Shown here: piece by piece, positions 1-64,000 of the stretch
Numbering within the stretch: position 1 is the first letter of the stretch
Layout: each line of letters begins with the position of its first letter
Origin: Rhizaria sp. SCN 62-66
Lineage: Eukaryota
Reading direction: 5' to 3'
DNA length: 64,000 nt
NCBI GenBank assembly: GCA_001724265.1
Contig: MEDY01000077.1
Coordinates: 1 to 64,000 of the forward strand
Program-made: the position numbers and the translations under genes
The notes under the pieces: model-generated
The model's database searches: none
What the model was told of the DNA's origin: nothing
The model's input: only the letters and a program-made list of their open reading frames with translations

Positions 1-653
1 CTGGCCGGAGGCGCGGACACCGGAGTCACCGATGATACCAATGGCGAGGCCGGCAGCGAGGGAAGAGAGACCACAGGCGAGGCCGGCAGCAAGGTGAGCA
101 TAACCGTTGTAGAGGGCGTAGTTGGTGTCGGAGATGTTCTGGACGATAATGACGGAAATAATGAGGCCGTAGATACCGAGGATACCAGCCATGACGACGG
201 GAATGATGTTCTTCATGACAGCATCAGGGTTGGTGACACCCATCGAGGCAACACCGACGGAGGACTTGGCAGTGCCGTAAGCAGAACCAAGGTCTAAATG
301 ACAAAGCCAGAAAGCAAAGCGAGGGAAAATAACGTGAGGAAAGGGGATTGACACAAGAAAGTCCGGAGCGGCGAGCAGCAGTCCCGAGTGCGAGAAAGTG
401 ACACAAATGAAGTAGGTATTCGACAAATGCAGTATTGCAAGAAATAAAACGCAATTATGCGTCGTATGGGCATGACTAACATGCGAGGACACCTCACAAA
501 AAAAGTGTAATACCGGAATTGAGCGATGGAAGCCCGAGCTGTGTGTGTGAGGAACGTACTGGAGAAGACAAGGGCGCAGGAGACGCCGATGAAGCCGAAG
601 AAAGCGGCAGACTCGGAGCACGCGAAGGCGGCAAAGACGGGGGCAAGGGCCAT
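1..653 (-). CDS. ATP6V0C: V-type H+-ATPase 16 kDa proteolipid subunit c (3' end outside window); exons 653-560 and 293-<1
   Basis: Manual splice (GTACGT..TTTAG intron 559-294) gives [77 protein letters not shown]...[32 protein letters not shown], the canonical VMA3/c-subunit sequence. Confidence 0.96.
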
Positions 654-1639
654 AGTCAAAGTCTACTCGAATGCAACGTTGTGGGAACGAAAGACGAACA
701 AATAGTGAGTGTGGGGGTGAGCAGGGGAAGCTAGGTGGATAGCATGTATGAGCTAGTGCTCGTTTTGGACACAAAGCTGATTCGTTAGAGTTGCGACAAA
801 ATAAATACGTAGAAAGCACTGTGATCACACTAAATAAAGTGACCACACATTGTGGGCACGTTCTGATCGCAGCAAAAATGCACTTTACGAGGGGCAATCT
901 CTGGGGCCAACCGCGAAGACGGGGCGCGAGGTAAACACCGTTTGCAGTAGTTTTCCCCGCACCAAGAGCGAACCTCCATTGAACCAAAAGTTCCCTCTCG
1001 CAAGAAACTCCCGGTTATAAAGACAACATTGCACGGTTCGCGAGCCAGCGCGCAAGGTACAAGAATTTGATCCGTACCAAGCGTCATCTGGTTGGTTGGC
1101 TTCTCTCGCTCGCTGCTAGTCGCTCTTTGCTCACGGTCACTTGCTCACAGTCATCCGCCTGTGACAGTAGTCGAACCCTTAATTTCAACCATTATAACAC
1201 AATTTCAAGCTACTTGACAAACTTCAATGAGTTTAAATCCCGGGCATATCATATATCATTCAGTACTGTATCCATACGCAGATTAATCAGCGGGTATCAC
1301 TGTATTATCATCGTTTTGTTGCGTCATTCTTACCAGAACACAAACAACGATTCAACCTACGAAAGGTCTCAAAAGAGACAAGCAAACACACAGAACAGAT
1401 GAAAACAAACGGCCGCCTAAATCAGGCTGTAGCAACACAGTAGCCATTCCCAAAAATATTCAAAATAAGCTCCATCGATATAACAATAACGCCCATAGTC
1501 CAACCATCGACACCACAGTAATTTATAGCATACACACATGACTCAAGAGGAATAACCTGACCAGCCCTGAGTCATGCTCAATCCTCCAGCCCTTTCTTTC
1601 TTAATTCAACGCAATTTGGTGTCAGATCTAACCGACCAA

Positions 1640-4600
1640 TTACTCGTTGAGTGGCGCGAACGTGTCTTTGTTGAGCGCCAGGTGCGTCGGCAGCGGCGGC
1701 GGGACGCGGCTGCTGGAGGCGGCCGACGACAGCCCGGACGTCGGCGGCGGCGGCGGCGGCGGCGGCACGCGCAGCGAGTTGCCGGGCGTCGCCGCGCTGG
1801 CGCTGGCGGCCGCGGCGGGCGGAGGCGGCGGCGGGATTGATGCTGTGGAGGGGCGGCGTTCTGAGCTGACACTGGGACTAGGAACGCCGAGACCGAGGAT
1901 GTCACTGACGTTGCCGCCGCTGCCGCTGCTGCCGCTGCTAAGGTTCTGCTGCTGTTGTTGCGCGGACATCGGCGGCGGGGGCGCGCGGCGCGCACCACTG
2001 ATGATGATGTTGTTGCTACTGTTAGCACTGCTGCTTGCACCGAGCATCGGCGGGGGACCAGTCGCGGTCGGCGGCTTAACTTGCTGCGCAGCGCCGCCTC
2101 CATTGGCGAACATGGCCAGACCACCTGCGGCGCCGATATTCACCGCACCATTAGCAGGACCGTTGCTGCTGTTAAGCATGGTCGCGGCGGCGGGCGGCGT
2201 CGCGGCAGCCGCGGCGAGCACGGCCTGCGCGCGCGCGCCGCCGAGCGCGACGATGAGCGAGGCGGTGAGCTTCGTCTCGTGCTTCGAGTTTGACAGCAGC
2301 TCCATCGGGTCCTCGCTGGGGCAGCGGAAGAACGATGGCGCGAAGACGATCGCCAAGTTGTCGAATGTCATGCGGTTGATGCGGTGGTTCTCCGCGATGT
2401 CGACGCACAGCTCGGCGACGATGCGCATCACACGTTGCGCCAGCGGGTCGAGCTTCCCGAAAACCGAGTCGAGGATCTTGTCAGCCGGGACGAGCGGCTG
2501 CGAGCTGCTCTTGGCAACGGCGATGGCGTCGGGGTAGACCTCAGGAGCGACGAGGGCCTCGGAGAGGTCGCGGAGCCACTCTTTAAGTAAAGCCGCGGGC
2601 GCGTGCGGGGAGGTGGATGTGACTGTGTAGACACCAGAGTCGAAGGCCTTGCGCATGGCGGCCAGCTCGGTGTGGTTGTGAGAGATACGGAAGATGCCTT
2701 CGGTGTTGAGGCCGTTGAGGTCCTTGACGGCGGTCACCAGGGTGATCAGGATGCGCGGCACAGGCAGGTCGGGGAACTCCTTCTCCTATAGATTCGCCAG
2801 AAAGATAAGATAACAACATTAAGTAATACATACATTGAGAATTATTCATGTAACACACAAACAACAACAATGAAAGATCGATATGAAACAATACAAAACA
2901 AGATATCATTTGAAGGGATCTGGCTTCTTTTGGTTCCTAACAAGTAAACATGATGTACCTGGTTGCTCATAATGCGGTCGAGCGAGTTCTTAAACACGGC
3001 CTTAGGATTGCTCTCAAGCTTGCCCGCCTTCAGGTCCTCCGGCGTGCACGGCAGCAGGTACGGGATCGAGTGAAACGGCGCCGGGTCACCGTTCATAGCC
3101 AGCCAGTCCTCGACGAACGAGGCGAGGTTCTCATCCGCGTCCAGGTTCTTGGTCGACGTGGCGAGGTTGCACACGTGGGTCCACATCGGCGACTGCGCCG
3201 TGTAGTAGATCCGATGCAGACGCACGAGGCCCTTCTTGGACATCTTAAGGCGCTGCACTTCAAGTTCTTGAAGTCCGTCAAACACGCGCGGGAGATCCAC
3301 CTCGATGTACCGCTGCAGACGCGCGTTGGCGGTCTTGACGGCGTCCTGGTACTGCTTCGCGCTCACGGCAAGCGTCTCCATCAGCTTCTTGGGGTCACCC
3401 GCGGCCACAACGGCAATCTTGTTCTTGAACTTGTTGAACCACCGACTCGCCTTTGCGCCCGCAGCCGCGACGCCGCTCTGCTCACCGCTGGCGGGCGACA
3501 CGGGCCCGTCGTCGTCGCCGCCGCCGACAGAAGAGGACCGCTCGCGCTCAGACGTCGCGAATTTAAGCTGCTCGTACAGCTTCAGGCACTCCTTCTGGTG
3601 CTTAATGACAACAGAGCGCGTGCTGGCCATCTCTTTGGACAGCTTGTGCTCCTCTTGCAGCAGCGAGCGGAGCCGCAGGTCCGCGTTAGTGAAGAACTCG
3701 GTCAGCGGGCCCAGCACGTTGATGTTGATCGAGTCCGAGATGAGCTTGTGCTGGTCGGCCATCAGACTGAAGATACTGTTGCTCACGCTGAAGGCGCGCA
3801 CGTGTTCGCTGACGCCGTCGGAGCTCATCTTGTCGTGCTTCTCGTGCTCGTGCTGCAACGCCTTTTGCAGGCCGCGGTAATGCTCGTCTTCGAGAGCGAC
3901 GAGCTTGCGAGCGACGGCGATCTGGCGCTTGATCGAGTAGATGCCGGCCTCAACCTACAATGAAACAAAGCAACACATTTACATATATCCAAACACGCAT
4001 TAGTCGTAGAATAAGATGGTGATATCATGTCATGTTTGCACAGCGAGTAATTAGCTTTGATAGTTTCAGACTTCCAAGAGGTGCACATCTTGGAGCTTGC
4101 ATATCTTGTTCGTTTGTGGTGAGAGAGCGATACATACCTGGCGGGTAACCGCCTCAAGGTTGTTGTACATAGCCGTGGCAAACGTGGGCTTGTCAGCAGC
4201 AGCCGCGGCGGCCGCAGCAGCCGCAGCAGCGGTGGCAGCAGCCGCAGCGGCAGCGTGCTGCGACAGAGAGTGCCCATCCTTCGAGTTGGCGCTCGTGCTG
4301 TTCATGTTGTTGCTGTGGCCGTGGCCGTCGTTGCCGGCGGGCGGCGGCGGCGGGGGCGGCGGGAACGAGTCATCGCCACTCGCAGAAACAGGCACGCCCG
4401 CGGCGGCGGCCGCGGAGGGTGACAGCGCGAGGCTCGGGGGACCGGCGCCGTTGGCGACAGCGGCGGCGCGGGCGGCGGCAAGCGTCGGAGACATGCCAGA
4501 GGACGGAATAACGGAGCGACGCTTGTTAGTGTTCTGGCGGAGCGTGCCGTCGGCAGCAAAAAACGAGTTGCTGCTGAACATGTCGTTCTTGACACTGTCG

Positions 4601-4683
4601 CCACCGTCGTCGTCAGAGTCACTGTCGAAAGCGCCGTTGGGCGGGTTGATCGCCCCGGGAGGAGGCGGCGGGTAGGCTTCCAT
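1640..4683 (-). CDS. F-BAR/FCH-like coiled coil plus RhoGAP protein with Pro-rich termini, ~895 aa; exons 4683-4138, 3954-2959, 2785-1640; stop TAA
   Basis: RhoGAP motifs LPVPRIL, GLNTEGIFRIS (arginine finger), ALLKEWLRDL and NRMTFDNLAIVFAPS. The middle exon is helical and F-BAR-like (LVALEDEHYRGLQK...DLPRVFDGLQELEVQRL). Both introns are GT-AG and phase-compatible. Confidence 0.88.
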
Positions 4684-5143
4684 GGGCGGTGCGCGCAAGG
4701 CAGAAACGCCCGGAGAGCGCTGATGCAGTTGCGGAGGCAGTGGGAGAGCAGGACAGGGAAGATATGACGAGAAGACAGGAGCGCGCACGTACGGGACCAG
4801 GATGAGCAGTTGCACGCGATATAGAGCGCGTTAAATTCCGCGAAGCTCAATGAAGAGATAATATTTTGATACAAAAGACGAAATAAATCAAGGATATACA
4901 CAATTTGAATCGTTTGACGATGTGGTTTGCGCAATGCAAGCGTTGATACAAACCGCTCGTTGATGTGCCACCAAATAGGAGGCCTGCTTTTTTTTAGCCC
5001 AGCCCCGCCCACAGTCCCTCAACTTACGCCGCGCATATCTCGCTGGTTTGATCGCCAAACTTGCTACAACAAAGCATTCCGGATAATATTTGTGGTTAAA
5101 AATTTCGGTAGTTTGTATTTCTGTTAAAAAACTTCGTTTAGCC

Positions 5144-6826
5144 ATGCCGCCGCGTGATCGCTCTGACAGGCTCCGCGGCTCTCCCGCCGCCGCTGCCGCC
5201 GCCACTGGGACACCTTCCCGCGCAGCCCCGTCCAATACAGCAGCGCCTACCCCGCTTCGTGGCTCGATTAAAGATCACTACATTGATGTCAACGCGCTTG
5301 CTCCGTTTACCGGCCAGCTCATCATTCCTCCCGACGGTCAGTCCAAGGGCTCCACCGTACGCTTCCTCGCCGGCTCGCGCTTCTTCAACTCGGAGCACGG
5401 TAACGCGCTTGTTGCGTTCCCGAAGCCTCTGCTCGAGGAGGATAATGGCAAGGTTGTCGGTGGCGTCGACTACAACGCCAGTTCCGCCGCGTACGACGTT
5501 GATAAGGTACTCAAGGTCTACCCCACTGAGCGCTTCCCAGCTATACCACCTCTTCTCCCGACCTACGATTTAAATATGCCGATCAGCAGCCCGGCTGAAA
5601 CTGCAGCTGGGCCTCATGCAATTGACCCGCACCGCCCATGGCGTGCTGTGCAGGCTGCTGCGCGCGCAATTGAGCGCTCCTCTGCCGCCGCCGCGGCCGC
5701 TGCTGCCGCCGCTGCTCCTCGTTCTGAGCTAGTCTCCGATGTTATTGCGTCTACCAACGACGATGATGCTGCTAACGATGGCGATGGAAGCTCTGCGCGT
5801 GCCGCTGCTGTTCCGCTCCGTTGTGGTGTTCGGGTCCCCAAGCAAAGTATCGTCCCTGTTGCGTTTAACCGCATGAGCGGCATGCTTGAATGGAATAGCA
5901 CACTTGCGCTGTACATCAACATCGAGGAAGTGTCCAGCACCTACGAGTCGCAGTACGACAACGTCTTCGTTGTCGACAAGGCTAACAACGCCAACGCCGA
6001 CGCTGCTGACGCCACTGCAGGCGCTGCGGGCGTGAGTCTCCATGTGAGCGCCAGCGGCAACTCCGCCGGCAGCAACGTGTACTTGTCGTTTTTCGCGCAG
6101 CCATCTCACAATCGCACAAGCACGATGATCAAGCGGATCCTGACGCTGGAGCGCGACACGATCCTCGTCCCCAGTGAAGACGGAACCGGGTCCCTGGTTA
6201 CGGCCCCGCTCGAGGGCGCGCTGGGCGGGATGTTAAGCCGCGTGAAACAGACCGAGGCGGCGGCGAAGCTGTGGGTGGAGGCGAAGGAGCGGGCTGACAG
6301 GGTCAAGGCGAAACGTGCCAAGAGGGCAAAGGCCAAGGCCAGGGTGAAGGCCAACAGGGTTAAGAAGCAGCAACAAAAGGAGCAACAACAGCGGCAGCGG
6401 CAGCAGAGCTCATCTGGACTTGTGAGTGAGGTTGCTGATCTCAACAGTTACGATGGCAACGATGCTAATGACGACAGCGACAACGTTGACGTTTATGGCG
6501 ACGACGACAACACTGGCGATGATGTGAGTGAGCACAGTGAAGACTATGACGATGATGGCGATGACCATGTCGAGTTATTGGACAGCATTGTGCTGTTTTG
6601 CCGCTTAACTAACGGCTATTACCGCTACTACGGCCGTTTGCGGCTCCTGGCTGTCGCCGGCCTCTACCCCGAGGCACCCATGGGTGACAAGGGACGCGTG
6701 CGTCTCGCGTTCCAACTCATCGATGTTGACGCGCTGGGTCCGCTGTGGGAGGAAGTAGCGCGGCTGCCGGCGGAGCGCAAGCCGCGCGGGCTGTGCGAAT
6801 TCAACATTAACAATAACAACGAGTGA
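5144..6826 (+). CDS. Uncharacterised 560-aa protein with a split DUF3427-like (PUA/SRA-type) domain; stop TGA
   Basis: Long uninterrupted ORF flanked by AT-rich DNA. Blocks FNRMSGMLEWNSTLALYINI, YDNVF, SFFAQ, IVLFCRL..YYRYYGRL and LAFQLID resemble DUF3427-type domains from memory. The gene is clear; the domain call is tentative. Confidence 0.6.
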   Translation: MPPRDRSDRLRGSPAAAAAATGTPSRAAPSNTAAPTPLRGSIKDHYIDVNALAPFTGQLIIPPDGQSKGSTVRFLAGSRFFNSEHGNALVAFPKPLLEEDNGKVVGGVDYNASSAAYDVDKVLKVYPTERFPAIPPLLPTYDLNMPISSPAETAAGPHAIDPHRPWRAVQAAARAIERSSAAAAAAAAAAAPRSELVSDVIASTNDDDAANDGDGSSARAAAVPLRCGVRVPKQSIVPVAFNRMSGMLEWNSTLALYINIEEVSSTYESQYDNVFVVDKANNANADAADATAGAAGVSLHVSASGNSAGSNVYLSFFAQPSHNRTSTMIKRILTLERDTILVPSEDGTGSLVTAPLEGALGGMLSRVKQTEAAAKLWVEAKERADRVKAKRAKRAKAKARVKANRVKKQQQKEQQQRQRQQSSSGLVSEVADLNSYDGNDANDDSDNVDVYGDDDNTGDDVSEHSEDYDDDGDDHVELLDSIVLFCRLTNGYYRYYGRLRLLAVAGLYPEAPMGDKGRVRLAFQLIDVDALGPLWEEVARLPAERKPRGLCEFNINNNNE

Positions 6827-7296
6827 GCAATTGTGGCATCGAGGAAGATCAAGCCGAAATCTTGCAGGCCTGCCAACTGAAATATGACTGATACATAGTA
6901 TATATGATATGTACTACCAATAAACCGTGCTTTTACTTCAAAATACTGCAATATTCAAGTGTGGTATCCATTATTGCTCCGATAACAAATAGAAGAGGGC
7001 ATGATTTGCATGGACCGAAAAAATGGGTTCGGTCAGCGATTCTGGTTCTTTGTCCAACTTTGAGCCGTACGCACATGCTCTGCACTTTGCCGATTTCTCC
7101 ACAGTTTATCGGTGTATATCATAATAGTGGATATGCTAGAGCCTTTGAATGTATGATCTGTCTATAAATTGAATCTTTTTTTGTGTGACCTTGATCTACC
7201 CTTGTATCTGCATCCTTCCTTGCCCTCACTCACCCCAACGTTCTTCCTCGCCTGCCCACTCTCGGTTCTCGCCCCACAGCCCGCAGCGTCTCTGCC

Positions 7297-9282
7297 ATGA
7301 AGCGCCGCGCTCCCACCGACAAGGCCCCCGCGTCGACTCCCGCCGCGTCGGTCGACTCGGACGACGACGACGACCTCGGCGAACTCGCCGTCGCCGGCTC
7401 CTCCAAGAAGTCCAAGCTCAAGTCCGCCCGCGCAGCGCGCGAGACTGCCGCCGAGGCCGAGGACGCCGATGCCGACAAGGCCAAGGAGGAGACTCCCGAC
7501 GAGATCCGCGTGCGTCTTGCGCGCCAGTACCTCGAGTCACTCGGCATCGACAAGGACGGCGGCTCGGGCGACGACAACGACGACGAGGTCAACGGCATCA
7601 ACAGCAGCGACGACGACGAGTACGGCAACGACGCCGTCGGCCAGGAGCTCCGCCGCCGCGCGCAGCGTGCCCGCGGCAAGGAGCACCGCCGCGCCCTTGT
7701 GCCCCAAATGCTTGAGCGCGCTGTGAAGCTCGCCCCCACGCTGCCCGCGCTGCCCCCGCAGCCGCCTGTGCAAAGCACGGCCGCTGCGCTCACCTCATCC
7801 TCTTCCTCGTCGAGCTCTTCCAGCTACAACACGAGTTACGAGGCAATCACCTCCGCCGCCGCCGCCGCTGCACACGCCTACGCGCACCGCTCGTTCGGCC
7901 CCGTGTCGAACCTGTTCTCGAGCGCTGACGTGCGCATCATGCGCGGCCACCGCCTGCCGCCCACCTGCCTCGCGCTGGAAGAGGACGACTCGACTGTCTA
8001 CAGCGCCTCCAAGGACAGCTCGATCCTGCGCTTCGACGTTGAGACGGGCGCACGCACGCTGTTCAACGCAGGCGCGCAGGCGCACCGCAAGCTCACCGGG
8101 CTCAGCGTCAAGAAATGTCCCGGCCACAACGGTGAAGTCTCGTCCATGTCCCTGTCTTCCGACGGGCTGTACCTCGCGACCGGCGGCAAGGACGGCACGG
8201 TGCGCATCTGGGACACGCGCTCGCAGCAGCAGGTCGAGGTGTTTCATGAGCACCGTGACGCAGTCTCCTCGGTCGCGTTCCGCCGCGACTCGCTGGCCCT
8301 CTATTCGGGCTCTTACGACCGCACGGTCAACGTGTACAACATCGAACAGATGGCCTTCGTGGAGCCGCTCTACGGCCACCAGTCGCCCGTCACGGCGCTC
8401 ACGGCGCTGTACCAGGAGCGCGCTTACTCCGTGGGTGAAGACCGCACGATGCGTGTGTGGAAGGTGGCCCAGGAGTCGCAGCTGCTCTTCCGCGCGCCCG
8501 CGCAGACCATCTCGCTCGACGCCATCGCCGCACTGGCACCCGACACCGTCATCACGGGCTCCGAGGACGGCACGCTGTCGCTCTGGCACACGGGCAAGCG
8601 CCGGCCCTGCGACAACAAACGCAACGCGCACGGCGAGCGCAACTGGATCTCCTCCGTCGCGGCCCTCTACCCGACCGACCTCGTCGCCTCGGGGTCCTGC
8701 GACGGGTTCGTCCGGTTCTGGCAGTCGTCGCTGCACACGGGCAGCCCCGTGCTGACGCCGGCCTTCGCCGTCCCCGTCACGGGCTGGGTCAACGGGCTCG
8801 CCATCGGCCGCGAGGGCCGCTTCGCCGTGGCTGCGGTGGGGCAGGAGCACCGTCTGGGTCGCTGGTCGCGCATTCCCGAGGCGCGCTGCGGCGTGCACGT
8901 GCTTGACCTCAGCAAGATCGCCGAGGAGACCGGCGCCGGCTCGAGCTACGTCACTGGCACTGGGAAGCTGCTGGGTGCGGAGGAGGACGGAGAGGGCAGT
9001 GACCGTGAGCTGCTCGATGACAGCGACAAGGAGGACGACGACGACGCCGCCGCCGCTGCGCTCAAGCGCGGGCTCGCCGCCGCCACCGACAGCGATGACG
9101 ACGGCGCTGCCGCTCCTGCTGCTCCTGTGAAGGGCAAGAAGGGCGCTGCCGCTGCCGATGCCAAGCTCAAGCCTACGAAGGCCAAGGCGGGGGGCAAGAA
9201 GGGCTCTCGCGCCGCGGTTGACTTGGACGACGACGAGGCGTTCTTTGTCGCCGAGGAGCAGTTTGACGACGATGAGAATTGA
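7297..9282 (+). CDS. RRP9: U3 snoRNP WD40 protein RRP9 / U3-55K, intronless; stop TGA
   Basis: ETPDEIRVRLARQYL N-terminal motif, WD40 repeats, LYGHQ, DRTMRVWKVAQESQLLF, WISSVAAL..TDLVASGS, and the diagnostic VGQEHRLGRW. Confidence 0.96.
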   Translation: MKRRAPTDKAPASTPAASVDSDDDDDLGELAVAGSSKKSKLKSARAARETAAEAEDADADKAKEETPDEIRVRLARQYLESLGIDKDGGSGDDNDDEVNGINSSDDDEYGNDAVGQELRRRAQRARGKEHRRALVPQMLERAVKLAPTLPALPPQPPVQSTAAALTSSSSSSSSSSYNTSYEAITSAAAAAAHAYAHRSFGPVSNLFSSADVRIMRGHRLPPTCLALEEDDSTVYSASKDSSILRFDVETGARTLFNAGAQAHRKLTGLSVKKCPGHNGEVSSMSLSSDGLYLATGGKDGTVRIWDTRSQQQVEVFHEHRDAVSSVAFRRDSLALYSGSYDRTVNVYNIEQMAFVEPLYGHQSPVTALTALYQERAYSVGEDRTMRVWKVAQESQLLFRAPAQTISLDAIAALAPDTVITGSEDGTLSLWHTGKRRPCDNKRNAHGERNWISSVAALYPTDLVASGSCDGFVRFWQSSLHTGSPVLTPAFAVPVTGWVNGLAIGREGRFAVAAVGQEHRLGRWSRIPEARCGVHVLDLSKIAEETGAGSSYVTGTGKLLGAEEDGEGSDRELLDDSDKEDDDDAAAAALKRGLAAATDSDDDGAAAPAAPVKGKKGAAAADAKLKPTKAKAGGKKGSRAAVDLDDDEAFFVAEEQFDDDEN

Positions 9283-9793
9283 GCTGCTGTGACCTAGTCC
9301 CATGTCCATTATTGTGAAATTGAGAGCGCCAGCTCGTGAGGGCCAATAGCTATATGACTGCATTTACTGATAATTGTAAAGGCCAACTGTATATTTGTTT
9401 GCCAAAATACAAAGTTACATTATTGATATATCTAATAATTAAGTTTGTTTGGTGTTGTTATAGTGAGATATCTCGAGATATGTTTACTTTTGTGCCTCTC
9501 TTTTCACCTGTCAGTGTCACTCTTGGTGGCACAGGACGATGAGGGAGTATGAAGGCAAGACAACTTCTTTACGAGAGTGTACCGCGACAATTTGGCCGTA
9601 AAACGAAATGCTGACCGTTATTCCCATTTTCCTGTACCGATTTTAGTATCTTCACGTTATTACACGTTTAATGAGTATCTATGTACTGCTGTACACAGTC
9701 TTTGCATTCGTTCCACTCACCTTGAAACCGTAACGACTCTCCCTTGACCACCCACTCCACCCTCTTGCTCCATCGATATCTTCTCCCACAGAA

Positions 9794-10401
9794 ATGGCGT
9801 TTGTCGACCACACGCAGCAGTACCGCCACGGCGTTCTTATTGGCAACTGGAACGAGGAGGAGTTCGGCCTCGAGCGTGCCGCCAATCCCGCCGCCGGCGC
9901 CACGGGCCTCCCCTCCCAGGAGCGCTTCAAGAGCGTTCAGAAGGCTTCCTACGTGCGCCCGGACACCGAGGCCCTCTACGCGGCCGCCGACGCGCGTGTA
10001 TCCGCGCCGGACTGCCGCAAGGGCGTTGGCGCTGGGCTGATCACGCAGGACGGCGTCCAGGGCTCGCAGTATTTCCAGTCGAGCTACGCCAAGTCGTGGG
10101 GACAAGGACAGGCCGGGACCATTAAGCCCGACTATACGCTCTCCAAGGTTACCGTACGTTTCACGAAGCATATAACTCGTACGCGTATACTATTTTCGAG
10201 CTGTCTTTTCTTTGTTTTATCTCAATTTGTTGACTTTATTATGTTGTTCTTGTTTTGATGATTTGAATGCGAGTGTAGACGACCAAGCTGGAGAAGATTG
10301 ACCTTATCCAGCTCGAGGAGAGCGAGCAGCGCGGCTGCTATCGCACCGAGGCCAGCGACAACTACAACGCGGCTGTTCTCAAGCCTCGTAACAACAAGTG
10401 A
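9794..10401 (+). CDS. Small ciliary microtubule-inner-protein-like protein with NWE motif (CFAP107/CFAP68/CFAP161-like), ~160 aa; exons 9794-10153, 10279-10401; stop TGA
   Basis: N-terminal YRHGVLIGNWNEE motif. The phase-0 intron GTACGT..GTAG (10154-10278) joins to a GC-rich exon TTKLEKIDL...YRTEASDNY...NNK*. The 3' end is slightly uncertain because the stop overlaps a GTGAGT. Confidence 0.68.
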
Positions 10402-11085
10402 GTGCTGCGTTAAAACTCGCAAAGGTGCTGTTAGCATCCTTGAGACTGTGATCATCAACTCGTCCAGGGCCACTGCAATCACGACTATGCACAACTAACT
10501 CGTCTTCTAAGTGTCACATTACGCATTTCTAACTTACGCGCGCTTGGGTAGTTACCTCTGAGTTGAGTAAACCGTTCCAGCTGTTTCTGTGCTGCGTTAT
10601 GTGATCTTTTCGTCCGTAACAACTTTGAAAAATATGAAAAAATACAAACACAACTTTCATGAACGTGGCCTCTGCTGATGTGGTATCTAGAAAATATCAA
10701 GCCCTATGTTATACACGAATTCGATACGCGAAAATGCTAGCTATGACCAGTAGACGCGTGTTTTATCGCGGAAGTTCGGGAGTTGGCTGACTCGAGCCAG
10801 CTTGTGGCGGCGGCAATAGTGTGGGACCGGTTCATCGTTTCATCGTTCCAGTCACCATCATGACCGTCAATATGCATGCGACCTTAGTAATGTATTTTTA
10901 GTGTTTTAATACATGTACACGTCTTATTATTTCTTTATTGTCATACAGATACGTACTGTATCAAGGCTGTAATCTCTCGACCTTCGGAGCCGTTGGCCCA
11001 CCTCGCGCTTTTCCCTCTGCGACTATAACTCAACTCACAAGCCTCCCTCTGCAACTTCATACGCATCATATCCATCCTTGCTTAG

Positions 11086-13677
11086 ATGTCGGCTAACCCT
11101 CCACACGGGTCAGTCCCCGTCAACACAACGCTATCTGGCTCTGTGAGCGGTGCCGCTGCGTCAATGGTCTCGACCCCAGCGACCACGGCCTCAGCTCCCG
11201 CCGCCGCTGCGTCCGCCCCTTCGTCGCTGCATGCCCCTGCATCGACCCCCTTTGCCGTCGCATCCGCCCCCGTGCCTTCCGCGAGTACTTCGTCAATGGC
11301 TAACAAGCGTTCGTTCGAGTCGGTCCGTCAACCCATCGCCGGCCCGAGCACTGCTGCTGCGGCCACTGCTGGGAGTGGTTTCCCCACCCCGACCAAGGCC
11401 CCGTTCCCCTCCGTCGCAGCTAGCCAGAGCAGCAGCTCCAGCGCCAACGCGCCCAGCAGCATGGTCAAGGCTGCGCTTGCAGGCGGGCCCGGCTCTGCGC
11501 CGAAGCCGCCTCTCGCGGCCACAGCCCGTAGTGCCGCCGTCGTCGCCGCCGACGAAGCCATCGCTCGCCAACTCGCCCTCGACGACGACGACGATGACGA
11601 TGATGACGAAGATGGTGATACTGATGCTAACGGACGCCGCGTGCGCTTTTGCCCTACCAGCGACTCTGCAGACAACGAGGCCAGTCGGTCCATCACGCTC
11701 GCTGCCCCCGGCAGCCACAAACACCCAAGCGCGCTGCGCCCCGGCACCGCTGCCGGCGTGACGGCGATGGGAACCGGTGAGGGTACGCATGGGGGCGCCG
11801 CCGTCTCTAAGGACGAGGACACCGATGATCTGACGTTCCAGGCCCTGCTTGAGACGTTCGCGCACATGGGATTGCCACAATCGCAGAGCGCCGGCATGGG
11901 TGCCACCAACTCCTCTGGCGCAAACGTCTTTGGCGGCGGCGCGAACCGCTTCTCCGCCTCAACCCCGTCCCGTGGCCCTTCTGGCGGCCTGACTTCCGGC
12001 GGCGGCGGCTTAACCTTCGGCGCCGCCGCGATCCAAGCCCCCATCTACAACGCGCTGGGCGAGCCCGAGCCGTGCCCAGTCTGCGGCGTCGACGTCGAGA
12101 TGTCGGCCTTCGCGCCGCACGTGTTCGTCTGCCTCAAGTCACTTGACTCTGAAGAGGCGAGGCAGGTGGAGGAGATGGACCGAAAAATCGCGATGGAACT
12201 TGCAGAGGAGGAAATGCTCTACTTGAGCAAAGACAACAATAACAACAACTCAAGTTCTGCGCCGCAGGGCATGGGCGACATGGTCGATGTTCTCCCCTCA
12301 GGTAGCAACAACAACACCGGCGCTGGTAGCGCCAGCATGCTCGACTCTATGACTGGCTCCGGCGCCAGCGCCTCAGCCAGCGGTGGCGGCAGCGGCAGCG
12401 GGCTCGTGACCGGCAACTTGCTCAGCGAGCAGACGCGCATCGCCAAAGAGTACGAGAAGCTCAAGGCGCGCCGCCGCGCGCGCCGCACGCCGTGCCCGCG
12501 CGGCTCTGGCTGCAACGAGACGACCGCGGACCACTACCGGAAGCACTCGCACCCGCCCGCGCAGTGCCCGATCTGCGAGTCAGAGTTTGAGGTGCAGGAG
12601 GTCGGCGACCACGTGACCGTCTGCCTGGGTCTGCCGGATCACTTGCGCATCAAGGGCCGCAAGATGAAGGCCTCGGACTCGGTCTCCGCCGCCGGCAGCC
12701 TCGCTGCGGCCGCCGCTGTAGACGGCAGGGCCGGCGGGAGCCACAACCGGTCGCTGGTGGGTGCGTTCCGGGACAACAGCGGAGACTCCGACGACGATGA
12801 CAGTGACAGCCCTCGCAACAAGCGCCGTGGCCGCCGCGGCAATTGTGCGGGGAACGACTCGAGCGACAGCGATGATAGCGGCGATGACGACGATGAAGAC
12901 GGCGCGATGGGCCGGCACAAGTTCATCGCCGCGACCAGCCACAACCACACCGTCCGCGGCAACGCCACCGGCAGCTTCTCAGGCGCAGGCAAAGGCGCGT
13001 TCGTTGGTGGCAGCGGCAGCGCGGGCGCGACGCCTCTGCGCGCGCGCAGCGTCAGCTCCACGGGCGCCTCGGGTGCCACCGGTGCATCGGGTACTGGGAG
13101 CTTCGGTGGCGGCGGCGCGGGGACGGGACTCTTCTCCAAGAGCTCTGGCAGCAAGCTCAGCGGCAAGTCTAAGGGTGGCGCCGACCTGCCGCGCGGGCTC
13201 GGCGCAGACAGCGACAGCGACGAAGACGGCGACGCTGCCAACGGCGGCGACAGCGCTAGCCGCGGCAACCTGGACCAGAACCACAGCGCCGGCGCCGGCA
13301 ACGCGGCCGGCGGCCCGGGGCTGCGCCGCACTGCGTCGACCTCCGCCCTCATGGGGCAGCTGAGCTCCAACAGCACCAACAACGGTCTCCTCGCGCGCGC
13401 TGGCGGCGGCGGCGAGTTATCAGTGCGCCAGATGGGCGCCATGGCGCGAATGGTGTTGCAGCAACAGCAGCAGCAGCGCAGCGGCGGCGCCGGTGGGGCG
13501 GCTGGCGGGGATAACGAGCTTCCTGTGCACTCGCTGCTCGACGCGTTCAAGACGCTCGGATTCACCAAAGATGCGCTGTCCAAGGCGCATAAGGACCTGC
13601 AGCAACAACAGCAGCAGCAACAGGCACATCAGCAGCAGTCGTCATCATCGCTGAGTGGTGGCGATGCGAAAAAGTGA
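11086..13677 (+). CDS. Low-complexity 863-aa protein with two UBZ4-type zinc fingers, one PBZ-type zinc finger and MIU-like motifs; stop TGA
   Basis: CPVC-x9-HVFVCL (~12073), CPRGSGCNETTADHYRKHSH (~12493), CPIC-x10-HVTVCL (~12565); DEAIARQL (~11551) and DRKIAMEL (~12178). Confidence 0.78.
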   Translation: MSANPPHGSVPVNTTLSGSVSGAAASMVSTPATTASAPAAAASAPSSLHAPASTPFAVASAPVPSASTSSMANKRSFESVRQPIAGPSTAAAATAGSGFPTPTKAPFPSVAASQSSSSSANAPSSMVKAALAGGPGSAPKPPLAATARSAAVVAADEAIARQLALDDDDDDDDDEDGDTDANGRRVRFCPTSDSADNEASRSITLAAPGSHKHPSALRPGTAAGVTAMGTGEGTHGGAAVSKDEDTDDLTFQALLETFAHMGLPQSQSAGMGATNSSGANVFGGGANRFSASTPSRGPSGGLTSGGGGLTFGAAAIQAPIYNALGEPEPCPVCGVDVEMSAFAPHVFVCLKSLDSEEARQVEEMDRKIAMELAEEEMLYLSKDNNNNNSSSAPQGMGDMVDVLPSGSNNNTGAGSASMLDSMTGSGASASASGGGSGSGLVTGNLLSEQTRIAKEYEKLKARRRARRTPCPRGSGCNETTADHYRKHSHPPAQCPICESEFEVQEVGDHVTVCLGLPDHLRIKGRKMKASDSVSAAGSLAAAAAVDGRAGGSHNRSLVGAFRDNSGDSDDDDSDSPRNKRRGRRGNCAGNDSSDSDDSGDDDDEDGAMGRHKFIAATSHNHTVRGNATGSFSGAGKGAFVGGSGSAGATPLRARSVSSTGASGATGASGTGSFGGGGAGTGLFSKSSGSKLSGKSKGGADLPRGLGADSDSDEDGDAANGGDSASRGNLDQNHSAGAGNAAGGPGLRRTASTSALMGQLSSNSTNNGLLARAGGGGELSVRQMGAMARMVLQQQQQQRSGGAGGAAGGDNELPVHSLLDAFKTLGFTKDALSKAHKDLQQQQQQQQAHQQQSSSSLSGGDAKK

Positions 13678-13932
13678 TCACCTAATTGTTTACAGGTGAA
13701 CTTGCCATTAAAACAAAAGTGACAAACAAACACTGACCGACAATCGCAACATTGAACGTGCGCTGATTCACAGTGTTACCAGTGACATTTTGTAATTATG
13801 TATTAAGTTGTTTCAGTGACATTTCTCAGGAGGGCCATTCAAATCACAATCATTATTATCACTAGTATATGAAGAACTAAATACAGGATCTTAAACTAAA
13901 GTATGAACCATTATAGAGCTGTAGAAAACGCA

Positions 13933-16900
13933 TTATTTGTTAGCAGCCCGCTTGCTGCGTGAAGCTGGCTTCTTTGAGCCGGCACTACTGCTGACATTCT
14001 TGCTGCCTTTTTGAAGCTGCTGCTGCTCTTTGGAGCTTGGTCCGACGGCACTCGAAATGCTGCTACTGGTTGCAGTCGTTGTCTTGTTTGAGTCAGAGTT
14101 AGCTTCCGAGTCAAGGGCGGACTTAAACGCAGGCAAATCTGAGGTGAAGAGCAGTGAATGCGCCCAGCCAGCGAGGGGGCCGAACAAATCGTAAAAGAAC
14201 GCGTTCACAGAAGCGTAGATGGGAGCTGTCACAGTCATTTGCGTCAATGTGACGCTACTAGTGCTGACATCAGAAGTGTTTGTATCACTCGAGTTACTGC
14301 TCTTGCCTTTGCTACCCGTGCCTTGGCTACTGTGATTGTTGGTGCCGGTGCTAGCGTTGTTGGGAGAGTCGTTATAATAGCTCTTAATCAGCGTTAACAA
14401 TGCACTGTGGCGCTTAGTGGAGCTACTTGCAAGCGTACTCCCAACGAGGCTCGAACTAATGCCTGCGCTGGCGTCGCTGGGGCTGTTGCCAGTGTGAGTG
14501 TAGTTCGCTGCGAGCTTAAGCGCCATTGCAAGCCGGGCTTTGTTCAATGCTGTCACAACATTGACGACGGCGCTCTCCAGTCTTGCCTTCTCAGCAGTGA
14601 CTGCCACGGACTGAGCAGTTCCAGAATGCTGTGATGCAGACGCACTAGTTGCAGAGGGTTCGTGCTCTTTGCTCTCAGCGCAAAAACGAGCAAGAGTAAG
14701 AGGGTGTGAAGACGCCAATGCGAGCATAAACGGGGGCATGACTTGCAACCAGGGCAACACTGCAGCAACGTCACTAGGCTCGACCACAGTCACCGCCTTC
14801 ACCTTTGCCTTGCTCGCAACCGTTTTACCATTCTTTGCAGGTTCTTCTTCGTCACCATGAGTCGCTGTGCTTGGGCTAACCATGCCTGCGTTGTCATCCG
14901 TGTTGTTGGTGTTGATCATGTTGTTGTCCGTCTTCAAAAGCAACGCGGCAACCGCAGCAACGTGTTCTAGCTTCGACGGCAACTGCCAGCCAGCCTTAAC
15001 GTTACTGCTGCTGGCGCTCACCTGTGGAGCCCCGTCAGTACTCGAGGGCACAAGTACTGGAGCAATGGGGGAGAGAGAGGACGCGGCTTCAGCAAAGCAC
15101 CGAGCTGCCTCAATCTTTGCCTGAGAGATCACAGAAACAGGAGCACCGCTCAAGCCAGCGCTGGTGCGCGCATCTTCACTTGCGTTTACTCTTGCACACC
15201 ACTGCTGTAAGACATCACTTGCGCTCACTGCCTTGGGCTTCTTGCTACCTTTACCACTCGTGGTGCCAATCGCGGTCTCAGAATCATCCGCTGAGTTTAC
15301 GCGACCACTCGCACTAGAACTGTTGTTTTTACTAACAACATTGCCAGCACTGGTCATCTTATCATTGAGCGTCTCAGCCCACTTGTTGATCGCATGTCCA
15401 TAGTCCCTCACGGCAACCTGGATCATGTGCGTATCAATCGGCACCAGTCCCAGCGCGTCAACGCTGAACAGCGCCGCACAGTCACAGACTTTGCTGCCAA
15501 CGCCGCTCAGAGACTGAAGTTGCCGCCGCACAAACCATAGCGGTAGCCGAGATTGCTCGTACCATGGAATGGCAGTCACCGTTGCGGCTAGGTTACCGCC
15601 ATCCAAGGAAACATGACTCTGCGGAGTCAGCGAGGCTTGGCTTTCGTCGAGTGAGCCGTCGTGCCAGCGCAGGAGTCGCATGCCCCGCGCCCCGCCCAAG
15701 TCATTGCTCACAGTCACGGATGACTGTGACATGAACTTTGCACGATAGCCGTAGCCTACCACGCGCAACAAGGCTTCCGTTGTGTTGTAGGAGAGAGTGT
15801 TAGCAATGGCGCTGCTCCCAGTGGCACGGTTAGACAGACTGTGAGCGGGCGGTGTGAAGTGACTGTGAGCAGCGAGGACTGTGGGAGGAGGGAACTCATA
15901 CAAAGGAAAGTTGATTTCGATACTGTTACTCGAATTGCTATGTTCAGTCTGGGGGTGGGTCTTTGTTTGATAGCTCGGCACCATCGAGACTGTCAGCTGC
16001 TCGACAGTAGGCGGGAGCGTCAGTGACGAAACATTGTCAGCAGAAGCACTGTCAAGCAACTTTGAGCTCTCACTACCGTAGTTCTTAAGTGGCTGCGAGT
16101 TACTGACCGCGTATGGGCTCAATGTAAACCGCCATTGTAAAACAGATTTGCTGGCGGTGTCGCTATTCGTGTCAGCAGTGTTGTTGTCGGCGTTGCCGCG
16201 TTTACTGGCAGGCTTCGCTCGCTTCACCTTCTGCTGACTTTGTAGCTTGATATCAGCATCACCGTCACCAGCATCATCATCAGCGTCATAAGCACCGCCC
16301 GTGCTATTGCTTGTTGTGCTCAGAGTCACTGTAAGAACGCCAATAGGCCGTCCCATCGCCGCCCGCAACCGGTGCAACATCGCGCCAATGCGGCCGATGT
16401 GGTTGTTTGAGCTGCAGATAAACGACGCCAAACATTCCCAGGGATCCTGCCGCAGCAGACGCATGCCCCTTAGAGTCGTCTTCTCACGGTATGTCTGTTC
16501 GACGTTGGTGTCTGCTGTAGGCGCGCCAGGTGTAGGTGCTTCAGTAAACACGGTTGTATCAGTTGTAAGTAGCAGAGAACGCAAGCGGGGGTCAACAGCG
16601 GCCCAGTCACGGGTCAGCTGTTGCAGCGGAGGCACAACAAACGCGGGGGCCGCACTGTTAATGCCATCGTCACTGTTCATGCCAGAAATGTGTTCGCCTA
16701 GACGACTGCGGTGAGCTGTACTGAGAGGCAGACGTAGGAAATCACGCAGCATTGCTTCAGCTTCAGCGTCAGCTTCAGCGTCAGCTTCAGCGTCAGCTTC
16801 TGCTTCAGCGTCTGCGTCGACATCAGTCTTCGCTTGAGTATCAAACTCGCTCTTAATCGCTATCGCTGCATGAGTACTCGCTGTAGTGACGTTGCTGTTG

Positions 16901-17409
16901 GTAGTGGCCTGACTGTGACTCGCGTTGCTGTTGCTGTTGTTATGCGTGGCTGAAGGTAGTGGCTGCACTGTGACGGTGAGAATGTCTTGTCCCACAAAGG
17001 GATACAGCGGGAACCGGGCTTGCAGCTCGTTGCTAGAAGCCAACACCGCACTGTCAGTCGGGACCGCAGTCGTGCTAGCGTTGGTAGAGCTTGCAACCGC
17101 ATCAGTGTTTGCGTGTGGTTGCGGGAGCGATGCGAGGCGCGAGTACAGTACGTCGTTGCTCAGCTCGCTTAAGGCAATAGCGTGACGCCCAACAACACCA
17201 ACCCATGTTGACAACACGCCGTTCGTTGCAAAAGGTGCGCCGTCACTCATACTGCGCTTCGTTGCGGCGATTTGTAGAGATTGAAGAGGTAAGGGAGCAG
17301 GGATCTTATGCCAGCCAAAGCATTGTCCGTTCGCGAGGGTCACCTGCAGCCGCAACTCACTCGCAGGCACGTCAAGAGAGTGCCATACGGGGCTCGCTCG
17401 CGTGCTCAT
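13933..17409 (-). CDS. OGG1: 8-oxoguanine DNA glycosylase/AP lyase, greatly expanded (~1158 aa from ATG 17409; the start may lie further upstream); stop TAA
   Basis: [51 protein letters not shown], Hh[17 protein letters not shown]...VPIDTHM with catalytic Lys and Asp, and [13 protein letters not shown]. Confidence 0.92.
16755..16817 (-). repeat. 12-bp tandem repeat (TTCAGCGTCAGC on + strand) encoding (EADA)n inside OGG1
   Basis: Directly visible repeat; translates [22 protein letters not shown]. Confidence 0.85.
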
Positions 17410-19178
17410 AAGCCGATGGCGCAATGTGCACGGGAACCGACAGAGTAGAGCGCGGGAGCGAGGCAGGAAGGCGCGTTTGGATGCGAAAGAGGAGAGCACA
17501 ACAAGCTACACAAAAATGAATAGCATGGAGGCATGTGCAAATATGATGATAGATGTATAATTAAGGCAACGTGCATCACGATATGCTTCAATACTCTTAC
17601 TTGAAAAATGCAACTGTTGACGATCATTCTGGTGAACTATTCACCGATTTTCTCGAGCTCTTCGTGCTGACCTAACACAACATCTCAGTCACCGATCGGT
17701 CACCATGGTACTCGAGTAACCATCTTCCATGCCTAACCTGATTCAAAGATGCTGTAAACGTACACGTTCTTACAGCTATTCACAATTAGTTAACTGCAGA
17801 TTTATTGCTCAACGGTTAAGCAGCACCCGCAGAAGTGATGACACTCGCAGGGTTGCATGATATAAAGGAAATACTAACGATTGCTTAGTGAAGAGCGTTG
17901 TCGTGCTGTTGAAAGTGTTATCGCTGTTGCAATTGTTACGATACGCAGTGACGCAGTATTGTAGTTCTGAGTGGAAGCCAAGTGTTGGGTATGGTAGTTA
18001 TGTCTCACAACACAACTAGCAGCATACGATTTAACAAACAACAAAAGGAGGGTAATAAAAACCGAGAGAGAGGAAAAATAAAAAGACAGACATACATGGA
18101 GAGCGTGCCATATTATAACACGAAAGCAACAAGTAAGAGAGGAAAAAACAAACAAACGTAATTAAGCAAACACCATCTGACTTAGTGAAACTTTGTACGC
18201 ATACAAAAGCACTAGTGACAGAACCAAACTGAACCCACGACAGCACTTGGTAAACTTGAACAGCCACACCAAAACAACATCAATAATTCAAGTTGTAGAA
18301 CCTAAGAGCGCTAATCGCGAGGACAATAAACAACAAGAGCCACGACATACGGTACATCAAACAAGAGATCACGCCTAGAATGTAAATGCACACACAAAAC
18401 ATCTCTAGAAATGAATACTACATTAATGTCCACATACCCGCTAAAAAGAAAAAGATCAGAATAGTAGAAAACAAACGCAGGGAAAAATCAACAACGAACC
18501 GGGGAACACAGAGGACAAAGTATGAAACAAAAACGAAAAACAAAGCAGTGGGAGATACACACGGTCTAAGGTTCAAGCAAGCAAGGGAATTTGATGTCAA
18601 AATTATATTTCCTTAACACGAAGAAAATGACTGGGAATTTAAAGCAAAGCAAAACACATTGGGGAATCAAATTCAAATCTTCCTTTACAAACTGATAAGA
18701 CAAAACAAGTAACAAGTTGCATTGTTCAAGAGCACAGCTGCAAGGGCAATTAAGGCAGCGAGCTCAATTGAATGCGACGGTTGGTTGACTGCGACTTATG
18801 GTTGTGACTGTAGTCGCTTTGCTGAACACAACGTTTGCACAAAGCGGCACGTAGTCACGATATGGAGCAAGTTTGCGTGTGTGCGTGTGTGTTACTGTTA
18901 CTCACTCACATGTCAAAAGCACTGCACCAATCATCCACCACATCTCGTCACTTCACCACCCATGACACACAGTATTTGTTTTGGTCCCTCATGCACGTTA
19001 CAACACGTTACAAAGTCAATCAGCACGAAAATATCAAGTCTCAGAAGCAGTTACATCTTATATTAGGTTCTACTACTACTATGTGTACATGTACAGGTAT
19101 GTAAGCTTCATTTTCTTGTTGTTCTTCACAGAAACAGCGGACCCGCGCTCGCGTGCTTCGAGCTTAGCATAGCTTAAC

Positions 19179-22100
19179 TTAGAAGTCGGCGTCCCAATTG
19201 GACCCGTCGGGCTGGTACGCCATGTCCTCCTCCTGAAGGTTCGCGGTGTGCGCGTACTTGCTCGCGTCTGTCGACGAAGTGACCGTGGGCACGTAGGGCG
19301 CGGGAATCTTGCGCTCCAGCAGCAGTTTGAAGTCGAAGTTCGCAAAAAAGGCCTGCGCGCGCACGGCGGCGGCGCCGTTGCCGGAGCAGCCAAGACGGCG
19401 CGAGGCGCGGACTTCGAGCAAAGACGCGATGATAGCGCGCGCGGCGGGGGAGAAGTGAGCGGGCATGTTGTAGCGACCCTCGACGATGCGCGTGTATGTC
19501 GTCATCGGATCCTCTTCGTAGAAAGGTGGGAACGCGGCGAGCATCTCGTAGATGAGCACGCCGAGCGTCCACCAGTCGACCGCGGTGCCGTGGCCGCGGG
19601 AAGCAACGATCTCGGGCGCGAGGTAGTCGGGGGTGCCGCAGAGGGTCCACGTCTTGCCGGTGACTTCCTTGGCAAAGCCAAAGTCGGTGATTTTGAGGTA
19701 GCCCGCGGCGTCGAGCAGAAGGTTCTCAGGCTTCAGGTCGCGATATGCAATCGAGCGGGCGTGCATGCACTCGAACGTGCACAGCACAGACGCAGCCTAA
19801 AGTAAAAGGTCGGATTAAACAGAAGGAGAAGAAAGAGAGTTGTGAGATTCGATGAAACCAAGTCGTACTTCTAAATGGAACTCGGACTACATGTGGATTG
19901 GTAACGAATAATTTAGTTGTGATATCGAGCATGGACGTACGTAGAAGATGACCCAGGGCTCGGGGAAGAGGCGCTGCTGGCGGAGGAAGGTAAAGAGCTC
20001 GCCACCAAGCACGGGCTCAAGCAGGAAGTAGAGCTTGTTCTGCGTCTGATAGGTGTTGTACAGACGCACGATGAACGGGTGCAGGAGATTGTTGAGGACC
20101 CACTTCTCGGAGAGGATGTGCGCCTGCTGCTGCGTGGCGACAATCTGCTGCTTGTTGACGCTCTTGAGCGCGTAGGTGTTGCCGGCGCGGTCGCGCACGA
20201 GACGGACGAAGCCGAAAGAGCCCTTGCCGAGGGTCGCGAGGGGCTCGAGATCGCTGAGGTTGGCGATCGGCCGGCCCTGGCTGTTGATGGCGATGGCGTT
20301 GAAGGTGTTGGCGCCGTTGCTAGCCGGGGCGGTGTTGGTGTACTGAACCTGCTGGAGCTGTTGCTGGACAGTCTGCATCTGCTGCTGCTGTTGAGGCTGC
20401 TGCTGCGCATACTGCTGCTGCTGTTGCTGTTGCTGCTGCTGGAGATACTGCTGTTGCTGCTGCTGTGGCTGCTGCTGGGTGACAGCGTGCTGCTGTTGCG
20501 ACACAACACCCGTCGTCGCCGAAACAACTGCAGATGTGTTGTTGATGTTGCTCTTCTTAGCGGCATTGGCCGACACGGGGCGCGAGATAATCGTGGCGTC
20601 GACGCCGTACTTGACGGCCTGGCTCTCGAGGATGTCCACAACGGGCCCCAGGAGCAGCTTGAACGTGTGGCGGTCCAGCCGCAGGCACTCGACCTCGCCC
20701 ACAGTCACCGCCGAGGCCGCGCGGGGCTGGTCGTACAGCAACGCCAGCTCGCCGAAGTAGGACCCGGAGCCCAGCGTCACAGAGGTGCCGTTGGGCATGA
20801 CCACGCCGTTGTCAACGTTAGCATGCGCGAGCGCGGCGTCCGCGCTTGCGACGGAATCTGGCGTCGACGCAGGCGGCGAGGGCGTCGCGGAAGACGTGAT
20901 AGCGACAGTGCCGTTGACGATGACGTACATGGCATCACCGGCGTCGCCCTTGGAGAAGATGGCCGTCTCGGGCGGGAAGTAGACCGCGTCCATGGCCTCG
21001 GCAATGCGGCGGCGCTCGAACTCGGTCAGCGACGCCAGAAACGCGACCCGGCGGAGGAAGTTGATGCGCTGTTCGAGCTTCTGTGCGCCGACCGCCTTGG
21101 TGACGGTGAGCCACGTGAAGCGGTCCAGCACCCACAGCACAGAGTCCGTGGTAGGCGTGACCGTGGCGGCGCGCGGGGCCGAGTTGAGCAGCGCCAACTC
21201 GCCGAAGTACTCGCCCGCGGACACGGCCCCCACGGCGCGCGTGACGCCGTCGGCACCGCGCTGGGTGACTGCGAAGGAGCCGTGCTCGACGACGTAGAGC
21301 TGCGTGCCGAGGTCACCCTGGGTCACGACGGGGCGGCCCGCCGGGACGGCAACGGCAAACATTGCCAGAATCAGCGTCAGGCGGTCGTCCAGCGCCATGC
21401 CGGAGAAGAGCGGGCAGCGCGACAGCGCCGTCAGGATCGTCGTGCTGGTGGGGCGAGCAAAACGAAGGGGAAGCACAGAATTGATGAATATGTGAGGAAT
21501 TTGTGGGGCGCTTGAATTAGATTAGATTGGTTCAAAGACAAATTAACTTAAAGGTTAATTTGATTCAATTTTACGGTGCATAGGCACAATCACATTGATA
21601 CATATTCGAATTTGTGAAGTGCACCCCGAGCACAATGTGTAGTTACGTGTTCTGTTTGCAACGTACCGCGTCTCGCTGGTCATAGCGTGCGTGGGCTTGG
21701 CGGGGCGCTTCAGCTCGCCGCCGGCGTCGCCAATGCGGGCCGGGAGCGTGACGGTGAGATTGGGGCGGCGGGCCGCGAACGGCAACGGGAGCGACTTGAC
21801 GAGGTCGAGGAACTGGTCTTTGCGCAACATCATGCACGTGACGGCACTGGTGGCGATCACTGTCGCGCTGCGCTTCTCGTTCCGGAGCAGCGCCGTCTCG
21901 CCAAAGTAGTCGCCGGCGACAAGGCGACCGGCCTCGACGAGGTGTTTGAGGTTGGTATCGAAAGTGACAACCTTGGCGGTGCCCTGAATCATGAGGTAGA
22001 ACTCTTTGCCCGGGTCGCCCTCGTGGAAGATCGACACACCATCAGAGAATTTCTGCGCGGATATACGCATGGTAACAAAAAAAAGCAGCAATAACAGACA

Positions 22101-22502
22101 ATTAATGTTAGAACATACATTATAGTTGAAAGATCACTTCGCGTGGTAGTCGATTAACGTGCTGTGATGAAAACAGAAAGTGGGGGCAAGTCGTACCTGA
22201 ATAGTCATCTCCGAGGCGATCTTAAAGCGTTGATCGTCGGTGCAAGACGTCATCAGCGGAACACGCTTCAGAAGATCGGCGCGCGACGCAATGAGTGACT
22301 TGTCGACGGAGTTCGCACCCGCAGTGGCGACGCATGTGCCGCAGCGGAAGCAGAAGACGGAGCCCTCGGGCAACACGGCTTGGCAGCTGTTGCACTTGAG
22401 GTAGCAGTTCTTCTTGCCGCATCCGGGGCAGAAGGAAAGCGCAGGCTCGGAGCAGGTGCCGCAGTCGCGGGTTACCTGCAGGCAGCTCGTGCAGCAGCTC
22501 AT
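19179..22502 (-). CDS. Cyclic-nucleotide-regulated AGC kinase (PKG-like): N-terminal double zinc ribbon, three cNMP-binding domains, polyQ linker, kinase; ~937 aa; exons 22502-22197, 22052-21667, 21444-19941, 19796-19179; stop TAA
   Basis: CxxC pairs at the N-terminus; FGETALL..RSAT, FGELALL..RAAT, FGELALL..RAAS cassettes; LGKGSFG, YRDLKPEN, DFG, TWTLCGTPDYLAPE and C-terminal WDADF. All three introns are phase-compatible GTAC..AG. Confidence 0.92.
20356..20493 (-). repeat. CAG/CAA polyglutamine tract in the kinase linker
   Basis: (CTG/TTG)n on the + strand; translates QQQPQQQQQQYLQQQQQQQQQQYAQQQPQQQQQ. Confidence 0.9.
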
Positions 22503-23312
22503 CGGGGTGGATGGAGGAGCAACTAGAAAGCTGAGCGCGGGGAGTTGAGGTTTAAACGGAGCTGAGACTGCATGTGGACAAGAACAGGGAAAGAGTTGTG
22601 CAAGACTGTTCAGAGTTATTTTGCAATTAAATTAAATTGTGAATCCATTAGAAAACGTTTTCCATACAAAATACGTGTCATTACCTCACCAAACGGAGAG
22701 ATTGTTGCATATATGAACGTCAAAGTTTGGTTGCTCTACCGATAGACGAATCTGCCAATGGCGCCACGTGCCGGTCAAAGACCGAAAATTTCAGGAAAGT
22801 CACTACTTTCAAGCGGATAGCTACATCATAGCAAGCAATCGTAATAACGGCTTCTAATTAGCATCGAGAATTACTCATTGTTTGTGCGTGCCCAGTTGAA
22901 GTGATAGTCGACATGTTTATTATGAAACTATGCAGGGTTAAGTGGTTGCTGTAGAGGACTTCGTCGGCCCGAAGACTCATCTCTATTCGCGGAAATGGAC
23001 GGAAAAACATCTTCGAAATCACGCAAGACCTAGTTTTCCATAGACGCGATAACATCTCTCATCGTATGAAAGCCACTATAGTTTGAGACGCGGTTATGAT
23101 AGCGGCATAATCAGACCTTCGTCACCGCAGTAAGTACAATGATGTGGTTGCTTTAGTAACACTGTCTGTCAACGATAGCAGACGGCCAAAGCGTCAGTCA
23201 ACGAAGACAAATCATGACTAACACGGATTCCAATAATTTGTTTAAAGCACGCCGTATCTCATAACGGCACAGCTGGCGATGCAGAAACGCAGAGCGTGCA
23301 GAGTATGCTGGC

Positions 23313-24868
23313 TCACGTGATGTTACGGCTACTGCTACTCGTCTTGGTGTTGCTGCTACCATGGTTATCACTATCATGGTTATCACTATCATGGCTATCA
23401 ACACGAATACTTGGACTGGTGGTGCTGCTGATGCTGTCACTGCTGGGATTGCTGATGAGACTATTATCAGTGTTGTGGCCATGCGTTGTTGTGGGCGGGC
23501 ACTGCTCGTCGCTATGCGGGTGTAAGTGATCGTGAGCAGAGTGACCATGGGCAGCGGCTAGAGTGACATCTAACCGGTGACTGGGGACGTGGGCGTGCGG
23601 GTGATTGTGATGGATGTGCCCCGCAGCGTCCAAGTACCCGTCCTGATCACCCTTAAACTGCGAGGCTACATATCCAGAACCACTGACAACCGCGCTCACA
23701 CTCCTCAACGCAGCATCAGTGCCGCAACTGCTACTGTTCACAACCGCATCGGCATCGCTGCCCAAAACGGCGGCAACATCCTTGCTCGACGAGCTGAAGA
23801 ACGGCAGATCAGGGAATCCGCGGTGCTGAATGAATGACAGCACCATGTTCTCGATCGTGGACACCGACGAGTTGAACATGAGCTGCCGGTTCACCGGAAT
23901 GAACTTGAAGGTGCAAGGAGCGACGAACGTCCACATAAGCTCGTCGAACGCCAGCGTCGGCAGGAAATCACTGCGCAAGAAGGGTGAACAGCAAATATGT
24001 CGTGATATGAATTGTGAGGATGTGTTGATGTGGGGATAGGCGAAACATTGTAGCGTCGTGTGAGTCGAGAGAAAGTGTCTCTGTGAGAGTGAATAGAGTC
24101 AGTGAACGTACGCCTTCATGCGTTTACCAAGTGTCTTCAGCGAATCGCCACCCTCAACAAGTGACACGCAGGGGAAAAACAGCGCTGTGACCACCGGCCC
24201 GTAGATCAGCTATGATCAGCAGTCAGGAGAGACAGACAAAGATGGTACAAAGGAGACAGAAACAAGAAATGATTTAGTGGAAATATACGCATGCAAGCCG
24301 TTCAACTAATATGGGGTAATTTTAAGTGGTATCAGCGCTGTAAATCTTAGCATGCATATTCAAATCTTCAAGTCATCGTTGCTACTGGGAAGTGTCAGAA
24401 GACGTACTTGTTCCATGGTGAACTTGGTCCCGATAAACCGCCAGGACCCGGGCTCAAAGTGCGGGAAGCGCGTGCGCACAAAGCGCTCGAGGAACGGGTA
24501 CCACACGGACCCGATAGGGCCAGTGACGCAGAAGCCGAACATGGAGACCGCCGCCCACCGCTTGAGCGCGAAACCCTCTGCAGAAGTGCCAACAAGAAAG
24601 TTCGAAAGGTCATAGTTAGGGCGCGTCATTGCAATCTAGATTCACCATCGTATGTCAAAGCGTTGATACGTTGTAAGCTTAGTTTGTTTTGAAACGAACC
24701 TTTGAAGAGCTTGAAGTTGCTCGTGTTGGCCGTTTCGGGACTGCGGTCGTAGACAAGGATCTCGAACGACTGGCAGATGGCATCACCAGTGCCGCAGATT
24801 GTGCCCGCGGCAACACACTGGCCAATGCGCTCATGGCGGGCCCAGAGACGGCCAAGTGCACTGAGCAT
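23313..24868 (-). CDS. MPV17/PMP22-family membrane protein with His-rich C-terminal tail, ~364 aa; exons 24868-24700, 24577-24408, 24209-24112, 23970-23313; stop TGA
   Basis: GTGDAICQ, FGFCVTGPIGSVWYPFLE, KFTMEQLIYGP, W....FKFIPVNRQLMF....LSF motifs. Three GT-AG introns with matching phases; CTAAC branch-like motif in intron 1. Confidence 0.85.
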
Positions 24869-25414
24869 ATAATGGATACGGAGCGAGTGTGCGGCCAGGG
24901 AAGGGATGGAGTGACGTCACGAAGTGCACAACGCGCTCGGTCGCAAGAGTCGGGATACTGATGTAGGACCAGCGCTGTCAGACGGGATTTATGTTTTGTA
25001 TCTGCGGGTATAAGTTGGGAAAACGAGTTCGACCAGTGAGTCGCGTAGTGAAGAGAAAAACGAAGAGTTTGATGAGGCGTAGCTGTTGACGAGGATATGC
25101 ACAAGGAGGAACTTCGGGGCGAATTCACGCGACGAATGTCTCGCATGAGAAAATGATCTTGAAATATATTATCTCAGCGCATGTTAAAAATGTTATATCA
25201 AGAGCTTGTGCTATTTGACGGAGGTTGTGAATGTATTCATTCATTTGAAATAACGCTTCTCCAAGGCACCGTCGATCGACGCACTTGGAGGGGCGGCCTG
25301 TCTGTAGCACGGTCATTTTGCATTTCGTCTTATATCTCGCTTGAATACGGTTTGTAAAGAAAATAACGTAGTCAACATAGACGCAAGTGCCTGTAATATA
25401 ATATATCGTCCACT

Positions 25415-26616
25415 TCAATCGCGGTCAAGATTGATCTGCAGCATGTCCTGTCCCTGGAACATGTCAGGCGCGGTGTTGATCAGGTCCATCACCGTCTTGA
25501 TAGGCGGCATGGGCTCAGTCAAGCAGCCAACGAACCCGCAGCCAAAGACGGCGAGCGTAACGAGCTCCTCGTTGCGCTTGGCCTTGTCGAGCTGCGTGCG
25601 CAGAGTGCGGAGAAGCTTGGCGTCGCGCAGGCCCTTGTTGGGGTGCTCGACGATGATCTCACTGCAAGAATAAACAAAAGGTGCAAAAACATATATATCA
25701 AGATGAGACATACACGTATTGGATTAAGTCCAAGGGATATAAAAATGACGGATGGAACATATCTTTGTACACAGATTTGGTTCGATTTAATAATGTTAAC
25801 GTACTTGTTGAACTCGTGCCAGGTGGTGTACAGCGCAATGAGCGAGCGGTCAAGCTTCTCGCCAGAGACAGGACGGGTGCGGCCAGTGATGCGGAAATCC
25901 GCCAGGGGGGTCTCGCTCTGAAGGAAAATAAAGCCGGGAACGTCGCCCACCTGCATGCCCTGTGAACACGCGGACGTAAAACAGTTGAAAGCAGATCATA
26001 GTGTGTGAGTTTGGAATAGAAAGAAACAGCGGTTCGAAGATCAATTGATGTTGGTTGCGTACCTGCATGACGGCAAATGGGCTGATCTGGAGCTGCAGCT
26101 TGTCAACGACCATGGCAAACAGCTCGTTGTCGTTCATCTCCGACTGCGAGATGACCTCGGGTAGCGCGGCCTTAGCGGCGTCGAGTGCGGCGGACGGCGA
26201 CACGGCGCCGCCCTCGGCCTCGGCCACGGCGGCCGCACCGACGGGGATCACGGAGCCGTCGTCATCGATTATGACGCGGTCGGCGTGGCACATGAGCTTG
26301 TGCAAGGGCCAGTCCTGGAGCTGGCACTCGCGGCTGTGGATAAATAGTATCACAAGAAAGACGAGGAGTAACGAAGAATTGAATGACAAGGTGGTTGGCG
26401 AGAGATCTTCGAGGGGATGTTTGAGTGTCATAAACCGAGTGTGAGGAGAGTACATAGCGTGTAAAAGATAAAATCATATATTTTTTATGGGAATACCTAC
26501 CTGCAGTACTGCGCAAGACGGCAGCGGCCGCACTTTTGGAACTTGGGAGGGTCGGTGTCGTAGTTGTTGCAGGCGGCGCGGCGGCAACGAATGGCAACCT
26601 TGTCAGTGGAAGACAT
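25415..26616 (-). CDS. zf-MYND domain protein, ~262 aa; exons 26616-26501, 26333-26063, 25959-25805, 25661-25415; stop TGA
   Basis: Spliced sequence CRRAAC...KCGRCRLAQYCSRECQLQDWPLHKLMC is a canonical MYND finger. Introns are phase-compatible. Confidence 0.87.
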
Positions 26617-27548
26617 CTGTAATTTCAGAGAGTATAAATAACAGAAATTGTGTGTTAGTGGCAGTTCTATTATAGGTCTGTACTCGCACTTGTGTTGACG
26701 GATGGTGTAGCATGTGCTCTCGTGTCAAAGATCACGCAACCTCCGTGCAGTCTCCACGCACGCCAACCCGCCCAGCAAGCGCACGGACTGAAGTCCAAAT
26801 TGTTATATACTGGATGGGAATGGATTAAAATTGGTGATTTCTCATTTAACCATGTGCATATCATATTATATATTTGACACACTCGTTGGACTGCTGATTA
26901 TGTCATGATATTCCTGAGTTTTGACCACGCGCCCAACCCGCTCTCTCATCTCATCACTGCATTTCGTAGGTCTCTGCAGAGACATGCAAATCAACTGCAA
27001 CTCAACCAATCGCGTGTGCAGAGTGTATGCTGGTTGAAGGTGCATGCATTGCCGCTAGTCTGCAAAAACGGTAATCTTGCTCTCGTAAGAGCGCACTCTG
27101 CTCCATGGCAAACTTCCTCGACACCGACAAATGCCACGCTCTCTAATTGAGCACCAAAAGGTACAAACCAATTAAAACGCGGGCGCATGATGGGTCTGGT
27201 GCGCATATATTGCTTGCATGATTGTATATTTAAGCTGCGTGTTCCCTGACTGCATTTGTGGTGGCGTGAGAGGTGACTGTGAGCGAACTTCAAGTCAGCA
27301 AGGGTCAACCAAATCCAGGTTTATACTCCTCCCAATCTCCGTCACTACAAACTTCAAGTCATGTTATAATAGTAAGATACTTTATTGTATATATCTTTTG
27401 AGCTACTACCTTTGAATGTTTTCTAATCACTCATGTTCACCTGGAGTTCTTCTTCCTTCCTCGACCCCACTGTAGCACACACCCAAACTAGCTTCTTCGT
27501 ACATTTCAGAGCTTATCGAAGAAAAAGCGCACTCACTTCACTGCTCAC

Positions 27549-30500
27549 ATGTCTGAGCACAAGCCCGGCTTCGACCGAGGCGGTTCCGGCTCTGAGAAGA
27601 GACCGGAATCAAGTAGCACCGGATCTAACTTAAACCCAAGAGCAAGCTTCGCTGTTCCTCTAGGTCCCTCTCAACCTCATACTAGCAGCGTAAAAGCACC
27701 ACGGCAGTCTGACACAGGGGACGGCATATCTGCCATTAGGGCGCCTTTTAAGTCAGGTGTTCCCGGCATGGTCTTTAAGTCAAACAATGCGAAGACGACC
27801 GCCAATGTGAGCAACAGCGTCAAGAGTGACAGCAAGAGTAAGAGCTCGGATACTAGCCACTCCACTCACACACACGGCCCTGCATCGAGTATTCTTAGTG
27901 CAGGTGCTACAACTAGCGCAACAGCGAGTGCTGGGGCTGGTGCTGGTGCGGCCGCGGCTAGCGTGCCTCGGTTTGACGGCGCCTTCGCGCTATCCGCACT
28001 TGCACAGTCTCCCCACCCGCACTTCAACCCGCTGGTCACTGTCGCTGCCGTCAATGCCAACGGGGCAATCCCTAACACCACGAACGCGCAGTCGGGTGGC
28101 TTGAGCTCAAGCTCCAGCTCTCACGCTGATTCCATCTCGTCTGCGGATGCGAAGCTCTACAGCCCTGTGGCCGACGTCAATGCTAGAGTCAGTCGGCGAC
28201 TGGCGCGAGTGCCAGCGCTCACGGCCACAGTCGGTGCGACTTCGGCCGCTGTGGCCGAGGCCGAGACACGGGCAGAGGCTGAGGCCGAGGCAGAGGCGGA
28301 AGCGTTTGGCAGCATTGTTGCACACGCACGCGTTCAAGCACAAGGTGTGTGAAAAACGATCATTCAATGTGAATCTCAGTGATATAAAGGTGCGTGATGT
28401 GTGTTATTTTGTCACTATATTGTATCTTACATGTCTCATTACTTTATTGTTCAATTATCGCGCCTTTTAGAGTCGAGTTTGGCGATCGCGCTGGGTACGC
28501 AGCGGGCGTTTGACTTCCGGCAGGGTCGCTTAGGCGGCAACGCAACCGTGCTGAAGCGCGGCAGCGATACTGAATGCGCGTTCATGCGCGGCGTTGCTGC
28601 CATGAACACTGCGGGCGGCGTTGGCGCTGTGAGTGACAAGCTGTGGCTCAGCACAGGCACTTGCACGCAATCGCTCAGCTACATCTCCACAAGTCCAAGT
28701 TCTGGCGCCTACAGGACTGCAGATATGGACGCAAGCGCTGACATCAACACTGACGCGAACGGAAACCTTGTTGATGACCTGGGCAACAGCGCCAGTGGCA
28801 GCTTGCAGTCGCCCAATGCTCCGATCAGTCCAGCGAGCCTACAGTCTGAGCTGAGCACTGTGACTGGTGCTAGTGACAGGGCGAGCGTGACCGCAAGCGA
28901 GGACGTTAGCACTGCTAATCTCGAGAGTTTCCTGCAAGACTCCCCGGAACAGTCACCCCAGCCTCTGAGCGCTCAGTGGAAAGACTCGCGCTCGCTGCAG
29001 TCAACCGACGGCTCGATCGACGGTGCGACTCGCGCGGAGGGCGGTGTGATCCATACGTCTGGCCTCAGCGCCCCGCATGGCAATGACGGCGACAGTGGTG
29101 ACCACGGCGACAAAGATAGCAACAACAACAGGGACGGTGACAAAGCGGGCAAGAGCGATAACGACGGCTTTCAGCAAGACCTTGCGCAGAGGCAGAAAAT
29201 AAACGCCCAGAATGGCATTCCAACTGCTGCTGTCGAGCAACCGCGTCGCGCTAACGGCAACAGCGCCAATGCGGCTGCAAACAGCGACGCTAGCGCGGCT
29301 AGCCAGGGTGTCAATGAGAGCAATTCCACAAAACTTGTCCGAAGTCGCGCAGGCATTGAGTTGCTTCCGCTCAGCACGGACGCTGCTAACGGTGAGCAAA
29401 ACGACCGTGAGCAGCAGCAGCAGACGCATAGTAACCGTGATCAGGACCGGTGGCGCGTAGAAGACGACGGCAGCTACAGTTTGCTGCTGCAACAGGGCGA
29501 ATACCTAGCCTGTGTGCTTGCTGAGTCGGCAAACCTTCGCATCGCCACGTGCCAGGCGCCGCTGCCGGGATATCTCAGCAAGACGCCAGGCAGCGCGGCA
29601 TCCACTGAGTCGGCGTCATCGGCTTTAAGTCTGAACCTTAGTGCTGTGAACGAGTCAAGTCTCACCTGCGCTGATAAGGCGTCAGTGCGCCTAGCGGGGG
29701 CGCATGCTGATGAGGGCACGATTCAGACCGCAACTACCCACTCCACTACTGCTGCCAGTGGAACTGCTGCTGACGCATCGAGTGTCAGTATCAAGGAGTG
29801 GACGATACACTTGGACATGTGTTTGAGCTCTTTACCGCCGGAGGGAGAGACGTGGGCGCTTGTGAGCACGTACATGATGCCCGTTGCTCCAGAAACAAAC
29901 TCGAGCACCGATGTTGACAGTGTACGTGACAACAGCTCGAATCCTGGCCTGCATTCATCATCTGGCCCCGCGTCTGCTCGTAGCGCTCGTAAATCTGGCG
30001 CTGCATATGCTGAATCTCCCAGTGCCGACGCACAGCCTGCCGTTGATCCAGCTGGCGACCAACCGAGTGTTCAACAAACGGGGACTTTGTTGATTACGCC
30101 CACTGCCACCACGTCCACGGCAACGCCAACGGCCTCTGCCTGCGGGCCTCCGTCCCGCATCGTCGGCGCAATTATCACCGTTAACAGCGACGGTGGCATC
30201 GGCGCGCTGGGCGTTCACCACCTGCCCGACTCGGTGCTGGAGACGCGACCCGCCGTGCCAGTCGGCGAGAGCTGTCGCGTGACCGTGACGTGCGGCGCGC
30301 TGGGCGGGGTCCGCACCGTCAACACCTACATCGACGGGCTGTTGTGCGCAAGTGTCCCGCTGCCATCGCATCTCAACACGCTAGCCTCGGCGGTTGCGGC
30401 GGACGCAGGCTCAGCTGCAACAGCAGTACCTGTGCTGACATCAGTGACCGAGACAGTACCGACTGCGGACAACCTAAGCTTAGACTTTGTGTCGGCAGGT

Positions 30501-33500
30501 GACCGCAATGTCGCTCCTGCGAGCACTTCTGCGGCTGCTCTTGATAACGTAGCCGCGGCTGTGGTCGCCGATGCAAGTCCGTCTGTGTCGACTTCGTCTC
30601 TGGCAACGAGCAACACTGGTGCTGAACCAAAAACCATCAGCACCACAGCTCCAAGCCTGTTAGACCTTGCCCTCATCACAACGACGCCAACAACATCCAA
30701 GCCCAACTTGGTCACCACCGGCAGCACTAACAACATCAGCAGCCCTGTCGGCCCCAATGCCAACATGAGTACCAGCAAGGCTGTGACTACGCCCTTTGAC
30801 CCGTTTACGCTCCTTTCAAGCGGCATCTTTATCGGCGCCGCCCCGCAGTTACTGAACCAGTGCCCAGGACCGGCCCTGGAGCTCCGCATGGTATCGGTTA
30901 TCTTTGCAGAGCTCGGCGCAGCGGCCGCGGCCACAGCCTCGGCGAACCCCGAGTCGTCGTATCTGAGCACTGCTTCCGGCGCAGCTACCGTTGGTCTCGG
31001 TGGGTCGCTGCGCCGTCGTCAGTCTGCCAACATCTCTGACACCACTGCTGAAAGGTTGTCGCTGGCCGGTGTTACAACAGAAGGCAGTGTGGTGCCGGTC
31101 TGGCGTGATGGCATCTTTGCTGGCATGTTCGGCGACGCGTACATCGAGAACACGTCCTTCGAAGGCGGTTTGATCTCGCCGTCGCTGCTCGTACTCGGCC
31201 ATGTGCTCGACCGGGTGCTGAAGTCACAGCGGTGGTGGCTCGATGACTGTATTTCCACGGACAATCTCACCGCTGTCGCCGCCGTGCGTGCAATGTTCAG
31301 CGCTGCGCTGCCGCTTTCGAAGCAGGTCGACCTCTGCACGAGCGCGAGCTCCATTCTGTACCCATTCCTGCATCGACTGCGTCACAGCATCATTACCATG
31401 CCGATCGGCGGCACTCTGATCCTGCCCGGCGGCTGGCGCACCGCGACCTCAGGCCACGCGCTCATCTACATTGTCGAGCGCGAGACCGCGTTGACATACC
31501 GGTTTGTGCTCTTGAATACTGGCGACGGTTTAGAGTACCATCCTGCCTCGGCGCATCAACCGCCCAAGATCAAGGTGCGCACTGCAATCGCGCTTGCGAA
31601 CATCCCCGTAGCGCGCATGGCTGACGAGGCTTGGTGGCTTGCGGTGTATCTCTTGTTCGTAAAGCCAACGCCCAGCAACGGCGCCGACCGGCTCTATCAG
31701 AAGTACCTGCCGTTGCTTGCCGGGAAGCCGCTCGCAGCTGCCATTGCCGAGACGTACTACGACAAGGCGCTGACGTGGCGCACGCCGCAGCGCGCCGGCA
31801 CATGCTACTTCCGTTGCGTGCTCGAGCTGCTTCGATACTCACTCCTCAAGGCGGGGCTGACTGAGCAGCAGGCGAAGCGTGTAAAGTTTGCGTGCAAGTA
31901 CGAGCTTATGCTGATGGCGCGCAACGACCTGGCCTGCGCACGCGCAGTTGCAAGCAGTGACAAACGTCTGATGCTGATCGCGTGTCGCCAGCTTGCGTAC
32001 ACGGCGGGCAAGGGCGCCGCTGCAGGGGTGTTTGCTGTGAGGCACTTGCACCGGGTGCTCACGCTGATCGAAGCCGTCTAGAAAAAGATCGTCCGTGTCG
32101 AGTGTTCTGATGAAGACAGCGCTGGCACTCTGCCGCCGCTGCTGGAGCTGGAGTCCACAGTGCTGCGCGGCGCGATTACGGTCGAGAATGTTCCGATCCA
32201 TGAAGCGACTGCGGCTGATACACAGTTCACGTCAGAGTCGCTGGGTGGGGCTGTGAATCTTAGCGCGACCGATCGCGCTGCGGGCGACGAAGGTGAAGCC
32301 ACTGAGCGAACCGAAGACGACGACCTCGCCGTGAAGGCAATGTTAGTGTCGCCTGCTGATGACCAGCAGCAAAAGCACCTGGGTAAGAGCGGCGCGCATG
32401 ATAAGACGACTGTGAAAATTGACAATTCGAGCCTTTCTGCGAGTAGCGATGTTAAGCACGATGATGACAGTAAAGACAAGTCGGAAGTGAAGCCGCCTGC
32501 CACAGAAGCTAAGCCACGTCAACACGGGTACACTAAGTCAAGTGAGCAAGCCACGATCGCTGCAGTGCTGTCGGGAGATGTTCCGGTAGAGTCGGGCACT
32601 GCCTCAGCTGCGGCGCCTTCAGTAGTCCTTGTTCAGCCTGCAAGCAGTCGCGCTGCAAAGGCTTGCGGTGATGCTGCTGATAGGACCTCAGGTGTAAACG
32701 ATGATGACGGTGAGAAAATTGTCGTTCACGGAATTGAAGATAGTGTTGAGTCGTATCAGCAAGGCACTGCGACGCTGTTGCAACACCCTGGTAGTATGAC
32801 ACCGACGACGACAGCGTCTGAGATTCCCTCAGGTGCAGCGGTCAGCAGTAGCTCGGCACCCTCTGCCGAAGACAATACAACTGCGCTGGATATTGCGACG
32901 GGTACTGCCGCTTCCAGTCGTGAAGACAACGCGGTTACAACTGAAGAGGACACTATTCTGACACCTCAGGAGCCCCGGCCGCAACCACTCAGCGGGAAAG
33001 GCACGAGCGCAAGCGCTGCAACTCCCGTTGGAGATGCGAACAAAGAACCCGCAAATAGTAGTGGCAATAGCTCCAAGAGTGAGAGTGCGGTCTATGCGTG
33101 GGCGCAGCATCCGCTTTTTACACACCTGCTCCGCACTGAGGGTGTTGAAGGCCTTGCTGGCACAGCTGAACCCGACACTGCTTACTTGCCGGTCGATTTC
33201 CTTCAGTTGCGCACTCGGCGGTGTCGCACAGTCACACAAGTTTTAGATACTCTACGCCAGTGTGACTCTATACTGTCGTTGCTGTTCACACAGCGTGAAG
33301 GGATTAAGTGGGTGCCCGCGCGTGTTATCGCGACCGTGCAACACGTGCTACTCGATCTCCTGCCTCTCCCAACCCCAGGTACGCAATTGTGACGTTTTTC
33401 TTTGGTATTGCTTTCTTTGGTATTGCATCACCGTTTTTTTTTAAGTCTAACTCAGTTTCTCACATCTTCAACGTTAAATCTGGTTTTCTTCTTTGTGCGT

Positions 33501-36500
33501 AGGCGACTCGGAATGTGTATGGACTGGCGTGGATGTCCCTGGCGTGAGCACAGTGACTTATTCGGATCAGCTCGCTCTCCTGCAGATTCTTGTTCGCATC
33601 GCTGAGCATTTCACCGCCGCCAGTTTTAGTTACGAGGCGACGCGTGACTATCATGGCTCGTGTATCACCATCGCAGCCGCCCTCGCGATGTTTGCGGATG
33701 CAATCATCCGCAAGATCCCCACGGACCGCACGTCACTGCTCACGCGCCACCTGCTCGGCCGCGGGTTCGCGCGCGCTATCTACGCGCAGCACTATGGCCG
33801 CGCCGTGGCCGCTGCTGCCACAGCGCGCGCTGCTGGGGATGAAGCGACTGCGAATGAGCACGAGCGTGCTGCACGTTGGTGGCTGCACGCGAGTGAGACA
33901 AACGCAAAGGGCAAGAATACGACGCATGCTTACAAGGACAAGACAGATGCTCATGGTGCCGCTGCGGAGAAGCAGCAGGGAAAGATGCTGCCGCCGTTTC
34001 AGGGCGAATGCAGCGTCACTGATAGCGAATATGCGCACGCACCCTACGGCCTTGACCTCAGCGCATATGTGCGTCAGTCTCAGGTCTGTGAGAGCGCGTT
34101 TCCTGCTGCTATGGTTGGCCGCAACGCGATTGTGAACTACTTCCGCTCCATTGCGGTGCCTGTCGAAAATCGGATTTTTTGCTGGGAGGTACTCTCCGAC
34201 GGTGTGCCGGAAGAGTCGACGACAGAGCTGTTGCGCCACATCTGCTCCGCAACGCATTTCCCTTTAACTGCTCTGACGCAATATGCGGCGTCGGATGGCG
34301 TTCCGACGCATGCGCACGCGCGTCAGTGGCACCACCTGGTTGTGCGGCAGTTCCCTGAGTTTGCGCTCTATCGTGATATTTCAGTGCACTTTAAGCTCAG
34401 CCTCCTCGCTGATCGTGGGCAGATCCCCGTGCGGCCTGATTATGATCATCGCGATGCGCGGATTGAGTTTGTGCTTGACGGTGGCGGCTTGTATTTCGAC
34501 ATGTACGCATTTGGCCGCCGGCTGGACTTATCGTCAGCGGCGGGTGTTTCATTCACCTCAGCGGCGACAGCAGCAACTCTAGGTCACTCGGTGCAAGGCT
34601 CCAAGTCTTTACTCGGGCTCAGCTCGCTTTCCTCAAGCGGTGTGTCTGGCCCACTGCGGTTGATCATCGCGCCAGACACGGTGTGTATAGGCGTTGTAAG
34701 CACTGCTGCAGCTGAGGCCGCGACGTGGGCTGCGGTCATCAACGCGCAGAAAGCAAGCACGGACACGATCAAGCATGCAATGACAGGCTCACCGAAGGTT
34801 ACTGCTGAGAACGCGTTTGATAGTGTGGATATCACGACATCGGGTGATGTGAATTTTCCATCTGTGTCAGCGACTGCTGTCGGCGCAAACCCAACTCGCG
34901 AGGCTGCAATTGCTGCAGCAGCCGTGGCGTCCGCAATTGCTGCTGCAACTGCGACCACTGCGGGTGCTGGCCCAACTGATGCTCGAGTCTCAAATCTAGC
35001 CACAGATGCAAACAGTGTGAACCCGGTCGATGCCGCGGCGAGTGCGGGTGTAGCGAGCACTGGTCAGCTTGCTAGCCATGGTGGTATTGGTGCGAGCGAT
35101 AGGGAACACAACGGCAACGGCTCAACCAGCAATCTTTGCGCATTGAATTCTGCTGGTGACACATATGTGGGCTCAGACACACCGTCACCCGGCATCAGCT
35201 CGTCGGACTCTGGTGCCGGCAACGGCGGTGACCATGAAAACGACGCCGGGTCTGGGCTGCCGCTGGCAAGGTTGGCTTCAGCAGGTGGCGACTCTCCTCG
35301 ACTGTCCCCAGAGCCCGGCCCTGTCATCGACAACTCTTTCACAACTCCGCCTCCCCCCTTGCCGATCATGCTGCTGGACACAGAGGTGAGCTCTGTACCA
35401 TATTATGAACAAGGTGACAAAGATGCATCAACGGTGCCTTTATTCGGCTCAATGGCGTTTGCGCATGGCGGTGTTTTTTCACTCCCCGGTACAGATATGG
35501 TTACGGAGACTGCCGCTCACTTCCAGACTTGGGGAAATGACAACGCCGGTAACAATGCGTCTCATAACGGCGGGCCATCATTGTCAGGATCAAAACTTTC
35601 GAGGAAGTTGTTCACCAATCGTGGTGATAATCTTGGCAGCGCCCAGATGCCTAGTTTGCGCGCGATGACTGCGTCAACCTCGGCCGCTGCCGATGTTGCC
35701 GCCACATCAGTTGCCGTTGCCGCGGCGGCTGCCAGTCGCGAGGGTGGCGGGGCTCTCTACTTGCCAGTCGCAGACTCAGAGATCTTGCTTTCATATCTCA
35801 ACGTGCCCTACCTGCGACTGCCATTATTACTGCAGTTCTTCGCGCGCGAGGACCGTGTACAGTACTTGCAGTCTATCGCTGCACAGACGTTGCTAGATGC
35901 GGCCACGTTTGAGCCTGGTGGTGTGCAAGTGCGCCCACAGTCAGCGCTTGCTCATCCGCATTCTCACGACTACTACAGTGGCGCCGCTGTCAAGTCTGTT
36001 CAGCCTCCTGCAAATGCATCAAAGACCACCGCAGCCCAGTTCACCGTTGGAGCAGACGCTCATGCGGTCCTAAGTCAAAGTGACATCTTGCCAACAGAAG
36101 AGTGGCTTGTTCCAACTTACAATCGCGCACTGCTAACTACGCCGTTTGGCCTGCTGATGAACGAACTTGTGACGTCCCCAAGTGGTGTACTTCGTCCTAT
36201 CCGTAGGATTCTGACAACGGCGCTTGATCTTCAAGCTGCAGACGCAGTGGTTGATGCGCCAACCATTGCACTGGTGCTCTACGCAATTCGCCTCGCTGGT
36301 AAAGTGAACAACTATGTCGTTTACTTGACCACTGAACTCGCGCGCGACCCATGTGCACAACGCGTGCTGGCGTTGTCAAACATTGCGGTCACACCAGCAG
36401 CGCTCGTCATGTTGCGTCGTGAAGGTGCGGCTCTGATGAAGTTGCTGACGACACGCGCGTTCGACACGCTTGGTGACTGGACAAAGCGAGTCGAGTCAGC

Positions 36501-39500
36501 CTTCGGGCGCGACTCGAACGTCACGCGGCTGAACGAGCTCACGGTATTGCTGTGCCGCCTTCAAGCGCACCGCATTGTGATTGGGAGGAACGTAGCGAGG
36601 TTTCTATACACCCCATCGTTTGCAGTTGACGTTATCTCGAGTGTAACTACAATGTGCTTGCGGTCGTCCAGCATTAGCGGTGTTGCTGCTGGCACTTGGC
36701 GTGACCGTGCAGCCTCAGCGTTAGCGGCCGCGATGGCGACTGCAGCTGCCGACACAGTTGCATACCGCAAGGACGACATTACTGTTGCTAGCATGAACGC
36801 CAACGGCAACGCTACCACTCACACAAACCCCCTGAGCACAACAGTGAACACAAACCACGCGAACCTCGATGACCTTTCATCATCGGGTGTTCCAAGCGTG
36901 TTCTCAGCTGCTGGTGCGTACGGCAGTCCTGACGGTGGCGGCTTGACCTTTACGCAGATCGTCAACTCGACCGGTCTTTGCATGCATGAGCTCGTCTTAG
37001 CTGAAGTCGTTCAATCAAAGCGCCGTGTTGTGTGCCGGTATATTGCATCACTGCCTCACGACGTCGCATGTGCAATCCTAGACGCGTGTGTGCGTATAAC
37101 GACGGGCACAGGAACCAAGGAGCACGCGCGCATGCCGGACGGCAGCCTAGTTCCGCCACTTGAGAACAACTGGGGTTTTATCCCAGGACCGCACAATCGT
37201 GGCCGGTTTAAGATCATCGACACCACCGATAACCCTGAAGTCCAAGGCCTCGCGCCAGCGCCTGCAGAGACCGATGCACAAGCAGCCGAGCAAGGGCAGC
37301 AAAGACTCGTGAGCAAGGAGAGCGCGTCCTTGGTGCTTGACAGACAACGGTGGCAGCGCCAGTGGCGGGTGCCCGAAGGCGCAACGCCGAGAGCAAAGCC
37401 TGGCCAGACCGAGTCGACTGCGACTCGCTTTTTTGTGTCTCAGTCTGGTAGCAGCGGCAGTAGCGTTGAGAGCGCTGTAGCGCCGGTTGTCGCGATTGCG
37501 GGGCCCACAGCTCCAAAGGTGAACATTGCTGGCGCCGTGGCTGCAGCGGCGCTTCACCAGCCTCTGCTGACTGTGCGGCCTAGCAGGGTTGAAGATGCCG
37601 CGACGCAATATGGTATTGCAACCCCGTGCTATCATGCGCCCATGCAGATCAAAGCTGGTGACCACAAAATCAAAGGCAAACGCAAGAGTAAGCGCAAGGA
37701 CAAATCTAAGGACAAGGGCAAAGATCTGACTGAGACTGCGACTGACAGTAAGCGTGGCTCTGCCGGAGCTGAAGCTAGGCCGTCAATGCCAGCGCCAGAC
37801 TTGGCAGCAGCACGCTCGCAGTCACTCCACCAGCAACTCTCACCTGCGTTTCTGAGCTCTATGTTTGAAGTCAAGCCGCTACTTTCGTGCCGGCAGCCAT
37901 CGTTCGAGACGCCACACTGGCGCTTTAGTCGTGACGGCAAGACGATGCAGTCGTCATCATCACTACAGCCACCATCTTTAATGGCGCATGGCACAGCGAG
38001 CGCTGCCACGGCGACTGGTGTTATTGCGCTAAGCAGCCGTGGCTCTTTAACCGGGAGTACGAGGAGGTTTTTTGCAGATGATCTTAACACTCCGCGGATG
38101 GGGGCGGCCGCTGCAACGACAAAGAGTGCCTTCAAACTGGTTTCTAAACATGCAGCTAGCGCGGTTCCTCCTGATCAGCAGCCAAGAAGTGACCAAATCC
38201 TCATGGATGCTTCCAGCAATGGCAGATCAATTGCGAAGGCTGGTGCGAATGCACCGGCCGATGACAGCGGTATTGTTATGCTGAGCCCGAGTGCAATTGA
38301 CAATGAGAGCCGGACACCGTCGCCACTTGATCTCGCGCACAGCCATGCACAGTAGCCGGCGCAATCAAGTCTGACTGAGCATGTGCATGCTGCCACTATG
38401 TCCGAGGTGGAATCAGGCTCAGATTACGAGGACGGAATCATCGAAGAAGAGGAGGAAGAAGACGAAGACGCAGACGAAAGCCATGCCCGCGAACTTCACC
38501 GTGGCTATAGTTTCTCGTTTCCGCAAGAGTCATCGAAGCCGCAGCAGCACGACCTGGTTGATTCGACAACAGCCAGTCGCGGCGCACTGTCCAGCCCTGA
38601 TCAGGAGAAACTGACCCCGTTTGGTATGGGCATTGACGACTGTTGCGATCCGTATGACCCGTTCTTCGATCCCGAAGACGGCGAAGACTCTGAGGACGAG
38701 AGCTTTGCGTCGCTGTACATGCACCCCAACATTCACGACACGACTCACCACGGAATTGCGACGTATCTAGGCCTTGGTATGCCTAAGAATGCTGATAGCA
38801 GCGGCTCTCGCAGCTCTGCTCCAAAGGCACATTGTCCGACGCTGCGGCCTCCAGACATCCCAGTCGCACGTGGCGGCGCTTCGACCCTTGAGATCAACCT
38901 CCAGACCGGTGAGCTGACAGTGAAGGTCCGCCACATCAAGGCTCTCCCGCCCGCGTACCATGCCACCGCGCGCGCCTTGTTCGGCACGGCAGAGCTGCAG
39001 TGTGCCACTCTGTCGTCTGCGCAACACCGCGAACTGCTTCACCTTGTCGGCAGGCATCATTTTGCGGCGAAGTGGACCCCGGACCCCACAGTGTGCCCGC
39101 ACACATGTCTCCGACCGTACTCACGCAGCGCGCTGACTGCCGCGGAAGAGTGGCTAGAGCCAGTATTGGATCCAGTGATTAACGCACGTGGTTCTGCGTT
39201 TTCTGACTTGCGCGAGTACGTTCTCATGATGCCGACCGAGACTCTCTCGCCCACAGCGAATGTCGCGAAGCTAGAGCTGCTGCATCCCTCGAAGGGGCTT
39301 TGGAAGGAGATTTACGCGATCAAGGACCGCAGCACAGTCCATGTATACGACGTATTCTCGCATGGCCGTCGTCGCCACAGGCGGCTCACCTTTTGCACGG
39401 ATAACCGCCTGAGTCTGCGCGACATGGACGCGTCAACAGCGAGCCGCGATGAGCCGTGGGCTGACTGGGAGCGCCATTCTGCCGGTGACCCATCTGCGAC

Positions 39501-42500
39501 GCTAAACAATACGGTCACGATCACATATGTTCGCGACCACAAGTTGCGGACGAACTTTAGCGGGACGTATGAGCGCCACGTGGAGCCTGAGGCATTACAG
39601 GGCGTCTTACCTGCAGCGCTTGTTGACGCATATGTGTTTTGGCAAGATGAGCATGACACGATCCGCGGCTATCCCGTCACAATCACGCATCCGTTGACGT
39701 ATCTGTACATCCGCATTTTGCCTGCGCACAGTGCGGCGAGCAACAAGGTTTCCGGGGGCATTGGAGCCGGCGCCATCGTTGCGCGCCGCATCATGACTCC
39801 GGCGCAGACGCGGGCATTCACGCGCACAGCTGATGCGGAGGCCAAGGCTGCGGCCGCAGCGGCCACAGCTGCGGCCGCAGCTGCGGCGACTGCTCTTGCA
39901 GCATGTAGGAAGGATGGCAAGAGCAAAAGTAAGAGCGGCTCTGCCTCTGCGAGTGATAACAAACCTCCAGCCGCAGCCACTGCGACGACTGCTGAGACTG
40001 CGATTAATGTCGTTTTAGCTCCTGCAGCAACCGCTGAGGAGACAACTGAGTCCTCGAGCACTGACGACGAAAGCGAAGACAGTGAACCCGGTGCGTACCC
40101 GCGTGGTAACACGCGGCGTCGTTCTAACTCGCGTGTTCGGGCACGGTCGCGCTCACGCGCGCGCTCACATGCCGGCCGCAACGTTTCTCAGGGCCCGTCG
40201 CAGCCCGCAACAGCTCCGCCGGGCCACACCGCGGCTGCTGTGCAACAACAGCAGCAGCAGTTAGGTGATACTGGTGATGCTGTAGATGTTGATCTTGACA
40301 GCACTCTTGATGAAGGCGTGTCCTATTCTAACGAGGTTTTCTTGGTTAACTCTCTGTACGCTCCTCGCAATAGTTTTCTGTACAGTCTCGTGAGTGTGTT
40401 GACAAGGATTGAGCGTATGGGATACATCCTCGTTTGGACACGCACGCGTCCTCCGGAGCTCGACACTTACTTTAGCGACAACGACAACAATCACGCGGAC
40501 GACGCTGCTGGCAAAGGCGCTCACTCAGACGCGAGTGCAAGTGTGAACACAGCTGGGAAGACAGAGCCCACGACTCCGTCGATTGATCACATTGCTTTGC
40601 CGCGCCTGCAGCTATCGTTTAGTGCGCGCCGCAACCATCACGGTGAGCTGCGGCTATACTGCCGCGAGCATCCCGAATTCTTCATCTCCAACTTCCGTTC
40701 CGAAGGATTGTATCAACTGCTTCGCGGCATCCCACACTCGCTGCTGCTCTCGACCAACCACCACAGCTACCACTTGCTTGTCCCTCTAGTCCGGCTGTAC
40801 CGGCCGCAGATCGCATGCTGTCCATTTTCGACGGAGCTAGTGCTCTCATATGCGCGCACAGATAGCTTTTTTGGCTCACAGACGCGGTTTGTGATGTATC
40901 CTGTGCATACGACTCTGAGCTTCCTCTTCACACCAACGTTAGCATCCGGCTTATATCTACTGGCCTTGCGCCTATTCCACCGTCGTCTAGATGAGGCTGT
41001 TGCGTTGATTGCATCAACAGCAACCGATGAGCGTCTGCGCAGTGATGAGCGCGCAATTTTTGCGATGTTAGGCGAGATTAGCAACGATCACCACCCTGAC
41101 ACACACGCGTGCCGTCTGCTTCTTTCGATTGCCACGATGGACTCGGACATTAAGTGGCCCTGGTCGCTGTCGACAGAGTATCACCATTACGTTAAAAAGC
41201 TGCAGCACGTCTCCGCTGTGTGCCGCCTTACGACTAGCGCAGAGTTGCTCATTGGCGAGCGAGTAACGGCAGTGCCGACGATCACACGCGCTGGCGACAT
41301 TGCGAACGCATCCGTGAACACCGGCAATGACGCGCCATTGATGGTTCTACGCAATCTTGCTACTCAACTATACTTGCGCTCAGTCAAGGAGCCTCTGGCT
41401 TCGTGTAGGAGAAAGTACGACGCCAACTGCGGCCTAACTTTCGAGGTGTTGCGTCACCGGTCGAGTGACAACGATCCTGATCCTGAGATTGTTGCGATCA
41501 AGTCGCCGTTCAATGAGTACCTCGCACTGCCAAAGCTCTACGGGTATTTACATGAAGACGCCGGAGCGTACACCGTTGAAAACGCGACCAACAATCTTAA
41601 AGACGATGAGTCTGACAGTGACGATGATGAGAGCGACGCCCAGTTTGCGACACTGTTTCTCACTGGGGCCTTCACTGATAACTTTGAAGCGCGGAATCAA
41701 AAGATCAGGAAAAGCCAGACGACGAAGCCATGGCAGGATGAGAGCGTTGATGTCACCGATTACAACGCGTCTCTTAGTGAAGAAGGGCGCTTTGAGTGGA
41801 TTAATCCCCTTGGAGGCACGATTCCTGATCGCTGCCGCTTTTTGCTTCACCACATTGGTAGTGACAGCAATGGCTACCCTGTTGTTGCACTGCAAGGTCT
41901 CCGCAATGATGGCAGTGGTCATAGCAGGCCGAGCTATCTTGCTTTCACTCGCAGGCGGCTTGATTTAACCGCAGCGCGCGCCAGCCAGCCCAGTGCATCC
42001 GCTGCATCTGCTCCTGCTTCAGGTGGCGGCAGCAACAATAACGATGGCGATAATAGTTCCGACTACAGCGGGAGTTACAACGCTGCTGTTACTGCGCGTG
42101 AGTCGGACGAAGCATTGGTTGTGATCTCGCACAAGCTTGACAACTCCGCGCTGTTTCTGTTTGCGCCTCGCTCCTACGTTGTGCCACCTCCGGCAATTGT
42201 ACGCAACCGCTTCGCGTATCTCAAGGCTGTTTGCAGCGGACAAAGCAGTGTTGCAGTTGTCTATGACAGTTGCCCGACGCTGGAGCTTGCCAAAGACGAG
42301 ATCTTTACGGGCGACGTAATCAGCAAAGGCGCGTGGATTGCTGGAGTTCATTGTGCCGCCACTGCGACCGGGGACACCGAAGCACTTGCGGATCGCAGGT
42401 TTAAGAGTATAAGCAGCAAAACGGGCATCTACGCGCCCAAGGCGTCTTGTGAGCGGGAAGCGGCTATGGAATCTCCCGAGTGGTACCTGCGCCCCGACAC

Positions 42501-45500
42501 ACTCACGATCTCGCGAAACAACAACCTCATTGTGAACACCAGCACCGGACCTGTCATCAACACTGACACTGACTCTGATACGCGAGCCAAACATTCTGGC
42601 ATAACGGTGTGTAGTCCATCAAGTGTACGTGCTGTTCCTGAGACGCCGACGCTTCCGCTGGGTGAGTTCCTCGGACCGACTCCGTTACACTCCCCGCTAG
42701 AGAGGCATCCCGAGCAGCAAGAAGACGTGCGTACTATTGCTGGCTTTTACTCAGAGTCGATGTCTGACTCTGTCGTTGAGTCTCTAGCGAGTTCAAGGTC
42801 TGTCACCTCTGACACAGACGCAAGATCTGAGATTGACGCTGACTCAGACTCAGTCGCCGAATCGGACACCACTGTCGCGAGTTATACGTCGAGCATTGTC
42901 GGCTTGCATGCGTCCGCAGTCGCCAATCCAGCTTTCCAGCGCGGCCTAACTTCCCTCGTCCCGCCACTCTCTCGCGCTCGGCTCAGTCGGCTTCCGCGCC
43001 CGTCGTGGCCGGCGTATGCTGACGGCACGTTTCTCACTGCGTCCGCTGCTGTATTAAAGCGACTGACTCTGAAGCCCACGCTGGCAAGTGCATTCAGGCA
43101 AGGTGAAGCTGTGACTGAATACTTGCTCCAGAGCCGGTTCCACACGGCGAGTCTGGCGAACAGGTTTCAAACCGATGCGGGCTACGGATTCCTGTCCTTG
43201 TACGACATGTTGAGGGGTGCGACCAAGCAAAGCGTGACTGACCGCAACAACACGCGCACTGTCGCGCTGTTAGTGATGCTTGAACTACCGTTAATGTACG
43301 CACAGGGCCCGTTGGAGTCACTGTTGCATATCATTGCAGTCAACCCCCAGATTGGACCCTTGTTGCCACAGTACGACCCAGAGGCCGGTGACTTAGGTCT
43401 TGGGGATATCAACACAAGTGAAGTTGGAACTTCTGATACAAAGGCTACATTACCAGCGCCAAATGTCACAACAGCGACAAGTGCGGCGCCGGCAGCATCA
43501 GTTCCCGAGACGAGTGCGACTCGACATGGACGCTCCCGGTCACCAGTTCACATTGGCTCTCGAGGAAGCCCGCTATCGCAGCCACAGCCTCGGCAATCGT
43601 CAACACACACTCGTCACACACAAGGCATTGGTGCTGTTGCAATCAATCCACAAGACGCGTTCACGCGTCCTGCGCCGCCTGGCACGTTTCCCGTTGTTTC
43701 TGGTTCCAACACACTAGCTCCGCCGACACGCGGTGCGCAAGGCCTGCGTCAGCGCCCCACGCCGCTGGTCATATCTCCATACGGTGGTGCAACTAAGGGG
43801 GCAAAGAGCGTGACGGCAGCAGCAACTCCCGCATCAGTCGGAAAGCCCGTCCACGCACGAAGTGCGACGGTCGCACCAACGCCGTCACGGCTGACGTACC
43901 CTGTGATCACTGCCACTGGTGTGGGCGACGTGACCGCCGGACTCGGCGACCATCGCGTGCTTTCAGTCATTCCTATTACGCACAACACAGCGCGCGCATC
44001 CCCACCCGTGTCGTACACGTACAGCTTTTTCCGTGCGATCCGCGCCGTTCTGATCGCGGAGCACCGGCGGGGCGGGCTGATGTGGCCTCGTTCCTGGGAC
44101 CAGACGCCGCGCTGGCCGCAGCCGCCGACGTCGGTGCTTGTGGGGTGGGCGCGTGGCGCGCTTGATGTTACTGCAACTGATGCATTAACACCCACAGAGC
44201 CCACAGCAGCGGCAGCTGCAGCTGCAGCAGTGGTCCAGGTCGGAGCCCCGGAGGCGCTGGTAGCAACAGCAGCCGCTGAAAAGCTTGTTGGTGAAGAAGC
44301 ATCTAGGCCTGCGGGCTCGGGTTTACTGCGAGTGCGGCCATCATTCAAGCGCAGAGGCACGTATCTTGCGTGTACTTGTAAGGGCCTGACAAAGCCCGCA
44401 GGTAACGGACTACGGTACGCGGTTGCGGTAAGCTCTGCACCGTTTCAAAGCGCGCTGCCTGCTGTTGACGCAACCACGTTGGCCGAAGACACTGTTAAAC
44501 AGACGGTTGGCTCTAAGGCCACGGGTAGCTCGAAGTTGAAAGGGCTGTTGATCGACCAACGCTCAGTAGCAGCTTCTGATCTTAGCTTACCTGCAAGTCT
44601 CGGTGCATTGCAAGCGCAGCAGCAGCAACAGGCACAGCAGCTGCAGGAGCCACAGCAACAAGAACAGCAACAGTCACCGCAGAGCATGTTAGAAACGGCA
44701 ATGCCGTTGTTGCAACCGCAGCACTCCGCACCGATGACGCCTCCACCGGGGTCTCAGACGCCGAACACAGCAGCTGTCGCTCCTCTCAGCGGCGGCTCTG
44801 GTGATAGCAGTGGTTCGCAATCGCCTGCGTTGTCATTGCAGCGATCGCGCTCCATCACAATTGCAGAACTTGCGACGATTAACAAATCGCCGTTGCCAGA
44901 TGAGTATGATGCAACTGGCGATCCGCTAGCCCCCATCGCGACAATATGCACAAGCACTGTGACGCCGTCACCTGATGTGCCCGGTCGTCATTCTGGTCTA
45001 CATCCCGCAGTTGTCACTGCGGCGCCAGCTCCCAGCATTAACATCGACGCTGCTTTCAAACACAGCGCTGCAGCAGCGGGCGCACCTGCCGCCCAGAGCG
45101 ATATCAAGGGCGAGTTTGGCTCGGTCGCGGCGACCAGCGGTGGGAGCAGCGGCGGCAGCAGGGCGCTGTGGGTGAACCGCACCACGCGCTCTGCCATTCG
45201 CCCCGTGCAATCTCTCGTCAATCTCGTCGAGCTCACAGTAACCAAAGGTGACCGCCGTGGCCGCACGCCTAAGCACGTTGGGACGATTGACTGGGGTCAG
45301 CAATCGGGCGACGGCGATGTTGAGAGCACGCCCAGCGACGGCAGTGAGGGTGAGAGTGAAAGCGAGAGTGGCCGTCAGCGTGCACGTGAAGGTGAAGGCG
45401 AGTGTGCCTACTGCGCTCTTCGTCGGGAGCGTGCTCGTCAACGCCACGCCAAGCGCGCCAGTCTTAGCGTTGGTGATCTCTCCGCAGGCGCCGTCACAAC

Positions 45501-48500
45501 GCACCCAGACTCCGTCTCTGAGTCTACTACGAGCACCGATATTGACGCCAGCGCTGACGTCAGTAGCGGCGCAGACCGTGTTGTGACCCCTGTCCCTGCA
45601 AGCAGTGAAGAAACTCCGCGAGCTGCTGGCTCTCACGTTCGCAGCCACGCCAGCAGTAGTAGCAGTGTGAGCCACGGCCATGCTGAAAAGATTGCCGCCA
45701 CAGTGTCGCAGCGCCAGTCCATCTCAGACCTGCTCATCACTGCGCAGTATTGCGACATTCTTGCCCCAATGGGGTCCGACACGAGCTGCAGGCAGCGTTT
45801 GTACCCGCTGCCCTCGTGTTGGCCACAGTGGCCACCTGCGCCTCCGGTGGCGTCGCCGGCGAGCACGTCAGGAGGCACTAAGATCGGATCGGGTCGGCCG
45901 ACTGTGAGCAAGTATAACACGCTGTACTCGCGCTCTAGAGACTTGTTTCCAATGGAGTCAGCAGGGAATAGCGACGCCGCTGCTGGCACGTTTACTGCAG
46001 AGCTTAGTACGCACTTGGACTGCTCCCACGGCCCACACGTTCTGAGTCAAGTGATCGACTCGCAGTATCAGACTGACGACCCGAATAGAGTCTCGCTGCG
46101 AATGCCTCACCACTGTCACGGTGCGCTCACCACCACGGGGCTGATTGTGCTGGGCAGTGCGCCTGTAACTGACGACGACGCACGCGCTCTCGTGACAACG
46201 CCGTTATCCGTGCTGAACTTGGAAACACTCGTCGAAACGATGGTGCCTTTTAACTGTAGTCATCATGTGAAGCATGTCGAATCCACAATTGATCCAAGTC
46301 ATTCGTATGTTGTTCATGCAAATGTTACGAAGGCCGATAGCGAGTCTGACAGAGAAAGCACGAACGACGAGAGTGCTTTTGTGTCGCCACTTACCAGCGA
46401 CCTCAGCGACCCAAGTAGTGATGAGAGGAGTCTCACATCTATTAAGGTGATGAAGCACCAAAGTGGAAGGTAGTTCATCCTCAAGGCTGGGTCTTGCGGT
46501 GTTCACTTCAGCACACACATTGCGCCTCATATCTCGCGTTTTCTTGCGCGCATCCTCGCGCACCCAGTCTCCAAGTACCCTATGTCGCGCGCACTAGTGC
46601 AGTTCTGGGCATCTGACTCGGCGGCGCTAAACGCGACGACACCATCTGCATTTGCACACCTCAGGAGTGCGCATGCGTCTGCCTCACAGTCACAGGGTCG
46701 GGCATTATTAGCCAAGAAGACAGCAACGTCAACAGTCCCTCTGAAGCTTGGCTCTCCTGTTGATGCAAATGCCACGACTGCCGGCCCCAAGGTGGGCGTG
46801 AACGTTGGAACTCACTGCCCCTCGATTGGTGCTGACAAAGAGGGTGACGCAAGTGGCGGTCTCTTTGGGGGCTCGAGTTTCATCAAGGGATTCAGTAAGC
46901 GTGAAGTGACTGAGCTCGCAACCGCGATGGTCATTCGCTCAGCTCATCTTCAAATCCAGCAGGTGCATGCCAAGTCACAATCGCGAACGCAACAGAAGCA
47001 CGTCGGCAAACTAGAGCAAGAGAAGAAACAGAACTGCCTCCGCGGTTTAGAGCTAGCAGCGCAGAGCAAGTACCGCCGCGCGTTCATTGCTCTCGCGCAG
47101 CGATACCTGTTTCTAGATGCACTCATTACGCGTTTGGAGGTTGTGCGCCGCGCGGACCGTGACTTTGTCGCTCGTGGTATGCGCTATGTGTGCCAGGTCA
47201 TTAACGCTGTGCCGATGGAGGGTGTCACGCCGCCAACGGAGAGTGAGATTGATGAAGACATCACCGCCAATCTTGCGAATTTGTCGACGGCATATGCCAA
47301 GAATACGGATCAGAGCGGCGCTGAGACCCTCGCGCAGTCTGACCTTGCTTACATGAGTAGCGGCGCAAGTGCGAGCAGTGCGACTGACAGCAGCAAGCTT
47401 GTTAGCGACGGTGAGCAAGAGAACACGGAGACGTGCCGTGTGAACCGCCGCGACCGTATGACGGCGGACCGCGTTCCCGACACGTTCTCCAATCTTGAGC
47501 GTCTTTGTTACTGCTTGCAGCGTGCCGGTGGTCTCGAGACTAGCCTATCGTTTACGCAGATTGTCAGTCTCTTTCTCTCCGTCGACGTCGTTGCAGAAAT
47601 CCAGCGCATCAACCCATTTGCAACACTCGAAAGTGTTCAACATGTGGTGCTGGTGACGCAGCTTGTGATGCTTAAGACAAACCGCATAGGGCAGGTGCAC
47701 CGCTGTATTGCCGAGATCAAACGCATTTTCACGCTCTTTCACGCATTGTGCCCGAGCATGTTTGTGGAAATGCTGCGTGCAGTGCACACAAACACGCTGC
47801 CAGCAGAAGCGTTTTCTGTTACTACAACCAACGTGAGCAGTAGTAGTCCTGCGGCTGATACTGCAGCCACACCGTCCGACTCTAGAAAGACTACTGCTGC
47901 CGAGACTTGTGGCGCTGCGAAGACGGATGGAGAGCTGGCGGGTAGCAAGGTAACTGAGACAGAGGCTGAGGCTGGTTTACGTACACCGTTGACGGTGTCC
48001 CCAGTGACTACGAACAGCACTGGCACTCTGTCTAGTAACGCCGTCGTTGCGAGCCCGCCCCAGGTGTTCCCGTTTGCCCCGAGTCCGCCGTTATCGACGC
48101 CGCGGTCGCGCCACGCGTTCATGTTTCCTCCGAACGAGAGCACCAATAGTGCGAACGCATCAGCGCCTGTGCTCGGAGCGTTAAGTGTTGAGGACGCAAT
48201 GCTGACTGGTTTGCCACCGAGGCCGCCGCAAGCATCTGTGCCTCGTTCTCGTATCACAACTGGGGCGCCGTTAGCTTCAAGGCAGCAGAATCAACAACAA
48301 CAGCCTCAACAACAGCAGCAGCAGCCGTAGCAGCCGCAAGCTCAGCCGACGGCAACTGAGAGTTCTGAGCAAGACGATGAGCAGCTCCACAAACAGCAGC
48401 TGCAACAGCAACAGCAAGTCACGTTGATGCTGTCGTCAGAGGCGACGGTCATCTTACTCAGTGCTATCGCCGATCTTTATCAGGCTAGTGGTCGCATTGC

Positions 48501-51500
48501 TGCTGCACTAACTGAGACAAAGGCGTACTTCAAGCCTGTTGACCCAAGCGACAGCCAGGTTCGAGTGAAGCCGTTTGCTCCAGATACCAAGTTGCACAAG
48601 CATGGATCTGCGTTATCAAGCTCGAGCTTAAGCTCGGGCAGCGGACTTGCATCGCAGACGGCCGAGGAGAGTAAGCGTCCCTGTGAGTGGGTGTTTGATC
48701 CTGCCTACTTAGTATTTGAGTACATGCGCAACATCTCGCTCCGTGACGCTCAAGTATCATGCGTTGATAACTTTCTGTTGACGCGCGACGACAAGACAAC
48801 GGTTCCATCAGGCCTGGCACTTAAGTCCCCGCTCTATACGAACCCTCGGAACGCGAAATCCAGCTCGTGCAGTCACGTGAACTCTCTTATGTCGAGTGCG
48901 GGCGAAATTCAAAACTCAATGAGTGATTCTGCAACTACTTCGACAGACTTGAGCACCTCATTGATTGTTGACCGTGGTGTCAATCCCCGCTGGGCGGCAA
49001 AGTGCCCGATTGTTTTTCCGCCGGCCCTAGCCGCTGCTGCGCTATCGCTGTCGTCATCGACGCCACGATCGCAAATACGGCAGCTAATCATGGGTCAAGG
49101 CAAGACCACGATCATCAGCCCGCTCCTTGCGATCCGCCTGAGCGACGGTGCACGCCTATGCGTTGTAATGACACCTCCGGCGCTGCTGCCGCACACGCGC
49201 GAAGTGCTGCGTGTTGCCTTCGGCAATATTCTCGGCAAGCGCACAGTTGCGTTCGACTGCTCGCGCCGCGAAGTCATGCGGCCGGAGACGTTAAGGAAGC
49301 TTGAGATTGCGCGGGTGGCGCGCTCAGTCGTGATCACAACGCCGAGCGACGTTAAGTCCCTGATGCTGAAGCTGATCGACATCGCAGTCCAGCTTGTTGA
49401 GTACCTGCGTAACCAAGAGATTGCTGTTATCGTTGCGACTGGTCAGATGCCGTCTCTGGCGACCGGCTCGTTCGGACACCTTGGAGTGCAAGTCGCGAGT
49501 GATAAGTACGCGCATGTTGCAACGGCGCTCCAACACGCGACAACGAGAAAGAGGTCTGGGGCTGCTGAGACACAGACAGCTCAGTCGCAGATGCAACCGC
49601 AGTTGCATGCCCCGCTTGCGCAACGTGGTCTGCGGACTGTCAGCACGGGACTTAGAGACATCGAGGAGCACGGCGAGTATAGCCCGAGCACCATCAACTC
49701 GGCCGCTGCTGAGACTGGCAGCGTCGTGCGCCCGATGCACGAGGAAGAAGAGGAAGACGGTGTTGTTGCGACCGGTGAGTGTCTTAGTCCAGGACATTTT
49801 TCCTCAACATCAGCGCCGCATGCAACAGGTTTCGGGACCGGGAGCACTCCTAACAACTACACTACTCTCACTCAGGCAGGGACGTACAGCAACATGGCTC
49901 CGTACGCGAGCAACGCCGATAGCGAAGGCGTTGCGGCAATCGCAAATACGGCTGCTGCTGTTGTCAACGCTTCGACTGCAACCACTGATCCGACCGATGC
50001 GACGAGTCGTGCTCCGAGCCCCAGAACGGTTGCTCGCTCAGCTGCGGCGACTTTGGCGGCTGCGGCGGCGGCGGCCAAGTGGCGCAAACGCGGTGGTGAG
50101 ACTGTGGCCGCCGATGACGACGGCATTGAAGTTGTGACTTCTGTGGTCAACCCCAACTACACCTTCGATAACTTAGACACTAACGTCAAGGTCGACACGG
50201 CGGCAACACCTAAGAAGCCAGAAAGGGAAGTCGTCGTCCAGACAACCGAGATCACTAGCCCTGGCTGGAAGAACGTGTTCCCTCCTCTTCCGCGCTCTCT
50301 CGAGCCCCTGTACACCGAGGCAACCACTATTGCGCGCGTCTTATCTCTTTTCAAGCACAGTACACTCATCATGGACGAGGTTGATCTTCTGCTTCACCCA
50401 CTCAAGTCAGAACTCAACTTCCCTCTTGGCAGCGCGAATGCGATTGAGGCAGCGCCGCACCGGTGGTCTTTGCCGGCTCACCTCATCGACGCAGTGTTTT
50501 TTACCTCAGTCGGCAGACTGCCGCTCTCATTCCGCCAGTCCTCGCGCGCAGCTGCAGTACAAACTGCGATCAAGGCGGAGGCCGAGGCAGGCGTGAAGCA
50601 GATGGTGCTGCAGTCCTCCCCGCACCTCGTCCTCTTAGACGTCGCTTACTATCACGCGAAGCTGAAGCCCCTGTTCGTTGAGTGGCTGATCTTGTACTTG
50701 GAGCGCGCGGGGATCCCGTTAGATTTATTCTCCGTGAATGACATGACAGCGTTGTTTATGCAAGGCTGCAAGTTTGCGCGGTCAGAGTGTGCGTACACGT
50801 GTGTTCATTCGTTCTCTGGGTTCAGCTCTGTTGTTGCTGATAGCATTGACGCTGCAAGCACAGTGGCCCCTGTGTCAAGCGCCGTAGGCGTAGCGAGTGC
50901 CCCACAGCAACAAACGGAGCAGTTGCAGCGATTGCAGCAGCAGAACACTGTACAGCAGCAGCTGCATCGTCCAACGTACTTGCGTGCACACACTGTGCCC
51001 ACGGCTTCTGGTCCAGTTTCCCCTCAGCCTGAGACGCGGACTGCGTCTGTGGCGGCGAGCGACGGGGAAAGCGGCCACTCGCCGCGGTCCGAGAATGCCG
51101 CTGTTTCTGACGTGAGCATGACCAGTGATCGTGACAACAACGATAACGAGAACAATAACGACGCGAACAATGCGATTGCGGGTGTTGCAGCAAATGTTTG
51201 CGAGAGTGAGGACTCAGAGTCGCGAACCCGGCCCAGCACGGAAAGCTCTGATAGCTCGGTGAGTACTGACGCGGAACAGCAAAGGCAACTTGACCACGGG
51301 GGTGGTCTATGTGCGGTGTGCTCCGTGGTGCTAACACAACTTAGGTGCCGCAACCTCGCTCCGCAGACATCTCACGCGAATAACGGTGCCAATGGCGGCA
51401 GCAAGAGCACCGGCAACAGCAATGAAAGTTGCGGCAAGAACCCAAGCGCATGCCTTTCAAGACGGCTCAACCTAACCGCGCACCGACTTGCATTGGTCCC

Positions 51501-54500
51501 GTTTAAGTACCGGACGCTGCTGCGGCTTGGCTTTGACTGGCTGAACCAATACCTGCCTCACGTATTGCAAAAAATCAACCGTATTACATACGGTCTCATT
51601 ACCAGCAACAACACGAACGCTAACATGTTCAGCACAAACACGTATCCTACCTCCAACAATGGCAACGCAAACTCGCAAGGTGCTGCTGTTGACAGATTGC
51701 CGCTTGCCACTGCATCGCGCCTGGCACTGGCAGTGCCTTTCATTGGCAAAGACGTGCCTTCTCGGTCAAGTGAGTTCTCGCATCCTGACATCACGATCGG
51801 ACTTACACTGCTTGCTTACCGCTATGATGGTCTCCGTGGCAGTGACTTGGTGAAGCTTATCACGGGTTTGCAGAGCGCTGTGGCAACTGAGGCAGGTCCG
51901 CCCGACGCACGGCTTAGCGCGTCTTTATATAGCGCATGGGTTGCGGATGCGGGGGGTCGTGTGATGACTAAGTCGCGGAGCATTGCTGAGAAATCAAGCT
52001 GTATAGTTAAGGCAAGTCGTGAATGCCCGAGGGTGCACCCTGACGAGTGCGGAGCTTGCAGCTCGGCTGGCAGCGATACGGCTTCATCGTGTAGTGCGGC
52101 TGTGAGTCGGACCACAAACGTAACTGCCAGTCACGACGAGATTGATGTCAACGCCGAAGTCAGCGCTGATGAGGAGCTTGAAAGCTACTGCAATGATTCC
52201 GGATTTTCCAGTACCAACGAGGAGACAAACGTAGGTGCCCGCAGTTGTATTGCAGATCAGGTCCGCTCCCTTGCTACGCCCACTGTTCTTCCACTACGTC
52301 TGCTGAAGCCCACGCACACCTCGCAGATGACGACCTTGTTTGCGCTGTTACGCAGGTACCCAGAGGCTATCACACATTATCTCGAGACATTCGTCTTTCC
52401 CCGGCATCTGCCGTATTCTGGCAGCAAGATTGCTTCTTCGGGACAGGATCTCGGCTCTGAGATGCTGTTTGACGCGCGCATCGGTTACTCTGGCACGCCG
52501 TCAATGCTGATCCCACGTGAGATGGGCGCGTGTTACTATCAGACCGGGCAGACGGCGAACACGATCGCCACGCTCACGTCACCGGACAGCGCTGATGTCG
52601 ATATTCTGCCGTCTAACTGGACTGCGTTGTCGATTCTTGCCCGCGTTGCGAAGACAAGCCGCTACCACGCACTTATCGACACTGGCGCGCTCATCACAGG
52701 ACTAAACAACCAGCAAGCTGCAGAGGCTCTGTTGGCGCTTGGTCTTGCGCGTTTTGACGGTGTTGTGTTCTTCAGTCAGGCCGATGTGCCGATGGTGCTA
52801 CACCGCAAGCACGCGCGTGTTGTGCCTTTTGCACAGTGCGGTTTGCTCCCGCACCGTCGCTTTACGTTTTATGACCAAGTCCACACGACTGGCGCCGACA
52901 TCATGCACCCGCTTGGTGCCGCCGCGGTGCAGACGTTGGGCAAAGACATGACGTTCCGCGACCTCGCACAGGGCGCTTATCGCATGCGTGGACTGGGCAA
53001 AGGTCAGAGAGTCTGTTTGTATGTCATTCCTGAAGTTCAAGCGTTGATTATGCGGCAGATTGAAGCATGTGTGCTTTCAAAGCTAGTCAAAAACGAAGCT
53101 CAAACGATAGGGCCGGAGTCAACTTTGATGTCTACATCTGCGGCAGCACTTGTGCCGCTCTCTGGTTCTGACGCGAAGTGTGATTGCGTTTGTGCGCTTG
53201 CGCCATTGGCAAACCACTATGCAAAGTGTTTCTTCTCATCTTCTTCTGGCTTCAACAAGACTAAGCCTGTTGGCGCAGATCCTCATGTAAACGTTGACAA
53301 AAGCAGTGCAGCTCCGAGCGGCACTCCTGTGAAGTGCCCGCATGCTCGTGAGCACACTCAGCTATGCCTGCTAGCAATCCTAGCCTGGTCGTTCCTGAAC
53401 CTTCTCGAATCAGAGGTGCTTCAGTTCAGGCAGCTATGCTTGCAGTCAATTGCGGGCATTTACCGCAAGAGCGCATTCGGCATTGTGCAACGGTTCGTAG
53501 CCAAAGCATTCTCGTCTCGCCGTGGTGGCCAAGGCAACGGCCGGGCCGGGAAAGATGAGACACATTCACCTGACCTGCAAATCAACAAGAGTGGTGCGAG
53601 CGATATTCGTGCTGCTGTGCCCGCGAGCACTGCTCCCAGCACTGATAGGCCGCCAGGTGCTGTCGCCTCTTACACGCGTAAGCACACGTACACGACCGTG
53701 GTTCCACCAAGCACAGCTTTGGCTGCCACACATGCTGGCAGTACCATCACGAACATGAGTGATGACAGCAGCGAAGACGACTGCCCCAGTCTTTCGACGG
53801 TTAGTAAAGCGCTGGCGTTGTTGTGTGACCCCGTCTCCTATCAGGTTGATACCGAGTTCACAATCATGCCGCCACTACCAGCGGGCATGCAGGAGCACCT
53901 AAGTCTTGCAGCGTCAGTGCTGAGTGAGCAAGATCAAGAGCAGATTACGGCATTATTGACTGTCTTACGCGCCGTCACACTGCGCGCACTTAGCGCCGAC
54001 GGCAGCTCTGACAGTAGCCCAAGCGCAGACACAGCCACAAATGCGAGCGCAGTTGAGTCCCTAGCCCCACCACAGGCTGGGAGGGTCCCCGGTAGCGACA
54101 GTGTTGAGGCTATTGTTACTGACGCTGCTCCGACCGAAGCAGAGTCGTCAGACACGGGCGTGTTTGCAGGCACCGCGCCCGATGAAGATGCCACACTCGC
54201 ACTTCGGAGGGCGATTGCAACCGCGGTGAGTGCTGCGACAGCGCCGTACACTTTGCTTGCTCCTAAAGTTATCCGGGCTGCGACAGCGGCGTACAGTCCT
54301 GTCGTAAGTACGAATACGGGCGCTGCCGACACTAACGACGGTCAGCCGCCTCGCTCTGACGCCGTGGGCGCTTACACAGGTCCTGACTTTGCGTCTCTTG
54401 CGCTATCCCTTGAAGCCGTGCAAGTCCGCGTTTCATAGCGCGAGAGCGACCGAGAGTCGCAGCAAACCCGTGAGGTGGAGCAAGAGACCGAGGAGGACCG

Positions 54501-57500
54501 CCGCCGCGAGCGCGAGAGCAATGCGCCCGTAAGAGCTGCGGTGGTGCCGTGGAAGCTGCGCCGCCTCGCAGTGCCCGAGGGCTGGAGTGGGGTGTTCTAC
54601 CCGCTATCCGAGCTTAAGCTGGGTGTCAACGATGTGTCGCTGCGGTTTCCGCCGTATATCTTTGTCTCGCGCAACTACTACGATGCGCCGAACACAGGCG
54701 TTCACCGCAGCAGTAGCAGCATTAACAATGGCGAAAGCCGCAGCGGGGCGCAAGGCAGATCCACAGGAGACGACGGCTTTGGTGGTGTGAGTGCAGACAA
54801 CGTCACAAACAGCGGCGACTTGACGATGGGTGGCGAGCCCGCTGGTGTTGTGAACAGCATCAACGCGGTGTTGCCGCCTGTCACCATGGTGCTTGATGTG
54901 CTGTATGACACTGCTGTTGTTCAAGAGCGGTTTCACCCGACGTTCAACAACCCGTTTGTGCTGACGCCGATGGCGCTTGAGCTGCTCGGCGAGCCCTTGC
55001 TGTGCGGTGTATGGCGTGAGATGGAGAAAATGTGGGCGATTAACGAACAAGACGCCATGAATAATGAGAACGTCGACAGCAGTAAAGTCATCAGTGGTGA
55101 AGCTGTGGTTCACCCGCAAGTTCCTGCAAGTGTCACAACGAACGCTCGAAGTGTTCTTAAGGCAAGAAAGCACAAGAAGCAGGCAAAAGCGCGGATCACC
55201 ACAGCTGCTAGCAAGAGTGTCACTGAAGGCGGCCTAACTTCCAGCTCTTCTGCCTCCAACAGCAGCTTCCCCGACCTGAGCTCAATTACGGCGCTGCTCT
55301 CGCGCATTTGCCGCCGTGTTGGGCTGCTGCGAGACGAGCAGCCCACCCTCGCCGGACGGCGCATGCTGCTCGAAGTTGTGTCACTCTTTGACCTTAACGG
55401 CGACGGGCTTCTTGAACTCGATGAGCTGCGCTATATGCTGCAAGCAATGACCGGTGTTGAGCACACCGAACGCGCATATACGAGCATGCTCCTGCAGTTT
55501 TTCCGGCAAAACCCTGTCGATTCACTGTGCGAGTTCCCAGCGCTCGCGGACCCTGCCGTGATTGCACAGCTTGCCGATCCGACCAACAAAACCGTGCCCC
55601 GTGCCCTGAGCGCGCCGTACACGGTTTCTCAGGCGCACTTGCTGCTCGGGCAAGGTGCGGCCCGCGGCCGCCACCGTGGACGTCGCTTTGTTGTGGTGTC
55701 ACTTGCAGAGGCGGAAACGATCTACCGCGCGATTCACACGCGCTCGGCGCAAGATCTGCCAATCATTCAAGAAATCTGCGCAGACATCTCCAAGAGTATC
55801 AACAGCAGCACCGACAACAGCGGAAGCGTCCCGGTAAAGATCCGCGCCGTCGGCATCGCCCTGCGTCAGCTATCGCCGGATGCGTTCCCCGCTGTGGCCG
55901 CGTCGAAGCACATGCCTCCGGCAGCGCCGAACCAGCTCAACACGGTGCATCAGTGTCTCCGTCTGTTTAACGGCGAGTTGCAGTTCAGCGATCAAGAGAT
56001 CACTGCTTTGTTCCGCGCGCTTGTGCCGAACCCACCGTCGCGCATCCGTGCCTTTTTCGCCGCAGTCACCGCACACCGCAAGCTTGCGACACGGAGTCTG
56101 ATTGCACAGTCTCCTGTGGCGCAGCTCTGGGCCTGGGCCGGCCCGCTCGCGCACTTGCGCATGCGACTTTCCCTTGCGAAACTCGCACACCACGCCCGCA
56201 TGCGTGGACTTACTGTGGAAGCGATGTTCACCGCGTTCAATAGCAGCGGCACTGGGCTGTTGAGCGCGAGCGAAGTGTTGACGCTGTGGGCGTGGCTCGG
56301 GATTGGCTGCTTAAGGACTGACGGTAAAGGCAAAGTGTGGCTTCAAACGCAACCCGGAACGGATCCCACTGCTTGCAGCATCGGGAAAGTGGCGCCAACA
56401 GTGATTGCAACAGATGCGGTGTCATCAACGACCACAGAAAATCAGCCTACCGTGACTGTGGCTTGTGGAAGCTACAGCACCGCAAAGAGCGCTGCTGACA
56501 CGGTCATTACAGCGAGCATGCCTCAACCTGACCGTAAGGGTGCAACGGCGAGTGAAAAGCAGAGGAAGCGCAATAAAGAGTCGCGCACCAGGGTGACCGA
56601 GTTAGACATCCGCTCTGAAGCGCTGCGTGTGCTTGAAGTCATGAAGCTCTTTGACAAGGACTGCGATGGGCAGGTCTCGCTTGACGAGTTTAAGCAAATG
56701 CTCTGTGTCGGTGAGTCGACGCTGAGTAGTGCAACGAGCGGGCTGGTTGGCAGAACAGTTTCCTTGTTACCGCCTCCGCAGCCGTCGTATGACGCTGAGG
56801 TGCACGCGCCGCGGCGCGTCACGGCGGCCGAGATGCAGATGGCATCTGCAGCGAGGTCGCGGTTACTGTCGAAGGCAGAGGGTGGCTACGACGACAGCGA
56901 GAATACGTGTATGTGCTTGTCTGTAGAGCCTCGCGAATACGCTTCGGCTGCGCCGCAGTTTGCAGTTGCAACAACGGGAGCAAAGGCTGCTGCAAAGGCT
57001 GGAAGCATATCCGCTGTAGCTGGTGACGGCTCTGGGCACTACGCACCAAGCTCATCGTCCTCCTCCTCATCATCATCTTCCTCGTCGTCATCGCTGTCGA
57101 CAATGGCGCCACTGGGGTCCTCGGCGGCTCGACCGGCGCTTACTGCAGCAGTGATGAGTGGAACGAGCGCGAGCGGCACAAACAGTGCTGCAAGCAAGGA
57201 TGACGGATCAGCGGTGGTCAAACCGACCGAGTCGGTTGCAAGTGCGACTACAACTGCTGACACAACTATGCCAACGACTGACAAGACGAACTCCCACGTC
57301 GAGTTTGACAACAGTGTACTTCCGATTAAAACTGTCACGATTGGCATCAAGACAGTTGCACAGCTGTGCAAGGAACTTGCCATGCGCCGCAGCATCACCG
57401 CCGACGCCGAGTCGCACATGTCCGCGCTTGCTGTGCAGCACAGGCTGTACTTGCAGTCGCTGCGCGTGATGATTGCGACGCTAATTGGCGGTGTGTCGCC

Positions 57501-60500
57501 GTGCGAAGGCTCCGCGGGCGGTATGGTGTGGCGGTTTACTCGGTGCTTCCTGCCTGAGCGTGTTGCCATTGTTATCCCAGCGCGGCATTATGAGAGACTT
57601 ACGCTCAATGACACAAGCGCTGGCAAACTCTCGAGTAATAACGACGTCGCGGGTGTGCGGCGTACCGGGTTTGTCACGCTGATGTGTGGCGAGTCGCTGG
57701 ACATTCGGGACCCATTCACGAACATGATTACATCCTTTGCCACTGTTGGTAACAGCCTCCGCGACATCCATAGTGCAATTCCCTACGATGCGATTGCACG
57801 ATGCAGCGACGCCCTTGCCTCAGAGCGCGGCGTTGCAATTTACGCGCCCGACCGTGAGCCGCGGAACCTCTCAGCCCCACGTGTCGCTCTCACATCGCAC
57901 CCCTTAGACGCGCTCTCAGTCTGCGGCGTGAGGCTGCCCAGCTTCCACACGGCGCGCGCACTCGGACCGGTAGCGATGGCGACGCAAGTCTCCGATCCGG
58001 CGTTTGAGCGCGGACTTGTGTTGTCGCAGAAGAACATCGACAGGCAATGCTTAGTTGCACAGTCCATAGTTGCAGCGACTGCCGCTGCTATGGCCGCGAT
58101 TCGCCGCGCAGCAAAAGATGAGAGTGCCAAAACTGGAGAATCTACGACTGCGCTCGGCTCCTCCGTGGGTGTAGTCAAGGCGCAAGAGACAAGCAGCACA
58201 AGCGCAAGTAGCACTCGTGGCGATTTGAGCGCTTTGGCGCCGGCCGTTGCACCTGTTGTTACGATTGCCGGTACAACGCCATTGGTTATGGTCACTGCTG
58301 AAAACGCTGACACGGACGTGATTGTTGACAGCAACACTGTCACCAGCGCGGATGGTACTTCGAGTGACACCAGCGATCGCGAGGATGGAAAGAGTTAGGA
58401 TAGCGCGTCCAGTCGCACGAGCAGCCGCTCCACCCAAAATCGCATCTACAGTCAGACAACAGACAGCGTCGCAGTGTCCCTGTCAGCAGCCGTTAAAGAG
58501 CCTGTCTATGCTGAGATGCGCGCCGCAGCTGCTAACAGTGCGCTGAAGCGCGTGTGTGATGTGATGGCGCTTGTTGACTCGGAAGGCAGCGATAGTGCGC
58601 GCGCAAAGGGGACCGGCGATGGCTCGCAGTCACGCTTGAAACTGCGCTTGAAGGCGCGGTCGCGGTCTTCACTGCTTGCATCACGCTCACAGGGGCGCTT
58701 GCAGAAGTTAGTCACCAGCTTACAACCACGGGCTTCCGGTGAGCACCCACGGTTACAGCAACAGTATCAACAGCCGCCGCAGCAGAGCAGCTCTGGTAAG
58801 AAGTCCAGCTGCAAGAGCAGCGAGCGCGAGCACGATGACGCGCATATTGTGATGATGAAAGTGCTTCAGGCTCAACTTCCTTAGTCGCCACCGCCGGGTG
58901 CGCAATCGCCGTATCACTACAGCCGCGCTGGTGTTAAGGACAAGATCGCCGATGTTGAGCGTGACGTGGAACACCCGACGCCGGCGTCGAATAGTTTGCT
59001 CTTGCCACCTGAGGATCGCAAGACGGCGCCCCACGATGATAAACCCAAGGCGACATCGGCTTCTGGCACGGCAGCAGGTGCTAAGCACGCTGGTGTTGAC
59101 GCCAACGTGTACGGTAGCGTTGCAATTGGAAGCGATGGCAAGATCGACTGGAGTGCCGGCGCTCCGGGCTCAGAACGTCAGCTCGTGATCTGGGCTGTGC
59201 CGCAGCTGCTGCGTCTCCTAGTTTGGGCTCGAGTCGGTTTCAACCGGAGTGCAACGCTGCAGAAGATCAACCCGTGGGCTGTGCAGCCCGAGTCGCTTGC
59301 CCCGTCGAGCAATGAGACAGCTGCCTCTGATGACAGCAGTAGCACTGCTGGCGCTGCAGTCAAACGCACAAGTTCTGACTCGCGCTCACTGTTGCCGCTA
59401 CTTGCCCAGCGCTTTCTTGCCGCAGTCGACGCCGCAACGAAAGCGGGTGTAATGGTTGCCTCTCAGTCGCCGCCACGCGAAGTCATGATCGCTCTTTTCC
59501 AACTCTCGTTCTGCGGCCTTGCCTCCGCAATGGCGCACGTGTCACCCCGCCGTGACATGCACACCGCGTTTGCGCTGCACGCGTCACTACTGCTACATTT
59601 GCCGCCGTCGCGCTCTGTTGTGGTCATCGGCAGCAGCAATTCCGGCGGTGGGGATGGCGCGCAGCAGAGAGTTGAAGGTCTGGCTGCGAACGGCGGCGGC
59701 CGCTGTGTCAACATGTACACTGTCATCATGACTGTGAAGCTAGACCGGCTGCCTGGGGGCGGAAGGCTCGGCTGTGCTGGTGACGATGAGGCAGACTTTG
59801 ACGACGATGATATGGATGATGATGACAATGATGGCAGCTTTGAGCGCTTTGTGTTGTTCACACCTCATCCATACTCGCTCACAACGCCGCAGTCTCGTGC
59901 ACTGGCACTTGCAGCAACGGGCGCAGCAGGCGACATCGGTTCTGGCTACGGCGGGGACACAAGCGTTAGTATCTCTGCAAACCTAAGCAACTCTGCGAAC
60001 ATTGCCCTGACAACCGCAATGAACTTGCTCACCGTCGACAGGTTCGGTCGCGTTCGCATCGGCTACACAGGCCTGCCTCCAGTCGCCGCCGCTACTGCAG
60101 CCACAGTCGCGACAGCGGCGCGCGCGCGCATGATTGCGCAATCACAAGCTCAGGCACAGTTGTCGAGGGCCCAACAACAACAACAACAACAACAACAACA
60201 GCAACGTGGTGGTGGTGGTGCGTCCGCGGGCGGCGGGCTCCGCCGGCCGATGCCATCTCCGACCACGCCCGTTATCAGTGCAGGTCTTAGCACGGCCCCA
60301 GGCATTGCTACACCGCAACAGCCTTTGGATGCTGAGGATGTAGCCGCTGTGGAGAGTGACAGCAATGATATTGAAAGTCTTGCTGCCGCCAGTGCGTTTG
60401 ACTACGACCCAGTGTACGAGACCGAGTACGGCGCTGGCTTGCTGAAGTCCAAGGCGCAGTACATCGCTGCTGTGCAAAATCAAGCCGTCGCGTTGGACAA

Positions 60501-63500
60501 AAGTCAAACGACCCTTGCTACTCGCAGCCGCGGCACCAGGCCTCCGCTACCGACACCGGTTGCAGCCACAGCCCGTCAACAGCATCAGCGTCAACAAGAT
60601 CAATCGCTCTCGTCTCAGCAACAGCAGGTCATGCAACAGCTTACGCAGCAGCAATGCCTACGTGCGCCTCAAGCGCTTTGGAAGCATTCAAATGGGGTGA
60701 AGACAGCTGGTCTTAATGGCGACACGAACAGCGGTCTGCGCAGTAACTCAAGCACGAGCTCTGGGCTCCCGACCGCACCGCCACCTTCAATGGCGACCAC
60801 ACCAACACCGTCGTTTAACGTGCATCTGGACGCTAACAACGGCAGTGATCGCAGCGGTCACAACGCGCTTCCGGAAGTGAGTGCCCACACCAGTCCGCTA
60901 GGTACAAGCGCGACAGATGAGAGCGCGTACCCAAGCGACTTGGTTGATGTGGGGATACAGTCGAAACTCGTGCCGACGGTTGGCACCGGGCGCTGGCACC
61001 ATAGCTCGCTACTCAACGACAGTCCAACGCCGACGCCGAAGACAACGGCCAAGACAGCAAAGCGTGCGTCGGTGAAGTGGCGCATGCACGGCGACGGCGC
61101 TGTGAGCAGCGACAACGTGGCTGAGACAGAGCATCCGTTCTCATTCTTCACCCGGTCGCCTGACGACAATGACAGCGACGCGCCGTCGCACGGCACGGCA
61201 GCAACAACAGTCGTTGCCCCTCCGTCCCAGCCGCACTCGCGGTCACGCTCGCAGTCCCAGTACCAGCCTCAGACGCAGTCTCATCAGCAGCGCGACTTTG
61301 CCGATCTCGCCCAGGCATCCTCCCGCAGTCTCCTGCCCAGCCCGGTGTCCCGCGAGCTCAGTGACGCCGGCGCGCATGAGCCTGGACGAGACGGCTACAG
61401 ATCTACGGATCTGCAGGCTTCACATGGCCACGCAGACGGTGACGCTTTGTCGGTGTTGTCAGTGTCAAACGCGCCCCCGCAGACTCCGGCTTCAGCTAAC
61501 AGTCCGCATCGCACTGCAGCAGCCAAGACAAGTGCTCAGATTGACGAGGGCACTTTGTACACTGTCGGCGAGGGCAATCTGTTCTTGCCGGATGAATTGC
61601 TTGATTTGCCGCCCCCGTTTCAGTTTGAGTGGCAGCACTCTCCTGGTAGCAGCGCGGCGACAAGCGTCGAGAACAAGAGTGGCAGTGGACAAACTCAGAT
61701 GCAGCCGAGCCCAGTGCTGCGCCAACCGTTGTTGCAATCGACGCGACCGCTGCGCTCCCTGCTGAATCCGATATCTCTGCCGCCGATGTCACCGTCAACG
61801 TCGTTGCCGACAGCGTTGCACGCGCAGTCGCAGTCCCAGTCGCAGCCGCACTCGGTACCTCAGTCAGAGACTACTTCTCCAGACAGGCTCTCGACCACGG
61901 CACAGCTGCACAGCAGTCACAATCTGTCGTCATCATCGTTGCTGCCAAGATCTAGATCCCTTTGGCCGTGGCCGCTTCAACCTAACGCGCAACCTCACTC
62001 GCAATCTCGTGTGCAGTCCCCGTCTGATACGCAGTCGCATGTCACAAATGCCGGCATCAAGTCAAACGGCGCGAACATGAAGAAGGACACGCCCAGCAGT
62101 CTTGTGTATAGCAACAGCATGCATGAGGTGAGCGACATTGGTGACATGTATGCCCCGAATAGTGTGTTCACGTGGCACACGCAAATCAACCCAGACATGC
62201 CTGAACACTCTCAGGCAAACACCCCCGCTGTGACCACGGCTCGAAACGGCCGGCGCGGAAGCGCAGAGCCTGGCAAGCGCGGTGCAAGTGTGTTGCAAAA
62301 GCAACAACGGCCCAATCACGCGCAGAGTCACAGTGTGGGTCACGAAGAAGAAGAGGAAGAAGACGGCGGAGGTGCGCACAGTGCCAGCACGAGTCCAATC
62401 GCGAGTCCTCTGGCAACGTCACCTGAAATCGAGATAGAGCTTGAGCGAGGGCAAGAGCACGAGCAAGATCATGGCTATCAGTGTCAGTGTGACACCAACA
62501 AGAGAAAGGGTGCTCCGTGTGTGACGACAGGGCCGACGCCTGCATCAACACCAGTACCGTCAATCAGCAGCGCGAGCCACCTGCTGACTGAGACTATTAA
62601 CTTCGAAGGGCCCACGGTCAGAGATGCGACCCAACTGCCTCCAGGTAGCGGCGCAGGCCAGATTCCGTCAGTGACGGATGTGAGTCAGATCCCCACGGTC
62701 AGTAGCAGCAGCCTCACGCCCACAGTCCCCGACGCGACGCAAACCGTTGCCGACAAGCATGAAGGGGAAATGCTCGGTTTGAGCCACTTTGACTGGGCTC
62801 AACCGATGAAATCAAGCTATCTACGCCGTTTGAGCTCGGCCGGCGTTGGCGTCGGCGCGCCCAACGTCGGCCCTCGTCCGGCCAATGCAAACAACAGGTG
62901 TAGTTATTGTCATGGCACCTGCGCCCCTGCTGCAGCGGACTCTGACGCAGGCGCAGGCACTCAAACGCAGCCCAACGTGAAGCAAGCAGGGAATGATGAA
63001 ACCGCAAGAGAGAACGGTGCGAAGGTTGATAGCGACAGCACTTCGACGAGCGGTAGCGTCATCAGCGGCCGCTACAGTGAGAAGAGCGCAGTCATCGCAT
63101 CCACGCCTCGCGGTGGCGTGTTCATGACCCCGTTTTCGCTCGCCCACAGTCCCCTGCGCGGCAGACATCACCCGCAGTACCACAGCCGGGGCTACGGCCA
63201 GGGCCACAGCCACAACAACATCTACAGCCAAAGCCACGTCCCCAGCCCAGCTCAACAGCAGCAGCGCCACCAAAGCAACGCGAACGCCGTTGCGCCAGTG
63301 CCGATCGCCGGCATAGCGAGTCCCGACGTTGACGTCGGCGACACGCCCGTTGGCCGTGAGCAGCCCGGGCAAGCGCTCACGCCGTCAATGGACTCGGCGT
63401 CGGTCAGCATGTCGTCGCCGCCCAACTCGTTTGCGTCGACGCCGCCGTTGCGCGACGGCGTGCGCGACGGCATGCGCGACGGCGTGCGCGGGACGGCGCG

Positions 63501-64000
63501 CGGCGCAGTACGATGCGGCGCGAGGTCGGACTGTCCGTTGCCGGCGTCTGCTTCACAATCGCAACAGCTACAGCAGACGCAGCAGCAGCACCAGCAGCAA
63601 CCACAGCAGGCGCAGCAGCCACAGCAACAACAGCAACGGCCGCAAGCTCCTCAAGAGCAGGGCCCATCGCGCGACCAACATGGGCAGGGGCCGCAGCAGC
63701 CGCCGACCCAGCCGGCGAAGCCACCTGCGACGGGTCCAGACCGCACCAACGGCAGTCACGGCAACGGCAATCATGGGAGCAACGGCAACAGCAAAAAGCA
63801 GTCAGTGCCCGCGGCGCCGTCATCGCCGCCGTCGCCGCCGTCGCCGCCGCGGCCGCCGGTGATCTTGCCCGGCCGCTGGCATGTGGTCGCGCTCACGGTG
63901 AACACGTTGCAGAGCGTCGCCATAGCCTACGTCGACGGCGTGCGCGTCGACCACGCCGTGCTGCCGTCGTCGCACAACGCGGTCACGTACACGACGACGA
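27549..64000 (+). CDS. Giant multidomain protein (>12,000 aa, 3' end outside window): LamG-like, permuted papain-like, beta-trefoil-like, DUF3638/DUF3645 SF2-type ATPase, EF-hands, LamG-like; exons 27549-28344, 28471-33378, 33503->64000; seven in-frame TAG codons
   Basis: ORF-track pieces 28401/32160 share one frame. Pieces 33493/38383/46582/48424/54475/58474 share another, which stays open from 58885 to 64000 when read codon by codon. Two AT-rich phase-1 introns (28345-28470, 33379-33502) join the exons. Motifs: QLIMGQGKTT, MDEVD, LAVPFIGKDVPSRSSEFSHPD, GYSGT, QGAYRMR, DLNGDGLLELDE, DKDCDGQVSLDEF, GRWHVV..YVDG. Confidence 0.9.
32079..32081 (+). other. In-frame TAG #1 in giant gene (LIEAV*KKIVRV), inferred sense codon
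   Basis: GCC GTC TAG AAA AAG; the frame is open on both sides. Confidence 0.85.
38353..38355 (+). other. In-frame TAG #2 (HSHAQ*PAQSS), inferred sense codon
   Basis: GCA CAG TAG CCG GCG CAA; the frame is open on both sides. Confidence 0.85.
46471..46473 (+). other. In-frame TAG #3 (HQSGR*FILKA), inferred sense codon
   Basis: GGA AGG TAG TTC ATC; the frame is open on both sides. A 42-nt intron is formally possible here. Confidence 0.75.
48328..48330 (+). other. In-frame TAG #4 inside a polyglutamine tract (QPQQQQQQP*QPQAQP), inferred sense codon
   Basis: CAG CAG CAG CAG CCG TAG CAG CCG CAA. Confidence 0.9.
54436..54438 (+). other. In-frame TAG #5 (LEAVQVRVS*RESDRESQQTREVEQE), inferred sense codon
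   Basis: GTT TCA TAG CGC GAG; lies in the E/Q/R-rich helix following the ATPase region. Confidence 0.85.
58396..58398 (+). other. In-frame TAG #6 (EDGKS*DSASS), inferred sense codon
   Basis: AAG AGT TAG GAT AGC; the frame is open on both sides. Confidence 0.85.
58882..58884 (+). other. In-frame TAG #7 (QAQLP*SPPPGAQSP), inferred sense codon
   Basis: CTT CCT TAG TCG CCA; followed by more than 5.1 kb of open frame to the window end. Confidence 0.85.
60172..60204 (+). repeat. (CAA)n microsatellite encoding polyQ in the giant gene
   Basis: CAA x9 followed by CAG CAA, in the coding frame. Confidence 0.9.

Follow-up and report, generated by a model that had tools for sequence, protein, structure and literature searches.

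Is UAG read as sense in the nuclear genes of the organism from which the window (the whole 64-kb stretch of DNA analysed) was taken? The question is raised by one giant gene of 12,067 codons on the plus strand, which starts at the ATG at 27549, has two predicted GT-AG introns and is still open at the window edge (64000). It is interrupted in frame by seven TAGs and by no TAA or TGA, and no frameshift was found across 36 kb. An earlier sequence-only reading had noted the seven TAGs (32079, 38353, 46471, 48328, 54436, 58396, 58882) and the absence of frameshifts and of the other two stops; the sequence and the borders of the open reading frames agree with it on all of these. From this one gene on one metagenomic contig, a nuclear code in which UAG is read as sense, with UAA and UGA as stops, is considered likely.

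Exon 1 (27549..28344, plus strand) was taken to begin at the first ATG (MSEHKPGF...) of the stop-free frame 27492..28352; the start codon is thus a presumed one. Predicted intron 1 (28345..28470, plus strand; 126 nt, GT..TTTTAG, GC 0.33) has a canonical donor (CAAG/GTGTGT at 28344/28345) and a T-rich acceptor (TTTTAG), and was picked among six in-frame, stop-free donor/acceptor pairs, a dip to low GC marking the spot. Exon 2 (28471..33378, plus strand) is an open frame that contains TAG 32079 and is homologous to N-terminal parts of the proteins P0012, P0040, and P0007. Predicted intron 2 (33379..33502, plus strand; 124 nt, GTACGC..GTGCGTAG, phase 1, GC 0.35) takes the frame from 0 to 1. Exon 3 (33503..64000, plus strand) holds the other six TAGs, DUF3638, DUF3645, and EF-hands, and runs off the window. 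GC over the gene is 0.55–0.61; 100-nt windows with GC below 0.42 occur at both introns, at 46226, and nowhere else in the gene. The "two ordinary introns" of the sequence-only reading correspond to these two low-GC GT..AG stretches, as predictions.

With TAG translated as X, the plus strand is open over 28398..33392 (one TAG) and over 33478..63999 (six TAGs; 10,174 codons, off the window), and the longest open reading frame of the gene grows from 2,035 to more than 10,174 codons. Counts of TAG/TAA/TGA over 11,838 codons of the gene are 7/0/0 in frame; the same DNA gives 86/51/232 in the +1 frame (369 stops) and 112/115/436 in the +2 frame (663 stops). UAG density in the gene is about 0.6 per 1,000 codons.

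The conceptual protein belongs to the DUF3638/DUF3645 giant P-loop family, with its domains in the right order and the EF-hand region C-terminal. Pfam matches in exon 3 are DUF3638 (3e-21; 76.2 bits, curated cut-off 31), DUF3645 (6.4e-13; 48.3 bits, cut-off 25), and EF-hand_1 (3e-12; 45.6 bits, cut-off 25.4). Relatives found number 95, most of them with the DUF3638 and DUF3645 pair; some members of the family carry the UniRef name "ubiquitinyl hydrolase 1".

HSPs of exon 3 are colinear with P0012, P0040, P0009, P0013, P0006, and P0007, and single homologues of 2,960–3,524 aa align colinearly with the conceptual protein. The TAGs at residues 1469, 3519, 6225, 6844, and 8880 have HSPs on either side; at least five TAGs fall within the stretch that matches single homologous proteins in order, and in two cases an HSP crosses the TAG itself (P0012 at residue 1469, P0006 at residue 8880). 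Downstream of the last TAG there is a weak colinear match (about 63871–63948) to residues 2779–2804 of P0006, in its C-terminal part (pairwise E = 0.002). Pfam domains are located between TAGs and downstream of them. For the gene to yield the protein that its homologues encode, the seven UAGs would have to be read through.

All seven TAGs lie on the plus strand. TAG 1 (32079..32081; residue 1469, LIEAV-X-KKIVRV) is spanned by the P0012 HSP (query 1012–1493), and its aligned column is, by eye, not conserved. TAG 2 (38353..38355; residue 3519, HSHAQ-X-PAQSS), TAG 6 (58396..58398; residue 10200, DGKS-X-DSASS), and TAG 7 (58882..58884; residue 10362, QAQLP-X-SPPPG) are in low-complexity regions; TAG 3 (46471..46473; residue 6225) reads HQSGR-X-FILKAG; TAG 4 (48328..48330; residue 6844) lies within a Gln/Pro-rich run (QQQQQP-X-QPQAQP). 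TAG 5 (54436..54438; residue 8880, E-A-V-Q-V-R-V-S-X-R-E) is the sole one in a conserved motif, the other six of the seven being in non-conserved low-complexity segments. Rare UAGs, mainly in poorly conserved low-complexity segments, are what is expected if the codon was reassigned recently or is little used. GC in the 120 nt on each side of every TAG is 0.50–0.68, against 0.33–0.35 in the introns; the TAGs therefore do not lie in intron-like sequence. The bases next after TAGs 1–7 are A, C, T, C, C, G, and T.

Pieces of the window sequence, among those listed, recur without differences in runs of other studies (years 2017, 2024); none of the runs that contain the stretch is on record as RNA. 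Run X3, which belongs to another study, has a contig over 36542–38988 that shows no differences and reproduces TAG 38353; a contig of run X7 (151 nt, 46334–46484, no differences) covers TAG 46471, ending just 11 nt past the codon. The proteins of the open reading frames that end at TAG 48328 (P0100) and at TAG 54436 (P0005) are each on record on three contigs. CAG-rich low-complexity stretches (about 48283–48417) draw many foreign contigs.

A relative in run X6 is about 5–7% divergent (some 996 differences over the 20 kb compared). Among the 12 of 13 indel rows listed, X6 has six in coding parts (9, 3, 9, 6, 6, 3), all multiples of 3, and its sole one that is not is a 1-nt insertion at 33436, inside predicted intron 2. 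The differences listed between 48345 and 48807 (n = 30, counted by hand) fall on codon positions 3, 1, and 2 in 21, 6, and 3 cases. Judged by this relative, purifying selection acts on the giant gene and its frame is preserved.

Other genes of the window served as controls. Their six gene ends are three TGA, three TAA, and no TAG; the last has a probability of about 0.3 by chance, given that the stop met first downstream is TAG in 13 of 71 control loci (a set of 80 homologous loci from other organisms, 71 of which reach a stop). The gene of a cGMP-dependent protein kinase (PKG; Pfam Pkinase, cNMP_binding) ends with TAA (19179..19181, minus strand): its last exon (205 aa) can be aligned with human PKG1 chains right to the end, final residue against final residue (6bdl_A, 143–347 of 347; 7t4t_A, 265–469 of 469; 7lv3_A, 413–617 of 617). 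An Rrp9/U3-55K-like WD40 gene ends with TGA (9280..9282, plus strand), its acidic C-terminal tail stopping level with those of the relatives P0102 and P0103. UAA and UGA are absent in frame over the 12,067 codons and act as true terminators at these two gene ends. No in-frame TAG was found in the other genes of the window (about 5,000 codons); about 2.9 would be expected there at the density of the giant gene (probability of none, about 0.06). No tRNA gene was found within the 64-kb window by ARAGORN, and there were no Rfam matches. The central claim of the sequence-only reading, UAG as sense beside UAA and UGA as stops, finds partial support in colinearity, purifying selection, the lack of in-frame TAA and TGA, and the TAA of the PKG gene; it is weakened by drawing on one gene and by the lack of TAG in the neighbouring codons.

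Could the TAGs be real stops, in a recent pseudogene or as nonsense alleles in the population, all of them TAG by way of the commonest precursors (CAG, GAG, AAG, TCG, TTG)? This is improbable. Under the codon usage of the giant gene 51–54% of random nonsense mutations give TAG, and if mutation alone is modelled, all seven would be TAG with a probability of about 0.01. The value of (1/3)^6 given earlier was too optimistic (about 0.01, not 0.001), so that chance alone is less firmly excluded than had been claimed. The position of six of the seven TAGs in non-conserved low-complexity segments also fits real stops, as do 5 of the 80 control loci, each with a single internal stop flanked by homology on either side (L075 and L054, TAG; L029, TAA; L063 and L067, TGA), which indicate that isolated in-frame stops in this gene family are not rare in metagenome contigs. 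However, seven nonsense changes imply, by an estimate from their usual share, some 100 or more further substitutions, with several indels to be expected as well, and the gene runs for 36 kb without a frameshift, TAA or TGA. The X6 relative is in frame (its listed coding indels all multiples of 3), with changes mainly at third positions, also just 3′ of TAG 48328, and the window sequence is found without differences, in the pieces listed, in the 2017 and 2024 runs. Neither frameshifts, nor mixed stop types, nor relaxed constraint in relatives were seen, and the lack of frameshifts and the conservation in the relative weigh more than the all-TAG chance figure. Treating TAG as sense lengthens the open reading frame by more than 100 codons in just 2 of the 80 control loci.

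A dual or context-dependent UAG, terminating at gene ends and efficiently read through inside genes, or read-through peculiar to a handful of very long genes of low complexity, is unlikely. It would suit the rarity of in-frame TAG (seven in 12,067 codons, none in the neighbouring codons); the six gene ends examined leave room for TAG terminators elsewhere, and ambiguous stop/sense codes are on record (PMC4967479; 10.1101/2022.04.12.488043). Yet none of those six ends uses TAG, seven read-throughs per mRNA demand near-complete efficiency at every site, and the bases 3′ of the TAGs share no common nucleotide context. The same lack of a common context, which would be needed for guidance, counts against RNA editing (e.g., U-to-C giving CAG), by which TAG would stand in the DNA and not in the mRNA and the standard code would be kept; unconventional short excisions would have the same effect, but the flanks of the TAGs look like ordinary coding sequence and lack a pyrimidine tract with a GT..AG pair such as the two introns have. 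We know of no nuclear editing or excision system of such a kind, and this explanation is very improbable. An artefact, be it a chimeric metagenome contig or a systematic base-calling error that makes TAG, is scarcely credible: the window does come from a metagenome assembly, and foreign contigs do gather at the CAG-rich stretches, but TAG 38353 is found with no differences in the contig of another study, identical TAG-bounded proteins are on record on three contigs, and such an error would have to yield nothing but in-frame TAGs and leave no indel behind.

On the preferred reading, UAG as sense, the window would be part of the nuclear genome of an uncultured protist, GC-rich and poor in introns, which turns up repeatedly in metagenomes from bioreactors and wastewater. 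UAG would be decoded by a tRNA with anticodon CUA, or by efficient near-cognate decoding, and eRF1 would no longer recognise it. At least 64 kb of GC-rich DNA that carries several genes, with introns about 125 nt long, would be atypical of a ciliate macronuclear genome. The organism may have a rhizarian (sainouroid) affinity, a group from which UAG as Leu is known. It is a probable further user of a UAG-only code, and counts as an addition to an existing class, since such codes are known in a rhizarian, in Iotanema, and in some ciliates.

For the meaning of UAG one of the seven TAGs, TAG 54436, stands at a conserved column: 27 of the 29 homologue alignments that span it have Glu there (one Leu, one gap). 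This column lies in an E/Q-rich segment, and Gln therefore stays a candidate beside Glu; these two are the likeliest meanings of UAG. The narrower reading, UAG alone reassigned to glutamate, with UAA and UGA the sole stops, in a lineage of GC-rich eukaryotes, not sampled before, from engineered water systems, is put forward tentatively and is rather doubtful. The literature search yielded no UAG-only code for Glu; the codes that it brought up are Leu or Gln for UAG alone, or Glu with UAA also reassigned.

Reportedly, UAG is Glu and UAA is Lys in the oligohymenophorean ciliate PL0344. Different amino acids for UAA and UAG in this ciliate are given in PMC10553269. The present UAG is likewise possibly Glu and decoupled from UAA; unlike in that ciliate, where UAA is also sense, UAA is here never in frame and closes the PKG gene. 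In Blastocrithidia nonstop UAR is Glu, UGA is Trp, and UAA is also a stop (PMC12153298): a stop of the UAR pair codes for Glu there and is a candidate for Glu here, in both cases outside the ciliates, whereas all three stops are reassigned there and no TGA or TAA occurs in 12,067 codons here.

In the rhizarian exLh (Sainouroidea) nuclear UAG is Leu and UAA and UGA are stops, with 384 in-frame UAGs in 71 genes and Leu at 82 of 86 hyperconserved sites, based on RNA-seq (PMC5304391). As here, UAG alone is in frame, UAA and UGA terminate, and the organism is an uncultured non-ciliate eukaryote known by its sequences; unlike there, seven UAGs in one gene were read from DNA, and the one site that is conserved suggests Glu, not Leu. 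In the fornicate Iotanema spirale UAG is Gln, UAA is the main terminator, and 204 UAGs occur in 126 genes (PMC5304391). The present code, like that one, would be UAG-only, with moderate use in Iotanema, and Gln is a candidate here too (TAG 48328 in its Gln/Pro-rich run); that organism is an anaerobic metamonad studied by transcriptome, whereas GC-rich DNA from bioreactor and wastewater metagenomes was studied here, and TGA equals TAA in frequency among the six gene ends. UAG density in the giant gene is far below both sets of published counts (PMC5304391). Phyllopharyngean ciliates have three independent UAG reassignments (to Leu, or to Gln) with UAA as the preferred stop (PMC11687900). There, as proposed here, UAG alone is reassigned, and the cases came to light by mining metagenomic and genomic data; they have suppressor tRNA genes and widespread UAG, unlike the window, in which no tRNA gene was found.

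If UAG is indeed Glu, the reassignment would be young, given the density of about 0.6 UAG per 1,000 codons, and since the same gene still ends at TAG in L001/L002, the nearest organism available that has a homologue; the organism and its 5–7% divergent relative could then display a stop-to-sense change under way.

The giant DUF3638/DUF3645/EF-hand gene contains seven in-frame TAG codons on the + strand (32079, 38353, 46471, 48328, 54436, 58396, and 58882; residues 1469, 3519, 6225, 6844, 8880, 10200, and 10362 of the conceptual product). The + strand frame is open from 28398 to 33392 and, after a frame change, from 33478 to the window end, broken by TAG codons only. In the refined gene model the gene starts at ATG 27549 (+) and consists of exon 1 (27549-28344), intron 1 (28345-28470; 126 nt, GT..AG, GC 0.33), exon 2 (28471-33378), intron 2 (33379-33502; 124 nt, GT..AG, phase 1, GC 0.35), and exon 3 (33503 to beyond 64000), all on the + strand. 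The conceptual product has 12,067 residues within the window, its C-terminus lying outside. With 7 TAG, 0 TAA, and 0 TGA in frame (11,838 codons counted) against 369 and 663 stops in the other two same-strand frames, the sequence-only reading of seven TAG-only interruptions and two introns was confirmed as written; the observation is real.

DUF3638, DUF3645, and EF-hands were located by Pfam between 46474 and 58884. The protein has 95 relatives from many protist groups and among metagenome proteins, the best with 46-51% identity over conserved cores. Long Ala/Ser/Thr/Gln-rich insertions between conserved blocks make the window product (>12,067 aa) three to four times the length of the homologues used for comparison (2,960-3,524 aa). 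In BLAST comparisons with six homologues the conceptual protein gave colinear series of HSPs: for homologue P0012, query segments including 1012-1493, 1813-2003, 3697-3959, 4187-4483, 6567-6648, and 7090-8494 correspond, in order, to subject residues 186 to 3399, and for P0006, P0009, and P0013 the colinear matches extend to query residue 9508. As each series is colinear with a single homologue, five TAGs lie inside a region that equals one protein elsewhere. Two of the TAGs are themselves bridged by an HSP, residue 1469 by one with P0012 and residue 8880 by one with P0006; at TAG 46471 the single spanning match in the protein collection is the window's own fragment. Downstream of the last two TAGs, 26 residues weakly match P0006 in its C-terminal part (pairwise E = 0.002), which is no more than a hint.

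A broken gene, an assembly artefact, and unrecognized introns were weighed against a sense reading of TAG. With the codon usage of the giant gene, 51-54% of random nonsense mutations would yield TAG, so that seven of seven has P ~0.01; the chance figure of (1/3)^6 originally attached to seven identical stops was too strong, and other lines of evidence count more than this probability. No frameshift was found in the giant gene over 36 kb. Introns ending at the TAGs, whether tiny or in frame, were rejected because of flank composition and missing splice signals: at each of the seven TAGs the GC content of the 120-nt flanks (0.50-0.68) lies above that of the two introns, and neither an upstream pyrimidine tract nor a nearby donor site was present at any of the seven. 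In run X4, labeled RNA-Seq and probably DNA, no listed piece crosses a TAG and no joint was seen at intron 2.

The sample that yielded the window's metagenome contig came from a bioreactor or from wastewater. Of the words sampled from 46000-55999, at least half recur in runs of two further studies, and 32000-51999 was compared with contigs of four runs. A contig from run X3, of another study, covers 36542-38988, including TAG 38353, with 0 differences. A relative in run X6, diverged by about 5-7% in its DNA over most of 32000-51999, is represented by eight listed contigs with 5 to 155 letter differences apiece against the window (~4-7% in seven of the eight, 0.4% in the eighth, in the intron-2 region); the differences over 32000-51999 total ~996 and are mostly transitions. 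Among the 12 indel rows listed, of 13 in total, X6 accounts for seven: six are coding and all multiples of three (9, 3, 9, 6, 6, 3), and the remaining one, a single inserted base at 33436, falls within intron 2. In 48345-48807, directly downstream of TAG 48328, the 30 listed X6 differences fall on third (21), first (6), and second (3) codon positions. The coding indels in multiples of three and the third-position excess thus indicate that the frame on either side of the TAGs is under purifying selection in a small clade. The window organism and its X6 relative form a pair suited to dN/dS and codon-exchange analysis at the TAG sites. The in-frame X6 indels include +CAG at 38493 and +CTGCCTCTA at 39982. 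Many foreign contigs match the CAG/CAA-rich segments 48283-48417 and 44200-44680, with depth up to 378; the apparent joints there, considered as rearrangements, are spurious and derive from these matches.

Homologous loci of other organisms served as controls. A first scan of JGI metagenome contigs for close relatives gave 270 pattern matches and 0 relatives; a scan based on the conserved core found 286 relatives and 80 were retained, the best of them at only 58% identity. If TAG is translated, the ORF surrounding the match gains >100 codons at 2 of the 80 loci (L054, L075); in the window the same change takes it from 2,035 codons to more than 10,174. A single internal stop flanked by homology occurs in 5/80 loci: one TAG each in L075 and L054, one TAA in L029, and TGA in L063 and L067 (GC 0.33). 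The last two carry several TGA each, only the first of which (codon 1151 and 728, respectively) is within the homologous region, the others being beyond it, near the 3' end. Some control loci with internal stops may come from organisms with other variant codes, and others may reflect errors or introns. A lone in-frame stop therefore means little in this family; seven of one kind are a different matter. Internal TAA and TAG stops were also seen at L008 (L008/L009 loci). The closest JGI loci, L001/L002 (58% core identity, GC 0.51-0.52), carry a homologous ORF that runs uninterrupted for up to 4,963 codons and closes with TAG behind a zinc-finger-like tail. That organism therefore uses TAG as a terminator, so that any UAG reassignment in the window organism is not shared with it.

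UAA and UGA were assessed in the giant gene and at neighboring genes. Judged from the GAA:GAG (166:339) and CAA:CAG (196:333) ratios of the giant gene, a TAA sharing the meaning of TAG would be expected in frame ~3.5 times; 0 were observed. The window further contains a V-ATPase proteolipid fragment (1-255, -), a RhoGAP protein (1640-3954, -), Rrp9/U3-55K (7297-9282, +), a Ser/Ala/Gly/Asp-rich low-complexity protein with poly-Gln runs and without a Pfam match (11086-13677, +), and a cGMP-dependent kinase with Pkinase and cNMP_binding domains (19179-22133, -; three exons, four cNMP-binding stretches). The six definable neighboring gene ends are TGA (three) and TAA (three), with no TAG. The final residue encoded by the last kinase exon, directly before the TAA, pairs in alignment with the C-terminal residue of three human PKG1 chains, and the TGA end of the Rrp9-like gene is level with the ends of its two closest relatives. 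The number of ends sampled is small: of the 71 control loci reaching a stop, only 13 have TAG as the first one downstream, so zero TAG among six ends is expected ~30% of the time. The other ~5,000 window codons contain no in-frame TAG (~2.9 expected at giant-gene density). Neither tRNA genes nor Rfam matches (rRNA or other RNA) were found in the 64-kb window. The sense reading of UAG originally put forward stands as the best available explanation, and it rests on one gene; on that basis UAG is probably read as sense, with UAA and UGA as stops. A variant of this reading that gives UAG a dual meaning is rather improbable.

Six of the TAGs lie in non-conserved, low-complexity sequence, TAG 48328 within a Gln/Pro run; TAG 54436 lies in a family motif (E-A-V-Q-V-R-V-S-X-R-E in the window, E-M-V-Q-A-R-V-Q-E-K-E in P0006, E-M-V-Q-E-Q-E-x-E-x-E in most others). 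A strict regular expression for this motif matched only 10/80 loci, and BLAST alignments spanning the site were used instead; the residue aligned with the TAG is Glu in 27 of 29, Leu in one, and a gap in one, in a register that is not beyond doubt because the segment is E/Q-rich and periodic. Glu and Gln appear about equally likely as the meaning of UAG, and another amino acid, including Leu, is unlikely.

In the ciliate PL0344, UAG is reportedly read as Glu and UAA is also reassigned. PMC12153298 describes the same combination, UAG as Glu with UAA also reassigned, for Blastocrithidia; in both cases the Glu meaning comes with a reassigned UAA, whereas the giant gene has 0 in-frame TAA. Reassignment of UAG and of UAA almost always goes hand in hand. 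According to PMC5304391, it is chiefly the few nuclear codes separating them that show eRF1 can be made to discriminate the two; that paper documents codes in which UAG alone is reassigned, UAA and UGA still being stops, in the rhizarian exLh (Leu) and in Iotanema spirale (Gln), and PMC11687900 adds three origins in phyllopharyngean ciliates (Leu or Gln). A full-text literature search returned no UAG-only code in a GC-rich wastewater protist and no case of UAG alone as Glu; should Glu prove true, the code would be a new variant. The window's code is probably a further case of the already known UAG-only type; as such it would supply an independent data point, because the organism is a non-ciliate recurring across three studies of wastewater and bioreactor material. 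The candidate reassigned TAG is rare here and mostly confined to low-complexity parts of the giant gene; together with the close X6 relative, it could show the first spread of a reassigned codon.

Named matches of the giant protein and Rrp9 are spread over oomycetes, Bodo, dinoflagellates, arthropods, and green algae (35-51% identity). The closest Rrp9 relatives, P0102 and P0103, are metagenomic proteins that align at 64% and 59% identity, the next, named, matches at 43% or less; the organism of the window thus seems to belong to a clade of uncultured organisms. Gene callers using the standard code cut the giant gene into pieces, P0100 (ending at TAG 48328) and P0005 (ending at TAG 54436) being such fragments, so that public collections carry wrong annotations for proteins of this lineage. 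An OGG1-like gene (13933-17505, -) also has very large low-complexity insertions, its OGG_N match spreading over residues 44-359 for a profile of 115 positions; the genome as a whole may be prone to such insertions.

Follow-up and report, generated by a model that had tools for sequence, protein, structure and literature searches.

The window, meaning the whole 64,000-nt stretch of DNA that was analysed, holds a giant gene on the plus strand that is still open at the window end. Its probable upstream exon (27492..28344) is an open frame that is joined in frame to position 28471 by a spliceosomal intron at 28345..28470 (126 nt, GTGTGT...TTTTAG, low G+C). The following exon (28471..33378) carries a conserved N-terminal block (…RTPQRAGTCYFRC…) and the first in-frame TAG, and a second spliceosomal intron at 33379..33502 (124 nt, GTACGC...GTGCGTAG, T-rich), the removal of which restores the frame, separates it from a giant exon (33503..64000) containing the second to the seventh TAG. 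The two GT..AG introns (28345-28470 and 33379-33502) keep the giant gene in one frame, and TAG 1 to TAG 7 belong to one spliced eukaryotic gene.

Three Pfam domains lie in this frame on the plus strand: DUF3638, a P-loop region (49051..49393; E = 2.7e-21, 76.4 bits with a cut-off of 31), which is 3' of four TAGs; DUF3645 (51715..51808; E = 6.1e-13, 48.3 bits with a cut-off of 25); and an EF-hand (56632..56703; EF-hand_1, E = 2.7e-12), which is 3' of five TAGs. Because DUF3638 and DUF3645 both score above the Pfam gathering thresholds and occur in that order, the product belongs to the giant DUF3638/DUF3645 P-loop proteins of eukaryotes, with which it shares both Pfam domains and blocks that are colinear with 80 metagenomic homologues. 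It differs from these proteins in its far greater length (over 11,826 codons), owing to low-complexity inserts, and in having EF-hands and in-frame TAGs.

In-frame TAG codons and the terminators of neighbouring genes

The seven TAGs, all on the plus strand and written here as asterisks within the translation, differ in their surroundings. TAG 1 (32079..32081, LIEAV*KKIVR) directly follows a conserved peptidase-like block and is the sole TAG in an alignable column. TAG 2 (38353..38355, HSHAQ*PAQSS) is identical in the assembly of run X2 and in X3 contig 36542-38988. TAG 3 (46471..46473, HQSGR*FILKAG) marks the end of the ENA-sourced protein P0004 and has an unusual downstream fold. TAG 4 (48328..48330, QQQQQQP*QPQAQP) was the subject of an earlier note made from the sequence alone, which had placed a TAG within a CAG/CAA polyglutamine tract at 48289..48348; the codon is indeed there, at 48328-48330, in the frame of the giant gene and within a Gln/Pro tract (CAA CAA CAG CAG CAG CAG CCG TAG CAG CCG CAA GCT CAG CCG). 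A 9-nt unit is tandemly repeated at this site, CAGCAGCCG (48319-48327) being followed by TAGCAGCCG (48328-48336), and the TAG opens the second copy. TAG 5 (54436..54438, VRVS*RESDRE) is where the database gene call P0005 (48427-54435) stops, and TAG 6 (58396..58398, EDGKS*DSASS) and TAG 7 (58882..58884, QAQLP*SPPPGAQSP) lie further downstream. The numbering used in the earlier note agrees with this series, with TAG 2 reading HAQ*PAQ at 38353 and TAG 7 reading LP*SP at 58882, with QSP nine codons on.

When TAG is read through, the open reading frame that begins at 33478 reaches the window end after 10,174 codons with six TAG, no TAA, and no TGA codons, and the spliced frame (28398-63999) comprises 11,826 codons, a lower bound as the frame is open at the window end, with seven TAG and again neither TAA nor TGA. 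The longest reading frame in the window thereby grows from 2,705 codons under the standard code to more than 10,174. An unconstrained frame of the giant gene would be expected to contain 130 TAG, 63 TAA, and 49 TGA codons, and the remaining two frames contain between 51 and 436 of every stop type. Random nonsense mutation would produce seven TAGs out of seven stops with a probability of 0.009 to 0.015, and no frameshift was found across the 35.5 kb of the gene.

The TAGs are sparse, at 0.59 per 1,000 codons, which is ~5% of the neutral expectation, and TAG is ~50 times rarer than CAG. In-frame TAA is absent from it, with about four expected if the TAA:CAA ratio matched the TAG:CAG ratio. A single gene on a single contig supplies all the evidence on TAG; elsewhere in the window, the confidently coding codons contained none (0/4,716; 2.8 expected at the rate of the giant gene).

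The TAGs were also considered as the 3' ends of introns and rejected in that role. Only three stretches of the gene are low in G+C, namely the known intron, 46235-46332, and 53014-53093, and the bases upstream of the TAGs mostly lack the pyrimidine tract found at four real 3' splice sites.

Six neighbouring gene ends could be read, and these use TGA (four) and TAA (two) and never TAG, an absence that, on the assumption that TAG makes up between a quarter and a third of stops, has a probability of ~0.15. On the minus strand, TAA terminates a cGMP-dependent kinase (PKG) gene (…NWDADF*, 19179..19181) and an OGG1-like gene (13933..13935). Since the PKG gene ends in TAA, TAA works as a stop in this organism. 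The use of TAA and TGA by neighbouring genes is the pattern of NCBI table 15, in which only TAG is reassigned. No tRNA or Rfam family matches were found in the window.

Homology and selection across the TAG codons

The homologue set consisted of 80 loci from a metagenome scan, the best of which was 50% identical in the conserved domain. A tblastn search of these loci with the whole giant protein gave 532 high-scoring segment pairs (HSPs) in blocks at residues 800-1400, 1800-2800, 3400-4400, 6200-8400, and 9000-9400, and family homology is therefore present after each of TAG 1 to TAG 5. With a query of 120 residues on either side of each TAG, there were 12 HSPs for TAG 1 (seven of them spanning the site) and two for TAG 5 (none spanning), and the segments of the five other TAGs had no match among the 80 loci. 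All TAGs except TAG 1 (6/7) are located in unalignable low-complexity linkers that were spanned by no HSP in the search of the homologous loci. Most of the 80 loci contain reading frames of 4,000 to 5,000 codons under the standard code, and in none of them did reading TAG as sense lengthen the longest frame by a factor of at least 1.5. A search of the protein collection around TAG 3 and TAG 4 returned three matches, all of which were pieces of the window's own reading frame at 100% identity, and a scan of prokaryote genomes had a 29%-identical Legionella protein as its sole match.

A relative was present in run X6 at ~5-7% divergence (roughly 93% identical). Among the differences listed (40 of 997), 26 of 39 fall at third codon positions (p = 2e-5), and the same 39 comprise 27 synonymous and 12 nonsynonymous changes. 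Third positions also account for 21 of the 30 listed differences in the 480 nt 3' of TAG 4. None of the 40 listed differences falls on a TAG. All six coding indels among the listed differences are multiples of 3, and the lone 1-nt indel listed, at 33436, lies inside the intron at 33379-33502. As judged from this comparison of sequences, the pattern shows purifying selection in the frame of the giant gene, including the part just 3' of TAG 4.

The region of TAG 2 had no differences in an independent assembly of run X2 (X2 record 2), and the same strain, again without differences, was found in runs from other studies dated 2016-2017 and 2024. Read coverage in the sequencing runs was low, at ~4-7x. 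Many contig joints and loose ends near 48290-48420 belonged to poly-CAG contigs of other organisms and were left out. Runs X4 and X5 are labelled RNA-Seq and were judged probably to be DNA; the contig from X6 still contains the intron.

All seven TAGs are genuine and in frame, no other stop type occurs in the gene, and selected coding sequence of one gene lies on either side of them. It is very probable that TAG is translated in this organism and is not a stop. This was the core inference of the earlier note, and it is now well supported by seven TAGs without another stop type or a frameshift in 35.5 kb, by family blocks 3' of TAG 1 to TAG 5, by selection after TAG 4 in the comparison with X6, and by the termination of adjacent genes at TAA and TGA. 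UAG would then specify an amino acid in this organism, with termination left to UAA and UGA, and the seven TAGs of the DUF3638/DUF3645 gene would accordingly be normal, if infrequent, sense codons. Glutamine would be the amino acid that UAG most likely specifies, as in NCBI table 15. To judge from known systems, decoding might be carried out by a tRNA with anticodon CUA or by a strengthened near-cognate tRNA-Gln(CUG), alongside an eRF1 that no longer binds UAG well; PMC5304391 and PMC11687900 report a tRNA(CUA) and eRF1 changes for taxa with UAG-to-Gln codes. The decoding mechanism and the amino acid are both what we infer, and the reading as a whole, with UAG as a sense codon that most likely specifies glutamine and with UAA and UGA as stops, is given a probability of roughly 55%.

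The probable amino acid meaning of UAG

If TAG is a sense codon, glutamine is the favoured assignment and a reasonably probable one. Three of the seven sites lie in Gln-rich text, and a classifier based on the composition of the ±5 surrounding residues ranked glutamine first by 9.45 nats, a margin reached by 32% of seven-site sets of true glutamines and by at most 0.3% of those for any other residue. Elsewhere in the gene, nucleotide contexts resembling those of the TAGs were found only for TAG 4 (13) and TAG 6 (1); in the near-matching 18-nt contexts of TAG 4, the central codon was CAG or CAA in 10 of 13. A test based on the ordered neighbours at -1 and +1 placed glutamine eighth (-2.0 nats) and had no power. 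Applied site by site, the composition classifier gave E and D as the top calls for TAG 5 and TAG 6, which lie in acidic text.

A CAG codon becomes TAG by a C-to-T change whatever TAG means, and Gln-like contexts therefore weigh less than they appear to, with a likelihood ratio of 2 to 13. Under a model in which TAG is born from CAG by C-to-T mutation, the ratio in favour of glutamine is 6 to 13 if 10% of nonsynonymous changes are tolerated, 3.5 to 6 at 20%, about 2 at 50%, and 1 at 100%. The comparison with X6 (12 nonsynonymous versus 27 synonymous, among the listed differences) suggests a tolerance of ~10-20%.

The column opposite TAG 1, the sole TAG column that can be aligned, is variable, polar, and not dominated by glutamine. 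It was taken from pairwise BLASTP alignments, the phmmer multiple alignment having put the region in insert columns with one usable row, and its 39 entries are E (8), K (7), R (6), D (5), M (3), H (2), one each of I, S, V, T, G, Q, and A, and one gap. At this position, I and M occur in the two nearest homologues, and seven alignments of the homologous loci have K, E, L, E, E, E, and K. The proposal of the earlier note that UAG specifies glutamine is thus upheld in part: the composition test favours it, the ordered-neighbour test lends it no support, and the variable TAG 1 column speaks clearly neither for nor against it.

A different sense meaning, with Glu or Lys the most plausible residues followed by Leu, Ser, or Tyr, is the leading competitor of glutamine, although an unlikely one. 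Charged residues speak for it, as E, K, R, and D together account for 26 of the 39 entries opposite TAG 1, where glutamine occurs once, and they also prevail in the seven loci alignments and in the top calls at TAG 5 and TAG 6; nuclear codes in which UAG specifies Leu, Ser, or Glu are described in PMC5304391 and PMC11687900. Seven-site sets of E, K, L, S, Y, or W, however, reached the margin of glutamine in at most 0.2% of draws, and the ratio for mutational origin still favours glutamine by ~3.5-13 at tolerances of 10-20%, near the level suggested by X6. Leu, Tyr, and Trp are each absent opposite TAG 1 (0/39), which on the aligned sequences disfavours all three; leucine, which the earlier note had retained as a possible alternative, is accordingly a poor candidate in these pairwise BLASTP alignments.

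Readthrough, editing, and gene decay

Readthrough that is programmed or depends on context, as in MuLV or TMV, would leave UAG short of full reassignment, as would a code in which it has a dual meaning, and this reading is improbable. Near-cognate tRNA-Gln is a natural UAG suppressor, and inefficient decoding would fit the low density of TAG and its confinement to one long and presumably weakly expressed gene. Seven such codons in series would, however, yield almost no full-length protein unless each were read efficiently, and none of the six gene ends read in the window is a TAG. The recurrent 3' context or downstream RNA structure expected of programmed readthrough was not seen at the seven sites: the +4 bases are A, C, T, C, C, G, and T, the CAR-YYA motif does not recur, and although the 100 nt 3' of TAG 3 fold with z = -3.29, the corresponding values for TAG 1 to TAG 7 are -0.54, 1.04, -3.29, 0.57, 0.86, -1.25, and 2.26, with z below -2 at one site of seven.

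A genomic TAG that is a genuine stop could instead be corrected in the mRNA, by U-to-C editing to CAG (Gln) or by A-to-I editing to UGG (Trp), and this is slightly less credible still. Editing would explain why TAG is the sole stop type and why it is rare, and A-to-I correction of premature stops occurs in filamentous fungi, but a single gene with seven edited stops would be out of the ordinary, and no comparable nuclear system for U-to-C editing is known to us. The poor fit of tryptophan that the earlier note had seen was confirmed for the A-to-I route, with no Trp opposite TAG 1 (0/39) and none of 4,000 seven-site Trp sets reaching the margin of glutamine.

A dead or dying gene, or errors of assembly or sequencing, can be given very little credence even though the TAGs mostly lie in unconstrained linkers, coverage is low at ~4-7x, and the gene could have died recently, after the selection visible in the X6 comparison, because all seven stops are TAG (p about 0.01), the mixed stops, frameshifts, and relaxed selection of a unitary pseudogene are replaced by TAG alone, an excess of third-position changes, and indels divisible by 3, seven nonsense hits would imply ~150 neutral substitutions plus indels where no frameshift is present in 35.5 kb, and the sequence is identical across TAG 2 in the assembly of another run, identical up to TAG 3 in the ENA assembly, and free of differences in the 2016-2017 and 2024 runs of other studies.

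Comparison with known codes and the source lineage

Nuclear genetic-code changes are rare. Codes in which both UAA and UAG specify glutamine (table 6 type) are found in the aphelid Amoeboaphelidium protococcarum, ulvophytes, diplomonads, oxymonads, and many ciliates, and aphelids occur in algal bioreactors. A stop-to-Gln change would be shared with these organisms, whereas here TAA terminates the PKG and OGG1-like genes and is absent in frame.

Reassignment of UAG alone to glutamine is described for Iotanema spirale in PMC5304391 and for Protocruzia tuzeti, Hartmannula sinica, and Trochilia petrani in PMC11687900. The window resembles these table 15-type taxa in having UAG as the only in-frame stop, UAA and UGA as the terminators of neighbouring genes, and several Gln-like contexts, and an in-frame UAG within an otherwise intact, selected gene was found in one gene. 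It differs from them in its G+C content (~57%), long contigs, and conventional introns of 90-260 nt, and it is not recognisably ciliate or fornicate. In phyllopharyngean ciliates with a reassignment, UAG is present in 78-91% of genes according to PMC11687900, a frequency unlike the absence of UAG from 4,716 neighbouring codons here. The same papers assign UAG to Leu in the rhizarian exLh and in TARA phyllopharyngean metagenome-assembled genomes (MAGs) and to Ser in Scotinosphaera (PMC5304391, PMC11687900), codes that share with the present case the separation of UAG from UAA and the retention of UAA and UGA as stops. PMC5304391 gives 384 in-frame UAGs across 71 genes of exLh, ~5 per gene, whereas the contexts here are not Leu-like and Leu is absent opposite TAG 1. 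Nuclear UAG-to-Gln codes are therefore already known, and the present case would add to them; a full-text literature search found no report of UAG reassignment in a wastewater eukaryote.

Codes in which UAG and UAA have different meanings form a short list described only since 2017 (PMC5304391, PMC11687900). If UAG is indeed a sense codon here, a further independent lineage would provide a data point on the frequency with which UAG and UAA split, in a G+C-rich, intron-bearing organism that is common in wastewater reactors and has no close sequenced relatives. The very low density of UAG would then offer a view of reassignment before the codon spreads genome-wide. An early or incomplete stop-codon reassignment in a G+C-rich, unsampled, non-ciliate protist lineage is a tentative suggestion. 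In this view, decoding of UAG would already be good enough for seven of these codons to be tolerated in an essential-looking giant gene, although UAG is kept at ~5% of its neutral frequency and is absent from neighbouring genes. Were this so, the organism would offer a natural example of the intermediates that codon-capture and ambiguous-intermediate models debate.

The source is an uncultured protist from wastewater. Its V-ATPase c protein is 88% identical to a EukProt sequence filed under the transcriptome of Yihiella yeosuensis, an entry that may represent a culture contaminant, and other matches do not exceed 81%. For this protein, identity to named Rhizaria (Lotharella, Norrisiella, and Spongospora) is 69-72%, which as a taxonomic hint from sequence matching is very weak. 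The matches of the PKG protein were at most 37% identical over at least 39% of the query, and the Atlas placed the sequence in broad eukaryote clusters only.

Standard gene callers split the genes of this organism at TAG, which makes metagenome annotations wrong for eukaryotes of this kind. The giant gene itself is stored in a public protein collection as separate pieces that end at TAG 3, TAG 4, and TAG 5.

The giant gene and its in-frame TAG codons

The earlier note accurately described a TAG codon within a CAG/CAA tract and the contexts of two others (TAG 2 and TAG 7), as re-reading of the sequence confirmed. On the + strand, the tract reads CAA CAA CAG CAG CAG CAG CCG TAG CAG CCG CAA GCT CAG CCG, and its TAG, at 48328-48330, is in frame with a very long open reading frame (ORF). 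From 33478 to the end of the window, the standard code divides this strand into pieces of 1,625, 2,705, 618, 2,035, 1,319, about 160, and at least 1,705 codons; with TAG read as sense, the same span is a single frame of 10,174 codons containing six TAG codons and no TAA or TGA. The upstream frame, 28398-33392, contains one further in-frame TAG. Excision of a T-rich GT..AG intron of 124 nt (33379-33502, +) restores the frame and joins the upstream frame to position 33503, and a GTGTGT..TTTTAG intron of 126 nt (28345-28470, +) connects a further upstream exon beginning near 27492. Spliced, 28398-63999 comprises 11,826 codons, with seven TAG, no TAA, and no TGA. Numbered 5' to 3' on the + strand, the TAG codons start at 32079 (TAG 1, in the context LIEAV*KKIVR), 38353 (TAG 2, HSHAQ*PAQSS), 46471 (TAG 3, HQSGR*FILKAG), 48328 (TAG 4, QQQQP*QPQAQP), 54436 (TAG 5, VRVS*RESDRE), 58396 (TAG 6, EDGKS*DSASS), and 58882 (TAG 7, QAQLP*SPPPG). 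The + strand also encodes DUF3638 (49051-49393), DUF3645 (51715-51808), and an EF-hand (about 56632-56703), each above the curated Pfam cut-off.

Alternating G+C-rich and G+C-poor blocks at 24100-27490 suggest further short exons, which may be parts of the giant gene or of a different gene on either strand. The public protein collection splits the gene into P0004 (45178-46470), P0003 (46582-48327), and P0005 (48427-54435), each ending at a TAG; the gene is fragmented there by standard-code gene calling. A stretch encoded on the Legionella jamestowniensis chromosome (L081:10001-10483) is 29% identical to the conserved C-terminal region of the giant DUF3645-family protein and may represent a eukaryote-like gene that Legionella took up.

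Probable translation of TAG

As far as a single gene can show, there is good support for TAG being translated (probability about 0.85). Were the frame unconstrained, the giant gene would be expected to contain 130 TAG, 63 TAA, and 49 TGA codons where 7, 0, and 0 were observed, and its other two frames hold 51 to 436 of each stop type. When the complete product was searched by tblastn against 80 homologous loci from metagenomes, 532 high-scoring segment pairs were obtained in colinear blocks (residues 800-1400, 1800-2800, 3400-4400, 6200-8400, and 9000-9400), so that family homology continues after each of TAG 1 to 5. In a control, reading TAG as sense extended the longest ORF at least 1.5-fold in none of these 80 loci, most of which have standard-code ORFs of 4,000-5,000 codons. 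The recognizable ends of six neighboring genes are TGA (four) or TAA (two) and never TAG, with the cGMP-dependent kinase ending in …NWDADF-TAA; TAA thus still functions as a terminator, and only TAG shows the pattern. A diverged relative in an unrelated sequencing run (X6), matching 32000-51999, differs from the window's strain at about 5 to 7% of positions. Codon positions were counted for 39 listed differences of 997 in all, and among these 39, 26 are third-position (p = 2e-5) and 27 are synonymous versus 12 nonsynonymous; 30 of the 39 fall within 480 nt downstream of TAG 4, 21 of them at third positions. All six coding indels in the relative are multiples of three, and the sole 1-nt indel lies in the intron at 33379-33502.

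RNA editing at the TAG sites is an unlikely alternative; Trp, the outcome of A-to-I editing that the earlier note considered a poor fit, was indeed found in 0 of 39 homologs opposite TAG 1. A nonsense origin is disfavored: random nonsense mutation would give a TAG share of 51-55% and a probability of 0.009-0.015 that all seven are TAG, and seven such hits should be accompanied by numerous indels, whereas the frame runs uninterrupted through 35.5 kb. One-off assembly error is countered by a contig from another run (X2), which spans TAG 2 without any difference, and by the ENA-assembly protein (P0004) that terminates exactly at TAG 3. Among the 100-nt stretches downstream of the TAG codons, only one of seven folds unusually well (TAG 3, z = -3.29; the six others, -1.25 to +2.26), and the +4 bases of TAG 1 to 7 (A, C, T, C, C, G, and T) reveal no common readthrough context. 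The TAG codons are not 3' splice sites, as low G+C occurs inside the gene only at the known intron, 46235-46332, and 53014-53093, and most TAG codons lack a pyrimidine tract in the preceding bases.

The stretch right after TAG 3 (46474-46573, +) folds at -29.9 kcal/mol, with 1 of 200 shuffles as good. Reading TGA as sense extended the longest ORF at least 1.5-fold in 4 of the 80 homologous loci (L023, L078, L079, and L080; from 1,159 to 1,864 codons in L078), a possible sign of hosts that recode TGA, or just of introns.

Candidate amino acids for TAG

The proposal that UAG means Gln held up as far as TAG being sense, but the evidence for Gln itself is thinner than hoped and the context tests are mixed. 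A naive-Bayes classifier of residue composition within ±5 positions placed Gln first by 9.45 nats, a margin reached by 32% of random seven-site sets of true Gln codons and by at most 0.3% of any other residue's sets. The numbers of Gln neighbors at TAG 1 to 7 (0, 2, 1, 7, 1, 0, and 2) indicate that three sites carry this signal. TAG 4 lies within tandem CAGCAGCCG/TAGCAGCCG, and near-identical contexts elsewhere have CAG or CAA in 10 of 13 cases; for the other TAG codons, the only look-alike context was one for TAG 6, holding GAC. An ordered (-1,+1) neighbor test gave Gln no support, ranking it eighth.

Because a single-step change to TAG starts most commonly from CAG, TAG codons will tend to occur where Gln codons once stood, whatever TAG now specifies. 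In a mutational-origin model with transitions five times likelier than transversions, the likelihood ratio of Gln to Glu, Lys, Leu, Ser, Tyr, or Trp was 6-13 with 10% of nonsynonymous changes tolerated, 3.5-6 at 20%, about 2 at 50%, and 1 at 100%. The X6 comparison (12 nonsynonymous versus 27 synonymous) suggests a tolerance of about 15-20%.

Orthologous residues could be aligned opposite TAG 1 only. No homolog among the 80 loci spans TAG 2 to 7 by tblastn, these six sites being lineage-specific low-complexity linkers, and no close relative of the giant protein was found in the public protein collection. A full HMMER search yielded 148 non-self representatives, 39 of which span TAG 1; the column is variable (E8, K7, R6, D5, M3, H2, one each of I, S, V, T, G, Q, and A, and one gap), with Gln in 1 of 39 and Leu and Tyr, like Trp, in none. 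The two nearest homologs, at 50% and 38% identity, carry I and M there, and seven loci alignments have K, E, L, E, E, E, and K. The aligned residues are those of a surface position that varies and is mostly charged; they speak against Leu, Tyr, and Trp, fit Gln, and lean slightly toward Glu or Lys.

In the literature, Gln is the commonest meaning of reassigned UAG. Taking this prior with the likelihood ratio and the mild counter-evidence at TAG 1, Gln is moderately favored if TAG is sense; Glu is considerably less probable, and other residues share the rest. That TAG is both translated and means Gln has even or slightly better than even odds, with Gln as the best guess.

Comparison with known codes and source of the sequence

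UAG alone is read as Gln in Protocruzia tuzeti, Hartmannula sinica, and Trochilia petrani, as Leu in TARA ciliate MAGs, and as Ser in Scotinosphaera (PMC11687900), and UAR is read as Gln in an aphelid, ulvophytes, diplomonads, oxymonads, and many ciliates (PMC5304391, PMC11687900). The window fits the UAG-only type, since TAA terminates genes in it; the giant gene has no in-frame TAA versus about four expected if TAA:CAA tracked TAG:CAG (7 TAG, 333 CAG, and 195 CAA). The code type is already known, and the window would add a new case in a lineage without placement. In reassigned ciliates 78-91% of genes carry UAG (PMC11687900), whereas here seven TAG codons lie in one gene and none in the 4,716 codons of neighboring genes in the window; TAG is also far rarer than in the rhizarian exLh, with about five UAG per gene (PMC5304391). 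This rarity sets the window apart from the cases described in these papers. It may be a warning that something else is at work in this one gene; alternatively, it may reflect a young or inefficient reassignment, which, if true, would be the most interesting aspect.

The neighboring genes are ordinary eukaryotic ones, encoding V-ATPase subunit c, a RhoGAP, a WD40 protein, an OGG1-like glycosylase, a cGMP-dependent protein kinase, and an Mpv17-like protein. The best match of V-ATPase c (88% identity) is a sequence that EukProt lists under a dinoflagellate transcriptome; all others reach at most 81%, and the named matches spread across Rhizaria, ciliates, and green algae. The kinase had no match above 37% identity across a substantial part of its length, and Atlas matches were to broad eukaryote clusters only. 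Metagenome runs of several studies, on bioreactors and wastewater, contain the window's DNA, and its strain recurs with no differences in runs from other studies dated 2016-2017 and 2024. The introns of two neighboring genes carry GTACGT at the 5' site and TTTAG at the 3' site, and G+C is about 57-62% in coding sequence and 25-36% in introns and spacers. Four T-rich introns of about 90-260 nt (294-557, -; 19800-19889, -; 28345-28470, +; 33379-33502, +), three with a GTACG 5' site, have 25-36% G+C versus about 60% in exons, a sharp contrast that could aid binning and gene modeling of the organism.
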